Source of the DNA: Azolla caroliniana
Taxonomy: Eukaryota > Plantae > Polypodiophyta
Assembly (NCBI GenBank): GCA_043228905.1
Contig: JBHGNT010000014.1
Location: 6,758,001 to 6,822,000, forward strand
Length of the DNA: 64,000 bases
Direction: 5' to 3'
Below the pieces are notes generated by a model. It was not told the DNA's origin, made no database searches, and was given only the letters and a program-made list of their open reading frames with translations. Position numbers and translations under genes: made by a program. Below, piece after piece: positions 1 through 64,000 of the stretch (within the stretch, counting starts at the first letter, position 1; every line of letters begins with the position of its first letter).

Positions 1-410
1 CTCTCTCTCTCTCTCTGTACAGTTACGTGCTCTGATTTCTTCTTGCACCAACAAGAAAGAATAACCACAAAAATGACAACTACTCAAAAAAAAACTAAAA
101 GTTTGCCCTAAGTCATATTTATACTAATATGACTTTTCGGCTATTTACAAATGTAGCCTCGATGGGCACCATCCGGCTCTCCTGAGTCGGGTACTCCTCG
201 TCCGGTTCATACCAGGCCTACACCATCCGACTCTCCGTTGTCGGGTACTCCTCATCCGGTTCATACCGGGCCTACACCATCCGACTCTCCGCAGTCGGGT
301 ACTCCTCATTCGATTCATACCGTTTCGGCCTCGGCCTGTAAACCTCGGCCGAGTTTGTTCGTCGGCACTGTTCTTCTCCCTTCCCATCCGGAGGGACCTG
401 TCTACCAACA
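1..410 (-). repeat. 3' LTR of Copia A1 (partial)
   Basis: Matches ~12126-12480; ends ...taccaaca next to the PPT aactccccct; carries three 54-bp repeats starting at 167, 221 and 275. Confidence 0.93.
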
Positions 411-420
411 AACTCCCCCT

Positions 421-515
421 TCACTCCGGCATGGGGTGTCTTTCCAGCCCGATCCTCTTCCGGCATGCGTCCAGCTTGTTGGGTGTCAGCACTTTGGTCA
501 GCATATCTGACCCGT
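421..515 (-). pseudogene. C-terminal tail of A1 RNase H, separated from the rest by the B1 insertion
   Basis: Matches the end of the A2 ORF (...DMLTKVL...RIGLERHPMPE*, 27182 onward); joins 7850 once B1 is removed. Confidence 0.9.
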
Positions 516-1315
516 TGTCGAGATATTACGCAAGTGCGTGTGGAATAGAGGCGGGACCGCGGGGGTCTCGAACCAAAGAGCAAGCGAGGGAGGAGAAAGA
601 GAGAGAACCGGCTACGCAGGACCGGGGATACACAGGGACACGGCCCTTCAGCACGGAGAACGCGAACAGACACCGACACAGACGGATGCGAATGACTAAA
701 TATGTGTATTAACAAAATGGCTAACACGACTACAACCCCCGATGGGGCACAGGTTGGTTGCAACCGAACAGGCCGGCGAACAGATGCCGATGCCTGTTCG
801 CTTCGACGCACAAACGGGGAAATGGGGGGGGGGTAGCAGGTCGGAGGTGCTGCCGGAAGCACTCGGGCGTTCCTCGAAACAGCGCGAGCCTCCCCGGAAC
901 CCTGCACAGAAAGCTTTGGAGCTCAAGAAGGAAGGAAACAGAGAGAGCGAAGCGTCCAGAAACTGTCCGACAGCACTTCGTCCTCTCCGCGCCAGATCCC
1001 TGCAACAGCTCTTTCCCGCTCCTTATATAGGCCGACGAACAGGCCGTCGTGTCAGCTTTATTCCCTGTCCCTTTTGGACAGGGATCCGCTCCGTTTTTCA
1101 CGGATCCGCGTAGTTACGCCGCCGACTCGTACAGTTCGCGCGCGCGACCGAAAAGACTGTTCGCGCGGTCTTTGTCTCCACTTGAGTTAGGGCCCGTTCC
1201 TGCCGATTATCCTCTCAATTCGTTTCTATGTACAACTCGGAGCGTGCGCGCGTGAAGAACCGGTTCCCACGCCTTGGTGCGCCGATTCCGCCTATGGACG
1301 GTTTTCTTCACGACA
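516..1315 (-). repeat. 3' LTR of B1
   Basis: tgtcg...cgaca termini; near-identical to 7046-7845. Confidence 0.97.
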
Positions 1316-1386
1316 TCCGCCCCCACCTAACCGCGCATCCTCCGGTATGCGCCAAGAGAGTTGGGACGGAGAAAACCGGCCCGTCT

Positions 1387-4300
1387 TCATTCCTCGCCCG
1401 TCGGTTCTTCTTCATTTTCGGATCGTTCGTCACTGCCGACCAGGAGAGCCGGGTCTGGCTCGTCGTCGTGTCGCTTCTTGAACGCTTTGATCCGCTTCCC
1501 TGCAACCGGTATCGCCATTCTCGTGCCGTCAAGTTCCGCCAGGTGATATGTCCCGTTGTCATTGGCGCTCCGTACCACGTAAGGCCCGAACCACCTTCGT
1601 GCGAACTTCCGTGTGGCTCGGTGCTGGTTGTCGAGGCTGCTGTCGTAGACGAGCACCCAGTCACCTTCTTCGATTTTCTTCGGTCGTAGCCGGTGCGTTC
1701 GGTCGAACCGGGCTTTGTTCTTTGTCCTCGCCACCCGGAGCTTCTCCGTAGCCAGTGCCACGTCCTCCGGCCTCCGCTCGAGCTGTCGTATACGTGCGAC
1801 CAACAACTCCTCCCGGCTCATCTCGTCCCTCCAGTCGACCGTTGCCCACGAGGAGATCGTCCGTTCAATCGGCATGATCGGCGTCTGGCCGAACATGAGC
1901 TCCGTCGGCATGTACCCGGTTACCGAACTGTGCGTGGTCCGGTCTGCCCACAAAGCATAAGGTAGCAGCCGCGGCCAGTCACCGGCTCGGCCTCCGCATG
2001 CCCGAACCAACGCCTTGACGATCGGTCCGTGTCCGCGCTCCACCTTTCCATTCGCCTCCGGATTGTACGCAGTGGTGAGCGAGAGCTGGACTCCCAGCCG
2101 GTCGAACAGCTCCGCGGCTTCTTCGGCGTCCAACTCCCCTCGGTCAGCCACGATCTTCCCGACGCACCCGTACCGGCATATCACGTCCTCGATTAGGAAC
2201 CGGCATACGGCCGCGGTCGTTTTGTTTGGAAGGGCCCGGCCTTCCACTTGGTTCGTCAGATCCTCCCGCGCTAGGACCAGGTACCGCATCTGTCCTACCC
2301 CCATTGGCATCGTCACCAGATCTACCATCCATTTGAAGTGGATGGTCGGAGGGTACGTGGGGTGAAGCTCGTCCCGATGTCGGACTATGGAGTGCATCTG
2401 ACAGCTCCCGCAAGTTGTCACGAACCGATGCACGTCCCGGTACTGCCCCGGCCACCAATACTTCCCCTTTAGTTTCTCAAACGTAGCCCATGTTCCACGG
2501 TGTCCAGCCCAAGGGCTGTCGTGGTAGGCCGTCAGCAGTTCCTCCTGTTCTTCCTTCATCGCCACCACTCGGAGCGGGACGCCGTCCCTCTTCTTCGGGT
2601 GCTTCCATAGATGCCCATCTCGGAGAAAGAATCGATATGCTTTCTTCCGGATCCGGTTGGCCTCGTCCTTCGTCCATGACGCATCGGGCGTCATCGTCTT
2701 CAAAAACCCGCCGATCTGCAGCCATTCCCCGTCGTACTTGCTCGCGTCGAACTCGTTAAGCGCCGGAGTGCTCATCCCGTCGGTCGTTATGTATGCCGCC
2801 TCGAAGAAATCCACGCCGACTTCTTCGTCTTCCGAAACCATGCCGCCCTCGTCGTCGAACCTCGCCCTCGAAAGCATGTCGGCCATGGCGTTGTCTTTCC
2901 CGGAAATGTGTCGTATTTCCGGGTCCAGGGACTTGATGTACGCTATCCACCTGAGCATCGCCAGGTCCGGAGTCGCGCATCCGGAAACCATACCGAGAAT
3001 CGGCAGGCAATCCGTCTCGATGATCACTTCCGTCCCTATCAGGTAGTCTTTGTCGGCCTTAACCGCCGAAACAATACCCCAGAGTTCGCGTTTAACCTGG
3101 GCGTATCCTCGCTGCCGTTCACTGAGGACTTTCGCGCCGAATCGGATCGGAAACCGATTGCCGTCCTCGTCTTCCTGGTTCACGACCCATCCGATCCCGG
3201 TCGGACTGGTATCCACCGTTATGAATACCGGGGTACCCTTCCCGTAAACCGCCTTCCGGAGTGCCGGTGCCGCTGCAAGGGCCTCTTTCAGCTTCCGGAC
3301 CGATTCCGCGTGCTTGTCTAGCCATTCGAACCTTCGCCCCTTTTTCAGCAACCCGTACAGTGGCTCCGCGACGTGTGCGTAATGCGGGATCCATATGTGG
3401 TAGAACGCGCATGCCCCCAGGAATCTCCGTACTTCCGTGACCGAGCTGCAGTCGGGCTTCATCGCGGAGATGGCTTCTACCTTCGCCGGAGACGGTTTCC
3501 GGCCATATGGTCCGCACAGGTGTCCGACCACCATGATTTCTGACTGCCCGAAGGCCGACTTCTCCCCGGAGAAGGTGAGTCTCGCATCCTCTAGCCTTTG
3601 CAGCACCTTCTCGCAGTCGTCGACGTGCGTCGCCACGAATCGCCGGCATCCGTCCGGCCCGATCGTCTCGTCCTTTTCTTCCACCGGGCATCCCTTGATC
3701 GGGATGTCGTCCAGAAACGGCATGGTAATGTCCGGGACACAGTCCCTCAGAACCTTGTTCATCGCATTCACCATGTGGGCCACCGAGTTGGTCCCTCCTT
3801 GCGGCAGTGTACACATCCGAACTAGGCCGAGGGGAGTTCGCATCGTCGTAAGGTCTCTGCTCTCCACGGCCAGCTGGAACTGGTCGTACCCTGAGTATAG
3901 ATCCCCGACCGAGTAAATTGACCTTCCGGCGAAGGCCTCCGCGAACTCGTCTATGGTCGGTCCGATTCCTGCGTTCCGAATGGTCACTCGATTGACCGGC
4001 TGCAGGTCCTGGATGAAGCGCAGCGAACCGTTTTTCTTCGGTACGGTAAACCATCGATTCGAATATGGGGCGCTCGACGGCTCGAGAATTCCCATATCAA
4101 CTTTCTGCCTCAGCAGCTCCATCAACTTCGGGATGTGAGCTCTCGGAACCGGGATTGGCTTGAGATTCCATGGTACATGCGGTACCGTGAATATCACCAT
4201 CGGCTCCACGATCGTCGGGTCAACGCACCCGATTTCCTCCGGCGAGAATGCGAAGGCTTTCCCGTGCCTTCCGAGCATTCTCCGAAACCGGTCTTCCTCC

Positions 4301-4884
4301 GCCGGCAGTAGGAACCCGCCCCCACCGATTTTGAGCTCTCGGAGCGTCTCGTCAGTGAAGGTGTGCCCTATGCAGGCCGGATCTCGTAGACTAGGGTCTG
4401 ATGCGACCCCTTTGATTCTCGACGCGCTGTCCTCCGGTAAGGGTGCCGCTATTGGCCTTACCTTCCGGTCCACAGTCTTGTACTTGGTGTTTACGTGGGC
4501 CGTCCGAACTGACTCGAGCCCTCGACCGAAGTCCGCGATGACTTCGTACATCTCCTCGGAACACACCGGTATCGTCCGGTCGTCGTTAAGGCCTTCTTCG
4601 ACTACCTTTCCCAGCATTCCCAAGGTGTCGTCGAATGAGACCGCCTCCACGGCTCCGTTGATTTCCTCGTCCGGGCCGAGAACTCCGCACGCTCGAAGTC
4701 TCGCCTCCGTCTTTGTTTTCTCTCGGCCGGCGATGCCGACCATCGCACACGCTCCGTTGTCGGAGAACAAAAATTCCCTACCTATGGTACAAGGTTTCTT
4801 CGGTTTTATCGTACAGGTGTGGGGTTTTCCCGGGGTGTCCGGACTGTCGCGGCCCCACGCCTTGGCAGCCCTCTCTAAAAATCC
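1387..4884 (-). CDS. pol: B1 pol (RT-RNase H-integrase), entered by a predicted -1 frameshift
   Basis: 1127-aa ORF whose frame is open back to the slippery site. RT LPQG...FLDD; RH VDTS; integrase HHCC (H..PWAGH...C..C) and DDE core; GPY motif; no chromodomain. Confidence 0.95.
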   Translation of the reverse strand, partial: GFLERAAKAWGRDSPDTPGKPHTCTIKPKKPCTIGREFLFSDNGACAMVGIAGREKTKTEARLRACGVLGPDEEINGAVEAVSFDDTLGMLGKVVEEGLNDDRTIPVCSEEMYEVIADFGRGLESVRTAHVNTKYKTVDRKVRPIAAPLPEDSASRIKGVASDPSLRDPACIGHTFTDETLRELKIGGGGFLLPAEEDRFRRMLGRHGKAFAFSPEEIGCVDPTIVEPMVIFTVPHVPWNLKPIPVPRAHIPKLMELLRQKVDMGILEPSSAPYSNRWFTVPKKNGSLRFIQDLQPVNRVTIRNAGIGPTIDEFAEAFAGRSIYSVGDLYSGYDQFQLAVESRDLTTMRTPLGLVRMCTLPQGGTNSVAHMVNAMNKVLRDCVPDITMPFLDDIPIKGCPVEEKDETIGPDGCRRFVATHVDDCEKVLQRLEDARLTFSGEKSAFGQSEIMVVGHLCGPYGRKPSPAKVEAISAMKPDCSSVTEVRRFLGACAFYHIWIPHYAHVAEPLYGLLKKGRRFEWLDKHAESVRKLKEALAAAPALRKAVYGKGTPVFITVDTSPTGIGWVVNQEDEDGNRFPIRFGAKVLSERQRGYAQVKRELWGIVSAVKADKDYLIGTEVIIETDCLPILGMVSGCATPDLAMLRWIAYIKSLDPEIRHISGKDNAMADMLSRARFDDEGGMVSEDEEVGVDFFEAAYITTDGMSTPALNEFDASKYDGEWLQIGGFLKTMTPDASWTKDEANRIRKKAYRFFLRDGHLWKHPKKRDGVPLRVVAMKEEQEELLTAYHDSPWAGHRGTWATFEKLKGKYWWPGQYRDVHRFVTTCGSCQMHSIVRHRDELHPTYPPTIHFKWMVDLVTMPMGVGQMRYLVLAREDLTNQVEGRALPNKTTAAVCRFLIEDVICRYGCVGKIVADRGELDAEEAAELFDRLGVQLSLTTAYNPEANGKVERGHGPIVKALVRACGGRAGDWPRLLPYALWADRTTHSSVTGYMPTELMFGQTPIMPIERTISSWATVDWRDEMSREELLVARIRQLERRPEDVALATEKLRVARTKNKARFDRTHRLRPKKIEEGDWVLVYDSSLDNQHRATRKFARRWFGPYVVRSANDNGTYHLAELDGTRMAIPVAGKRIKAFKKRHDDEPDPALLVGSDERSENEEEPTGEE
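4819..4884 (-). promoter_or_regulatory. Predicted -1 ribosomal frameshift cassette (G GAU UUU plus pseudoknot) in B1
   Basis: Heptamer 4878-4884 directly before the ORF1 stop; 6-nt spacer; stem 1 GGGCUG/CAGUCC; stem 2 GUGGGG/CCCCAC; conserved in B2. Confidence 0.75.
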
Positions 4885-7028
4885 TCTCGGTTATCGGAAC
4901 CGAGGGATTCGCGGTTACGCTCGTGGTTCGGCCTAACCGTCAAAAACTGGACCGAATGGCGGCCGTCCTGGCTCTTGACCCGCGCATAGGCCGAACCATT
5001 GTCCAGCACCTTGGTCTCCATTCGCGCCGCCGTGATGTACGGCTCTCCCAGTATGACCGGATGCGAAGACGTCTCCTGCACGAAGAAGCGCTGGTCAATC
5101 TCGACGTCGCCGATCTTGACTCGCACATTCGGACAGGCCCCGTGCAGTTCCTCGGTGGCGCGCGTTGCTGCCCTTATTTTCCACCCGTGCTTGGTGTTGA
5201 TCGGCCATTTGCCCTTCTTATAGAAGTCCATGGACATCAAATTGATCTCCGATCCGTGGTCCACCAAAGCTATCACCGGTTCCTGGACATCGCCGATCTT
5301 CACCGGGGTTTCCGTGGTCGCTCGGGCCCAGTGCGGTCTCGAATAGTGGCTTTCCGCCCACTCGTCTCCCAGCGCCATGTCGTCTAGGTGCGTCGTCCGC
5401 ACTTCCACCGGTCTTTTCGGTTCTGTCTCCGTTGACAGCCTCTTCCGTTTCACCAAGTCCACGATGGAGTCGTGGAACTCCTTCTTGGCGATTCCAAGCA
5501 CCTCCCGTAGCGACAGCTCCACCTTGCTGTCGAGGATCCGTTCCTCCAGGACCTTTCGTAAGTCCGTGGTTCTTTCTATCTCCGTCCCCAGACGGTACCC
5601 GCCCTTCTGGGGTTTATCTTGCGTACCGGCCCTGCCGGCTTCGTCCCGTCGTGGCCCGGACCGGGTCTCGTATCGTTGTGAGGGCCCGGTCGTCCCGGGT
5701 TTTCCCACCCGCTTCTCTTCTACCAGAGCCTCGTAGTTCCGGCAAGCGGCTTCCACGAAGCCCGTCCTTTCCTCGACCGGGTCGCTCCACCCGGTCATCT
5801 CCCGTACCCGTTTCTCCGCACGGTCCGATTCCTCCCTTTTAAGCCCTGCACCGGCAAGGCCTTCCAGCATCGTCGGCCAGAATCCGGCTTTGCTTTCCTT
5901 TCGGGCCTCGCCGCCCCCGACTCGAATGCCGGCCGACGCCGAGTAGTGGACGGTTTCCGCGTGTCGGGCCGCCGCCTCTTCCATCAACCTTTTCATACCA
6001 CCCTTTCCGTCGTTTCGGCTCAGGGCCCTTCGGGTGTCGCTGGCATGCACCCGTCCTTCCCACAGGTACACCACCCGGTCCCTCAGCGCCTCCGCGAAGT
6101 CGCCGCAGTCCTTCCGAACGTGGCCGACTTCATCGCACCACATGCACCTGTTTCCTGCCGCCGGCCGTCGGTCACGAGCCGGTTCGCCTCCTTCCCTTCG
6201 GGCCTGCGCGATTTGGAGGTCCTTTATCGCCTTCGTCAATTCCTCCAGCGCCGCTCCTCCGGTTGAGCCTCTGACTACGCCGGTCGAAGCCGAACCGGTT
6301 TCCAACCACTCCCGGGTCTCTTCCTTGCGCACCTGTGGCGCTGGTTCGAGCTTCCTTGCTGCGACCGAGCCCGACCCAGTCGCCCCGTTATCCGCCCATT
6401 CTCGCCGTTTGTCGAAACGGCCACAGACCTTCCTGACAGCCGCCCAGTCGGTAGTGAGCCCGTCTTCGGTTTCCAGCAAGAGGCCCACTTGCTCCCGATC
6501 CCGCTCGTCGACCGACTTGACAAACAGCAAGACCCGGCTCGTGTCCAGGATGGTTCGGTCGAGCGCCGAAAGGCGCGCAAAGTTTTCCTCGAACTCCCGG
6601 AGGAGTGCCGACGCGTTTCTTCCCTTCCCCGGGGACTCCACCCATTCCATGAACCTTCGCTTCGAAAGCCGGAGCGCGTCGTCCAGCCCGTATTTCTCTA
6701 GGAGCCGACCTTCGAACTCCTCCCAGGTACGGCTCTCCGCCCGCACCTCGAGCACCTCCGCATGGATGCTCGGCATTGCCACTCGGGGAAAACCGGCAAG
6801 ACGCCTTTCTTCCGGAATGTCCCGCATCAACATTTCTGCACCGTAGGACGCCAGATACTTCGTGGCATCCCTCCCATCGAACCGGCCGATCGTGCCGACG
6901 ACCGCCTCAATAGCTCTGTCGAGGGCACCGGTACCCTCGCGCGCGTTTACGATCCGATCCACGGCCGAAGCCATGGCCTCTGCGAGATCCGACCCCCTCA
7001 TCTTCTGCTCTTCTGCCGCCTCTTTCAC
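4875..7028 (-). CDS. gag: B1 Gag-protease polyprotein (first ATG at 7001)
   Basis: 717-aa ORF; CCHC knuckle CMWCDEVGHVRKDC; aspartic protease motif ALVDHGSEINLM and ILGEPY. Confidence 0.92.
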   Translation of the reverse strand: MKEAAEEQKMRGSDLAEAMASAVDRIVNAREGTGALDRAIEAVVGTIGRFDGRDATKYLASYGAEMLMRDIPEERRLAGFPRVAMPSIHAEVLEVRAESRTWEEFEGRLLEKYGLDDALRLSKRRFMEWVESPGKGRNASALLREFEENFARLSALDRTILDTSRVLLFVKSVDERDREQVGLLLETEDGLTTDWAAVRKVCGRFDKRREWADNGATGSGSVAARKLEPAPQVRKEETREWLETGSASTGVVRGSTGGAALEELTKAIKDLQIAQARREGGEPARDRRPAAGNRCMWCDEVGHVRKDCGDFAEALRDRVVYLWEGRVHASDTRRALSRNDGKGGMKRLMEEAAARHAETVHYSASAGIRVGGGEARKESKAGFWPTMLEGLAGAGLKREESDRAEKRVREMTGWSDPVEERTGFVEAACRNYEALVEEKRVGKPGTTGPSQRYETRSGPRRDEAGRAGTQDKPQKGGYRLGTEIERTTDLRKVLEERILDSKVELSLREVLGIAKKEFHDSIVDLVKRKRLSTETEPKRPVEVRTTHLDDMALGDEWAESHYSRPHWARATTETPVKIGDVQEPVIALVDHGSEINLMSMDFYKKGKWPINTKHGWKIRAATRATEELHGACPNVRVKIGDVEIDQRFFVQETSSHPVILGEPYITAARMETKVLDNGSAYARVKSQDGRHSVQFLTVRPNHERNRESLGSDNREDF

Positions 7029-7041
7029 GTCGGGTTCACCA
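7025..7041 (-). promoter_or_regulatory. Primer-binding site complementary to tRNA-Trp (B1)
   Basis: TGGTGAACCCGACGTGA, 4 nt after the LTR; matches the tRNA-Trp 3' end as recalled (...UCACGUCGGGUUCACCA); the same PBS is at 21140 and 22530. Confidence 0.85.
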
Positions 7042-7045
7042 AAGA

Positions 7046-7845
7046 TGTCGAGATATTACGCAAGTGCGTGTGGAATAGAGGCGGGACCGCGGGGGTCTCG
7101 AACCAAAGAGCAAGCGAGGGAGGAGAAAGAGAGAGAACCGGCTACGCAGGACCGGGGATACACAGGGACACGGCCCTTCAGCACGGAGAACGCGAACAGA
7201 CACCGACACAGACGGATGCGAATGACTAAATATGTGTATTAACAAAATGGCTAACACGACTACAACCCCCGATGGGGCACAGGTTGGTTGCAACCGAACA
7301 GGCCGGCGAACAGATGCCGATGCCTGTTCGCTTCGACGCACAAACGGGGAAATGGGGGGGGGGTAGCAGGTCGGAGGTGCTGCCGGAAGCACTCGGGCGT
7401 TCCTCGAAACAGCGCGAGCCTCCCCGGAACCCTGCACAGAAAGCTTTGGAGCTCAAGAAGGAAGGAAACAGAGAGAGCGAAGCGTCCAGAAACGGTCCGA
7501 CAGCACTTCGTCCTCTCCGCGCCAGATCCCTGCAACAGCTCTTTCCCGCTCCTTATATAGGCCGACGAACAGGCCGTCGTGTCAGCTTTATTCCCTGTCC
7601 CTTTTGGACAGGGATCCGCTCCGTTTTTCACGGATCCGCGTAGTTACGCCGCCGACTCGTACAGTTCGCGCGCGCGACCGAAAAGACTGTTCGCGCGGTC
7701 TTTGTCTCCACTTGAGTTAGGGCCCGTTCCTGCCGATTATCCTCTCAATTCGTTTCTATGTACAACTCGGAGCGTGCGCGCGTGAAGAACCGGTTCCCAC
7801 GCCTTGGTGCGCCGATTCCGCCTATGGACGGTTTTCTTCACGACA
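7046..7845 (-). repeat. 5' LTR of B1
   Basis: 800 bp, adjacent to the PBS; TATA-like tatataag (minus strand) near 7552-7559. Confidence 0.97.
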
Positions 7846-10800
7846 CCGTTCTCGGCCGTGTGGATCTTCGCCAATGCGAACTCCTGGTCATCTACCCTTT
7901 CCCGGATCCAGTGATACCTCCGCTGGATATGCTTCGTCCGGGAATGGTAGGCCGCATTCTTAGCAAGGTGGATGGCACTTTGACTATCGCAGTAGAGTCG
8001 GTATTCCTCTTGCCGGATACCGAGCTCCCCGATGAAGTCCTTCATCCATAATATTTCCTTGCCGGCTTCCACAGGCGCCATGTACTCCGCCTCTGTGGTT
8101 GACAATGCAACCGTCTTCTGCAGCCTCGACTGCCACGAGACAGCTCCCCCTGCATATGTCATCACATACCCGGATGTAGACCGGCTGGTATCCACATCAG
8201 TCGACATGTCCGAATCGGTGAAACCGTCCAGTTGAGGTTTTCCGGTGCCGAATCGGAGACATATTTGAAGTGCCCTTCAAATACCGGAGTATCCATTTGA
8301 CCGCGTTCCAATGCTCCTTGTCGGGATTACTCATGAACCGGCTCACCACTCCGACTGCGTATCCAATGTCCGGTCGGGTACAAACCATTGCGTACATCAA
8401 GCTCCCGACGGCAGAGGCATATGGAATCTTCATCATATCTGCCTTCTCTCCTTTTGTCTTCGGGCTTTGCTTGCCGGACAACTTGCAGTTTGACGGTAGT
8501 GTCGATCCGACCGGTTTTGCATCTGACATGTTGAACCGGTGAAGCACCTTTGTCACATACTTCTCCTGTGACAGCCATAGTTGCTTCACTGACCGGTCCC
8601 GAATGATGTGCATCCCCAACATCTGTCTTGCCGAACCCAGGTCTTTCATTGAGAAGGTCCGGTTGAGAGACTTCTTCAGCATCCGTATTTTGCCTTGGTC
8701 TCGTCCGACGATCAACATGTCATCCACGTACAGGAGGAGTATCAGGAAGTCCCCTCCTTCGAACTTCTTCACAAACACGCAGTGATCGGCCTGCGTCTTG
8801 TGGTACCCTTGATCGGTCATGAAGGAGTCGAACTTCCGATACCATTGCCGGGGAGCTTGCTTCAGTCCGTACAGGCTCTTCTTCAACCGGCATACCAGGT
8901 GCTCCTTCCCTTTCTCCACAAATCCTTCCAGTTGCTGCATGTAGATTTCCTCTTCGAGGTCGCCGTGGAGGAATGTCGTCTTCACGTCCAGCTGCTCTAC
9001 CTCGAGATCCATGCTTGCTGCTATACTCAGCACCGTCCGGATGGAGGTCATCTTTACTACCGGGGCGAATATTTCGTCGAAGTCCACGCCCTTCTTCTGC
9101 TGGAACCCCTTCACCACGATCCTGGCTTTGTATCTCGGGGGGTTGCCGGCATCTCCCGGTTTCAACTTGAACACCCACTTGTTTCGGAGTGCCCGCTTTT
9201 CTTTCGGCAGCTCCACCAATTCGTACGTATGGTTCTCATGCAGGGAATCCATCTCATCCTGCATGGCACTTAACCATTTTCGGCTATGGGTGTCTTCCTT
9301 CGCTTCTTCGAAGCTTTCCGGCTCCCCCTCATCGGTTAGCAAGACATGCTCTGCATCCGGAAATCTCCGGGGCGCCCTTCTCTCTCTGAGAGGATATCTA
9401 CGTCTTCGGGCTTCGGTAATCGGTTCCTCCATTTGCTCTTCATCCGAATCCGATTCGGGATCTTGACCGGTTCCTGTCTCAGCTTCCTCTACTTCTTCTT
9501 CTGCCGGTTCGGTATCCTCACCGTAACCGGCTGGTTCCTCGAGTGCTAACCGGTCTCTTGCCGGTTGGGTCTGCTCATTGTAGAGTCTATCCTTACCGGT
9601 CGACTCGGAGTTCACTATCTTCTTCTCCGACTCCCAGTCGGCGAGCGTCTTGTCCTCCATGAAGATAATATCTCGACTCCGGAATATCTTCTTGTCGACC
9701 GGGTCCCACACTCGGTAGCCGAACTCATCGTCACCGTAACCGAGGAATATGCATGGCCGGGTCTTTGGATCTAGCTTTCCTCTCCGGTCCTTTGCTACAT
9801 GCACGTACGCGAGACACCCGAACACCCTTAGATGCCGGTAGGACACTTCCTTACCGGTCCATACTCTCTGTGGCGTGTCTCCGTCCAGGGGTACTGAGGG
9901 TGATCTGTTTATCACATATGTCGCCGTCGACAGTGCCTCAGCCCAAAACTTCTTGGGTAGTTTTGCATGCGCTAGCATACTCCGGACCCTCTCCATTATG
10001 GTCCGGTTCATCCTCTCGGCTAGTCCGTTTAGCTCCGGCGTCTTCGGCACGGTAAATTCGAGCCGGATTCCCTTCGAGCGGCAGTACTCCTCGAACTGCC
10101 CCCGATACTCACCTCCGTTATCTGCTCGAACCGCCTTCAGCTTCCGGCCGGTTTCTCTTTCCACTCTCGCGTGGAGCTCTTTGAAGACGGATAACACCTG
10201 ATCCTTCGTCTTCAGCGGTGTGGCCCACAGCTTCCTGCTGTGGTCATCTATGAACGTCACGAAGTACTGCGCTCCGGCATGTGACTTCGTGTCTATTTGA
10301 CAAACATCCGTATGCACCAACTCCATGTGGTGCATTACATCTCATCGGTGGCCTTGGTCGGAAGGAGGTCCGGTTCTGCTTACCGGCCAGACAATCAGTG
10401 CACTTCTCTAAGTGCACATTCTTCACTGGAATGAGGTTGTCGTCTCCAAGCCTCTTCATCCCCTTCTCACTCATGTGACATAGCCTCTTGTGCCACAGCT
10501 CATCGGCAGTGTCGGAAGCCACGTTCACTTCTTCCGGACATAACCGGGCATTCATCAGGTACAGTGTGTTTACCTTCCGGGCCCGAGCCACAATCAGGCT
10601 CCCTTTGCTGAACTTCATGACACCGTTCCGGATGCTACCCGTGTAGCCTTCATCGTCTAGCCGACCGGCTGATATCAGGTTCAGACGAACTTCCGGAACG
10701 TGTCGGACATCTTTCAACAGCAACTTGCATCCGGTTGGTGTTGTCAGCCACACATCTCCTATGCCGACAATTCGGCATGTTCCTTCATTCCCCATCCGGA

Positions 10801-11815
10801 CACAGCCGTGATCACCGGCTGAGTAGGATGAGAAGCATTTCCGGTCCGGGGTAAGGTGGAACGACGCTCCGGAATCTACCACCCAGGTCATCTCCTCGCC
10901 GGCATGGTTTATCTCACTCTCCTCGGTGATGAGCATCAACTCCTCTTCACTTGCCGCAATTACCGTCGTTCCCTTCCGGTCCGGCCCCCGCCGGTCTTTA
11001 CCGTTCCGGTCTGTACCGTTCCGGTTCGGGGTTTGCTTCGAATCGGTACCGTCGGTTTCCTTGTCTTTACGGAAATGCCGACAGTTCTTTTGGAAGTGTC
11101 CCGGCTTGCCGCAATAGAAGCAAGTAGGCCTCCCCCTTGACTTTGATCGTGTCCCCGACTTCTCCCGGTTCTGGGGACTACGGTTTCTATGTCTTCCGCG
11201 TTCCGATTCGGTAAGGAGCGCTTTGGAGTCGGAGTTCGTATCTTTGTCTTTCCGACGAGCCTCCTCATCTAGCAAGCTCGACTTTACTCTTGCTAGGGAT
11301 AGCCGTTTTCCTTCCGGCCCGGCGTTGCCCAAAGTAACAACCAACGTCTCCCAGCTATCCGGGAGGGAACCGAGCAGGAGTAACGCTAGGACCTCCTCGG
11401 CAAGAGGTACTTCCAATGACGTTGCCTGGTGAAACAGCCCCTGGAAGGCATTCATATGCTCCGCCATGCTGGAGCCATCTTGGTACCGGAGTCTTACAAG
11501 CTTCCGGAATACCGACGCCTGATTGACAGCATTTTTGTTCTGGAACATTATGCCGATCTTCTCCCAGAGCTCATGAGCCTTGCTCTCTTCATTGAAGTTG
11601 TTGTACAGGCTCATGTCGATGAAGCACCGTATGTACGCCATTGTCTTCATGTGCATCACCTCCCATATCGCGGCGTCGATTTTGTCCGGTCTCTTGTCCC
11701 CGAACTGAACCGGTAGCCAGAGGTCTTTAACCACGAGCATGTCCCTCATCTTCGACTTCCACACTGAATAGTTGGAGCCGGTGAGCTTGAACATGCCGCC
11801 AAACGATTCATCCAT
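7846..11815 (-). pseudogene. A1 gag-pol with two frameshifts (~10328 and ~8260)
   Basis: Starts MDESFGG; CFYCGKPGHFQKNC; WVVDSGAS; integrase core; RT YVDD; RH. A 2-bp loss at ~8260 relative to A2 and one extra base near 10328 split the ORF. Confidence 0.93.
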
Positions 11816-11845
11816 TTTCTGTGTCGATTTCGCTCTGATACCACT

Positions 11846-12480
11846 TGTTGGGAACTTGACGTTCCTTATGTCCGACGCTCGGCCACAACCGAGATTCTTT
11901 ACATACACAGAAAAAACAGGTAATGAAACGCGACACAAAAGAGGAGAAATGGTACACAGGAGGTATACGTGGAAAACCCCAAAATAGGGGAAAAAACCAC
12001 GGCAGCCCACAAGCTGCAAACTGTCACTATTTAGAAATATACAACAGTGAGATCACTGAGGCGACGACCTCGTGCTCTCGGATCTTCGCCACAGGCGGCG
12101 GTTACAACAGAGGCAACGACCTCGTCTCTCTCTCTCTCTCTCTGTACAGTTACGTGCTCTGATTTCTTCTTGCACCAACAAGAAAGAATAACCACAAAAA
12201 TGACAACTACTCAAAAAAAAACTAAAAGTTTGCCCTAAGTCATATTTATACTAATATGACTTTTCGGCTATTTACAAATGTAGCCTCGATGGGCTCCATC
12301 CGGCTCTCCTGAGTCGGGTGCTCCTCATCCGGTTCATACCGGGCCTACACCATCCGACTCTCCGCAGTCGGGTACTCCTCATCCGGTTCATACCGTTTCG
12401 GCCTTGGCCTGTAAACCTCGGCCGAGTTTGTTCGTCGGCACTGTTCTTCTCCCTTCCCATCCGGAGGGACCTTACCAACA
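11846..12480 (-). repeat. 5' LTR of Copia A1
   Basis: 635 bp, tgttg...caaca; next to the PBS gctctgatacca; contains (CT)n and two 54-bp repeats. Confidence 0.95.
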
Positions 12481-12975
12481 GTTCCTCGTCAGGATCTGGA
12501 ACACAAACAATAGTTGGAGTGCGCAACCATGTGCGGTCCTCACCGGAGACTGGAACACGAATACCAATGGCCGTGAGTGACCATGTGTGGTCCTCATAGG
12601 GAACACGAACACCAACGGGCATGAGAGACCATATCGGTCCTCACCGAGAGTTGGAACACGAACACCAACGGGCATGAGCGACCACACAGCCCTCACTGAG
12701 AACTAGAACACAAACGGACGTGAGAGACCATGTGGCCCTCACTAAGAATTGAACAGGAACGGGCGTGAGCGACCATGCTGCCCTCACCAAGAACTGGAAT
12801 AGGAACGGACGTGCGCGACCATGTGTAGCCCTCATCGGGAACTGGAATGTGAGAGACCATGTGCGGTCCTCATCGAAAACACGAACGGGCGTGAGCGACC
12901 ATGTGGCCCTCACTGAGAACTGGAACAACAATGAACGTGAGTGACCATGCGGCCCTCACCGAGAACTGGAACAAC
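12481..12975. repeat. Tandem hairpin repeat array 1 (~10 units)
   Basis: Core GTGAG-N-GACC-ATGTGC-GGTC-CTCAC plus linker gggaactggaacacgaac; unit length ~38-54 bp. Confidence 0.9.
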
Positions 12976-13498
12976 AACGGGCGAAGGAGTGCAAGTGAAG
13001 CGGTCAACTCGACTTCTTCTATTATGAGAGGGTAAATAATCGAGGTTGACCCAAGACATGACACAAACGGTAGCGCTAGCAAGAAACCCACGCGATCCCC
13101 ACCAGGAAAGTCAGCGGTTGTGACCTCCACTGAAACTAGAAGGTGAGCAATCGAAATCGATCCTCGCCAATAGAAAGTGGCACGAGACTTGAACTATAAC
13201 GAAAATGCAGTGCAAGCGAGCAATGATCCGATCCTCACCAGGAAAGTGAGCGGTTGTGACCCCCACCGAAACTGGGAAGGTGAGCAATCGAAAGCACTTC
13301 TCACCAAAACCGTGATGCAAAATGATACCTAAAAATTGATGACGAAGATGGTTGGGCGAAGAGGTGCTTAAAATTATGATGTCGAAGACAAGGATGTTGA
13401 TGACGGTAATTCCGGAATCAAGGACGGTGATGATGGTAACTCTAGAAGCAAGGAGATGACGAAGACGGGTGGTGCTCCCAGTTGGAAGGGATTCAAAC
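12481..13498 (-). mobile_element. Internal region of non-autonomous self-priming LTR element E1 (host of A1)
   Basis: Colinear with the E2 internal region (~15790-17146); self-priming PBS 13486-13496; no protein domains. Confidence 0.8.
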
Positions 13499-13954
13499 TG
13501 GTCACGAACACACCAACCGCGGACTACGACAGAGCACGGATGATGAGGCTTTGATCGATAAGGTTACGAATGTGGAATAGGAGTTGACAAGGCTAGGAAC
13601 TCTAGAAGTTGTGCATGATGAGAACATGAACTTAGGAATCTATGGAGAGCATGACGACATAGATAAAGAAGGAGACAATATGACATGAAACAAGAATACT
13701 ACATTGATATGTCAATGATTGGTGTTGAATCCCTTGAAAGGGACCAAGGAGGTTACAAGTATTTATACTCCCGAATATTCTAGAACCCTCTAGAACCTTC
13801 TATTTCTAGAACTTTCTAAAAACTCCTAGAACTTGAAATGGATCATCTACTAAGATATACATTACTTGACCATATATTTGGATGTGTTGGTTAGAACAAA
13901 ACACTTGAGGTCAAGAGTTCAAATCTTGACATCACTGTTGTCATGTCTGTGACA
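13499..13954 (-). repeat. Chromovirus-type LTR shared by E1 and E3
   Basis: ~456 bp, ends tgtgaca; PBS on the left (13486-13496) and PPT on the right (ttatcctccccttt, from 13955); partly similar to the E2 LTRs. Confidence 0.8.
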
Positions 13955-14960
13955 TTATCCTCCCCTTTACGACCGCCTTTTCAAAAGCTTCATGGTGCAA
14001 GGGTGAGCTGAAGTACAAAACCAGAGTGGATGGATGATTGAGTGAGTCCTCACCAAAAATAGGAAGAGGAACAAATGTGGGTGACCATGTGAGGTTCTCA
14101 CTAGAGACTGGAATATCGACGGGCATGAGCGAAAATGCACACCGCCATTTCGAAAGCATCATGGTGCAAGGGTGAGCTGAAGTACAAAATAAAAGTGGAT
14201 TGACGATTGAGCGAGTCCTCACCAGAAATAGGAACAAGAACAAATGTGAGTGACCATGTGAGGTTCTCACTAGAGACTGGAATATCGACGAGCGTGAGCG
14301 ACAATGTGCAATCCTCACCGGGGATTGGAACACCAACGTGAGCGTGAGCAACCACGTTCGGTCCTCACCAGAGCCTAGAACACCAACGTGAGTGTGAGCG
14401 ACCATGTACGGTCCTCACTGGGAACTAGAACACCAACAAGCATGAGCAACCATGTGTGGTCCTCACCGGAGACTGGAACACCAACATGAGTGAGAGATTG
14501 TGTGCGGTCCTCACCGGAGACTGGAACACCAACGGACGTGAGCGACCATGTGCGGTCCTCACCGGGAACTGGAACACCAACGAACGTGAGCGACCATATG
14601 CGGACCTCACCGGAGACACGAACACCAACGGACATGAGCGACCATCTGTGGTCCTCACCGGGAACAAGAACACCAATGGGCGTGAGCAACCATGTACAGT
14701 CGTCATCGGAGACACGGACACCAACGGACATGAGAGACCATGTCGGTCCTCACCGAGAGTTGGAACATGAACATCAATGGGCATGAGCGACCATGTGCAA
14801 TCCTCACCGGGAACTGGAACACGAACAACAACGGGCATGAGCGACCATGTCGGTCCTCGTCAAGATCTGGAACACGAACAATAGTTGGAGTGAGTGACCA
14901 TGTGCGGTCCTCACCGGAGATTGGAACACGAACGGGAGTCAGCGACCATGTGTGGCCCAC
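13955..14960 (-). mobile_element. 3' internal fragment of non-autonomous element E3, with hairpin array 2 (~17 units) and a 170-bp duplication
   Basis: PPT next to the LTR; 48-bp period across 14398-14734; 13972 onward repeated at 14142. Confidence 0.75.
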
Positions 14961-17606
14961 TGTCACGGACATACCAACCACAGACTCAGATTAAGCATGG
15001 ATGATGGCGCTACAAGCGTGGAACTTAAGAAAGTGGGAACAACACAAGAGCATGAGGACAGGGATGAAGAATGAGACAAGATGGAATGGAACAAGAATAC
15101 TAGATTGATGTGTCAATGACTGGTGTTGAATCCCTTGAAAGGGAGCGAGGATGTTACAAGTATTTATCCAATTTCCGAGATTGAATATCTCTAGAATATA
15201 CTCGAGAAATATCTCGAGAATATACCCGTTTAGAATATACCACAAAATAATTCTACAATATACTAATGACTAGAATATTCTCGAATGTACTATCCACTAG
15301 ACTCTACAATATATACAGGTTCACAATCGAATGTGGATAATTCACAAGAGTTTCCATATGGATAACACAACACAATGTACTATGTGTTTTAAAGTCAGAG
15401 GATCAAGTCTAGAATGTGACATTATCCCCACTCATATGCCGCCTTCCCAAACCGGTCGTTGGCTTAAGGGGATATGTTGATGAAAATCTTAGACCACCTC
15501 CAAAGTTTTTTGTAATTCCTAGACAAGGAGTAACCCTTCCAGAAGACAAGGTATTGAACACCAACAGGCATGAGCGACCATGTGTGGTCCTCATCGGGAA
15601 CTGGAACACGAATACCAACGAGCGTGAGTGACCATGTGTGGTCCTCATGGGGAACACGAACACCAACGGACATGAGGGACCATGTCGGTCCTGGCTGAGA
15701 GTTGGAACACGACCACCAACGGGCGTGAGTAACCATGTGGGGTCACGGGGAACTAGAACATGAACAGCAACAGGCATGAGCGACCATGTCGGTCCTCGCC
15801 GGGATCTGGAACATGAACAATAGCTAGAGTGTGCGACCATGTGCAGTCCTCACCGGAGACTAGAACATGGATACCAACGGGCATGAGTGACCATGTGCGG
15901 TCCTCACAGGGAACACGAACACCAACGGGCATGAGAGACCATGTCAGTCCTCGCCAAGAGTTGGAACATGAACACCAATAGGCGTGAGCGACCATGCGGC
16001 CCTCACCAAGAATTGGAACACGAATGGATGTGAGAGACCATTGTGGCCCTCATCATGAACTGGAACGTGAGCAACCATGTGTGGCCCTCAACGGGAACTA
16101 GAACGTGAGCGACCATGTGTGGTACTCATCGAAAACACGAATGGGCGTGAGCGACCATGTGGCCCTCACCGAGAACTGAACACGAACGAACGTGAGTGAC
16201 CATGCAGCCCTCACCGAGAACTGAACACGAACAAGCATGAGTGACCATGCGGCCCTCACCGAGAACTGGAACACGAACGGACGTGCGCGACCATGCAGCC
16301 CTCACCGAGAACTGAACACGAACAGATGTGAGCGACCATGTGGGGCCTCACCGAGAACAGGAACAACGGGCGAAGGAGTGCAAGTGAAGCGGTCGACTTA
16401 ACTTCTTCTATTATGAGAGGGTAAATAGTCAAGGTTGACCCAAGACACGACACAAATGGTAGTGCTAGCGAGAAACCCACACGACCCCACCAGGAAAGTG
16501 AGCGGTTGTGACCCCCACGGAAACTAGAAGGTGAGCGATCGAAACCCTCACCGAGAACTGAACACGAACGGATGTGAGCGACCATGTGGACCCTCACCGA
16601 GAACTGGAACAACGGGCACAGGAGTGCAAGTGAAGCGGTCGACCCGACTTCTTCTATTATGAGAGGGTAAATAGTCGAGGTTGACCCAAGACACGGCACA
16701 AATGGTAGTGCTAGCGAGAAACCCACGCGACCCCACCAGGAAAGTGAGCGGTTGTGACCCCCACCGAAACTAGAAGGTGAGCGATCGAAATCGATCCTCG
16801 CCAACAGAAAGTGGTGCGAGACTTGAACTATAACGAAAATGTAGTGCAAGTGAGCAATGATCCGATCCCCACCAGGAAAGTGAGTGGTTGTGACCCCCAC
16901 CAGAACTAGGAAGGTGAGCGATCGAAATCACTCCTCACCAAAACCGTGATGCAAAATGATACCTAAAAATGATGACAAGTAGTGTTGATGACGATGATGG
17001 TTGGGCAAAGAGGTGTTGAAAATGATGACGTCGAAAACAAGGATGTTGATGACGGTAACTCCGGAAGCAATGACAGTGATGATGGTAACTCTAGAAGCAA
17101 AGGCCATCAAAGACGGGTGGTGCTTCCAGTTGGAAGGGATTCAAACTGTCACGGACACACCAACCATGGACTCGGACGAAGCATGGATGATGGCGCTACA
17201 AATGTGGAACTTAAGAAACTGGGAACGACACAAGAGCATGAGGATAGAGATGAAGAACGAGACAAGATGGAAGGGAACAAGAATACTAGATTGATGTGTC
17301 AATGACTGGTGTTGAATCCCTTAAAAGGGAGCAAGGATGTTACAAGCATTTATCCAATTTCCGAGATTGAATATCACTAGAATATACTCAAGAAATATCT
17401 TGAGAATATACCCATTTAGAATATACCACAAAATAATTCTACAATATACTAACGACTAGAATATTCTCGAATATACTATACACTGGACTCTACAATATAT
17501 ACAAGTTTAGAATTGAATGTGGACAGTTCACAAGAGTTTCCATATGGATAACACAACACAATGTATTGTGTGTTAAAAGTCAAAGGGTCGAGTCTAGAAT
17601 GTGATA
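14961..17606 (-). mobile_element. Non-autonomous self-priming LTR element E2 (~2.6 kb, non-coding)
   Basis: LTRs 14961-15421 and 17147-17606 (tgtcac...gtgaca/gtgata, visibly diverged); PPT from 15422; PBS 17134-17144; flanks differ (cccac vs gcttt), so no TSD. Confidence 0.88.
15555..16610. repeat. Tandem hairpin repeat array 3 (~18 units) inside E2
   Basis: Same core as arrays 1 and 2; followed by a ~250-bp internal duplication (~16360-16610 and ~16610-16790). Confidence 0.9.
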
Positions 17607-17955
17607 GCTTTATATAGTCACCCCCCTCTCTTTTCATTAACTAACTACAACAACCACTCTCTTGGGGAATGTGGAGACCCATTAGTCATGGGGAATATGA
17701 AACTCATTAGTTATGTGTCATTAGTTATGATTCTATGACACATAGTTATTGTGTGGAGAGTGGTATGACTCTTGACTCAAATGGAGACCCATTAGTCATG
17801 GGGAATATGAAACTCATTAGTTATGTGTCATTACGTATGATTCTATGACACATAGTTATTGTGTAAAGAGTGGTATGACTCTTGACCTTTGAGTGCTCAT
17901 AGATGCTCAAAGGGTATGTTCACACACAACGTTAGGTTGACCTTGATTCTCAACA
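17607..17955 (-). repeat. 3' LTR of F, truncated, with a 110-bp tandem duplication
   Basis: Matches 60936-61172; 17672 onward is repeated at 17782. Confidence 0.9.
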
Positions 17956-17968
17956 CGCCCCCTCAAGC

Positions 17969-18961
17969 TCAACTCGGGTCAGTTCCTTTCGGTTGATGTC
18001 CGCTTCGGCTGGTATCCGGTTTAGAAGATCTCTGGTGTCTGCTTCGGCTCGTACCCAGTTTGGATGGTATTTGGTTCTCGCTTGTACTCCCCCTCAAGCT
18101 TGGCAAGTCAGGGATCGTCAATCCAAGGTCTAACATGAATTGCCAAAGCTTGTCGGCTCCTAGGGCTTTGGTGAAGATGTCAGTCGTTTGAAGATTCGTG
18201 TTGATGTGTTGAAGGTCCACATCTCTAGCCTGAACACGCCCTCGAATGAAGTGATAGTGCACTTCAATATGCTTTGTGCATGTGTGGAACATAGGGTTCC
18301 GAGCTAGATAAATACTGCTCATGTTGTCGCAGTAAAGGGGAGTCGGATCCTTGATGGGAATGCCCAGATCCTTCAAAATCCTCTTGAGCCATACGACTTC
18401 ACATGCATCTACAGTTGCGCCCCTATATTCGGCCTTCGTACTCAAAAGTGCGATGGTAGGCTGCCTCTTACTACTCCAAGGTATCGCTCCACTGCCAAGG
18501 GAGAAGACAAAACCAGAGGTTGATCGTCGATCAGCTTTGTAGCCGGCCCAGTCAACATCTGTGTACCCTTCGACTCGAATTGGTCTTGCCGATGCGTAGA
18601 GAATTCCATAATCCATTGTGCCGCTCACGTTTCATAATACTCACTTAGTGCAATCGAAATGGCTATCTCGTGGAGTTTGCATGAATTGGCTAAGGAGTTC
18701 GACTGGATAGCTAAGGTCGGGTTGAGTGATCGTGAGATAGATGAGGCTCCCGATCAGTTGACGATATTGAGTCGGCTCGCACTCTTCCATGTCGGAGTTG
18801 GCATCCAATTTGAGGTTTCCATCGAGAGGAGTTGCCACAGATTTACACTCAGTCATCTCGAACTTGTATAACAAGTTGAGGATGTAGTGTCATTGAGAGA
18901 TCATAATACCGACCAAAGTCTGAATTACATAGATGCCAAGGAAGTAATGAAGCTTGTTCAT
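17969..18961 (-). pseudogene. F RT C-terminus and RNase H
   Basis: GYTDVDWAG, RRSTSG, KHIEVHYHFIR motifs; several stops and frameshifts. Confidence 0.9.
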
Positions 18962-19467
18962 GTTCGTGTTGAGAGACAAGCTCAACATTTGTGCGTATTA
19001 CGATGCGTAACCAGTGCGTAGACTGGGTGCATAAAACCGATACGCAGACCGGTGCGTAGAAAGGCCGTATCAGTGCGTAGACCGAAAGGCCGTTAGAAAG
19101 ATATTCGTCGTAAGGAATAGTTTTGGGAGTAAGTGTCGAGGCTCATTTATGAGCAGTCAAGTACTGCCAGTACTTGTGTCAGCGCATTGTCAGGGCTTGT
19201 ATAAAAGTGCTCACTAAGCACATCCTATGTATAGATTGAGTATTATTTTTCGAATTTATCTTCTTGAGTTACTCTCTCCCTCAGTCTCTCCTGTGCGTAC
19301 TATGCAAACCTAAGCTTAAGCTTTCCATTAAACTTGTGTTTTCTGTTGTTCGGTTTTCCTATATTGCTTCCGCACGCCATTCTTTTCATGGTATCAGAGC
19401 GCGAGGGTTGAGAACCTCTGCAGCTGACTTTGCTTGAAGGAAAAACCAACAAAGAAGAACAAGAAAA

Positions 19468-20512
19468 ATGATGGACAGAGGAATGGCTAGCTCGCTTCCA
19501 ACGGAGAAGCTCGATAGAACCAACTACGCATCTTGGTCCTACAAGATGCACCAGTACCTGCTCGGACACGGTTACTGGAGCTATGTTGATGGAGCAAATG
19601 ACACAGCACCCGATTCGACACACAATGACTTCCCGGCGTGGGAACAATCGGCGAGCAGAGTGCTATACTGCTTTGCGTCTTGTGTGGGTGAACAGCTACT
19701 AAGCTACGTTCGGGATGCAAAAACGCCGAAGGGTGCATGGGAAAATCTGAAGAAGATTTTCGCCGCAAGCACCACAGCTAGGAAGCTTCAGCTTCGACAG
19801 GAGTTGAGCAACCTACGACAACCCGATTTGTCGGTAGCTAACTATACCTCGAAGATTAAGGACATATGCGACTACTTAGCTTCCATCAATGTGAACATCG
19901 AGGAAAGCGAGATGGTCAAGGTCTGTCTCGGGGGTTTGGTGTCGAAGTTCGGGGCGTTCTGAACTGCAGTGTGTGCCCGGGAGAATATGTTGTCCTTTTT
20001 TGACTCGATGCTCCTTGTAGAGGAGAACCACGCGGGTGTGTCAACGAGCACGCACACCGATAGCAAGATGTTGTACACGGAGGGAGAAAGGCCCCGTGGT
20101 CATGGCGGACGAGGCGAATCGGTACACAATGGAGGCGGCCAACGGGATCAAGGAAGAAGGCACTGAAGTGATGCTGACAACAACTCCAGACCCTCCGGAA
20201 ACAGGGGGAGTCGAGGCGACGAGAACCAGAAAGGGAAATCCGACGCGGAATGCTGGTACTGTGGCAAGAAAGGACACAGGGAGAGTGAGTGCTGGAAGAA
20301 GCGCGCCAAATCGAAGAGGTCTGGTTCCGGATCTGGTTCCGGACATACTGACAAAGGAAATCGGTAGCGATCGCACTACGTCGAAGGATCCGGAAAAGCC
20401 GGAAAATGGTCAATCTTTGTGATAAGACACGAAGCAAACTCAATGAAGCAGTCTGCCCCGAAATCAGGCGAGGTGTGGTATGTCGACTCTGGCGCATCAA
20501 ACCACATGACGT
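19468..20512 (+). pseudogene. C gag and start of protease
   Basis: Copia gag N-terminus; CWYCGKKGHRESEC; WYVDSGASNHMT cut by B2; in-frame stops. Confidence 0.9.
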
Positions 20513-21152
20513 TGTCGTGAAGAAAACCGTCCACAAGCGGAATCGGTGCACCGGAGCGTAGGAACCGGCTCTTCATGCACGTGCGCCTTACATTGTACAT
20601 AGGAGATCCTAAGCAGGTAGATTCGGTAGGTAAGAAGTAAAGGGGAAACGGTTCCTTCCTGGCCTATAAAAGGAGGGAGACGAGGAGGAGGAAGGGATCG
20701 CGGAGAGTCGAGGACGAAGTGATGTCGGTTTTGTGGGCGAAGGCTTCTCTCTCTCTCTGGCTCGCAAACTCCATGGTTGCTTTTTGTGCAGGTTTTCGGG
20801 AGGCTCGCGCTGCTCTGAGGAATGCCCGATTGCTTCCGGCAGCACCTCCAACCTACTCTTCTCCTTTTGTGCGTTTACGAACAGGCATCGGCATCTGTTC
20901 GTCGGCCTGTTCGGTTGTAACCGACTTCGTGTTTTTGTTGTTTGTCTTTGTTAATACATACATACATTCGTGTCTTTCTGTGTCGCTGTCCCACTTGCAT
21001 CTTTGCGTCGAAGGGCCGTGTCCCTGTGTATCTACGCTCGCACGTAGAGGGTCTCTTCTCCTTCCTCTCTACCTCTTCGGTACAGGACCCCCGAGGTCCC
21101 GCCTCATTCCACGCATCCGCGAGGAATACCTCGACATCTTGGTGAACCCGAC

Positions 21153-21505
21153 GTGAAAGAGGCGGCAGAAGAGCAGAAGATGAAAGGGTCGGATCTTGCA
21201 GAGGCCATGGCTTCGGCCGTGGATCGGATATTGAGTGCACACGAGGGCACCGGCGCCCTCGATAAAGCCATTGAGGCGGTCGTCGGTACGATCGGCCGGT
21301 TTAGCGGAAAGGATGCCACGAAGTATTTGGCGTCCTACGGGGCAGAAATGTTGATGCGGGACATTCCGGAACAGAGGCATCCTGCTGGGTTTCCTCGAGT
21401 GGCGATGCCGAGCATCCATGCAGAGGTGCTCGAGGTGCGGGCGGAGAGCCGTACCTGGGAGGAGTTCGGAGGCCGACTCCTAGAAAAATACGGGTTGGAC
21501 GACGC
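21153..21505 (+). pseudogene. B2 gag N-terminus, cut by J
   Basis: Highly similar to the first ~118 aa of the B1 ORF. Confidence 0.92.
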
Positions 21506-22822
21506 TGTCGTGAAGATTTTCGGCAATAGTGTGAAAATCCCATAAAACGTACGAAATCGAGTATGAATCACGTAATACAATAATTGTGAAGATAACATTT
21601 TTAATATCTAAGTACAAAATGATGGAGGTTTCGAATGCACTTTATTACACGAGAAATGGACAACTAAATGTCAAGATATGAGGGTATAAACTTTGTGAAA
21701 AGAAAAGAGAAAATTGTGAGATATCCCACATAAGCACGACAAATACGGCTCTCATCATATATAAGGTGGAGCAAAAGATATTATCTTTGTGTCTATGTGT
21801 GGAGCATAGAGAGTTCAAGGTAACTTGAACTAAGAGTGGAGGTGGCCTAGCTACTCGTAAAGGGTTTTGGCCAACCAAAACCGGACCGGTGGCGGCACCG
21901 GTATCCGACGGCATCCGGCGAGGCACCGGTAACCGACGGCATCGGTAACCGACAGCATCCGGCGGCGGCACTGGTATCCGGCAACGGCATCCGGCGAACC
22001 GGCGTTCGGTGACTAGATAAATAAATATATAAATATATATACATATTTACATATACAAGGAGGGCAAGTAACGATTCGAACCTTGCACCTCCAAGTTAGG
22101 AGCCAAATGGCTTACCATTAAGCCATGCTATTTAATTGAAATTATATTTTTGTACTTTTACATGTAAATTCTCATACATGAGAACTAAAATGAGTGACAT
22201 GGTTATCATGCACCACATGTAATACATAAGCGCCAAATGGCAAACATGCAATTTATGCATGTCTTGTACCCTCACATGCATCATATGCATGAGAGCATCT
22301 ATAAAAGAGGGAAGGGGGAGGGGAAAAAACACGGTTTTTTTTTATGAAAATTAAGAGGAAGAAATTCGTTTTCAAATCAATTGTGTAATCTCAACTTCTC
22401 TCTTTCCCAATCTATCTTAAGTACTTTCTCGCCAAAGCTTGTATCGACTTTGAATCCTTCCGGTCCAGAACCCCGGTGGTTCCGCCTCACGATCCGCGCG
22501 TAGTGACGGATCTTCACGACATAATTAAGTGGTGAACCCGACGTGAAAGAGGCGGTAGGAAGGATCAAGTCGAGATTAATACTTGGAGATGGCGTCCTCA
22601 AGCAACCAAGCAGGAGAGCTCGAAAGGATGTTGCTAATCGTCGAGCAAATGATGAGATCTCGGGACAACGACGCGAGTGTGGAGAAGGTTGTCGATCGTG
22701 TCGTAGAGCTCGAGGGCCAATTCGATGGAAGGAACGTTACGAAGTTCCTTGATGCACATAAGAGGGAGATGAATCAAAGGGACGTGTCCGAGGCACGTCA
22801 ACTCGCAAGCTTCAAGAGAGTT
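21506..22822 (+). mobile_element. Truncated Gypsy J: 1016-bp 5' LTR (21506-22521), Trp PBS (22530-22546) and gag start
   Basis: Perfect 12-bp terminal inverted repeat tgtcgtgaagat/atcttcacgaca; same PBS as B1; ORF ...GQFDGRNVTKFL...FKRV is homologous to B1 gag GRFDGRDATKYL...FPRV. Confidence 0.88.
22061..22130 (-). other. tRNA-like A/B-box module inside LTR J
   Basis: Minus strand TGGCTTAATGG (exact A-box), D-like hairpin GGCTTA/TAAGCC, and GGTTCGAATC starting 43 nt after the A-box start. Confidence 0.7.
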
Positions 22823-25800
22823 GACGGATTCTAGTCGGGGGCAGCGAGGCCCGAAAGGAGGGCAAAGACGGATTCTAGTCGGCAATGCTGGAAGGTCTTG
22901 CCGGCGCACGGCTAAGGAAAGATGAAACGGACCGCGCTGAGAGACGGGTCCGGGAAATAACCGGGTGGAACGATCCGGTCGAGGAGAAGACGGGCTTTGT
23001 AGAAGCCGCCTGCCGGAACTACGAGGCTCTGGTTGAAGACAAACGGGTGGGGAAAGCCGGAGCGGCCGGGCCCTCACAACAGTACGAGACCCGATTCGGG
23101 CAACGACGGAACGATGCCGGTGGGTCCAGCCCGCAAGATAACCCCAGGAAGGGCGGATACCGACTGGGGACGGAAATAGAAAGGACTACGGACCTACGAA
23201 AGGTCCTAGAAGAACGGATCCTCGACAGCAAAGTGGAGTTGTCATTGCGAGAGGTGCTAGGGATCGCCAAGAAGGAGTTCCACGACTCCATTGTGGACCT
23301 GGTGAAACGGAAGAGGCTGTCGACGGAGACGGAACCGGAAAGACCGGTGGAGGTGCGGACGACGCACATCGACGACATGGCGCTGGAAGATGAGTGGGCG
23401 GAGAGCCACTATTCAAAGCCGCACTGGGCCCGAGTGACCACGGAGACCCCGGTGAAGATCGGAGATGTTCAGGAACCGGTGGTGGCATTGGTGGACCACT
23501 GTTCGAAAATAAACCTGATGTCCATGGACTTCTATAAGAAGGGAAAGTGGCCGATCAACACCAAGCACGGGTGGAAGATACGGGCGGCGACGCGCGCCAC
23601 CGAGGGACTGCACGGGGCCTGCCCGAACGTGCGAGTCAAGATTGGCGACGTCAAGATTGACCAGCACTTCTTCGTACAGGAGACGTCCTCGCACCCGGTC
23701 ATATTAGGGGAACCATACATCACGGCGGCGCGAATGGAGACCAAGGTGCTGGACAACGGTTCAGCCTACGCAAGGGTCAAAAGCCAGGACGGGCGCCATT
23801 CGGTCCAATTTCTGACGGTGCGGCCGAACCACGAGCGAAACCGCGAATCCCTCGGTGGCGAGAACCGGGAGGATTTTTAGAGAGGGCTGCCAAGGCGTGG
23901 GGCCGAGACAGCCCGGACACTTGGGAAAGACCCCACAGTTGTACGATAGAACCGAAACCGAAGAAACCTTGTGCGATAGGTAGAAAATTCTGCTTCTCCA
24001 ACAACGGAGGGTGTATGATAGCCGGCATCGTTGGCCGAGAAAGGGCAAGGGCGGAGGAGCGACTTCGAGCGTGCGGAGTTCTCGGCCCGGACGAGGAAAT
24101 CAGCGGGGCCGTGGAGGCGGTCTCCTTCGACGACACCTTGGGGATGCTGAGTAAGGTAGCCGAAGAAGACCTTAACGAAGACCGGACGATACCGGTATGT
24201 TTCGAAGAGATGTACGGAGTCATCGCGGACTTCAGTCAGGGGCTCGGGTCGGATCGGACAGCCCGGGTTAGCACAAAAGTACAAGACTGTGGACCGGAAG
24301 GTAAGGCCAGTCGCGGCACCCTCACCGGAGGGCAGCGAGTCCCGAATCAGAGGGGTTGCGTCGGACCCCAGTTTACGAGATCCGGCCTGCATAGGACACA
24401 CCTTCACCGACGGGACACTCCGGGAGCTCAAGATCGGTGGGGGCGGGTTCCTACTACCGGCGGAGGAAGACCGGTTTCGGAGAATGCTCGGAAGGCACGG
24501 GAAAGCCTTCGCGTTCTCGCCGGAAGAGATCGGGTGCGTAGACCCAACGATCGTGGAGCCGATGGTGATATTCACGGTACCGCATGTGCCGTGGAATCTC
24601 AAGCCAATTCCGGTACCAAGAGCTCACATCCCGGAGTTGATGGAGCTACTAAGGCAGAAAGTCGATATGGGTATTCTCGAACCGTCGAGCACGCCATACC
24701 CAAACCGATGGTTTACCGTACCAAAGAAAAACGGAACATTGCGCTTCATTCAGGACCTGCAACCAGTCAACAGAGTGACCATTCGGAACGCAGGAATCGG
24801 ACAGACCATAGACGAGTTCGCGGAGGCCTTCGCCGGAAGGTCGATTTACTCGGTCGGTGATTTGTACTCGGGGTATGACCAGTTCCAGCTAGCCGTGGAG
24901 AGCAGAGACATTACGACGATGCGGACTCCCCTCGGCCTAGTGCGAATGTGTACCCTGCCACAAGGAGGGACCAACTCGGTGGCCCACATGGTGAATGCAA
25001 TGAACAAGGTACTGAGGGATTGCATCCCGGACATCACCATGCCGTTTCTAGACGACATCCCGATCAAGGGGTGCCCGGTGGAAGAGAAGAACGAGACAGT
25101 CGGGCCGGACGGATGCCGGCGATTTGTGGCAACACACATCGACGACTGCGAGAAGGTGCTACAAAGGCTAGAGGATGCGAGGCTCACCTTCTCGGGGGAG
25201 AAATCGGCCTTCGGGCAATCAGAAATTCTGGTGGTCGGACACCTATGTGGACCATATGGCCGGAAGCCGTCTCCGGCAAAGGTAGAAGCCATCTCCGCGA
25301 TGAAGACCGACTGTAGCTCGGTTACGGAAGTTCGGAGGTTCCTGGGGGCATGCGCATTCTACCACATATGGATCCCGCATTACGCCCACGTTGCGGAGCC
25401 GCTATACGGGTTGCTGAAGAAAGGGCGAAAATTCGAGTGGCGAAACGAGCACACGGAGTCGGTCCGGAAGCTGAAGGAAGCTCTTGCGGCAGCACCGGTG
25501 CTCCGGAAGGCTGTCTACGAGAAGGGTACCCCGGTATACATAACGGTGGATACGAGTCCGACCGGGGTCGGATGGGTCGTCAACCAAGAAGACAGGGACG
25601 GCATTCGGTTCCCGATCCGATTCGGCGCAAAGGTCCTCAGTGAGCGACAGCGAGGGTACACCCAGGTTAAACGCGAACTCTGGGGTATCGTTTCGGCAGT
25701 AAAGGCCGACAAAGACTACATGATCGGGATAGAAGTGATTATCGAGATGGATTGCCTGCCAATTCTCGGCATGGTTTCCGGATGCGCGACACCGGACCTA

Positions 25801-26510
25801 GCGATGCTTAGGTGGATAGCGTACATAGTGTCCCTAGATCCGGAAATACGGCACATTTCCGGAAGGACAACGCCATGGCCGACATGCTTTCGAGGGCGAG
25901 GTTTGATGACGAGGGCGGCATGGTTTCGGAGGACGAAGAAGTCGGCGTGGACTTCTTCGAGGCGGCGTACGTGACGATCGATGGGACGAGCACTCCGGCA
26001 CTTAACGACTTCGACGAGAGCAAGTACGACGGCAAGTGGCTACAGATCGGTGGGTTTTTTAGGACAATGACGCCGGATGCGTCATGGACGAGGGACGAGG
26101 CCAACTGGATCCGGAAGAAAGCATACCGATTCTTTCTCCGGGACGGATACTTATGGAAGCACCCGAAGAAGAGGAACGGCGTCCCGCTCCGGGTGGTGGC
26201 AATGAAGGAAGAACAGGAGGAGCTGCTGACGGCCTACCACGACAGCCCTTGGGCTGGTCACCGAGGAACGTGGGCCACGTTCGAGAAGATAAAGGGGAAC
26301 TACTGGTGGCCGGGACTGTACCGGGACGTGCATCTGTTCGTGACAACTTGTGAGAGCTGCCAGATGCACTCCGTAGTCCGACATCGGGACGAGCTTCACC
26401 CTACGTACCCTCCGACCATCCACTTCAAATGGATGGTAGATCTAGTGACGATGCCGATGGGAGTAGGACAGATGCGGTATCTGGTCCTGGCTCGGGAAGA
26501 TCTGACGAAC
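22823..26510 (+). pseudogene. B2 gag C-terminus, protease, frameshift site (23871-23936), RT, RH and integrase N-terminus
   Basis: Colinear with B1; disabling indels near 24278 and 25862; protease motif changed to DHCS. Confidence 0.93.
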
Positions 26511-27181
26511 TGTTGAGAACTCGACGTTCCTTATGTCCGACGCTCGGCCACAACCGAGATTCCTTTCATACACAGAAAAAACAGGTAATGAAACGCGACA
26601 CAAAAGGGAGAAATGGTACACAGGAGGTTTACGTGGAAAACCCCAAAATAGGGAATAAAAACCATGGCAGCCCACAGGCTGCAAACTGTCACTATGTAGG
26701 AATATACAACAGTGAGTTCACTGAGGCAACGACCTCGTGCTCTCAGATCTTCGCCACAGGCGGCGGTTACAACAGAGGCAACGACCTCGTCTCTCTCTCT
26801 CTCTCTCTGTACAGTTACGCGCTCTCTCTTCTTCTTGCACCAACAAGGAAGAATAACAACAACAACTAAAACGACACACATAAAAGTTTGCCCTAAGTCA
26901 TATTTATACTAATATGACTTTTCGGCTATTTACAAATGTAGCCTCGATGGGCTCTCAGAAACATATTTACGAATATGTCTCTTCCTCCGGTTCATACCAG
27001 GCCTGCACCATCCGGCTCTCCGTAGTCGGGTACTCCCCATCCGGTTCATACCGGGTCTACACCATCCGGCTCTCCGCAGTCAGGTACTCCCCATCCGGTT
27101 CATAACGGGCCTACACCATCCGGCTCTCCGCAGTCGGGTACTCCCCATCCGGAGGGACCTGTCTCCCAACAAACTCCCCCT

Positions 27182-29000
27182 TCACTCCGGCATGGGGTGT
27201 CTTTCCAGCCCGATCCTCTTCCGGCATGCGTCCAGCTTGTAGGATGTCAGCACTTTGGTCAGCATATCTGAGCCGTTCTCGGCCGTGTGGATCTTCGTCA
27301 GTGCGAACTCCTGGTCATCTACCCTTTCCCGGATCCAGTGATACCTCCGCTGGATATGCTTCGTCCGGAAATGGTAGGCCGCATTCTTAGCAAGGTGGAT
27401 GGCACTTTGACTGTCGCAGTAGAGTCGGTATTCCTCTTGCCGGATACCGAGCTCTCCGATGAAGTCCTTCATCCATAATATTTCCTTGCCGGCTTCTACA
27501 GTCGCCATGTACTCCGCCTCTGTGGTTGACAATGCAACCGTCTTCTGCAGCCTCGACTGCCACGAAACAGCTCCCCCTGCATATGTCATCACATACCCGG
27601 ATGTAGACCGGCTGGTATCCACATCAGCCGACATGTCCGAATCTGTGAAACCGTCCAGTTGAGGTTTCCCGGAGCCGAATCGGAGACACATATTTGAAGT
27701 GCCCTTCAAATACCGGAGTATCCATTTGACCGCGTTCCAATGCTCCTTGCCGGGATTACTCATGAACCGACTCACCACTCCGACTGCGTATCCAATGTCC
27801 GGTCGGGTACAAACAATTGCGTACATCAAGCTCCCGACGGCAGAGGCATATGGAATCTTCATCATATCTACATTCTCTCCTTTTGTCTTCGGGCTTTGCT
27901 TGCCGGACAACTTGCAGTTTGCCGGAAGTGTCGATCCGACCGGTTTTGCATCTGACATGTTGAACCGGTGAAGCACCTTTGTCACATACTTCTCCTGTGA
28001 CAACCATAATTGCTTCACTGACCGGTCCCGAATGATGTGCATCCCCAACATCTGTCTTGCCGGACCCAAGTCTTTCATTGAGAAGGTCCGGTTGAGAGCC
28101 TTCTTCAGCATCCGTATTTTGCCTTGGTCTCGTCCGACGATCAACATGTCATCCACGTACAGGAGAAGTATCAGGAAATCCCCTCCTTCGAACTTCTTCA
28201 CGAACACGCAGTGATCGGCCTACGTCTTATGGTACCCTTGATCGGTCATGAAGGACTTGAACTTCCGGTACCATTGCCGGGGAGCCTGCTTCAGTCCGTA
28301 CAGGCTCTTCTTCAACCGGCATACCAGGTGCTCCTTCCCTTTCTCCACAAATCCTTCCGGTTGCTGCATGTAGATTTCCTCTTCGAGGTCGCCGTGAAGG
28401 AATGCCGTCTTCACGTCCAGCTGCTCTACCTCGAGATCCATGCTTGCTGCTATACTCAGCACCGTCCGGATGGAGGTCATCTTTACTACCGGGGCGAATA
28501 TTTCGTCGAAGTCCACGCCCTTCTTCTGCTGAAACCCCTTCACCACGATCCTGGCTTTGTATCTCGGGGGGTTGCCGGCATCTCCCGGTTTCAACTTGAA
28601 CACCCACTTGTTTCGGAGTGCCCGCTTTTCTTTCGGCAGCTCCACCAATTCGTACGTATGGTTCTCATGCAGGGAATCCATCTCATCCTGCATGGCACTT
28701 AACCATTTTCCGCTGTGGGTGTCTTCCTTCGCTTCTTCGAAGCTTTTCGGCTCCCCCTCATCGGTCAGCAGGACATGCTCTGCATCCGGAAATCTCCGGG
28801 GCGCCCTTCTCTCTCTGAGAGGATATCTACATCTTCGAGCTTCGGTAACCGGTTCCTCCATTTGCTCTTCATCCGAATCCAATTCGGGGTCTTGACCGGT
28901 TCCGGTCTCAACTTCCTCTACTTCTTCTTCTGCCGGTTCGGTATCCTCACCGTAACCGGCTGTTTCCTCGAGTGCTAACCGGTCTCTTACCGGTTGGGTC
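27182..29000 (-). pseudogene. A2 RT-RNase H
   Basis: YVDD and RH motifs; one premature stop at 28220-28222. Confidence 0.93.
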
Positions 29001-29086
29001 TGTTGGAGACAAAGTCGTCTTTGCGGAAGATCAAGAAGCATTCGATTGTGTTCTGAATACCTGCGTATGACAGTTTGTAGGTCGTT

Positions 29087-29132
<46 letters not shown>

Positions 29133-32100
29133 GCACAAAAGACTTCTTATTCCATAAAGCAATAATACAACACCCAACCTTACAAAAAGGTTACAAGGTC
29201 ACTATATATAGTGACCGACTTAGCGCAACTACCCTTTATGCTAATTACATAAATGGCCAAAACGGGATAGTGTGAATACGTCCATTATACACATGTATTC
29301 GACACTCCCCCGTAATGGGCGTATACATGGGTTATCTAAGATTACAGGTATAGACTTAGGTTCTCGGACATATCAGCTTTGTTCGAGTCGGCAGGGTCCG
29401 AAGGCAGAAGACCGAACTGGTCGGGTCGGAACAGTTGAAGCCGATCATTAAGGAACTGATGTCGGTTGTCGGGAACCATCCTGCTCTGTGTCCGGCTCTA
29501 ACCGGACTGGTTTGTCGTTACGCCCATCTGATGCCGAAGAGACCGAAAACGGTCTGCCGAAAGACACTTGGTCATTCCATCTGCGACATTGTCGGTTGTG
29601 GATATTTTCTCTAGACCGATTTTCCCTGAAATGACGCAGTCCCGAACGAAGTGATATCGAACGTCGATATGTTTGGAGGCGTTGTGGTGAACCGGATTTT
29701 TCGACAAGGCAACAGCACCTTGACTGTCGCTGTAGACAACTGGAGTCGAGTCATGGTCGACTTGTCGAAACGTGTGCGCCAGCCGACCGAGCCACAAAGC
29801 TTCTTTTGCTGCGTCGGACGCAGCTACATATTCTGCTTCGGTCGTTGAGGTCGCTGTGCACTCCTGAAGTTTCGACTTCCACGAGATTGCTCCATTGCCG
29901 AATTTGAAGCAGTATCCGGTTGTTGATTTCCGACTGTCTATACAGCCGGCGAAGTCCGAGTCGGTGTAACCGACTACGCCTGAGGTTCGGTTCGGACCGA
30001 AAAGAATGTCGTGGTCTTTTGTGCCAGCCAGATATCTGAACACATGCTTGACTGCGTTCCAATGCGATCGGCCAGGATTGTGCATAAATCTGCTAACGAC
30101 TCCTACGGCGTGAGAAATATCAGGCCGTGTCGCGACCATCAGGTACATAAGGGAGCCGACTGCCGGTGCATACGGTACCGACTTCATATCTTCCCCCTCC
30201 GGACCGGATGTCGGGCAGTCTCGCTGAGAGAGCCGAAGATTCATGGGGAGCGGGGTTGAAGCAGATTTGGCTGATTGCATGTTGAAGCGTTCTAAGACAC
30301 GTCGGATATAGTCGGTCTAAGACAAGAAAAGATGTCGTTTATCGCGATGCCGACTAATCTTCATGCCAAGGATGTGTCGTGCCGGACCGAGGTCCTTCAT
30401 GGCAAACTTCAACCGCAGTTGCCGAATGAGATCGGCAAGTTCGCCCGCGTGGCGTCCAGAAATTAGCATGTCGTCCACGTAAATGATGAGGAAGATGGGT
30501 GATCCATCTTGAGCTGTGTTGGTAAAGAGACAATGGTCCTCATCGCTTTTTGAGAAGCCGATCGATTGGATGAAGTCGTCGAACTTCTTGTACCATTGTC
30601 GCGGTGCCTGTTTGAGGCCGTATAGACTCTTCCTGAGTCGGCAGACTAGATGTTCTTGGCCAGTTGCCACGAAGCCTTTTGGCTGCTCCATATAAATTTC
30701 CTCTTCAAGATCACCATGGAGGAATGCTGTTTTGACATCTAGCTGAATCAGCTCCAAGTTGTCGGCTGCCACTACGCCGAGTAGAAAACGGAGGGTTGTC
30801 ATTTTCACCACTGGTGAAAAAATCTCGTCGAAGTCGACGCCATATTCTTGTCGGAAGCCCTTCGCAACTAATCTGGCCTTGTACTTTGGGGTGGTCGAAT
30901 CAGACGTCTCTTTTAGTCGATAAACCCACTTGCAAGGAAGAGCACGTCGGTTCCTAGGTAATTCAACCAGATCCCAAGTCTTGTTTGCCCGAATGGAGTG
31001 CATTTCCGACTCCATCGCCAGATGCCAGGTGGCTGAATCGACAGATGTCGATGCTTCTTCGTAAGACGTCGGTTCGCCGGCGTCGGTGAAGAAAATTCCA
31101 GGAGAATACCTCTCCGGAGGTTGCGACAGTCTCTCGGATCGTCGAGGTAAGATTGGACTGGTCGCATCGGGTATCAAGGTCGGATGGTCCGAGAGCGGAT
31201 TGTTCTGCTGTGCCGAGTCGGGGTTGTCCGAGTCGGTAGTGTAAGGTTCAGCTGCCCGTGAAGCTGACCGTGTGTTGAGAGCGGGGCCTTCTTGAAGGGT
31301 CGGCACATCGGAAAATGTTACCCTTCGGACTTCGATCGGTTTTTCGACTGATGGATTCATAGCCGACTCGTTGAACACAACGTCCGAACTTCGAACGATT
31401 TGTCTGCGTTCGGGGTCCCAGAGTCGGTATCCCATTTCGCCGTCGGATCCATATCCAAGGAAAATGCATTTCCTGGACCGAGGTGCAAGTTTTCGGCGAT
31501 CATCTTTCGGAATAAGGGCGTACGCCTCCCATCCGAAGATCCTCAGCTTGTCGTAATTCGGCTTACTGCCGATCCATAGTTCCTGAGGAATTTGAAGTCC
31601 TAGAGGTCTACTTGGCGACATATTGATTATGTGTACTGCCGTGAGTAGAGCCTCTGCCCAGAAGCCATCCGACAGTCCGGAGTGTTGGAGCATGGAAACT
31701 GTCCGTTCTTGGATTGTGCGATTCATGCGTTCGGCAATCCCGTTTTGCTCCGGACTGTGTGGTGCCGTAAATTCACGTCGGATGCCGCGTTGTCGGCAGA
31801 ATTTGACGAATTCTTCGGATTTAAACTCTCCCCCATTGTCTGTCCGAAAGCATTTCAGCTTTCGGTCGGTTTGATTTTCTACCATAGCGAGCCAATCGGT
31901 GAAGATCGAGAAGACCCGATCTTTGGTGCGAATTGGATAAGCCCACACCTTTCGAGTCGAATCGTCAATAAAAGTGACGAAGTAAGAGGCACCGCCGAGA
32001 GACTGATGCGGCATTGGGCCACAGACGTCCGAGTGGACCAAATCGAGAGGTCTCGTTTCTCTTGGTGCTGATGTCGGGTGTGATGCGGCTGCTTGTTTGC

Positions 32101-34269
32101 CATACTGGCAATGCTCGCAGAATTGATGGTCCGAGAAGGAGAGTTTGGGGATGTATCCGGCTCTAGATAGGTGCGTGATGCCGGCCTTGCTGAGGTGTCC
32201 TAATCTTCGGTGCCATAGTGATGACACAGGAATATCCACCAAAAACAGGTTACCCTCTCTGAGCGTAACATGTAACGGATACAGGGAGTGTATCTTGGGT
32301 CCTCTAGCAAGCAGGAGGTTCCCCCTGTGGAGTGTCCACCCTCCCGAAGAAAAACCGGCACGAATGCCGTCTTCATCTAGTTGTCCGACTGAGATCAATG
32401 GCCTTGAGAGCTCGGGTACATGTCGGACATTGTGGAGTACAAGTGTAGAGCCACCTGCAAGGTTGAGCTCTACTGTGCCGATTCCGATGATGTCACAGTG
32501 TTGTGAGTTGCCGACTCGAACTGAGTCGGAGTGACGGATCGTATATTGCCGAAATTGGGATCGATGAGGAGTCACGTGAAATGACGCGCCCGAATCTAAG
32601 AGCCATGTGCTCGATTCTTCAGTCGTGAGTAGAACTTCTGATCCGACTGGATTTTCGATTGATAGTATATTCGGGTCGTCCGGTAGTACATCAGCTGAGA
32701 AGCTGACGTAATTGATCTCCTCATGCCGGCCACTCTTCTTGTTGTTCTTGTTCTTGAGTGCGCGGCAGTCGGCTTTGATGTGTCCGGGTTTCTTGCAATA
32801 GTTGCAGATTCGGTTATCCCGTGACTGGCTCCGTCTTCGCTGATTGTTCGGCGGCCGTGAGGAATCTCTTCCTCGTATGTTCGATCGGTCTGTCGAACCT
32901 TGTACTACGTAAGCGTCGTCTGCTGAGTCTTTGGCGAAAGACTTTCTCCGAGCTGCTTCGGTCAGGATTGCGCTCGTGACTTCGGAGTATTTAACAGCCG
33001 TGGTTGACGCGTTGCACACGGTTGTGACGAAAGTTTCCCATGATGAGGGAAGGCTGCTCATGAGTATCATTGCTCTGAGTTCATCCTCGATTGCCGTCCC
33101 CTGTGACGAGATTTGGGAGCTTATGCTTTCGTACTCATTGAGGTGTGCTTGAACCGAATCGGATTCTTTCATCCGCAAGTTGTAGAGGCGCCGGATCAGA
33201 AACATCTTCGTTGCGGCGACCTTCTTTTCGTAAGTGTCCGACAGTGTTTTCCACAGTTCGAATGTTGTCGTACACGATTGCACCGTAAAGTATACCGATT
33301 CCGATAGGTGCATCCGAATCGTGGCGCGGACAATTCTGTCCAGCTTCTGCCACTCAATTGGTTTGTATCCTTCTGGAGGTTCTTCATTTTCGATGGGATC
33401 GATTTGCCCCTTGACTATGAGATAGTCCTGCATTTGTTCCTTCCAGAAGTTGAAGTTCGATCCATCGAACTTTCGTAGACTCATTTCTGACGAGCCGGAT
33501 GTTGATGCCATCAAATTCGGTTTTGGTTGACGAAGCTCGGTTCGGAGTTGACTACGAACCTTGTTGGAGTGCAGCCGGTTGGCTCACCCGATATCGTTCT
33601 AGTCGGATTTGAACCCGAGTCGGTTCGGCTTCGGAACTTGCTCGAATTGACTCCGGTAGCTTGAGGGACAGAACCGACTGGTCTTCCCGAATGTTGCCGA
33701 GTCGGAGTGAGCCCGGTTCGCTTCGGATATATATGCCGAATACCGATTATTGAAACCGATTATCTGGACCGATTCGGCTTCGGGTGACTGCAGCGACGAG
33801 AGAGATGGATCCAACTGATCCTCTCGAATGTTGATCAGCCGGATGAAGCACGAATTGGGGTTGTTGTCTTGAGACCGATCTGCACCGAGTGGTTACAATG
33901 AGCAGCGAGCAGCGTTTGATGACCTCTTCGGATGCCGTTTAACCGAATGGAGCACGATCGTGTCAAAGTTGCACAAGGGGATTTCACCTCGAGCGGTTAC
34001 GATCACAAGGAACGGAGTACAACCTGCTGGCTTACTCCAAGCAAAGATGATCTAACGCGATGAGATGCAGGCCTCGTTTTTCTTCTTCTTCTCTCTTCTT
34101 CGAATGACGCAGGAAACCGAATGCTGAGACGACGGCCGACAGCGGATTGAAGGACCGACTACTGTGCAGGCTCTGATACCAGATGTTGGAGACAAAGTCG
34201 TCTTTGCGGAAGATCAAGAAGCATTCGATTGTGTTCTGAATACCTGCGTATGACAGTTTGTAGGTCGTT

Positions 34270-34318
<49 letters not shown>

Positions 34319-34493
34319 GAGGCACAAAAGACTTCTTATTCCATAAAGCAATAATACAACACCCAACCTTACAAAAAGGTTACAAGGTCACTATATATAG
34401 TGACCGACTTAGGGCAACTACCCTTTATGCTAATTACATAAATGGCCAAAACGGGATAGTGTGAATACGTCCATTATACACATGTATTCGACA
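29001..34493 (-). mobile_element. Ty1/Copia D, full-length and young
   Basis: LTRs 29001-29304 and 34184-34493, differing mainly in an AG/AGAC microsatellite; TSD gggtc (28996-29000, 34494-34498); Met PBS 34170-34181; PPT from 29305. Confidence 0.97.
29498..33514 (-). pseudogene. D gag-pol with a single premature TAG at 30317-30319
   Basis: 1065-aa ORF (CNYCKKPGHIKADC, LDSGAS, integrase, YVDD) continues in the same frame to RNase H; FLS* replaces the usual LSQ. Confidence 0.93.
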
Positions 34494-35571
34494 GGGTCTG
34501 CTCATTGTAGAGTCTATTCTTACCGGTCGACTCGGAGTTCATTACCTTCTTCTTCAACTCCCAGTCGGCGAGCGTCTTGTCCTCCATGAAGATAATATCT
34601 CGACTCCGGAATACCTTCTTGTCGACTGGGTCCCACACTAGGTAGCCGAACTCATCGGCATGGTTTATCTCACTCTCCTCGGTGATGAGCATCAACTCCT
34701 CTTCACTTGCTGCAATTGTCGTCGTTCCCTTCCGGTCCGGCCCCCTCCGGTCTTTACCGTTCCGGTCTATACCGTTCCGGTTCGGGGTTTGCTTCGAATC
34801 GGTACCGTCGGTTTCCTTGTCTTTACGGAAATGCCGACAGTTCTTTTGGAAGTGTCCCGGCTTGCCGCAATAGAAGCAAGTAGGCCTCCCCCTTGACTTT
34901 GACCGTGTCCCCGACTTCTCCCGGTTCTGGGGACTACGGTTTCTATGTCTTCCGCGTTCCGATTCGGTAAGGAGCGCTTTGGAGTCGGAGCTCGTATCTT
35001 TGTCTTTCCGACGAGCCTCCTCATCTAGCAAGCTCGACTTTACTCTTGCTAGGGATAACCATTTTCCTTCCGGCCCGGCGTTGCCCAAAGTGACAACCAA
35101 CGTCTCCCAGCTATCCAGGAGGGAACCGAGCAGGAGTAGCGCTAGGACCTCATCGGCAAGAGGTACTTCCAATGACGTTGCCTGGTGGATCAGCCCCTGG
35201 AAGGCATTCATATGCTCCGCCATGCTGGAGCCATCTTGGTACCGGAGTCTCACTAGCTTCCGGAATACCGACACCTGATTGACAGCATTTTTGTTCTGGA
35301 ACATTATGCCGATCTTCTCCCAAAGCTCATGAGCCTTGCTCTCTTCATTGAAGTTGTTGTACAGGCTCATGTCGATGAAGCACCGTATGTACGCCGTTGT
35401 TTTCATGTGCATCACCTCCCATATTGCGGCGTCGATTTTGTCCGGTCTCTTGTCCCCGAACTGAATCGGCAGCCAGAGGTCTTTAACCACGAGCATGTCC
35501 CTCATCTTCGACTTCCACACTGAATAGTTGGAGCCGGTGAGCTTGAACATGCCGCCAAATGATTCGTCCAT
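34494..35571 (-). pseudogene. A2 gag fused in frame to the post-integrase linker (protease and integrase deleted)
   Basis: Junction ...EINHA|DEFGY... at ~34656; about 1.17 kb missing relative to A1 (9731-10901). Confidence 0.92.
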
Positions 35572-36262
35572 TTTCTGTGTCGATTTCGCTCTGATACCAA
35601 TTGTTGAGAACTCGACGTTCCTTATGTCCGACGCTCGGCCACAACCGAGATTCTTTTCATACACAGAAAAAACAGGTAATGAAACGCAACACAAAAGGGA
35701 GAAATGGTACACAGGAGGTTTACGTGGAAAACCCCAAAATAGGGAAAAAAAACCACGGCAGCCCACAGGCTGCAAACTGTCACTATGTAGGAATATACAA
35801 CAGTGAGTTCACTGAGGCAACGACCTCGTGCTCTCAGATCTTCGCCACAGGCGGCGGTTACAACAGAGGCAACGACCTCGTCTCTCTCTCTCTCTCTCTG
35901 TACAGTTACGCGCTCTCTCTTCTTCTTGCACCAACAAGGAAGAATAACAACAACAACTAAAACGACACACATAAAAGTTTGCCCTAAGTCATATTTATAC
36001 TAATATGACTTTTCGGCTATTTACAAATGTAGCCTCGATGGGCTCTCAGAAACATATTTACGAATATGTCTCTTCCTCTGGTTCATACCGAGCCTGCACC
36101 ATCCGGCTCTCCGTAGTCGGGTACTCCCCATCCGGTTCATACCGGGTCTACACCATCCGGCTCTCCGCAGTCGGGTACTCCCCATCCGGTTCATAACGGG
36201 CCTACACCATCCGGCTCTCCGCAGTCGGGTACTCCCCATCCGGAGGGACCTGTCTCCCAACA

Positions 36263-37131
36263 CGAACCAGGTGGAAGGCCGAGCCCTTCAGAACAAAACA
36301 ACCGCGGTCGTATGTCGGTTCCTGATTGAGGACGTGATATGTCGGTACGGGTGCGTCGGGAAGATCGTGGTTGATCGCGGGGAGTTGGACGCCGAAGAGG
36401 CCGAGGAAATGTTCGACCGGCTAGGAGTCAAGCTCTCGCTTACCACTGCGTACAATCCGGAGGCGAATGGGAAGGTGGAGCGTGGACACGGACCGATCGT
36501 CAAGGCGTTAGTTCGGACATGCGGAGGACAAGTCGGGAACTGGCCGCGGCTGTTGCCTTACCCGTTGTGGGCGGACCGAACTACGCACAGTTCGGTAACC
36601 GGATTCATGCCGGCAGAGCTCATGTTTGGGCAGAAGCCGATCATGCCGATGGAACGTACGATCTCCTCATGGGCAACCGTGGACTGGAGAGACGAGATGA
36701 GCCGGGAGGAACTGTTGACGGCGCACATACGGCAGCTCGAGTGAAGACCGGAGGACGTGGAGCAGGCTGCGGAAAAGCTTCGGGTGGCAAGGACGAGGAA
36801 CAAAGCCCGGTTCGACCGAACGCACCGGCTCCGACCAAAGAAGATCGAGGAAGGCGACTGGGTGCTAATCTACGACAGCAGCCTCGACAACCAGCACCGA
36901 GCGACACGGAAGTTCGCAAGAAGGTGGTTCGGGCCTTACGTGGTACAAAGCGCCAACGACAACGGGACGTACCATCTGGCGGAACTCGACGGCACGAGAA
37001 TGGCGATACCGGTAGCTGGGAAGCGGGTCAAAGCGTTCAAGAAGTGTCACGATGACGAGCCGGATCCGGATAACCTGGACCGGGACGACGAACGATCCGA
37101 AACTGAAGAAGAACCGACGGGCGGGGAATAA
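36263..37131 (+). pseudogene. B2 integrase core and C-terminus
   Basis: Continues ...EDLTN|QVEGRAL; premature stop at 36742-36744. Confidence 0.93.
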
Positions 37132-37832
37132 AGGCTGGACCGGTTTTCTCCGTCTCAACTCAATTTGGCGCATGCCGGTGGATGCGCGGCTAGGTGGGGG
37201 CGGATGTCGTGAAGAAAACCGTCCACAAGCGGAATCGGTGCACCGGAGCGTAGGAACCGGCTCTTCATGCACGTGCGCCTTACGTTGTACATAGGAGATC
37301 CTAGGCAGGTAGATTCGGTAGGTAAGAAATAAAGGGAAAACGGCTCCTTCCTGGCCTATAAAAGGAGGGAGACGAGGAGGAGGAAGGGATCGCGGAGAGT
37401 CGAGGACGAAGTGCTGTCGGTTTTGTGGGCGAAGGCTTCTCTCTCTCTCTGGCTCGCAAACTCCGTGGTTACTTTCTGTGCAGGTTTTCGGGAGGCTCGC
37501 GCTGCTCTGAGGAATGCCCGAGTGCTTCCGGCAGCACCTCCAACCTACTCTTCTCCTTCTGTGCGTTTACGAACAGGCATCAGCATCTGTTCGCCGACCT
37601 GTTCGGTTGTAACCGACTTCGTGTTTTTGTTGTTTGTCTTTGTTAATACATACATACATTCGTGTCTTTCTGTGTCGCTGTCCCACTTGCGTCTTTGCGT
37701 CGAAGGGCCGTGTCCCTGTGGATCTACGCTCGCACGTAGAGGGTCTCTTCTCCTTCCTCTCTAGCTCTTCGGTACAGGACCCCCGAGGTCCCGCCTCATT
37801 CCACGCATCTACGAGGAATACCTCGACAACGT

Positions 37833-39307
37833 GCCACAAGGAGTGGTTCTCATACCTTGAGAAACCGACGCAACCAGGAGTAGTCGCAACTGGAGACGAC
37901 ACTCCGCATCCGATCGCGAATGTCGATTAAGTTCCCTTGAGCCATGTCGGGCAGAAAGGGAAACTTATGAATGTGTTACACGTCCCGACCATCACGAAGA
38001 ATCTGGTGTCGGTCGGGCAAATCGTCGACCAGGGGATGCAAGTTTAGTTTACGCATCCTGGGTGCTTCATTGAGGAAGAAGGCCATATTATTGCGCAAGG
38101 GCGCAGAGATGGGAGGATGTTTATCCTCGACTCTACTGACGGTGGCACCGCAATGTTCACGAAGGGACAAAAAGTCGAGTTGGACATCGACTTATGGCAC
38201 AAACAGATAGGCCACGTCAACTACCAGCGGCTTCAAGACTTGCAATCAAAACAAGTGGTGTTTGGATTGCCCAAATTTAGTGGCCAGAAGGCACAAATTT
38301 GTGAAGCCTACCAGCTTGGGAAGCAACACCGACTTCCTTTCCCAAACGAGCGTAACCAGAGCCGGAACAAGCTAGACTTGATACACTCTGATGTGTGGGG
38401 GCCGGCACAAAACGTTAGTCTTGGCGGGAGCCGATATTTTGTCTCCTTCATCGACGACTACACGCGGCACACGTGGATCTACCTCATTGAGAGGAAAAGC
38501 GAAGTCTTCGACTGTTTCCGGGACCTCAAAGGGTTCATGGAAACAGAAATACGAAGAAAGATCAAGTGCCTCCGGTCGGATGGCGGAAAAGAATACTTTT
38601 CCGGTCAATTCAACGGTTATCTACAACAGATGGGAATACGGCGCGAATTCAGTTGTAGATACACGCCGGAGCAAAACGACGTGGCCGAGAGGAAAAATCG
38701 GTCGGTTGTGGAAGTTGCACGCGCAATGTTGGAGGAGAAGAGCTTGCCTAAGTTCTATTGGGCCGAGGTGGTAAGAACCGCGGTATACATCCAGAACCGG
38801 ATCGGAGAAAAAGTGTCGGCGCACGAGCTATACTTTGGAACAAAGCCGAACTTGCGACACTTACAAGTTTTCGGTAGCATTGCGTATGTGCATGTGCCGA
38901 AGGAGAAAAGGAGGAAGTTGGATGCAAAAGCCGAGAAGTGTATCTTGGTCGGTTATTCGGACGAGCAGAAGGGTTATAAGAGCTATAACCCGCGTACCAA
39001 ACAACCGCGCGTGAGCCGCGACGTTCTGTTTGATGAGTCTGCGTCCTAGTACTTGCCTCCGACACCGGACCTCACCTCCAATCCGAGTTTTGACGATGAG
39101 GACAGCGAAGCCGAGGTGCCTCCGGCTGAGCCTGAAATCGGGACCCACAAAGAGAATCCGATTTCATTTCCGTTAAGTGGACCGAATGGACTCGGCTGTG
39201 CATTCCCCGCGTAGGAAGCCGAGGAGACCGATGCGAGTCCGACTCCGAGGGAAGCGGCGACGGGCCTTCAGGAACGAAGTCCACATCGGCCGAGAAGACC
39301 TCAACAT
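37833..39307 (+). pseudogene. C protease and integrase
   Basis: HSDVWGP, LRSDGGKEY, AERKNR motifs; stops present. Confidence 0.9.
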
Positions 39308-39761
39308 TGTCATGAATGTTCATGACCATTATGGCGTCACCCGGACTTGAACCTCGAACCTTGTAATCCATACTTGAAAACCTCAACCATTAAGATAGCT
39401 TATTGTTATATGAAACAATAAAAGCTACTTCTTGTATTACATTGATTATTGTAAAAACTCTAGATTATTCTAGAATGTTCTAGAATGTCCAAGAGCATTC
39501 TAGGTCTAGAACATTCTAGAACATTCTAGAAATCTCTAAGCTATTCTATAGGAACCTATAAATAAGGGCATACATGTATTCTCAAATCAATTCAAATCAA
39601 CACCAGTCTTTAGCTCTCATTACATACCTTGTATCCATTCTCTTTCTTTCTCTATCTTATACATCCATTCTTCTCTTAGTATTTGATTCCATTCTTCTCG
39701 TGTTCTCTAATATCCTTCTTCCATCACTCTATCTTTTATCCTTGGTTCTGACAGTTTGATT

Positions 39762-39818
<57 letters not shown>

Positions 39819-42800
39819 CCTCCTTTGTAACCATCCTGAAACCATGGTTGCCATTAACTCAGAAGAATATCTCACCCTTGTTGCAGAAATGGAGAACCTT
39901 AAATCCAAGTTCGCATCTCTTGAAGTAGAGAATCAACGTCTACTTGGGGATCTACAAAAGGTTACTATAGAGAAGCAACAACAACAAGAGGAGTTCACGC
40001 GACGAGTGCAACAGTTAGAGTCGACAATCGTTGTGTTACAACAACAAAGGGTTGAAGGTCAGGGACTTATCAAGGAGCCCAAAATTAGCCTCACAAATAA
40101 CAAGATCAAGATTCACACCAACTTATGCATCAGTAACGGCGCAATCATCCCCAAGGCAAATGTATAGCCCTACTCCAACTCCAAGGCAAACACGTAGTCC
40201 AGTCCCAATGGATAGTCCTGCACCCATGGAGATCAACATGACTCAACGACGAGGACCATTTTCAGACGAAGAGAAGCAACGTCGTCAAGCAAACCATCTG
40301 TGTTTATATTGCAGAGGTCCAGGACATATAGCCATTCATTGCTCCCGTAGGCCGAGACGTCAGGTAAATCAAATTCACTACGTCAATAAAAATGAGTCCA
40401 ACATTTTAGAAGCAGTTAGTGAATCTAATATTATGAATAATCCACCCTTGTCCAATAAATTTGAAGTCCTAAGCCAATTAGAAGAGGAGTCAAACGAATA
40501 AGTCCGGCCAAAATAGGAGCCATTTGGTTGGACAACCCTAGATATGTACAACCTAGTGTGGGTTCCATTTCTTCCAAGCATGTTAGTAGAGTCTTCTCAG
40601 CCCTAGTACAAGTTAGGACACCCAGTTGTCAACTTCAAGTCCAAGCCCTCTTAGATACTGGAGCCAATTCTTGTTTCATGGATAGAGATTTTGCCCAAAA
40701 ACACCAAATATCCTTGCATACACTTCCTTGTCCAGTTTCCGTAGTAGTGATTGATGGACGCCCCATAGCTTCCGGGAAGATATTTGAAGAGTCTGAGCCA
40801 ATACACATACTCTTGGGTGATTTAGGATGTGTAGTTTCCTTTAACATAATCCGTAGTCCTGAGCATCCAATTGTCCTCGGTTTGCCATGGTTCGAGCTAC
40901 ATAACCCTAGAATCGATTGGAGGAAGCGAGAAATTAGGTGCCCTTTAGCAGAAAATATCATTGTCAAGGATCAAACTCGGGATTATCCTCCTAAAGTATA
41001 TAGTTCTACCGATGCACCATATCCTTCTCATCAAATTTCAGCCATCACATTGCAACAATTGTGCCGAGTGGGAGGCAAGGAGGACCTTTTCTTATTTGCA
41101 GTATCAGTGACACCTTCTAGTGTCACTCAAGGGAATTCAGACATCCAAATTCCCAAAAAATATCAAGACTATGTTGATGTTTTCGACAAAGTCAAAGCTA
41201 GTGTTCTTCCAAACCATCAGCCGTACGACTGTCCTATTGATCTCCAACCAGGAAAAGAGCCACCGTGGGGTCCGATTTACAATTTATCACCCACTGAGCT
41301 TGAGGTTCTTCGAGAATACATCGAGGAAAATCTTGCACATGGGTTTATTCGACATTCAAAGTCTCCAGCTGGTGCTCCTATCTTTTTTGTGAAGTAAAAG
41401 GACGGCTCCCTTCGTTTGGTCGTGGACTAACGAGGCTTAAATAAAGTCACCATAAGGAATAGGTATGCTTTACCTTTAATCTCCAATCTCTTAGAACGCA
41501 TTGGTAGGGCAAAGCATTTTACCAAAATTGATCTAAGGGGTGCATATAATCTTGTTCGAATTCGGCCGGGAGATGAGTGGAAAACAACATTTCGTACTCG
41601 ATATGGTCATTTCGAGTATACAGTCATGCATTTCGGGCTCACAAATGCACCTGCAGTATTCCAACATATGGCAAATGACATCTTCCGGGATTTCTTGGAT
41701 ATTTTTCTAATCTACCTAGATGATCTATTGATTTACTCTAAAACACAGGGGGAGCATGATATACATGTGCGGCAAGTACTTGAATGCCTAAGGAAGTATG
41801 GTCTTTATGCCAAACTTGAGAAATGCAGTTTTGATTGCAAACAGGTCGAATTTTTGGGATACACTATTTCATCCCAGGGTGTTTTCATGGACCCGGCAAA
41901 AGTCCAAACAATATTGGAATGGAAACCCCCATGCTCAGTTCGGGATGTCCAGTGTTTCCTCGGATTTGCGAACTTCTATCGCAAATTCATACATAATTAT
42001 TCAAGCATTGTGTTGCCCCTTACTCAACTCACCAAGAAAAATCAAGCATTTTTTTGGAGTATCGAAGCGGACAAGGCTTTTACGCAGCTGAAAGAGGCAT
42101 TCACATCAGCACCCATCCTAGCACATATTGATCCTGAAAAGCCATTTACTATTGAGGCGGATGCATCAGACTTTGCATTGGGGAGTATCCTATCGCAACC
42201 AGGCGAGGACGGGCAGACACATCCAGTCGCGTTTCACTCGAGAAAATTTACTGTTTCGGAGATAAACTATGAGGTGCATGACAAGGAGTTACTAGCTGTG
42301 GTCGACTCATTCAAGCAATGGCGTCATTTTCTAGAAGGATCACCTCATCAGATTATCATTTATAGTGATCACAAAAATCTCACATATTTTCAAACAGCTC
42401 GAGTATTAAATAGACGACAAGCTCGGTGGGCCCAATTTCTAACGCGTTTCGATTTCAAGATCATTTTTCGCCCCGGAAAACAACAAGGGAAAGCAGATGC
42501 TCTGTCTCGGCGTTCGTATCTGCACTTCGACCTGGAGATCCAACCTTTGACAATCAAAAGCAAACTCTCCTCGGGCCATCAAAGCTACAGGTAACAACAA
42601 TTTATGCCACGCCACTTGATTCTACCCTTCTTGACACTATTCGGCAACAACTTTATTCGGATGATTTTGCTAAGGATGTCTTAGCCCACTATGGTTCAAG
42701 TCGTCCATCTTGCTCCACATTGTCAGGGTCATCTCAACATTATCAGGACTTCAAGTGGCAAGATGGCTTACTCTTCTACAAGAATCTCCTTTACGTCCCC

Positions 42801-44607
42801 AACGGATCACCCCGACTTCAAGTGTTGGAACATTGTCATGATGCCCCCATTGCTGGACATTTTGGTATTTCGAAGACCATTGAGCTGGTGAAACGTTCGT
42901 TTTGGTGGCCTCACTTGCAAAAATTTGTCGAAGATTATGTTCGCACTTGTGACACCTGCTGTCGCACCAAAGTACCCCGGCATCACCCTTATGGCTTACT
43001 ACAACCATTACCCCCTCCCAACACGCCATGGCAGTCTATTTCTATGGATTTCATTACGGATCTGCCACCTTCCAAAGGCTTTGATACTATTTTAACAGTA
43101 GTGGATCGGTTCACCAAGATGGCACATTTTGTACCATGTGTAAAGACCATCAATAGTGAAGAAACTACAGATCTCATTATGCGTGAAGTGTTTCGCCATC
43201 ATGGTCTCCCGAATGATATTATTAGCGATCGAGGTCCTCAATTTATCTCACACTTTTGGAAGCACCTATGGGCAGGCCTCAAAATCTCTTGCAAACTCTC
43301 TTCGGCTTATCATCCACAAATTGACAGACAAACAGAGCGCACAAATCAAATGCTCAAGCAATATCTTCGATGTTTCATTAGTTATCAACAAGATGATTGG
43401 AGTAATATTTTACATCTTGCCGAGTTTGCATACAACAACACGGTCCACTCTTCTACCAAAGTTACACCTTTCTTTGCCTACACCGGCAACCACCCTCGAT
43501 GGTGTATACTGGATCTTCCCGAGGTGTCACGAAACCCTAGTGCGGCGCATCACCTCCATCGACTACAACAAATCCAGTTCGAGTTATCGTCACATCTTCA
43601 GAAAACGCAAGCACACCATAAGACCAATGCCGATCGACATCGTCTTAAGTCTCCGTTTAAGGTTGGTGACCGTGTATGGTTGCTTCGTCGTCACATCAAG
43701 ACTACCCAACCGTGTGCTAAGCTTGACTATCAACGCTTAGGTCCTTTTGTCATCACGGCACAGATTAATGATGCAACATTTCGTCTTAACCTTCCTACGC
43801 ATATGCGGCTTCACCCTGTCTTTCATAGCTCTCTTTTGGAACCTTGTCGCACCTCTTTAATTCCTAATCGTGTCGTGCCACCACCACCTTTTGTACAACT
43901 TGTGGACGGCCCCGAATTCGAGGTAGCTGCTATTCTAAGATTGTGCGCAATAAGCTTTATTATCTAGTTGATTGGCTTGGCTATCCTCCGAGTGATCGCA
44001 CTTGGGAGCCCATCGATAACGTTTGTAATGCTGAAGCTCTGGTCAACGACTTCCATCGTCACTATCCAAACAAGCCCGGCCTAACAATGTTAATGCCGAC
44101 TTCCATTCGAGAAATAACAATGTTAATGCCGACTTCCACTCGGCGTTCTCGAAGGAGGGATAATGTCATGAACACATGACCATTATGGCATCACCCGGAC
44201 TTGAACCTCGAACCTTGTAATCCATACTTGAAAACCTCAACCATTAAGATAGCTTATTGTTATATGAAACAATAAAAGCTACTTCTTGTATTACATTGAT
44301 TATTGTAAAAACTCTAGATTATTCTAGAATGCTCTAGAATGTCCTAGAGCATTCTAGGTCTAGAACATTCTAGAACATTCTAGAAATCTCTAAGCTATTC
44401 TATAGGAACCTATAAATAAGGGCATACATGTATTCTCAAATCAATTCAAATCAACACCGGTCTTTAGCTCTCATTACATACCTTGTATCCATTCTCTTTC
44501 TTTCTCTATCTTATACATCCATTCTTCTCTTAGTATTTGATTCCATTCTTCTCGTGTTCTCTAATATCCTTCTTCCATCACTCTATCTTTTATCCTTGGT
44601 TCTGACA
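39308..44607 (+). mobile_element. Chromoviral Ty3/Gypsy H1 (Tcn1/Tf1-like), defective
   Basis: LTRs 39308-39753 and 44164-44607; TSD aacat/gacat; self-priming PBS 39756-39767; PPT 44151-44163; chromodomain remnant YYLVDWLGY..DRTWEP. Confidence 0.95.
39844..44179 (+). pseudogene. H1 gag (capsid core deleted at ~40092) and pol with stops and frameshifts
   Basis: LLDTGAN protease; YLDD; RH; integrase; chromodomain. Stops at 41395 and 41428; frameshifts near 42525 and 43940. Confidence 0.92.
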
Positions 44608-44612
44608 GACAT

Positions 44613-46759
44613 CGGCTAATGACCGATTATGCCGATCTACCCGCCAAAAGAACCCAGTTGTGCGGTTCGGATACAACGAGTACATGGCGCATCACTATGC
44701 GTACATGACCCGTGTAGCGAAAGTGCATGAGTCGGAGAGCTATGCAGAAGCGGCGAAGGACGCGAATTGGCGCGCCGTGATGGAGGAAGAGATGCACGCA
44801 TTGGCGGAAAACGAGACATGGGACCTGGTTGATGCACCGAAGGGTGTGAAGTCGATCAGATGTAGGTGGGTGTACAAAGTCAAGTACAACATCGACGGCT
44901 CGATCAACCGATACAAGGCCCGGTTAGTGGCAAAAGGTTACGCGCAGAAACACGGCATCGACTACGATGAGACGTTCGCGTCGATCACAAAGATGACGAC
45001 CGTCCGTGTTTTGCTCGCGGTAGCCGTGGCCAAGGTGTGGCACCTACATCAAATGGTGGTAAAGAATGCATTCCTGCAAGGTGAGCTTGAGGACCAAGTG
45101 TACATGGTACAGCCCCCCGGATTTCACTCCGGAACGAACACATTGGCAGTATGCCAATTGAGGAAGTCCCTTTACGGACTGAAGCAAGCCCCGCGTGCTT
45201 GGAATGCGAAAATCCCGCATCGGTTGCGTCGTATGGGCTTTACGACGTCAAAATTGGACTCCTCGTTGTTCATTCGGAAAGGTCGACTCAGGCCGGTCAG
45301 TATTTTACTCTATGTTGATGACTTGGTCATCACCGGCGCCGACCTAGGTGAAATCAACCGCGTGAAGCTCCAGCTTGCGGCATCATTCGACATGAAGGAT
45401 CTTGGGGACCTTCATTACTTCCTCGGGATCGAAGTGATCCGCACCCCCGAAGGCATATTAATCAGCCAACGTCATTACGCGCTGAATATGCTCTTCAAAT
45501 TCGGGATGGCAGATTGTAAGTCCGTCTCGACTCCTCTGGATAGAACTATCAAGCTTCGCCCCAATTCCGGCAAGGTGTGCGATCCGACAAGGTTCTGACA
45601 AGTTGTCGGAAGCCTTATCTACTTAACAATCACCCGACCCGATCGCAGCTATCCGGTCGGGGTGATCAGTTAGTTCATGGCGCGACCTACCGAGGAGCAC
45701 CTTCAGTGTGCGCAACGCGTACTGCGGTACGTAAGCAGCACTAAGGACCGGGGACTGCTATATCGGACCGCTACAGCCCCGCAGTTGGTCGGCTACACCG
45801 ATGTCGACTGGGCCGGCAATGTCACCGATCGTCGATCCACGTCCGGATATGCGTTCTCTCTTGGGAGTGTCGCGATAGCGTGGAGTAGCAAGAAGCAGCC
45901 GACAGTTGCACTGTCGAGTACCGAAGCTGAGTATAGAGGAGCGGTTGTCGCAACATGCGAAGCCATATGGTTGAAGCGGCTACTTAAGGATCTGCAGGTG
46001 GAGGTGTCTGATCCAACGACGATCTACTGCGACAACCTCAGTAGCATCCAACTCGCGAAGAATCTCGTCTTCCACGCACGGACCAAGCACATTGAGGTGC
46101 ACTACCATTTTGTCCGTGAGCGTGTCCTCTCTGGTGAAGTCGAACTTCAATATGTTCCGATGGATCGGCATACCGCCGACATCTTCACCAAGTCTATTGG
46201 TCTGGACAAGTTGCGGCAAATTTCGGGTGCGCTTGGGTTGTGTCACCTCGACATGCCGAACTTGAGGGGGAGAAACATCCCAGATAACCAGGAAAGGAGC
46301 GAAAAAAACCTCGGATCGACTGAAGAAGCCGAGAGCGGATCCGCGGAAGAGTGCGAAAGTGGACACAAGGGGAGTAGCCGAAAGAAAGAGCCAAAGCCAA
46401 CCAGGCATGGGGGAGATGACGTCGTCAAGGGCGAGAAGACCGGAGACGAGTTGGAGACAACCAACTCGAACGAGAGCGAAAACCGATTAGAGGTAGCCGA
46501 GTCAGTTCGGATGTTTGATTCAGATACACTGAATCAACTGAGGGCCAAGCGGAAAAGAAGGCAGCAGGAGAAGCGCCAACACCGCGACAGCAAGGGACCT
46601 GTGAAGGGCCATGGGAGCAGACAAGCCGACCAGAAGGGTCGAAGCGCACGGAGTCGAATAGGCCGAGGAGCGCGAGCGAGGCGTGGAGCAAGGAGAAGCC
46701 GGAGCGTAGGTCCGGTAGAGCAGGCGGAACCTCAAGTTGAGCTTGAGGGGGAGTGTTGA
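44613..46759 (+). pseudogene. C RT-RNase H with a charged C-terminal extension
   Basis: YKARLVAKG, YVDD, GYTDVDWAG motifs; stops at ~45596 and ~45671. Confidence 0.9.
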
Positions 46760-47180
46760 GAGACAAGCTCAACATTTGTGCGTAATACGATGCGTAACCA
46801 GTGTGTAGACTGGGTGTATAAAACCGGTACGCAGACCGGTGCGTAAAAAGGCCGTATCGGTGCGTAGACCGAAAGGCCGTTAGAAAGATATTCCTCGTAA
46901 GGAATAATTTTGGGAGTAAGTGTCGAGGCTCATTTATGAGCAGTCAAGTACTGCCAGTACTTGTGTCATCGCATTGTCAAGGCTTGTATAAAAGTGCTCA
47001 CTGAGCACATCCTATGTATAGATTGAGTATTATTTTTCGAATTTATCTTCTTGAGTTACTCTCTCCCTCAGTCTCTCCTGTGCGTACTATGCAAACCTAA
47101 GCTTAAGCTTTCCATTAAACTTGTGTTTTCTGTTGTTCGGTTTTCCTATATTGCTTCCGCACGCCATTCTTTTCAGTCCG

Positions 47181-47922
47181 TCTTATCGAATTTTCCAGAG
47201 AGGGACTTCACCTTGTTGATGTCGACTAAATGCTCACCTCCAATAACCAGATCATCCACGTATAGGATGATGACAATTGGGCTTCTAGAGTCGTTTCGTA
47301 TGTAGAGGAAGTTGTTGGATTTCGACATTCGAAAGCCGATTTGATAAAGATATTGCGTTATCTTCGAATGCCAAGCATGCGGTGCTTGTTTAAAGCCGTA
47401 GAGAGGCTTCTTGAGTTGGCATACGACTTTCGGATGAATGCTAGATTCGAAGCCGGGTGGTTGTACCATGTACACCTCCTCTTCTAATTCACCTTGAAGA
47501 AAGGTGTTCTTTACATCCATCTGATGGAGGTGCTACCCTTTCACCGTTGTGAGTGCAATTATGGTCCGCACAATCGTCATCTTTGCCACCGGGCAAATGT
47601 CTCTTCGTAGTCGACTCCATGTGTTTGTGCGTATCCTTTCGCTACAAGTCAGGCTTTGTAGTGATTGATGGAGCCATCAGCATTATACTTCACCTTGTAA
47701 ATCCATCTACGGCCAATTGCCTTCTTGTGCGGTGAGTGGGGAACGAGATCCCATGTCTCATTCTTGCATAGTGCACACATCTCCTCGTTCATTGCTTCGA
47801 TCCACTGTGGGTCCTTCGCGCCTTCGGAAAAGGTTTCCGGCTCCCGTACTATTGCTACCTTCATCATAAAGGCGTAATGGTACACCATATATTCATCATA
47901 GCTAAATCGGCTTACGGGGTTC
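47181..47922 (-). pseudogene. F RT N-terminal half
   Basis: WIEAMNEE, LYGFKQAP, YVDD motifs; stops and frameshifts. Confidence 0.88.
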
Positions 47923-48581
47923 TCACCAAAGATGTCGCGGTATTCCGCGAGTACGTGTAAGATCTTAGGCGGGACCGCGGGGGTCTTGGACTAGGGAGTA
48001 GAGGAATGGAAGCTTAGCTTGAGAGGGGAGGAGAAAGAATAAGACATAAACATAAAATGGATGGAGGCAAGATACACAAACGAGTTATATTAAGAAACAC
48101 CAAACGCTTTACAACCATGGCCGCATAAGCCGAACGAAAACACTATATGGAACCCTAACCGGATAAGTAAAGTAAAGAAGATGATGAAGAAGAAACCCTA
48201 AGCGAAACACTAAACCCGAAATGGTATGAAGAAGAAGAAGAATAGTAAAACCCTAAATGAAACCCTAAAACCGAAATACAAACCCTCGACCTAAGTGGTA
48301 TACCTCTCTCACTCAAAATAGGCAAACCCTTCACAAGAGACCCCTCCCTTCCTTTTATAGCTCAAGGAGGAAGGGAGTTACAATGTGGGATAAATTCTCC
48401 CCATTATTCTATACACAATTTTCCTACTATACATATGCACATGTTGCACATTGCCGACTTGCCCATTCCATCCCGGTTTCACACTAAAGCCGGAAATCTT
48501 CACGACATCCACCCCCACCAAACCGCACATCCATCGGTATGTGCCATGAAAGGAAAAGGTGAGAGATTTCGGCAATGGTGA

Positions 48582-51446
48582 TCAACCGGGTTCTCCGTCG
48601 TCCCAGCAGCCGACCGCCTTGCCGGCTCCTACCGACCCCAATCTGTCAGCTCCATCCGATCCGCCATATCCGACGCTCACACCTTCTTCCCCAATCGGTC
48701 CTTCCGAACACCGTTGCCAATCCGATCGCTCCTCCTTTGTCCGCCCCATATGCCCTCCGATTAGGCCCCCGGTCACTCCGGTTGTACACCGGATTCCACG
48801 CCTCGCGTGTGTCCTTCCTTTGGTTCGACCATCTCCTCGTCCCGAGGACCTCGGCGTGCCGTCTCTCTCCGTTCCACGCTTGCCTTCTGTAGGCTCTTCC
48901 CGTGCGTCGATGTCGTCCTCCGAATACGCGCTCGTTCTTCGTTCCTTCGGTGACCCCATTGAACGCTCCTTGTTTCTCCCTTGCTCGTCGTGCTCTCTCG
49001 CGATAGAGTGTACTGTCATCCCGACCTTCATGTCAAGGTCCTTCGCGGCTCTCGTTACCGCTTCATCCCGACTTGCGTCCTCTTGGCCCACTTGGCCTCG
49101 CATGTCCTCCAGGATGCCACGTTTTCTCATCCCAGTACATAGCCCTTTGCTCTCCGCGCACCATCCTCCGCTCTCGTCGTTCATCCGCCGATCCCGGCAA
49201 CTCACCACTCCGCCTTCCGTCCCATGCTTGCCGCTCTTGCCTCTCAAAGGCTCGACCGGACCGCTATCACCGGTCACTCATTGTCGCTCTTCCGGGTGCA
49301 TACTTGTTTCTTGGCCCTTCGCCGGCCATAGTGCTCCGTTTCACGCCCTTCCCTCGTTGTAGTCCCGACCTCCGCGTCAGCCTCTTCTTCCTTCATCGTC
49401 GCAGTCCTTTCTGGCTCTGTTTGGCCCTCTTGGCCCCACTCGTCCGTCTTTCCGCACTGGATACCCGTTTCGATAACCTCGTCTGCCCTGGCCTCCAACT
49501 CCTCGCCACCACCCGCCGTCTCTCCAGTCTTATGTTGATCCGCAACCGCCGAAGTCTCTAGAATAGGTGTGGAGGGTTCCTCTTGTTTCCGGTCTTCCAC
49601 CAGACCATAGTCGTCCCTCGTGTACCTCGACCTCCAATCATGCTAGCATAGCCCTTGCCCGGATCAGTCTCGAACGATCGGGTTTCGGTTCGGTCAGCTC
49701 TCTTCCATGATCGTAACCGGCCGGTACCGGTTCGACCGAACAATCCCGGCCTTGTCGGCTCTTCTTCGGTTCGGGCCCAGTTGACCAGCCCTCGCTCCAA
49801 TATTCTTCCGCGTCGTCTTCCGATCAGGTCGGTTCCTGACTCTCTCCTCTTTGCCGCTCACGACCTCCCTTTCGGTCCTTCCGCACGTGCCCACTCCAGT
49901 CCTTGCATCCTCAAGGCCATCGCCCATCTTTCTAATCTTATGTTGGTACGCAACCGCTGAAGTCTCCGGCCCCGGGGTCGAGGGATCTCTCCTCCGTCCG
50001 CTACAATCTTCCCCGTTCTCGTTTCGGTCACCCGCCTTGCCGCTGTCACCGTCCGTCACTCTAGCTCTCATGCCAGAGTCTCTAGAACTGGTGTGGGTAA
50101 GGTCCCGGCATCGCCGCTCGTCATGTCCATAGCCACCTCCTTCCCCTTGTCGGCATCTTGGTCACCCGCCTTGCCCCAACCACCGTCCGTCACTCTAGAT
50201 CTCACGTCGGCACTCGAGTCGGCCGCCGGAGTCTCTAGAACCGGTGTGGGTAAGGTCCCGGCACCGCCGCTCATCATGTCCGTAGCCACCTCCTTCCCCT
50301 TGTCATCATCTTGGTCACCTGCCTTGCCGCCGCCACCGTCTGTCACTCTAGGTCTCACGCCGGCACTCGGGCCAGTCGTCGGAGTCTCTAGAACCGGTGT
50401 GGGTAAGGTCTCGGCACCACCGCTCGTCATGTCTATAGCCACCTCCGTCCGGACTTCGTTGTTTGTGGCTACCCCATCCCCGATTATGCAAGCCTCGATT
50501 ACGCTTGCCTCCTCCTCTTCCTCGTTCTCCTTGTCGTCGTCTTGGTTGCCCGCCTTGCCGTCGCCACCGTCCGTCACTCTAGGTTTCACGTCGGTTCTCG
50601 GGCCGACTGTCGAAGTCTCTAGAACCGGTGTGGGTAAGGTCTCGGCACCACCGCTCGTCTCCTCCCCGCTTGATGTTTGGGGCCACCGTGTCCCGAATCC
50701 TCCGCCCACTCTCAAAGTGACGCTCCCTGCTCCGTAGTCACCGGCCTCATCCATGGCCATCCTTTCACCATAAGACGAGAGGGTCGCTTGCTCCGCACCC
50801 TCTCCCTTGTCATCGTCGTACGCTCTTTCAACCTCCGCATAGGCCCGTCCTCCACGCCTAGGGAGGCTTCTTCCTCCGCATCCTCTGATCCTCTCAGGCC
50901 CGACTCCGCGATAGACCCTCCTTCGGCTTCGAACTACGCCTTCACACTCTCGTATGCCTCCCATACCAACGCCTCTAGGTCGTACTCCTCCGATCCATCA
51001 CGCGTCGAGCTCTCCTCCCTCACCACGTAGTCACTCACCGCCCTCTCTTCTCCACCGCTCGCGGGCCATGTTGTGGCCGACCGCTTCTCATCGTGTTGCC
51101 GGCATACCCACTCCGGTTTTGCGTACCCGTACGCCTCCAATAGAGCTCCCTCAAAGGCCTCCCACGAATCGTGAGCTTCTCGAAGCTCCTTGACCTCTCT
51201 ATGTGTCGATACGGTCGCCACTCGACAATAATATTCTAGCCTCATTGCTTCATCCACGCTCCTCTTCATCATCTCGGCATTGTACGCTTCTAAGAATCTC
51301 AGGACATCGTCCCCGTTGAGCCGGCCGACTCAATCGACCACCCTCTCGACGGCTTGTTGAGCTGCATCTCGCCTCGCCTTCTTCCATCTGGCATCCATCA
51401 CAATCTTTGCCACCATCTCCGCGAAATCGAAGTCTTCGTCTTCCAT
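48582..51446 (-). pseudogene. G gag N-terminal domain fused to acidic ~51-aa repeats and a low-complexity tail
   Basis: GRLNGDDVLRFLEAYNAEM...WEAFEGALLEAYG aligns to B1 gag; four LPTPVLET repeats at ~50070-50660; disrupted by stops. Confidence 0.7.
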
Positions 51447-52038
51447 CTCCGCCCTACCTTGCTGCCAAAGATGTCGCGGTATTCCGCGAGTACGTGTTGT
51501 CGTGACTCTTGAGTAGGAAGCAGAGAGAGAGAGCGATGGCGATAGAGATAACGATAATGATAGAGATGGCGAGAGCGGTAGAGATAGCGATAGTGATAGA
51601 AAGAGAGTGAAAGAGGGAGAGAGTGTGAAAGAGAGAAAAGTATAAGTGAGAGATAAGAAATGGGAATGCGATTATATTATGAGAAAGAAGATTACAAGGA
51701 GTAGGCTAAGGGCTAAAGACTGGTGTTGAACCGAATGAGTTGTGATGAGTGTATGGACTCTTATTTATAGGCCCTTATGGAGTATTCTAGAATGTTCTAG
51801 AATATTTTAGATATTTATGAATAATAATAATAATAAATATAATCATGAAATATTCAAGAACATTCTAGAATAATCTAGAATGTTCTAAATATCTCGTAAT
51901 AACTAAACATATAATTATTATGATTACATCTCACATATGTTATTACAATGGTTAAAGTACAATATGTAAACCAAGAGGTTATGGGTTCGATTCCTGGTTC
52001 GCCAAGATGAATGTCATGATAAGCCAAGATGTATGTCT

Positions 52039-55000
52039 TCATGACATTATCCCCCCTTTTCGATGACGAGTTGCACGAGTCGGAAGAAAAGAGTTCAGAC
52101 TTGGTTTATGAGGATATTGGTTGTGAAATGCAACAACCATGTCGGAGGCATTGGCAAGATGTTCGGCAGGCTCCCATGTTCGATCATTAGGTGTATAGCC
52201 TAACCAATCAACCAAGTAGTATAGTTTGTTGCGAATGATCTTGGAGTCGAGGATAGCGGCAACCTCATATTCAGAGCCATTGGAAACGTCAATTGGAGGT
52301 GGGGGAGGTGTAACACGACCCGGAATAGAGCTCGTTGTGTAAGGCTCCAAAAGTGAAACATGGAAGACCGGGTGAAGACGCATATGAGGAGGAAGATCAA
52401 GACGAAATGTCACATCATTGATCTTACCACTTATGACATATGGGCCAAAACGTTGATAATCCAATTTGTAGCAAGGTCGGGTCGTTTTAATGCTACCTTG
52501 TAAGAGCCATACACGATCGCCTACTTGAAATGTAGTCGATGAATCACGGCGATGACGGTTAGCAATCTTCTTTTGAGTGTTTTGGGCTTCACATAAATGA
52601 TGCAAAAGCATATCCTGAACTTCTTGGAGTCGAGTGAGCCGATCTTCAGCAGCTGGGTTTTTTGGGAGTTCAGGATGTTCAAGCATCGTCCAACGAGGAT
52701 GGTACCCAATGTTTGCAAAAAATGGGGAATATCCAGTAGAAGAATGCTCGGAGTTGTTATAAGCAAATTCTGCCAAAGGTAGTAAATCCACCCAATCATC
52801 TTGTTGATAGTTAACAAAACAACGTAGATATTGCTCGACTGTTTGGTTGGTGCGCTCACTCTGCCCATTAGTCTCTGGATGGTAGCCGGAAGAGAGTTTA
52901 CAAGAAGTATGTAAGAGTCTGAACATGTGCCGCCAAAATTTCGAGATGAATTGGGACCCCGATCACTGATAATATCATCCGGAAGACCATGATGGCGAAA
53001 CACCTCCCGCATGAGTAAATCAGCTGTCTCTTGACTAGTAATGGTCTTTGTGCATGGAAGGAAATGTGCCATCTTCGTAAAACGATCGACAACCGTGAGA
53101 ATCGAATCAAATCCCTTGGAAGGTGGAAGATCCGTAATAAAGTCCAAGGAAATAGATTTCCATGGGCTCTCCGGAATAGGCATTGGCTGTAATAAGCCAT
53201 ATGGATGATGTCGAGGCTTTTTTGATCGGCAACATGTATCACAGCTACGAACATAATCCGTAACAAAATGGCGAAGCCGTGGCCACCAATATCGGCGAGA
53301 AATCAACTCAAAAGTCTTGTGGATGCCGAAGTGTCCCGCCATTGGTGTGTCATGACATTGTTGCATGACTTTGAGTCGAGAAGGACCGTCAGGCACATAC
53401 AAGAGAGTTTGTCGAAAAAGTAACCCATCATGCCAACTAAACTGGGTGTAGTCTAGACGAGGATTTTGAGTTTGGGAGCTAGATGCACGATTTGGGATAA
53501 TATGGCTCAAAACCTCTTGGGCGAACGCATCAGTCGCAATCTGCTCACGAATGGAATCAAGAAGCCTTGAATCTCCCGGTGTGTTGATGGTATGCATTGC
53601 CATTATTCGTAGACGATCAGGACCTAAGAGGATTTGCTTTTGGCTTTCAAATGCGGCCTCTCCAGGTTGAAGTTCCATATACGAACGTCTAGATAAAGCA
53701 TCTGCTTTTCCTTGTTGCATCCCAGGGCGATATAGAATTACAAAATCGAAACGAGTTAAGAACTGCGCCCAACGAGCTTGTCGTCGATTCAAGACTCGAG
53801 CACTTTGAAAGTATGTTAGATTTTTATGATCATTGTAGACAATAATCTGCTGAGAAGAACCCTCCAGAAAATGACGCCATTGTTGAAAAGAATCCACAAT
53901 GGCAAGAAGCTCTTTGTCGTGAATCTCATAGTTGATTTCTGCGGCTTCAAATTTTCGTGAGTGAAAAGCCACCGGGTGCAGTTCACCATCATCACCAATT
54001 TGGGATAGTACACTTCCGAGTGCGAAATCCGATGCATCAGCTTCAAGTATAAAGCGCCTCATTGGATCGACATGGATTAAGATTGGTGCGGATGTAAATG
54101 CTTGCTTTAAACCCTCAAATGCAGAGTTCGCATCTATACTCCATACAAATGATCGATTCTTGTGCGTCAGTTGAGTGAGGGGCAACACAATTTTTGAATA
54201 GTCTTTGATGAACTTGCGATAAAAGTTTGCGAACCCCAAAAAACATTGCACATCTCGCACGGACTGTGGTGTTTGCCAATCCAAAATTGTTTGAACCTTT
54301 GATGGATCCATAGAGATGCCATTTGAAGAGACTATGTACCCCAAAAACTCCACTTGACGTTGGTCGAAACTACACTTCTCCAATTTTGCATAGAGACCAT
54401 ACTCTCGTAGCCGTTGCAAAACTTGGCGAACATGTATATCATGTTCTTCTTGAGTTTTTGAGTAGATCAAGATATCATCCAGGTAAACAATGATGAAGAT
54501 ATCGAGGAAGTCTCGAAAAATATCATTCGCCATATGTTGGAAGACTGCTGGTGCATTCGTGAGGCCAAAAGGCATCACTGTGTACTCAAAATGACCATAG
54601 CGAGTGCGGAACGCCGTCTTCCATTCATCCCCAGGACGAATTCGAACAAGGTTGTAGGCACCTCGAAGATCTAACTTCGTGAAATACTTTGCTTCACTGA
54701 GGCGTTCTAGAAGGCTTGAGATCAATGGGAGAGCATATCGGTTTCTAACGGTCACTTTATTCAAGCCTCGATAATCCACGACCATACGAAGCGTACCATC
54801 TTTCTTCTTAACGAAAAAGATGGGTGCACCAGCAGGAGATTTTGAATGTTGGATAAAACCATTTGCCAAGTTCTCATTGATATATTCTCGAAGAACCTCT
54901 AACTCCGTGGGCGAAAGATTATAAATTGGTCCCCATGGAGGCTCTTTTCCTGGCTGCAAATCAATTGGGCAATCATATGGTCGATGCTCTGGTAGTCTAT

Positions 55001-55682
55001 TAGCCTTCACCTTATCGAACACATCGGAGAATTCTATGTACTTCTTTGGTAGTTGGACCCCCAATTCTTGTGAGCTAGATGAGGGAGTTGCTAAAACCGC
55101 AAATACCATCATGTCTTCCTTTCTTCCATCCTCTCGTAATTGATGTATAGAGATTGTTGAAATTGTGGGGGATCCTAGATCCTTAGTTGGAGCTTCAAGA
55201 GACTTGGATTGTACGGTGACCTCTTCAATAGTTCTTTTTCTCCAATCAATGGTTGGGTTATGTAACTCAAACCAAGGAAGACCAAGAACTAGAGAGTGCT
55301 CCGGACTACTAATGATGTTAAATGAGATGACACTAGCCAAATTACCTAGGACTACACGAATTGGTTCAGACTCTTCGACTATATCTCCTGATGCTATAGG
55401 GCGACCATTGATGACTCCTACAGCTACTGGGTTTGGGAGTTTTTTCAAGATGATGTTTTGAGTCAATGCAAACTCGCGATCCATGAAACAAGAATTGGCT
55501 CCGGAATCTAGGAGGGCAGAGGCTAGGGCGCGATGACCTGTAGATGTGCTAAGCTCGACTTGTGCAGAAAAAACTCTACTAACTTGATTTGATGAAATGG
55601 AACCACAACTAGGTACTGACTCTACATAACTAGGATGGTCCAACCAAATGGCTCCTATTTTGGCCGGACTTATTCGTTTAAC
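52039..55682 (-). CDS. pol: H2 pol (PR-RT-RH-IN-chromodomain) with one 1-bp frameshift at ~52953
   Basis: LLDSGAN; YLDD; ADASD; HHCC; GPY; EYEVAAILDS...YLVDWLGY...TWEP. DRGP|QF is broken by a missing C. Confidence 0.88.
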
Positions 55683-56797
55683 ACATCCTCTAATTGGCTC
55701 AAGACATCAAATCTATTCTCATGGCATGGGCTAGTAGGCTTAGTACTTAAGTTATTAGAAGTGATAGTAGAACTTGATGTAGGGTTGTCATGTGCACTTA
55801 CTTGGTAAACTTGACGCCTGGGTTTATGTGGACAATTCACAGCTATATGTCCTGGACCACCACAGTAGAGGCATAGGCGATGCGCCCGACGTCGTTGTTT
55901 CTCAGCATCTGATAAGGGCCCTCGACGTTGTGTCGACTCTATTTCCATCGGAGTGGGACCATCCCTCGTAACGGGTCTAGAACCTTGTGGCGGTGTGGCG
56001 ACTATAGAAGCGTATGTCTGTTCCGGTTGGCGGCGTAACATTTGTTGACGTTCAGAACGTCGCTCAAATAGGCGATTATCACATCGCACAGCTCGGCTAA
56101 TAGCTTCAGTAAGAGACTTTGGATCTTCATGGAAAGTAAGAAGAAGATCTTTGACATCGTTACGCAAACCCTGACGGAATTGATCCATTAAGGCTGCCTC
56201 ATCCCAAGGGATGTCGCATGCCAAGAGACGGAAATCTGCGGCATAAGCTGAAGCGGGACGATCTCCTTGTCGGAGTCTTCGAATCTTGTTTATTGCAGTC
56301 CTAGTGCTATCCGTATCTCCAAAACTAGCTTGAAACTCCTTAACGAATGCCTCGAAATCCTCCAGTAATGGTGATTTCTTCTCAAGAAGTGGTGCAAACC
56401 ATGCTAACGCTGTACCGCTTAGCAAGGTTCCTATTAATCCCACACGGGCAGCATCAGTTGGATACCGATTGGGATGTAACTGAATCACCAAACGAACTTG
56501 ATTCAGGAAACCTCGAAAGAGAGATCTGGTACCATCAAACTTGGCAGGGAGGCTAATCTTTGGTTCCCTTGGGGAGTTTTGAACCCCCGCCGCTTGTTCT
56601 CGTAATGTTAATATAGTAGCCTCAAGTTGATGAACCCGTTGTGATAACTCCTCATATTGATGAGCTTTCTCAGTACTGACTTGTTGAAGATCCCCGAGTA
56701 GCCTTTGATTTTCTTGCTCTAATGCCACAAACTTAATGGTGAGCATATCGAGCTCCGAAAGGACACGCATATACTCTTGCTTGCTGACCGACTCCAT
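55670..56797 (-). CDS. gag: H2 Gag (resembles PEG10/Sushi-type Gag)
   Basis: 375 aa; coiled N-terminus; P.KFDG; LRQG; CLYCGGPGHIAVNC. Confidence 0.93.
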   Translation of the reverse strand: MESVSKQEYMRVLSELDMLTIKFVALEQENQRLLGDLQQVSTEKAHQYEELSQRVHQLEATILTLREQAAGVQNSPREPKISLPAKFDGTRSLFRGFLNQVRLVIQLHPNRYPTDAARVGLIGTLLSGTALAWFAPLLEKKSPLLEDFEAFVKEFQASFGDTDSTRTAINKIRRLRQGDRPASAYAADFRLLACDIPWDEAALMDQFRQGLRNDVKDLLLTFHEDPKSLTEAISRAVRCDNRLFERRSERQQMLRRQPEQTYASIVATPPQGSRPVTRDGPTPMEIESTQRRGPLSDAEKQRRRAHRLCLYCGGPGHIAVNCPHKPRRQVYQVSAHDNPTSSSTITSNNLSTKPTSPCHENRFDVLSQLEDVLNE

Positions 56798-57976
56798 AAC
56801 CGCGGGGGAAAAAGAAAGAAGGATAAAGAAGAAAGCTTGCTAGAGTTATTGGAGAAAGGGAAAAGAAATATTCGGTTCAAACTGTCGTGACTCTTGAGTA
56901 GGAAGCAGAGAGAGAGAGCGATGGCGATAGAGATAACGATAATGATAGAGATGGCGAGAGCGGTAGAGATAGCGATAGTGATAGAAAGAGAGTGAAAGAG
57001 GGAGAGAGTGCGAAAGAGAGAAAAGTATAAGTGAGAGATAAGAAATGGGAATGCGATTATATTATGAGAAAGAAGATTACAAGGAGTAGGCTAAGGGCTA
57101 AAGACTGGTGTTGAACCGAATGAGTTGTGATGAGTGTATGGACTCTTATTTATAGGCCCTTATGGAGTATTCTAGAATGTTCTAGAATATTTTAGATATT
57201 TATGAATAATAATAATAATAAATATAATCATGAAATATTCAAGAACATTCTAGAATAATCTAGAATGTTCTAAATATCTCGTAATAACTAAACATATAAT
57301 TATTATGATTACATCTCACATATGTTATTACAATGGTTAAAGTACAATATGTAAACCAAGAGGTTATGGGTTCGATTCCTGGTTCGCCAAGATGAATGTC
57401 ATGATAAGCCAAGATGTATGTCTTCATGACACGTGTAAGATCTTAGGCGGGACCGCGGGGGTCTTGGACTAGGGAGTAGAGGGGGAATGGAAGCTTAACT
57501 CGAGGGGGGGGAGAAAGAATAGGACATAAACATAGAATGGATGGAGGCAAGATACACAAACGAGTTATATTCAGAAACACCAAACGCTTTACAACCATGG
57601 CCGCATAGGCCGAGCGAAAACACTATATGGAACCCTAACCGGATAAGTAAAGTAAAGAAGATGATGAAGAAGAAACCCTAAACCCGAAATGGTATGAAGA
57701 AGAAGAAGAATAGTAAAACCCTAAACGAAACCCTAAAACCGAAATACAAACCCTCGACCTAAGGGGTATACCTCTGTCACTCAAAATAGGCAACCCCTTC
57801 ACAAGAGATCCCTCCCTTCCTTTTATAGCCCAAGGAGGGAGGGACGTTACAATGTAGGATAAATTCTCCCCCTTATTCTATACATCATTTTCCTACTATA
57901 CATGTGCACATGTTGAACATTGCTGACTTGCCCATTCCATCCCGGTTTCACACCAAAACCAGAAATCTTCACTACA

Positions 57977-60555
57977 ACGGGTGGATCGGCGGAGCTTCTA
58001 GTTTGCAGATACTAAGGCTTTCTTCGCTCTATTTGTCCAGATGTCAAGGCCTTCGAACTCACTATCAAGGGAGTGTGTCGATTCGTTGCCATCAAAGTGA
58101 TCGTCTTCATACTCTGGCATTTTCGCCTTCCCTTTGTCCAGCTTCGAACTCGGCCGAGATGTTCTTTGATCGCTCGGAGGCTCTTGTGGCCCACTAAGCC
58201 TTGTTGTAATTGGGCTTTCTTCAAACATGCGCGTGAGCCTATCTTCGGCTTCTATCTCTATTTTGGCGGATTTCGGGTCGAGCGGAGTCGGAGTCAAAGT
58301 TGTCTTTGGTGCGTACCAAGATGTGGACTCGTCGAAAATGACGTCTCGACTTACTCAAGCTTTTCGAGTCGAGGGGTTATAGCACTTATACCCCTTTTGC
58401 TCCAGTGAGTATCCTACGAGGATACATTTCTCCGACTTCGGATCAAGCTTTTGTCACTTCTCGTCAGGGATGTGCACGTATACAATGGAGCCGAATATCC
58501 GAACATGTGATAGATCCGGCTTCTTCCCGAAAAACTTGTTGTGTGGAGTAAGTTCATGCACACCCAATGTCGTACACTGATTCATGAGATAGACGGTTGT
58601 GTTGGAGGATTCTGCACAGTACGACTTCGGCATGTGCTTCTCGTTAAGCATAGCTCGTGCTACTTCGAGAATGTGCTAATTCTTTTGTTCGACTACTCCA
58701 TTTTCTTGCGGTATGTGTCGACACGAAAGCTACCGCTTGATTCCTTCTCTCCAAAGAAAAGCCGAAAATTCGTCGGAGAAGTACTCTTTTCTTCCATCCA
58801 ACCAAAGACATCCTACATGTCGGCCCGTGGCTTTCTCGACTTCATTCTTAAACTTTTGGAAGTGTTCGTACACTTCGCTCTTTTACCACATGGGGTAGAT
58901 CCAGGTGTGTCTAGAGAAGTCTTCGATAAAGGTCACGTAGTATCGGCATCTACCGAATGTGGTCGTTTGAGCCGGTCCCCATACATCAGAATGGATTACA
59001 TCGAGTACGCCTTTGCTCACATTCCGCTCCTTCGGAAATGGGTGACGATGATGCTTGCAGAATTGGCAAGCAGCATAGATGCCTTCAATCTCTTTCTCCT
59101 TGAATGTCGGGAGCCCGATGACGACTCCTTTCGATTGCTTTGCCTTGAGCTTTTGGAGGTTGATATGGTCAATCTGCTTGTGCCATAACTCTATGTCGGA
59201 ATCGGTTTTCGTGCCCTTTGCGAACATGGCCGATTTCATCTTGTGCGAGTCGAGAATGAGAGCGATGAGTCGGCCCTCTTTTTCGATGAAGCAACTACCT
59301 TGATTAAATCGTACTTGCATCCCTTTCTCAACAATTTGGCCGACGGAGACCAAATTCTTCGTAATGGTTGGTACATGCAAGACATTCTTAATAAAAGTTT
59401 GGCTACCTTCTTTGCCAAATGGGACATTGCCGATGTGTCGAATCGGATGCGTAGTGTCATCTCCGGTTTTGACATAGCCGGGTCGGTCCAGCTCTCAAAG
59501 TTCTCGGAACCATTCTTGATGAGACGTCATATGGTTCGATGCACCGGAGTCGACAAACCATACGTCTTCCAGACTAGATGCGTTATTCGAAGTAGAAGCT
59601 GACATAGAATTTGCTCTATGTCTCATCATGAAATTTTTGCCACGATTGTCATAGTCGGAGTTGGTGGCGTAATTGGTGAGTTGTCAGCTAGTGGAAGCCG
59701 ACTCGCGTATCTTCTTACGACACTCTTCTTCGTGGTGACCGATTTTTCCGCAATATCCGCATTCGACCGAGTTTTGTCAGCTCGGACCGGAATGGAAGCT
59801 CCCCCTTCTTCCGAAGGTTCCTCAATGGCTTCCGTCTTGTTGCCGAAATTGGGAGTTATTTTCGTATGTCGAACCTCGTCTGCCTCGTCCTTGGCCGAAT
59901 CGGCCTGTTCTTGCACGACCGCGTCCTCTTCCTCCGTTCGAGTGTCAGTAAAGAAGGTGTCCTTCTGAGGCGTTGCTCCTTGTTTGAACATGGTTTTCTC
60001 CGACCAACAACATGGATTGAAGATCGAAGAAGGAGGGCAGATTCTCCTGTGCTAGTACGACAGTCCTCATCGTGCCGAACCATGGTGCAAGGCCGTCAAG
60101 GCATATTTGCACCATGTCATCTCCACATTGATGCTTATTGAGACGAGCGAGTCACAAAGCTCCTTGATCTTCATGGTGTAGCTCGTGATGGACATATCCC
60201 TTTGTTGGATGTTGTTCAACTCTTGCGGAGTTGAAGCTTTCTTGAGGTTGTGTTGGCAGCGAAAGTCTTTCGTAGATTCTCCCACGCTTCTTCCTTCGGC
60301 GTCTCGACTTCTCAAATGTAGCCGAGCATGTGGTCGTGAACAGATGTCGCCAAGCAATACATTACTTGACTCGCGGCTTGCTCCCATGTTGAGTATTCGG
60401 CATCTTTCGGGTCGGGTCGATTTTCTTGTCCTCCTTTGATGTAGCTCCAATAGCCTTGGCCGACAAGGTATTGGTGCATCTTGTACTCCCAAGATGCAAA
60501 GTTGTTTTGATCCAACTTCTCACTAGGGAGAGCGCTCCCCATTTGAGTATTCATT
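57977..60555 (-). pseudogene. F gag-protease-integrase, degenerate
   Basis: LPSEKLDQNNFASWEYKM (homologous to C gag); HSDVWGP; many frameshifts. Confidence 0.88.
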
Positions 60556-60711
60556 ATGTTGATAAAGCTTTCTTTCTTCTTTTCCTTCTCTCTCGAACAC
60601 GATCTATGTAGTCGCACTACGATAGCAATGGACAAGTTCTTCTCAAACGTCAACGTAGAACACAACACACCCGAATGGGCTAGATTGAGCTACCAAACTG
60701 CTCTGATACCA

Positions 60712-61172
60712 TGTAAAGAATCAGGTATGATTCTTGTGTAGCGGAAGAGATGTGTGTTATGTGTGAGAGAAAAGAGATGAGAAAGGAGAGAGGAGAAAAC
60801 ACAAGATAGATTAGATAGAATGAAAAAATAGAATACTCAAGAAGAAGATTATGTATATTCACAAGTAGAATAGCAAATACAAAATATAGCATTACAAGGA
60901 GTCACAACCAACTTAGTATGAAGTAGGAGGACGGTGCTTTATATAGTCACCCTCTCTCTTCATTAACTAACTACACCAACCACTCTCTTGGGGAATGTGG
61001 AGACCCATTAGTCATGAGGAATATGAAACTCATTAGTTATGTGTCATAGAATATGATTCTACGACACATAGTTATTGTGTAGAGAGTGGTATGACTCTTG
61101 ACCTTTGAGTGCTCATAGATGCCTCAAAGGGTGGGTTCACACACAATGTTAGGTTAACCTTGATTCTCAACA
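60712..61172 (-). repeat. 5' LTR of F
   Basis: 461 bp, tgta...caaca, directly adjacent to the Met PBS. Confidence 0.9.
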
Positions 61173-61950
61173 TGAAGCTGCGAAGGACCCCAAATGGGTT
61201 GAAACGATGAATGAGGAGATGCAAGCACTCTCCGATAACGAGAGATGGGATCTCGTCCCTTCTTCACACCACCAAAAAGCAATTGGATACCGATGGATAT
61301 TCAAAGTGAAACACAACGCCAATGGCACTATCAATTGGTACAAGGCCCGACTTGTGGCCAAGGGCTACGTACAGAAACACGGTGTAGATTATGAAGAGAC
61401 CTTTGCCCCGATGGCAAAGATGATTACAATTCAAACCATGATCGAGCTTGCAACATCAAAACGGTGGCACCTCTACCAAATGGACATAAAGAACACCTTC
61501 CTACAAGCAAGTTAGACGAGGAGGTGTACATGGTGCAACCACCCAAATTTGTGTCAGGTACACATCCACTTTTGTCTGCCGACTCAAGAAGTCTCTCTAC
61601 GGTCTCAAGCAGGCACCGAGAGCATGGCATTCGAAGATAACCCAATATCTTCATCAAATCGGTTTTCAAATGTCTGAGTCTGACAACTCTCTGTTCATTC
61701 GGAATGACTCTAGAGGACAACTATTTATCATCATTTATGTGGATGACTTGGTCATAGGAGGAGAGCATTTAGTAGATATCTAGCACATAAAGAAGCTCCT
61801 CTCTAGTCTATTCGAAATGAAAGACATGGAGGAACTTCATTACTTTTTAGGAATAGAAGTAATTCGGACTCCTGACGGTACCATGCTTTCTCAGAGGCAC
61901 TATATCCTCAATCTTCTTTACAAGTCTGGGATGACACGGTGTAAGCCCGC
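61173..61950 (+). pseudogene. Copia RT fragment I (oldest layer; apparent target of F)
   Basis: EAAKDPKWVETMNEE, YKARLVAKG, YVDD motifs; decayed, and similarity ends near 61950. Confidence 0.85.
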
Positions 61951-62441
61951 CATAGAAGTTAATATCCTATGACATATTCTTTAACTAGTTAAGACTCGAC
62001 CTCTTTCCCAAGAGGTGCCTCTAGTGAAAGAATCTAGAGAGAAGGTGACTACATAAGCACCTTCTCCTTTTCTTTGTTTCTCTCGATCGTTCTTGTTTTT
62101 CTGTAATACAGTTTTTTGTTTTTTGTAATCTCGAGTTCTCTCTCTCTCTCTCTCCACACACATGCACAATTCTTTCCCTGCATAGAATCCATCCAATTCT
62201 TTACATACCCCAATACAATGTTAGGTTCTGTGTGTGGGAATATATATATTATATTGCCATGCTTTTTATACGAAGTCCCCAATATATCTCTAAATCGGAG
62301 CATCATTTGTGAGATATCCAACAAATATACGACATCTCTTTAAGCTAATAGTTATAAATTAGGAGTGTAACATTACTAATGCAGGGCCAATTCAAAATGC
62401 TAGGAGGAAGTGGACCTCATAATGGGTTGATCCATTATGTG

Positions 62442-62922
62442 TAACAATCGGCAAGGGTTTAAATTTTTTGAAACTTGAACCGAACCAAACCACGGAACCA
62501 TTTGAACCGAAACTGTTTAAACCAAACCGTTATAACAAACCCAAACTGTTCAACCGTTAACATCGTGGTTTAGGGTTCGGTTTCAATTTTCAACTTAGGT
62601 CAGAATATAAATTTTAGAATTTTCATTATTTTAAATTTTAAATTTTCAAAATTCTAATATTTTCCTAAAATATGAGAATTAGGCTTAACAATGAAAAGAA
62701 TATTTAAAAAGATTTATTTTATTTTTTTTAAATTTAAAAAAAATAAAAAACCATTAAACTGCATTTCTAACCATTTTACCCGCGGTTTCTAATAGTTGAA
62801 ACCGAACCAAACTGAACCGTTAAAAAAAACTTGAACCTGAACCGAACCATTTAAACCTTTAAGTCATTAAGCGGCGGTTTTGTGGTTCAGTTTGGTTCAA
62901 ACTAAACTGTTGCCAACTGTTA
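62442..62922. mobile_element. hAT-type MITE (481 bp)
   Basis: Perfect 8-bp TSD attatgtg (62434-62441, 62923-62930); imperfect 13-bp TIR taacaatcggcaa/ttgccaactgtta; subterminal AACCG/CGGTT repeats; AT-rich core. Confidence 0.85.
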
Positions 62923-64000
62923 ATTATGTGTCTATTCTATCCCGTTCTCTTTTTTTTCTTCTCCCCTTATATGGAGGAAGTTGAAGAGAGGAACATCTCA
63001 AAGTTCCTAGAACTTAACAAGAGCAAAATGCTACATAAAGGGGGGCCTCGTGGTGAAGAAATATTCTAAATTTGGTCACGTGGTAAATATGTGTTTGCAC
63101 ACAGAGATTGTGGAATCATAGATAATTCAGTTACTTTTGGGGAATTTAAACGAGCTTTGCTCATAGAGTTTTCCTTTGACGACACAACAAGGATGTCAAC
63201 TAGGACCTAATTGATTTAGTGGAATGTTGGTTTTTAATGAGTTTGAGTGATGTTTCCTCAACCCTCAATGTTTGACCGAGAGTCGTTATGGCAGAACAAG
63301 GTTTTGCTTTTCTTGAAGGAAGTAAATTAGAGGGATCGAGTGAAATTTGAAATGCTTTGCCAATGAAAACAAAGGCAATGACATCATCAATGTTTGGGAT
63401 GAAGTGAAGCGAGCATGACACCACTATGACAAGAGAAGGCAATGCTATGCGGGCAACCAAATAATGGATTCAACCTCTTTTTGGAATTGGGATTGACAAG
63501 GCTGAAACCATGTTGAATGCCCAGTAGTTTCATTTCTCACTAGGAGTATTGAAAATGAAAGTGAGTTGAAACCACATTAATTAAGATCTTAAAACTAATG
63601 GGTTGGGATGACCCAACCAAAGCCAACATGAGCATTCTTGATGCAACTTGCCAAAAATGTTCAAGAAGGAAATGGAAGAAGAGATCAAGTAAAAATGAAG
63701 AAACAAATCTCAATTAAATAATGAGGAAGAACGAGTAGAAAACTTGCCGGGGGGGGGGAGGAATCAACACGCATGCGTCAAAGCAAGGGCCAAGAACACA
63801 TAACGGTAATATACAATAATATTGTTGTTATTGTACGACCAAACGTAAAACTAATGAATGGAATGGTAGGAATCAATCCACACACCAGCAGCCGACCACT
63901 AAACACCGACCGGGATGGGATGGATGATGATGCCCAACGAAATCAGAATGCTCATATTTCCAAGGCAGTAATATAACAACGTGTAGGAAATGTGGCCGCA

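What the first reader, a model, noticed from the sequence alone, without database searches (positions are those of the whole stretch)
12481..16610. Non-coding self-priming retroelements whose cargo is an array of ~45 bulged RNA hairpins
Seen: three arrays (~10, ~17 and ~18 units by manual count). The consensus unit GTGAG-N-GACC-ATGTGC-GGTC-CTCAC folds into a 5-bp stem, a single bulge, a 4-bp stem and a ~6-nt loop. The bulge base takes all four nucleotides (gagCgacc, gagTgacc, gagAgacc, gagGgacc), one unit shows ATGAG/CTCAT (~15570), and linker length varies. Many units carry GGCC in place of GGTC, so pairing is not perfect throughout. The elements have LTR, PBS and PPT but no protein domains. 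Inference: a non-autonomous parasite of the chromoviruses may use a multivalent hairpin array, like an MS2-operator array, to compete for Gag packaging, or to act as a protein sponge or small-RNA source.
Basis: partly seen in the sequence, partly recalled or inferred. Interest (0 to 1): 0.72.

Follow-up and report, generated by a model that had tools for sequence, protein, structure and literature searches.

The report
Self-priming parasite retroelement with hairpin array
These are copies of a small, protein-free plant jumping-gene family (hundreds of copies) that likely primes its own copying and borrows enzymes from related elements; it carries a repeat array of small predicted RNA hairpins that are modestly conserved and would most likely act as redundant handles for the helper's packaging protein, a role that is untested.

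Summary
The arrays are real: 40 strict units, about 45 with degenerate ones; 1,487 perfect hairpins genome-wide against 0 for the reversed control. The elements run on the minus strand, where the bulge is 3'-sided and mostly G. Its 'all four bases' is largely CpG decay, and GGCC is a G·U pair. They belong to a non-autonomous, Tcn1-type family with at least 205 primer sites. Self-priming is well supported: primer and PBS covary across six lineages, and 13 genomic chimeras join the primer to inverted U5. Only element A is complete. Hairpin function is moderately supported: shared transversions hit 0 of 18 stem and 7 of 23 linker columns, and 33 of 35 sampled PBS-to-PPT spans keep 4 or more units. 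Against it: no compensatory excess inside arrays, folding no better than shuffles, type-level covariation p=0.19, and no such hairpin in the window's two autonomous chromoviruses. So it is not an amplified copy of their packaging signal. Internal minisatellites in plant LTR elements are known; their function is not. The scan's earlier notes held nothing on this. Verdict: new variant of a known kind, interest 0.4.

The parts
17147..17606 (-). Element A 5' LTR (A-type U3, R, U5)
   Evidence: 91.8% identical to 14961-15421; termini read
17312..17322 (-). Self-primer: predicted first 11 nt of the transcript, about 25 nt behind a TATA-like box
   Evidence: 11-nt exact complement of the PBS; start site inferred
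17134..17146 (-). Element A primer-binding site, complementary to the R start; the tRNA-Met PBS motif is absent here
16714..16938 (-). Six diverged leader hairpins H1-H6 (two triplets), an older part of the same repeat
16637..16686 (.). Unrelated 13-bp bulged inverted repeat 'K' (second copy 16391-16440, in a 246-bp duplication 16299-16790)
   Evidence: folds better antisense
15556..16351 (-). Hairpin array of element A (16 strict units plus 1 degenerate)
15422..15433 (-). Polypurine tract of element A
   Evidence: same form as PPTs of the two autonomous elements
14961..15421 (-). Element A 3' LTR
14246..14960 (-). Hairpin array of 5'-truncated element C (14 strict units plus a partial one), abutting A's 3' LTR
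13955..14245 (-). 3' end of element C: 169-bp duplication with degenerate units, and PPT at 13955-13969
13499..13954 (-). Shared LTR: 3' LTR of C (C-type U3) and 5' LTR of B; self-primer at 13725-13735
   Evidence: B's own 3' U3 at L011 is A-type
13486..13498 (-). Element B primer-binding site
13079..13304 (-). Leader hairpins H1-H6 of element B; 'K' inverted repeat follows at 13002-13051
12481..12959 (-). Hairpin array of element B (10 strict units), cut by a copia insertion; 6 more units at L011:9438-9720
11846..12480 (-). 5' LTR of the Ty1/copia element that interrupts array B (tRNA-Met-type PBS at 11843)
39308..44608 (+). Coding self-priming chromovirus H39 (candidate helper class; no array hairpin)
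51498..57431 (-). Coding self-priming chromovirus H51, LTRs 99.8% identical, chromodomain (candidate helper class; no array hairpin)

Best explanation
This is a family of small, protein-free LTR retroelements that likely primes its own reverse transcription and likely borrows Gag, RT and integrase from Tcn1-type chromoviruses; its internal minisatellite likely grew by template switching, and its 25-nt predicted bulged hairpin would act on the element RNA as a weak, redundant handle for the helper's Gag/nucleocapsid. Shown: LTR-PBS-leader-array-PPT-LTR anatomy, no coding, 5-bp target duplications, primer/PBS complementarity, 4-29 units per element, hairpin segment more conserved than linker. 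Inferred: transcript start, trans-mobilisation, growth by template switching, and selection on the hairpin. Untested: folding in vivo and Gag binding. Confidence in the element's identity and self-priming is about 0.9; the figure given is for the whole statement, including the packaging-handle role.
For: Identity: LTR pairs 85-96% identical (median 92.6%) in 24 elements, 12 of 24 with a target duplication matching at 4-5 of 5 bases; termini, PPT and the motif after the primer match the coding chromoviruses. Self-priming: six different primer/PBS pairs of 11-12 nt (5 of 8 gag-proximal PBS sites had the complement in the stretch examined); 12 of 13 hits of one pattern, plus L159, read U3, primer, then inverted U5-R, with at least 11 different end points. 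Hairpin constraint: shared transversions in 0 of 18 stem and 7 of 23 linker columns (p=0.011; rank test p=0.0014); six common linker lengths and three loop lengths around an unchanged stem-bulge register; 33 of 35 PBS-to-PPT spans picked by PBS alone hold 4-29 units, and the other two look interrupted by insertions, although leader class and U3 type vary; diverged leader units keep 67 of 72 pairs on the RNA strand, with A-U to G-C and C-G to U-A changes; covariation score 0.327 against 0.255, 1 of 500 shuffles, on 15 hand-picked, related rows.
Against: Double changes inside arrays are close to independence expectation at all 9 pairs (largest excess 93 vs 76 and 13 vs 6.9). A unit folds no better than shuffles (z -0.17 and -0.28; median z -0.41 over 40 array windows). 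Type-level arm permutation p=0.19; pairs with double change 3 vs 2.4. Pair-breaking variants were amplified: C·A at pair 2 in 109 of 1,241 units, G·A in 31 of 51 H1, two C·A in most H4, and some shared hairpin-destroying units among 84 missed slots. The loop CAT and the linker GTGTT are as conserved as the stems, so conservation may be of sequence. Several of the 7 linker columns belong to one subtype, and stems were used for detection. No coding element examined carries the hairpin or this primer. About 20 of 66 leaders lack H1-H6. Unrelated repeats in the window also form hairpins.
Confidence: 0.42

Rival explanations
1. The array is a neutral minisatellite. A quasi-palindrome makes RT pause and switch templates, which multiplies and homogenises the unit; pairing persists through palindrome correction and a transition-dominated mutation spectrum.
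For: No compensatory excess; z near 0; permutation p=0.19; unit number 4-29; the 'K' inverted repeat favours the antisense strand (median z -2.74 vs -1.18); the copia LTR 54-bp repeat and the 110-bp repeat also fold into hairpins; the family shows frequent template-switch chimeras. Internal tandem arrays occur in about half of Retand elements, function unknown (PMC11963269, passages).
Against: Stems lack shared transversions while linkers have them; the array is kept in 33 of 35 spans while other modules are swapped or deleted, down to a 291-bp interior with 4 units; type-level wobble favours the RNA strand 10 G·U to 4 A·C, not independent and not significant.
Confidence: 0.33
2. The unit is a palindromic DNA site, repeated to recruit a host or element protein (enhancer, anti-silencing or chromatin function); the RNA hairpin is incidental.
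For: Conservation covers the whole 25-nt motif, including the loop CAT; no covariation.
Against: Loop lengths of 4, 5 and 6 change the half-site spacing; leader units keep pairing but change sequence; units are full of decayed CpG/CHG sites, so they were methylated.
Confidence: 0.1
3. The array is a splice-signal decoy. On the RNA the 5' arm resembles a 5' splice site, the 3' arm a branch point, and the linker a pyrimidine tract with YAG (consensus motifs recalled). U1 binding or masking would protect the RNA from early polyadenylation or splicing.
For: GT donor in 843 of 1,241 units, YAG at -9..-7 in 537, both in 391.
Against: Shared subtypes lack the GT or the AG; donor-to-branch distance is only about 20 nt; one precise-join pattern hit in all loci, though a retroelement would fix spliced forms.
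Confidence: 0.07
4. The array is a small-RNA source or a sponge for a host RNA-binding protein, as the first reader also suggested.
For: Multivalent identical motif; high copy number.
Against: 9-bp stems are too short for Dicer-like processing (general knowledge); no Rfam match; no benefit to the element was identified.
Confidence: 0.05

Closest known systems
Tcn1 clade chromoviruses (Tf1/Sushi group); PMC6317226, passages read; PMC2864245, passages read
   Same: PBS complementary to the LTR R start, PPT and TG...CA ends; 5-bp target duplication; the window's coding relative H51 has a chromodomain (Pfam Chromo).
   Different: No gag or pol. PMC6317226 predicts self-priming from sequence, and PMC2864245 found no evidence of it in SM-Tcn1; here covarying primers and primer-inverted-U5 chimeras support it. 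Non-autonomous Tcn1 derivatives were not found in my searches.
Internal tandem-repeat arrays of Retand, Ogre/Gmr9 and Grande (PMC11963269 and PMC3305785, passages read; PMC7004042, listing only)
   Same: Family-specific, length-variable minisatellite of 38-54 bp just upstream of the PPT, with interleaved unit types; function unknown.
   Different: Those are large non-chromovirus elements. Here the array is most of the interior of a 2-2.7 kb element. The words hairpin and secondary structure do not occur in either paper's main text.
LARD, TRIM and Cassandra non-autonomous plant LTR elements (definitions recalled; Cassandra preprint 10.1101/2023.07.14.548913 seen as listing and abstract start)
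   Same: Non-coding, two LTRs, PBS and PPT, mobilised in trans; LARDs are recalled to have a structured internal domain, Cassandra a Pol III promoter in the LTR.
   Different: Size lies between TRIM and LARD (LTR about 420-535 bp); self-primed rather than tRNA-primed; no 5S match.
MS2/PP7 operator arrays and retroviral psi stem-loops; VL30 (recalled; PMC9450689 listing only)
   Same: Small bulged stem-loops, repeated, in a parasite RNA downstream of the PBS.
   Different: No binding data; the candidate helpers lack the motif; stem mismatches are tolerated in amplified lineages.

Membership tests
Non-autonomous LTR retrotransposon | Two LTRs with TG...CA ends, PBS and PPT | tested here: met
   Element A; 24 two-LTR copies. 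B and C are partial.
Non-autonomous LTR retrotransposon | Integrase-type 5-bp target-site duplication | tested here: met
   12 of 24 at 4-5 of 5 bases by an automatic call; none for window element A
Non-autonomous LTR retrotransposon | No gag/pol coding in the interior | tested here: met
   No Pfam hit in four frames; interiors 0.3-3.0 kb; Gag/Pol hits near PBS sites were antisense, distant matches or a nested element with its own LTR and PBS (rows L107-L120 were cut from view)
Non-autonomous LTR retrotransposon | Mobilised in trans by a named helper | not testable with these tools
   No coding element with this primer among 97 PBS sites plus 5 variants
Tcn1 / Tf1-type self-priming chromovirus lineage | PBS complementary to the 5' end of the element's own transcript | tested here: met
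   11-nt complement behind a TATA-like box; covarying pairs in five coding elements; 13 chimeras. Transcript start not mapped.
Tcn1 / Tf1-type self-priming chromovirus lineage | RT phylogeny places it in Tcn1 | not tested
   The element has no RT; no tree was built for H39 or H51
Tcn1 / Tf1-type self-priming chromovirus lineage | Chromodomain with aromatic cage in the coding relatives | tested here: inconclusive
   Pfam Chromo E=4e-12 in H51; Tyr/Trp/Tyr seen by eye at cage-like places, not aligned to a reference
TRIM | Terminal repeats about 100-250 bp, interior about 100-300 bp (recalled) | tested here: not met
   LTR about 420-535 bp, interior 740-2,637 bp in 24 copies
LARD | Multi-kb LTRs and conserved multi-kb interior (recalled) | tested here: not met
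Cassandra | 5S rRNA-derived segment in the LTR | tested here: not met
   No 5S hit to E=5 over 12400-17700
Conserved structured RNA element | Significant compensatory covariation | tested here: inconclusive
   None within arrays; across types p=0.19; score 1/500 on related rows but pair count 231/500
Conserved structured RNA element | Folding energy below shuffled controls | tested here: not met
   z -0.17 and -0.28 per unit; 2 of 40 array windows below -2. One leader copy gave -4.75, but the median of 5 was -0.93
Conserved structured RNA element | Stems more conserved than linkers | tested here: met
   0 of 18 vs 7 of 23 columns, p=0.011, with non-independence caveats
MS2-operator-like amplified packaging signal | Same hairpin present once in the helper RNA | tested here: not met
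   No motif hit in H39 or H51; one unrelated hit elsewhere in the window. The true helper may be another family.
MS2-operator-like amplified packaging signal | Specific binding by the capsid/Gag protein | not testable with these tools
   needs an in vitro binding assay

The most novel reading that the evidence does not exclude
A retroelement parasite has evolved, de novo, a multivalent array of bulged RNA hairpins that out-competes its helper's RNA for Gag. It is the one module kept while U3, leader and 3' end are freely swapped. That would give the first function for internal minisatellites of plant LTR elements, and the family also preserves fossils of self-primed reverse transcription.
Probability: 0.25. 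Interest if true: 0.72.

Novelty: new variant of a known kind. Interest (0 to 1): 0.4.

Why it matters
Internal tandem arrays are common in plant LTR retrotransposons and their function is stated to be unknown (PMC11963269, PMC3305785; passages). This family strips the question down to LTRs, a short leader and the array, with natural variants of 4-29 units, so a packaging role is directly testable in vitro. Separately, covarying primers and 13 primer/inverted-U5 chimeras give genomic evidence for self-priming in plant Tcn1-type elements, which PMC6317226 predicted from sequence and PMC2864245 did not find in SM-Tcn1. If the array is neutral, the element is an ordinary non-autonomous family.

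Tried and rejected
Expression: no RNA holder listed; seven short contigs of a guessed-RNA run lay on the element at under 95% identity, which is no evidence either way. Runs labelled organisms C and D held small shares of words but covered all 30 bins when laid at 80%; this gave no usable covariation. Rfam: no match for the element, no tRNA match for two U3 regions; ARAGORN found 0 genes. Antisense ORF: class-2 leaders look Asp/Lys/Arg-rich on the opposite strand, but the register shifts at shared places and every frame holds stops; rejected. G·U versus A·C in arrays (1,056 vs 485) was dropped as evidence, because CpG/CHG context explains most of it. The first leader alignment mixed two leader classes and is void. 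The permutation used a wrong H4 and was redone. The H4 table includes a few non-family rows. The idea of fold-back solo LTRs with two U3 arms failed. Helper search by PBS variants found none. Literature: searches found no description of this family, of hairpin arrays in non-autonomous chromoviruses, or of the chimeras. The library lacks most subscription papers, and I read no supplements; Additional files 1 and 5 of PMC6317226 list PBS types and may bear on self-priming. Earlier scan notes held nothing on this element.
Full report
OBSERVATION. The three arrays are present and far beyond chance: 54 motif matches against 17.2 expected in the window, and 1,487 perfect hairpins in the 523-Mb genome against 0 for the reversed pattern. 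A fixed-stem detector finds 40 units in the window; degenerate ones bring the count to about 45.

ANATOMY. PPTs at 15422-15433 and 13955-13969, and PBS sites at 17134-17146 and 13486-13498, put all three elements on the minus strand. Element A (14961-17606) is complete, with LTRs 91.8% identical. Element B starts at the LTR 13499-13954 and is cut at 12481 by a Ty1/copia element with a 5-bp duplication; six more units, the PPT and part of a U3 lie left of the window in L011. Element C is a 3' half that shares the 13499-13954 LTR with B. The composite sits inside a copia LTR whose two halves flank it. Four long frames in the interiors have no Pfam domain.

FAMILY. There are 205 exact LTR-PBS junctions and 467 exact R starts, lower bounds given the divergence. 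I fetched 120 stretches. In 24 copies with two alignable LTRs, identity is 85-96% (median 92.6%), and 12 of 24 have a target duplication matching at 4-5 of 5 bases; no young copy was seen. The family is modular. At least three unrelated U3 types and several 3' ends occur. Two leader classes occur: 43 of 66 carry diverged hairpins H1-H6, and about 20 of the other 23 carry a C/U-rich filler instead. Among 62 sites picked by PBS alone, 35 reach a PPT-like site within 3 kb; 33 of these hold 4-29 units, and the two others look interrupted by insertions. Of the rest, 18 had no family PPT within 3 kb and 9 were inverted-primer junctions. Contigs from runs with two other species labels cover the whole element.

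SELF-PRIMING. The PBS is an 11-nt complement of the sequence about 25 nt behind the TATA-like box. Five of eight gag-proximal PBS sites of coding chromoviruses show the same relation with different sequences, giving six covarying pairs. Twelve of 13 hits of one junction pattern, plus L159, read U3, primer, then an inverted U5-R piece reaching 34-231 nt, followed in the loci viewed by a switch back to sense sequence. They carry different U3 types and at least 11 end points. I infer template switching at the primer/PBS register during reverse transcription; local inversion between short inverted repeats could explain some, such as L154. PMC6317226 (passages) reports that most Tcn1 elements lack tRNA PBSs, are predicted to self-prime, and occur in mosses and club-mosses. 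PMC2864245 (passages) found no priming evidence in SM-Tcn1. The Tf1 mechanism itself is recalled. H51 carries a chromodomain. I therefore read the family as a non-autonomous Tcn1-type derivative in a likely non-seed plant; no RT tree was built. No coding element with this primer was found among 97 PBS sites and 5 variants (part was cut from view and is covered).

THE HAIRPIN ON THE CORRECT STRAND. On the element RNA the unit is a 5-bp stem, a 4-bp stem, a 4-6-nt loop and a 3'-side bulge. In 1,241 units from 115 arrays the bulge is G 64.5%, A 21.3%, U 12.4% and C 1.8%. The A is CpG decay, and U is the majority base in only one subtype. GGCC is a G·U pair. All nine pairs form in 597 units on the RNA strand and in 333 on the antisense strand, but methylation context explains most of this difference.

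FOR CONSTRAINT. Transversions at 5% or more occur in 0 of 18 stem and 7 of 23 linker columns (Fisher p=0.011; rank test p=0.0014). Class by class, shared non-deamination variants fall in 4 of 144 stem, 44 of 181 linker and 2 of 43 loop columns (columns not independent). Linkers come in six common lengths and loops in three, with the stem-bulge register unchanged. Nine unit types keep 67 of 72 pairs on the RNA strand (57 Watson-Crick, 10 G·U, 4 A·C, 1 other), including A-U to G-C and C-G to U-A changes. On 15 hand-picked, related rows the covariation score was 0.327 against 0.255 (1 of 500 shuffles).

AGAINST CONSTRAINT. Double changes within arrays are near independence expectation. Units fold no better than shuffles. 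Permuting arms among types gives p=0.19, and pairs with double change are 3 against 2.4. Mismatched variants were amplified: C·A at pair 2 in 109 of 1,241 units, G·A in 31 of 51 H1, two C·A in most H4. Eighty-four of 1,126 neighbouring pairs have a missed unit between them, a few shared between copies. The loop CAT and linker GTGTT are as conserved as the stems. The 'K' inverted repeat in the same leader prefers the antisense strand, and unrelated repeats in the window also form hairpins. Unit number does not track LTR identity (rho 0.23, p=0.28). H39 and H51 lack the motif.

MECHANISM. Inferred: a Pol II transcript starts at the primer, which pairs with the PBS; the helper's RT copies it, and integrase inserts it. 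Template switching shuffles modules and changes unit number. The 25-nt hairpin segment is under weak purifying selection, as expected for a redundant cis signal. In an RNA with no other job, the most likely job is recruiting the helper's Gag/nucleocapsid (0.42). A neutral palindrome-driven minisatellite is close behind (0.33). A DNA protein-site array (0.10), a splice decoy (0.07) and a small-RNA or sponge role (0.05) trail.

COMPARISON AND NOVELTY. Family-specific internal arrays are known in Retand and Gmr9/Ogre, with unknown function (PMC11963269 and PMC3305785, passages). Non-autonomous LTR elements are known (TRIM, LARD, Cassandra; definitions recalled), but this one fits none by size or LTR content. 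Eight literature searches found no account of this combination; most subscription papers and all supplements were unseen. Verdict: new variant of a known kind, interest 0.4; the multivalent packaging reading has probability 0.25 and would merit 0.72.

Noticed in passing
L143, L145-L155, L159 (e.g. G000:C2:10831366, G000:C14:17331072): LTR chimeras reading U3, self-primer, inverted U5-R of 34-231 nt, then a switch back; likely fossils of self-primed reverse transcription. 11 of 97 sampled PBS sites are of this kind.
   Followed up: partly
window 15330-15421, 13860-13954, 17520-17606, 39320-39400, 57330-57420; U3 starts of many loci: All U3 types, coding and non-coding, carry near the LTR 5' end an antisense pair of A-box-like and B-box-like motifs (consensus recalled), tRNA-like in H39 and H51. 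ARAGORN and Rfam do not call a tRNA. Possible Pol III promoter or TFIIIC boundary, as 5S in Cassandra.
   Followed up: partly
L086, L088, L090, L096, L100, L115 and others, PBS to array: Second leader class: 450-800 nt of C/U-rich triplet-like filler that reads Asp/Lys/Arg-rich antisense but is not one ORF; similar repeats lie in the R-U5 of H51.
   Followed up: partly
window 13002-13051, 16391-16440, 16637-16686: A separate 13-bp bulged inverted repeat between leader and array, found in 36 copies; it folds better on the antisense strand.
   Followed up: yes
window 167-322, 12300-12400, 26986-27152, 36080-36243: Copia LTRs carry a 54-bp tandem repeat whose unit also forms small hairpins.
   Followed up: partly
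window 51498-57431: Chromovirus H51 has LTRs 99.8% identical, so it is a recent insertion; H39 LTRs are 98.2% identical.
   Followed up: no
window 516-7845: A gypsy element with DUF4100 in its Gag-like frame and 99.9% identical 800-bp LTRs is nested in the copia that cuts array B.
   Followed up: no
window 17606-17955 and L011:8850-9075: The whole A-C-B composite is inserted in a copia LTR (homologue at 60712-61173); the left junction is truncated, with no target duplication.
   Followed up: partly
L059, L030, L024, L110: Clusters of several short family copies in tandem or head-to-head, with arrays of up to 33 units; possible satellite seeds.
   Followed up: no

What the first reader, a model, noticed from the sequence alone, without database searches (positions are those of the whole stretch)
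13879..57389. Antisense tRNA-like Pol III promoter module in the LTRs of four retrotransposon families
Seen: each LTR has an A-box-like and B-box-like pair on the strand opposite the element. H2 (51941-52004, 57326-57389): TATTACAATGG-32 nt-GGTTCGATTCC-TGGTTCGCCA. H1 (39332-39397, ~44186-44251): TATCTTAATGG-33 nt-GGTTCAAGTCC-GGGTGACGCCA. J (22061-22130): TGGCTTAATGG-32 nt-GGTTCGAATC. The E1/E3 LTR (13879-13930) has a weaker version with GAGGTC and the T-arm-like CAAGAGTTCAAATCTTG. Boxes, spacing and (in H1, H2) a terminal CCA are kept while the sequence between them differs. In the chromovirus-type LTRs the module lies ~25-45 bp from the outer U3 end and points outward. Known: A/B boxes recruit TFIIIC; tDNAs can act as chromatin barriers; Cassandra elements carry 5S sequence in their LTRs. 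Inference: these LTRs may carry a portable insulator or an outward Pol III promoter shielding the Pol II promoter in heterochromatin, in two Gypsy clades. I do not recall this being described.
Basis: partly seen in the sequence, partly recalled or inferred. Interest (0 to 1): 0.8.

Follow-up and report, generated by a model that had tools for sequence, protein, structure and literature searches.

The report
Backward tRNA promoters in retrotransposon LTRs
Two lineages of protein-coding jumping genes in a plant that is likely a moss keep, in thousands of their end repeats, the two promoter boxes of a tRNA gene facing backwards just upstream of their own promoter, and these boxes likely recruit the tRNA-gene factor TFIIIC to keep that promoter open among silenced repeats.

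Summary
Confirmed, and lineage-wide rather than four families. An antisense A-box/B-box pair, mostly at tRNA spacing (32-33 nt), lies in U3 of most sampled Tcn1-type chromovirus LTRs (76 of 94 copies antisense, 0 sense) and in 7 of 26 Phygy-type families, but in 0 of 14 Copia LTRs. A strict motif has 7,636 genomic matches (control 1). Across families the boxes stay about 0.8 identical while spacer and flanks fall to about 0.35. The cloverleaf, terminator and RNA fold are not kept, so selection looks DNA-level. Corrections: the 'CCA' is tRNA positions 71-73, not a tail. The module is no primer, since these chromoviruses look self-priming. In Phygy-type LTRs it sits mid-U3; what both clades share is a divergent position about 150-310 bp upstream of the Pol II TATA. 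Best reading (0.47): a TFIIIC site that keeps the LTR promoter open or insulated; binding and function are untested, and no RNA data exist. Closest known: Helenus TRIMs and foamy-virus U3 Pol III genes. Ten literature searches found no such module in autonomous Gypsy clades. This scan noted tRNA boxes in chromovirus LTRs of another genome before (e1-10420520); its landing-pad reading is not supported here.

The parts
51498..52046 (-). H2 3' LTR (Tcn1-type chromovirus), preceded by its PPT
   Evidence: 99.8% identical to 56883-57431; PPT junction and 5-bp TSD
56883..57431 (-). H2 5' LTR; TATA call at 57148-57155; no tRNA PBS, the post-LTR sequence is complementary to 11 nt that start about 34 nt after the TATA (predicted self-priming)
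51941..52004 (+). H2 3'-LTR module: A box 51941-51951, AGGT 8-5 nt before the B box, B box 51984-51994, CCA 52002-52004
57326..57389 (+). H2 5'-LTR module: A box 57326-57336, B box 57369-57379, CCA 57387-57389
52039..56839 (-). H2 coding region: gag, RT-RNaseH-integrase and chromodomain, over three open frames in this copy
   Evidence: PF03732, PF00078, PF17921, PF00385
39308..39753 (+). H1 5' LTR (Tcn1-type); TATA call 39556; predicted self-priming complement of 12 nt
44164..44607 (+). H1 3' LTR, 98.2% identical to the 5' LTR
39332..39397 (-). H1 5'-LTR module: A box 39387-39397, B box 39343-39353, CCA 39332-39334
44186..44251 (-). H1 3'-LTR module: A box 44241-44251, B box 44197-44207
21506..22521 (+). 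J 5' LTR (Phygy-type non-chromovirus Gypsy), followed by a tRNA PBS at about 22530 (isotype Trp is recalled, not tested); TATA call 22299
22061..22125 (-). J module: A box 22115-22125, B box 22072-22082, mid-U3
   Evidence: present in 30 of 30 best-matching copies, which were selected by similarity to this region
13499..13954 (-). E1 LTR, Tcn1-type ends, flanked by tandem-repeat internal DNA without a Pfam hit in the one frame tested there (likely non-autonomous)
13880..13930 (+). E1 decayed module: A-like 13880-13890, B 13916-13925, spacing 25
15351..15409 (+).
17537..17594 (+). E2 5'-LTR decayed module (LTR about 17145-17604), spacing 37

Best explanation
The U3 of these Gypsy LTRs holds a conserved antisense tRNA-type A-box/B-box module that likely binds TFIIIC and likely keeps the element's own Pol II promoter, about 150-310 bp away and facing the other way, open and shielded from surrounding silent chromatin. 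Shown: the boxes, tRNA spacing, antisense strand, family-wide presence, conservation against a diverged spacer, loss of tRNA structure, and position relative to the TATA call. Inferred: origin from a tRNA-derived SINE or tRNA copy that entered U3 of an ancestral 3' LTR and was copied to both LTRs at replication; TFIIIC binding; possible TFIIIB loading on the AT-rich stretch between module and TATA; a nucleosome-phasing or barrier effect like that of yeast tDNAs; a benefit to elements that nest in heterochromatic repeat islands. Any RNA made would be a by-product.
For: Antisense score >=14 of 17 in 23 of 31 LTR clusters, against 0 of 31 sense and 2 of 31 in the next 170 nt; 76 of 94 copies against 0 of 94 sense. 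These LTRs were picked by their PPT junction only. GG-to-B spacing peaks at 32-33, as in five host tRNA genes printed with a valid anchor. Pairwise identity: box positions 0.81 / 0.82, spacer 0.35 / 0.37, upstream 0.37 / 0.36 in 20 Tcn1-type / 9 Phygy-type representatives; between the clades boxes 0.82, spacer 0.28. No stem covariation beyond box letters, no acceptor, D or anticodon stem, no fixed T4 terminator; H1 and H2 modules fold worse than shuffles. B-to-TATA 148-252 nt in 24 of 28 Tcn1-type and 222-312 nt in 8 of 8 Phygy-type LTRs with a TATA call, while the distance to the LTR start is 16-115 against 76-764. Present in 49 of 55 related LTRs from metagenome contigs, 0 of 8 distant ones, 0 of 14 Copia LTRs. 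7,636 strict matches against 1 reversed. Pol III complexes phase nucleosomes and act as barriers in yeast (PMC4228148, passages). The moss chromovirus RLG1 sits in heterochromatic islands yet is transcribed (PMC7466625, passages).
Against: No binding, chromatin or expression data at all. Box positions were used as anchors, so the identity contrast is partly circular; the AGGT conservation (9 of 9 in Phygy-type, not used for selection there) and the spacing peak are the independent parts. The most abundant Phygy-type families (26, 16 and 9 of 93 copies) have no module in their own LTRs and thrive. One Tcn1 cluster of 14 copies has an intact GGTTC core in only 4. The largest Tcn1 clusters have spacing 39, a worn 5' half of the A box and no AGGT; only 35 of 94 copies pass a B-plus-GGT test. 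Within J the B box decays faster than its flanks (0.033 against 0.012-0.020, mostly CpG changes), so many copies are probably methylated and inert. The upstream CAA motif is not enriched (3 of 24 against 2 of 24). A stable complex in the 3' LTR would lie in the path of the genomic transcript, and yeast tDNAs also block or silence nearby Pol II (PMC4228148). The plant barrier review names TFIIIB/C and tRNA-gene insulators only for yeast and animals (PMC9540200, passages). 11 of 39 Tcn1-type and 3 of 11 Phygy-type LTRs had no TATA call.
Confidence: 0.47

Rival explanations
1. The module is an active Pol III promoter whose antisense RNA matters: from the 3' LTR it would cover the U3 end, PPT and integrase end and tune the element's own RNA or small-RNA silencing.
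For: Both boxes and tRNA spacing are kept; AT content is 0.77 at -35 to -20; orientation is antisense throughout; foamy viruses make Pol III RNAs from U3 (PMC3993851, passages).
Against: No conserved structure or length: the first T4 is 2-108 nt away or absent within the stretch examined in 9 of 24 Tcn1-type representatives, and cuts right after the B box in 3. The spacer is free to drift. In Phygy-type LTRs the RNA would end inside U3.
Confidence: 0.2
2. The conserved letters serve something other than TFIIIC: a Pol II activator site read on either strand, or a signal in the genomic RNA or cDNA end.
For: AGGT before the B box (17 of 20 and 9 of 9) is more constant than in the host tRNAs sampled, and the 3' half of the A box is better kept than the 5' half.
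Against: Two boxes at tRNA spacing on one strand, in two clades with different priming and different distances to the LTR end; no covariation that would point to an RNA structure.
Confidence: 0.12
3. TFIIIC/Pol III binds but acts as a self-dampener or roadblock, lowering LTR activity or stopping read-in and read-through, like tRNA-gene-mediated silencing in yeast.
For: tgm silencing and tDNA roadblocks are described (PMC4228148); the module is within the distance range of such effects.
Against: Module-bearing families include very young, high-copy ones (H2: 40 best copies about 100% identical, 868 candidates). A roadblock in the 3' U3 would cut the genomic RNA short of R.
Confidence: 0.1
4. 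The modules are landing pads for elements that integrate at Pol III start sites, as for Ty3 or DGLT-A.
Against: 77 of 86 comparable modules are uninterrupted for at least 150 nt upstream of the A box; the 9 breaks are scattered from 6 to 133 nt. 1 of 26 H2 insertion flanks has a module within 300 nt.
Confidence: 0.04
5. A functionless relic of an old SINE insertion, carried along with the LTR.
For: Decay within families; absence from successful families.
Against: G/C-rich boxes persist at about 0.8 identity in pairs whose spacers are below 0.4 (124 and 21 pairs), across integrases only about 50-55% identical.
Confidence: 0.05

Closest known systems
Helenus / TRIMp3 (Kojima 2024, PMC10886601; parts 1-4 of 6 of the text and figure-legend passages read)
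   Same: tRNA-derived sequence inside both LTRs; conservation centred on boxes A and B; no functional tRNA; not a primer; proposed origin by SINE insertion into an LTR.
   Different: Helenus are non-coding TRIMs of 311-1263 bp whose Pol III promoter is thought to transcribe the element; the only plant case is Selaginella. Here the elements are about 5-6 kb and protein-coding, with a TATA-type promoter, and the module is antisense. The paper expects autonomous partners to use Pol II promoters and remarks that 'not a few' Repbase LTRs resemble tRNA parts, but analyses only TRIMs. The strand of the Helenus tRNA part is not stated in the passages I read.
Cassandra TRIM (as described in PMC10886601)
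   Same: Pol III promoter carried in LTRs and conserved over long times.
   Different: 5S-type promoter, drives the element's own RNA, non-autonomous.
Foamy-virus U3 Pol III miRNA genes (PMC3993851, passages)
   Same: A/B-box promoters inside U3 of an autonomous LTR element.
   Different: Those make defined hairpin RNAs with terminators; here no hairpin or terminator is conserved.
tDNA and extra-TFIIIC barriers and roadblocks of yeast (PMC4228148, passages; Simms 2008 seen as a title only)
   Same: A/B boxes acting through bound Pol III factors rather than through an RNA product (inferred here).
   Different: Those are fixed host loci tested by mutation; this one is carried by the retrotransposon and untested.
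Divergent upstream tRNA genes needed for trypanosome snRNA genes (Nakaar 1994, title only, in a reference list; the divergent geometry is recalled)
   Same: tRNA-type boxes upstream of, and facing away from, another promoter.
   Different: There the partner gene is Pol III-transcribed (recalled); here it is a TATA-type LTR promoter.
Tcn1 chromoviruses and Phygy elements (Neumann 2019, PMC6317226, passages; Novikova 2010, PMC2864245, passages and supplement S3)
   Same: Host lineages of the module: chromodomain plus predicted self-priming (H1, H2, E); short non-chromovirus Gypsy with tRNA PBS (J).
   Different: Neither paper mentions Pol III boxes in the passages returned; 'polymerase III' has 0 occurrences in PMC6317226. 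The Selaginella SM-Tcn1 LTR shows no module by eye.

Membership tests
Helenus / TRIMp3 | tRNA-derived sequence with conserved A and B boxes in both LTRs | tested here: met
Helenus / TRIMp3 | Short non-coding TRIM (under about 1.3 kb) | tested here: not met
   H1 and H2 are 5.3 and 5.9 kb with gag, RT, integrase; 69 of 94 sampled 3' LTRs have integrase/chromodomain upstream
Helenus / TRIMp3 | Pol III promoter placed to transcribe the element itself | tested here: not met
   Antisense in 76 of 94 copies, sense in 0
tRNA gene | Cloverleaf, recognised by ARAGORN or Rfam RF00005 | tested here: not met
tRNA gene | A and B boxes at 32-33 nt spacing | tested here: met
   24 of 39 representatives at 31-34 by my anchoring (4 of them doubtful); a subclade has 38-44
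Ordinary SINE insertion | Sporadic copies with their own tail and TSD | tested here: not met
   Family-wide presence; no shared tail or flanking repeat seen by eye in the alignments
Type 2 Pol III promoter / TFIIIC site | TFIIIC occupancy or Pol III transcription | not testable with these tools
   No ChIP data; no RNA holder listed
tDNA-type chromatin barrier | Blocks spread of silent chromatin in a B-box-dependent way | not testable with these tools
   needs reporters
Ty3-type Pol III landing pad | Insertions clustered just upstream of the A box | tested here: not met
Foamy-virus-type U3 Pol III RNA gene | Conserved hairpin and T-run terminator | tested here: not met
Tcn1 chromovirus (H1, H2, E) | Chromodomain at the integrase end | tested here: met
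   PF00385, E 4e-12, for H2; no chromodomain hit for the H1 frame
Tcn1 chromovirus (H1, H2, E) | No tRNA PBS; post-LTR sequence complementary to the RNA 5' end | tested here: met
   11-13 nt complements in 9 of 9 5' LTRs checked, about 34 nt after the TATA in the 8 with a TATA call
Tcn1 chromovirus / Phygy | Placement in a tree with REXdb reference sequences | not tested
   REXdb FASTA supplement too large to read; labels rest on domains (PF13352 in J's relatives), priming type and recalled descriptions

The most novel reading that the evidence does not exclude
Two clades of autonomous Gypsy retrotransposons have domesticated a tRNA-gene promoter as a built-in, portable TFIIIC boundary or activator: a divergent Pol III/Pol II promoter pair that lets the LTR fire from inside heterochromatin, scattering thousands of TFIIIC sites over a plant genome.
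Probability: 0.4. Interest if true: 0.85.

Novelty: new variant of a known kind. Interest (0 to 1): 0.68.

Why it matters
If functional, it is a new way for LTR retrotransposons to stay transcribable in silent chromatin, by borrowing Pol III machinery. It would also give a natural, high-copy test case for whether TFIIIC acts as a barrier in plants, which the review I read leaves open. At least 7,636 strict copies far exceed the 62 tRNA matches returned for this genome (a lower bound), so LTRs could be the main pool of TFIIIC sites. Sister families with and without the module allow direct comparison, and a roughly 60-bp plant insulator candidate would be useful for transgenes.

Tried and rejected
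Self-encoded primer: rejected; module 3' ends share only 5 nt with the post-LTR sequence in H1, H2 and J, and the chromoviruses show self-priming complements. Functional tRNA: rejected. CCA tail: rejected, wrong register. Landing pad: not supported. Within-family conservation test: no power in H2 (copies about 100% identical) and dominated by post-insertion CpG decay in J. Expression: no RNA holder listed; three contig-only runs were laid and say nothing on strand or level. Viral contigs: no relative. Look-up of earlier findings by sequence: nothing. Sense-strand hits near Phygy-type PBSs (8 of 93): five belong to neighbouring LTRs, three were left unexplained and may be chance. The one hit inside a Copia LTR window is a nested Phygy-type LTR. 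A sense B-like motif at 574 and 7104 in the F LTR is not kept in the related LTR at 20513-21136 and was dropped. The Rfam MIR4378 hits (below gathering score) fall on the palindromic arrays next to the module, not on it. Trees are short-alignment FastTree runs; they cannot decide between one origin with losses and several gains, and no clade test was run. Two papers (Nakaar 1994, Simms 2008) were not held. My notebook says 8 Phygy-type families; the count is 7 of 26.
Full report
Setting. The window is a nest of Copia and Gypsy LTR retrotransposons in a 523-Mb genome. H1 and H2 are chromovirus-type Gypsy elements. H2 has a chromodomain hit (PF00385). Neither has a tRNA PBS; the sequence after the 5' LTR is complementary to 11-13 nt inside the LTR in 9 of 9 LTRs checked, starting about 34 nt after the TATA call in the 8 that have one. 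This is the self-priming layout predicted for Tcn1 elements of mosses and club-mosses (PMC6317226, passages), and it backs the TATA calls. E1 and E2 have the same ends but tandem-repeat interiors. J has a tRNA PBS shared with elements that hit DUF4100; I call these Phygy-type on domains and recall, without a reference tree. The host is therefore likely a moss (inference).

Observation. Five pairs score 16 or more of 17 against 0.15 per shuffled window (20 shuffles). ARAGORN and Rfam find no tRNA. The 'CCA' sits 7-8 nt after position 62, the register of tRNA positions 71-73 in a host tRNA-Ile gene; it is there in 9 of 24 Tcn1-type and 0 of 9 Phygy-type representatives. It is a vestige, not a tail.

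How widespread, chromoviruses. A PPT-LTR junction pattern that knows nothing of the module has 747 matches. Of the first 100 listed I fetched 92 distinct ones; 8 were left out, 7 of them at H2 copies already seen. They gave 94 entries (two counted twice) in 31 clusters at 85%. The best antisense A+B score in the first 170 nt is 14 or more in 23 of 31 clusters, against 0 of 31 for the sense strand and 2 of 31 for the next 170 nt; per copy it is 76 of 94 against 0 of 94. 69 of 94 have integrase/chromodomain DNA upstream, so this is mainly a feature of coding elements. Of 80 related loci from metagenome contigs, 14 gave no PPT call and 3 were dropped as too short or implausible. Of the 63 left, 49 of 55 ingroup LTRs and 0 of 8 distant ones have a B box with GGT before it. 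Most of these contigs look like one campaign and their hosts are unknown, so species breadth is not established. On a short integrase tree the module spans lineages down to about 50-55% identity. Five module-less distant LTRs (four tips) group weakly beside one module-bearing clade, so one gain with loss and two gains are both open. The Selaginella SM-Tcn1 LTR shows no module by eye.

How widespread, second clade and controls. The J-type PBS has 5,561 matches. In 93 sampled 5' LTRs (26 families) an antisense pair at spacing 32-33 occurs in 11 LTRs of 7 families; the three largest families have none in their own LTRs. Within the three multi-copy module families 7 of 12 LTRs scored. The bearers are scattered over a poorly resolved gag tree. 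Copia control: 14 of 30 junction hits were confirmed as Copia 3' LTRs, in 6 clusters; none has the module, and the single hit is a nested Phygy-type LTR. A strict pattern built from the module has 7,636 matches against 1 for the reversed pattern. Of the first 30, I assign 29 to LTRs of these two clades, all antisense, partly by eye, and 1 is free-standing.

What is conserved. Among 40 representatives at 75% identity the B box scores 7 or more of 8 in 39, and the distance from TGG/CGG to the B box peaks at 32-33 nt, as in host tRNA genes. After dropping 4 rows with doubtful A anchors, pairwise identity is 0.81 at box positions, 0.93 at an AGGT 8-5 nt before the B box, 0.35 in the spacer and 0.37 upstream (20 rows). 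The 9 Phygy-type rows give 0.82, 1.0, 0.37 and 0.36; between clades boxes are 0.82 and spacers 0.28. The box figures are inflated by anchoring; the spacing peak and the Phygy AGGT are not. T-stem pairs do not beat shuffles (one of ten at p=0.05), acceptor, D and anticodon stems are lost, and the first T4 is 2-108 nt away or missing. H1 and H2 modules fold worse than shuffles; J and E1 form hairpins but no cloverleaf. Selection therefore appears to act on the DNA motif, not on an RNA.

Position. The B box is 16-115 nt from the LTR start in Tcn1-type and 76-764 nt in Phygy-type LTRs (start calls by pattern). It is 148-252 nt upstream of the TATA call in 24 of 28 Tcn1-type and 222-312 nt in 8 of 8 Phygy-type LTRs with a call; 11 and 3 had none, and H1/H2 duplicate two close representatives. 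The shared layout is a divergent Pol III-type/Pol II promoter pair with an AT-rich stretch (0.77) where TFIIIB would load; CAA is not enriched, and such flanking signals are weaker in non-flowering plants (PMC13578239, section 20).

Mechanism. Most likely TFIIIC binds and keeps the LTR promoter open or shielded (0.47). Yeast Pol III complexes phase nucleosomes and act as barriers, but also silence or block nearby Pol II (PMC4228148, passages), so the direction of the effect is open (dampener 0.1). A functional antisense RNA (0.2), a non-Pol III motif (0.12), a relic (0.05) and a landing pad (0.04) are the rivals. Against my reading: successful families lack the module; a 14-copy cluster has an intact B core in 4; the largest clusters have spacing 39 and no AGGT; J copies lose the B-box CpG faster than flanks; a complex in the 3' LTR would face the genomic transcript; and nothing here shows binding. 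No RNA holder was listed.

Comparison and novelty. tRNA-derived A/B boxes in LTRs are known from Helenus TRIMs (PMC10886601, parts 1-4 of 6 and passages), and Pol III genes in U3 from foamy viruses (PMC3993851, passages). This case fails Helenus membership on size, coding capacity and strand. Kojima notes that other Repbase LTRs resemble tRNA parts without analysing them, so scattered precedents may exist. Ten full-text searches (listings seen, ten papers opened as passages or sections) returned no description of a clade-wide antisense module in autonomous Gypsy LTRs; subscription journals are not covered, and the large REXdb supplements could not be read. PMC2864245, PMC7466625, PMC9540200, PMC3601003 and PMC5006619 were seen as passages only. 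This scan has an unreviewed note of tRNA boxes in chromovirus LTRs of another genome (e1-10420520), which is a lead and not support.

Verdict. A real, selected, lineage-wide feature; a new variant of a known kind; function inferred, not shown. Interest 0.68.

Noticed in passing
L364 (G000:C1:1649983-1650026): A stand-alone tRNA-like or SINE-like unit with A and B boxes outside any LTR that I could see; a possible relative of the donor.
   Followed up: no
PMC2864245 supplement S3: By eye, Selaginella SM-Tcn1 has the same post-LTR/R complement as H1 and H2, although the paper reports no evidence of self-priming; its U3 shows no A/B module.
   Followed up: partly
L261-L350, last 600 nt before the PBS: Phygy-type LTRs with the module are AT-rich (36% GC, 16 CpG; n=11); those without are GC-rich (51%, 39 CpG; n=82). 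This may be two promoter strategies or only kinship.
   Followed up: partly
window 39460-39535, 44315-44390, 57165-57275: Arrays of palindromic heat-shock-element-like dyads (label recalled) lie between module and TATA in many Tcn1-type LTRs, 0-7 per LTR.
   Followed up: partly
window 12480-17604: Likely non-autonomous Tcn1-type elements whose internal DNA is made of 46-48 nt tandem repeats, with a nested or tandem LTR arrangement.
   Followed up: partly
L121-L129, L138-L140: Tandem arrays of tRNA-Lys, tRNA-Ile and tRNA-Arg genes, some with drifting anticodons and boxes.
   Followed up: no
L032, L049, L035, L231, L236: A Tcn1 subclade has stretched the box spacing to 38-44 nt while keeping TGG and the B box.
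   Followed up: partly
window 47953-48507 and 57431-57976: Another LTR pair (92% identical, Phygy-like ends) that hosts the H2 insertion; no box pair scoring 15 or more.
   Followed up: partly
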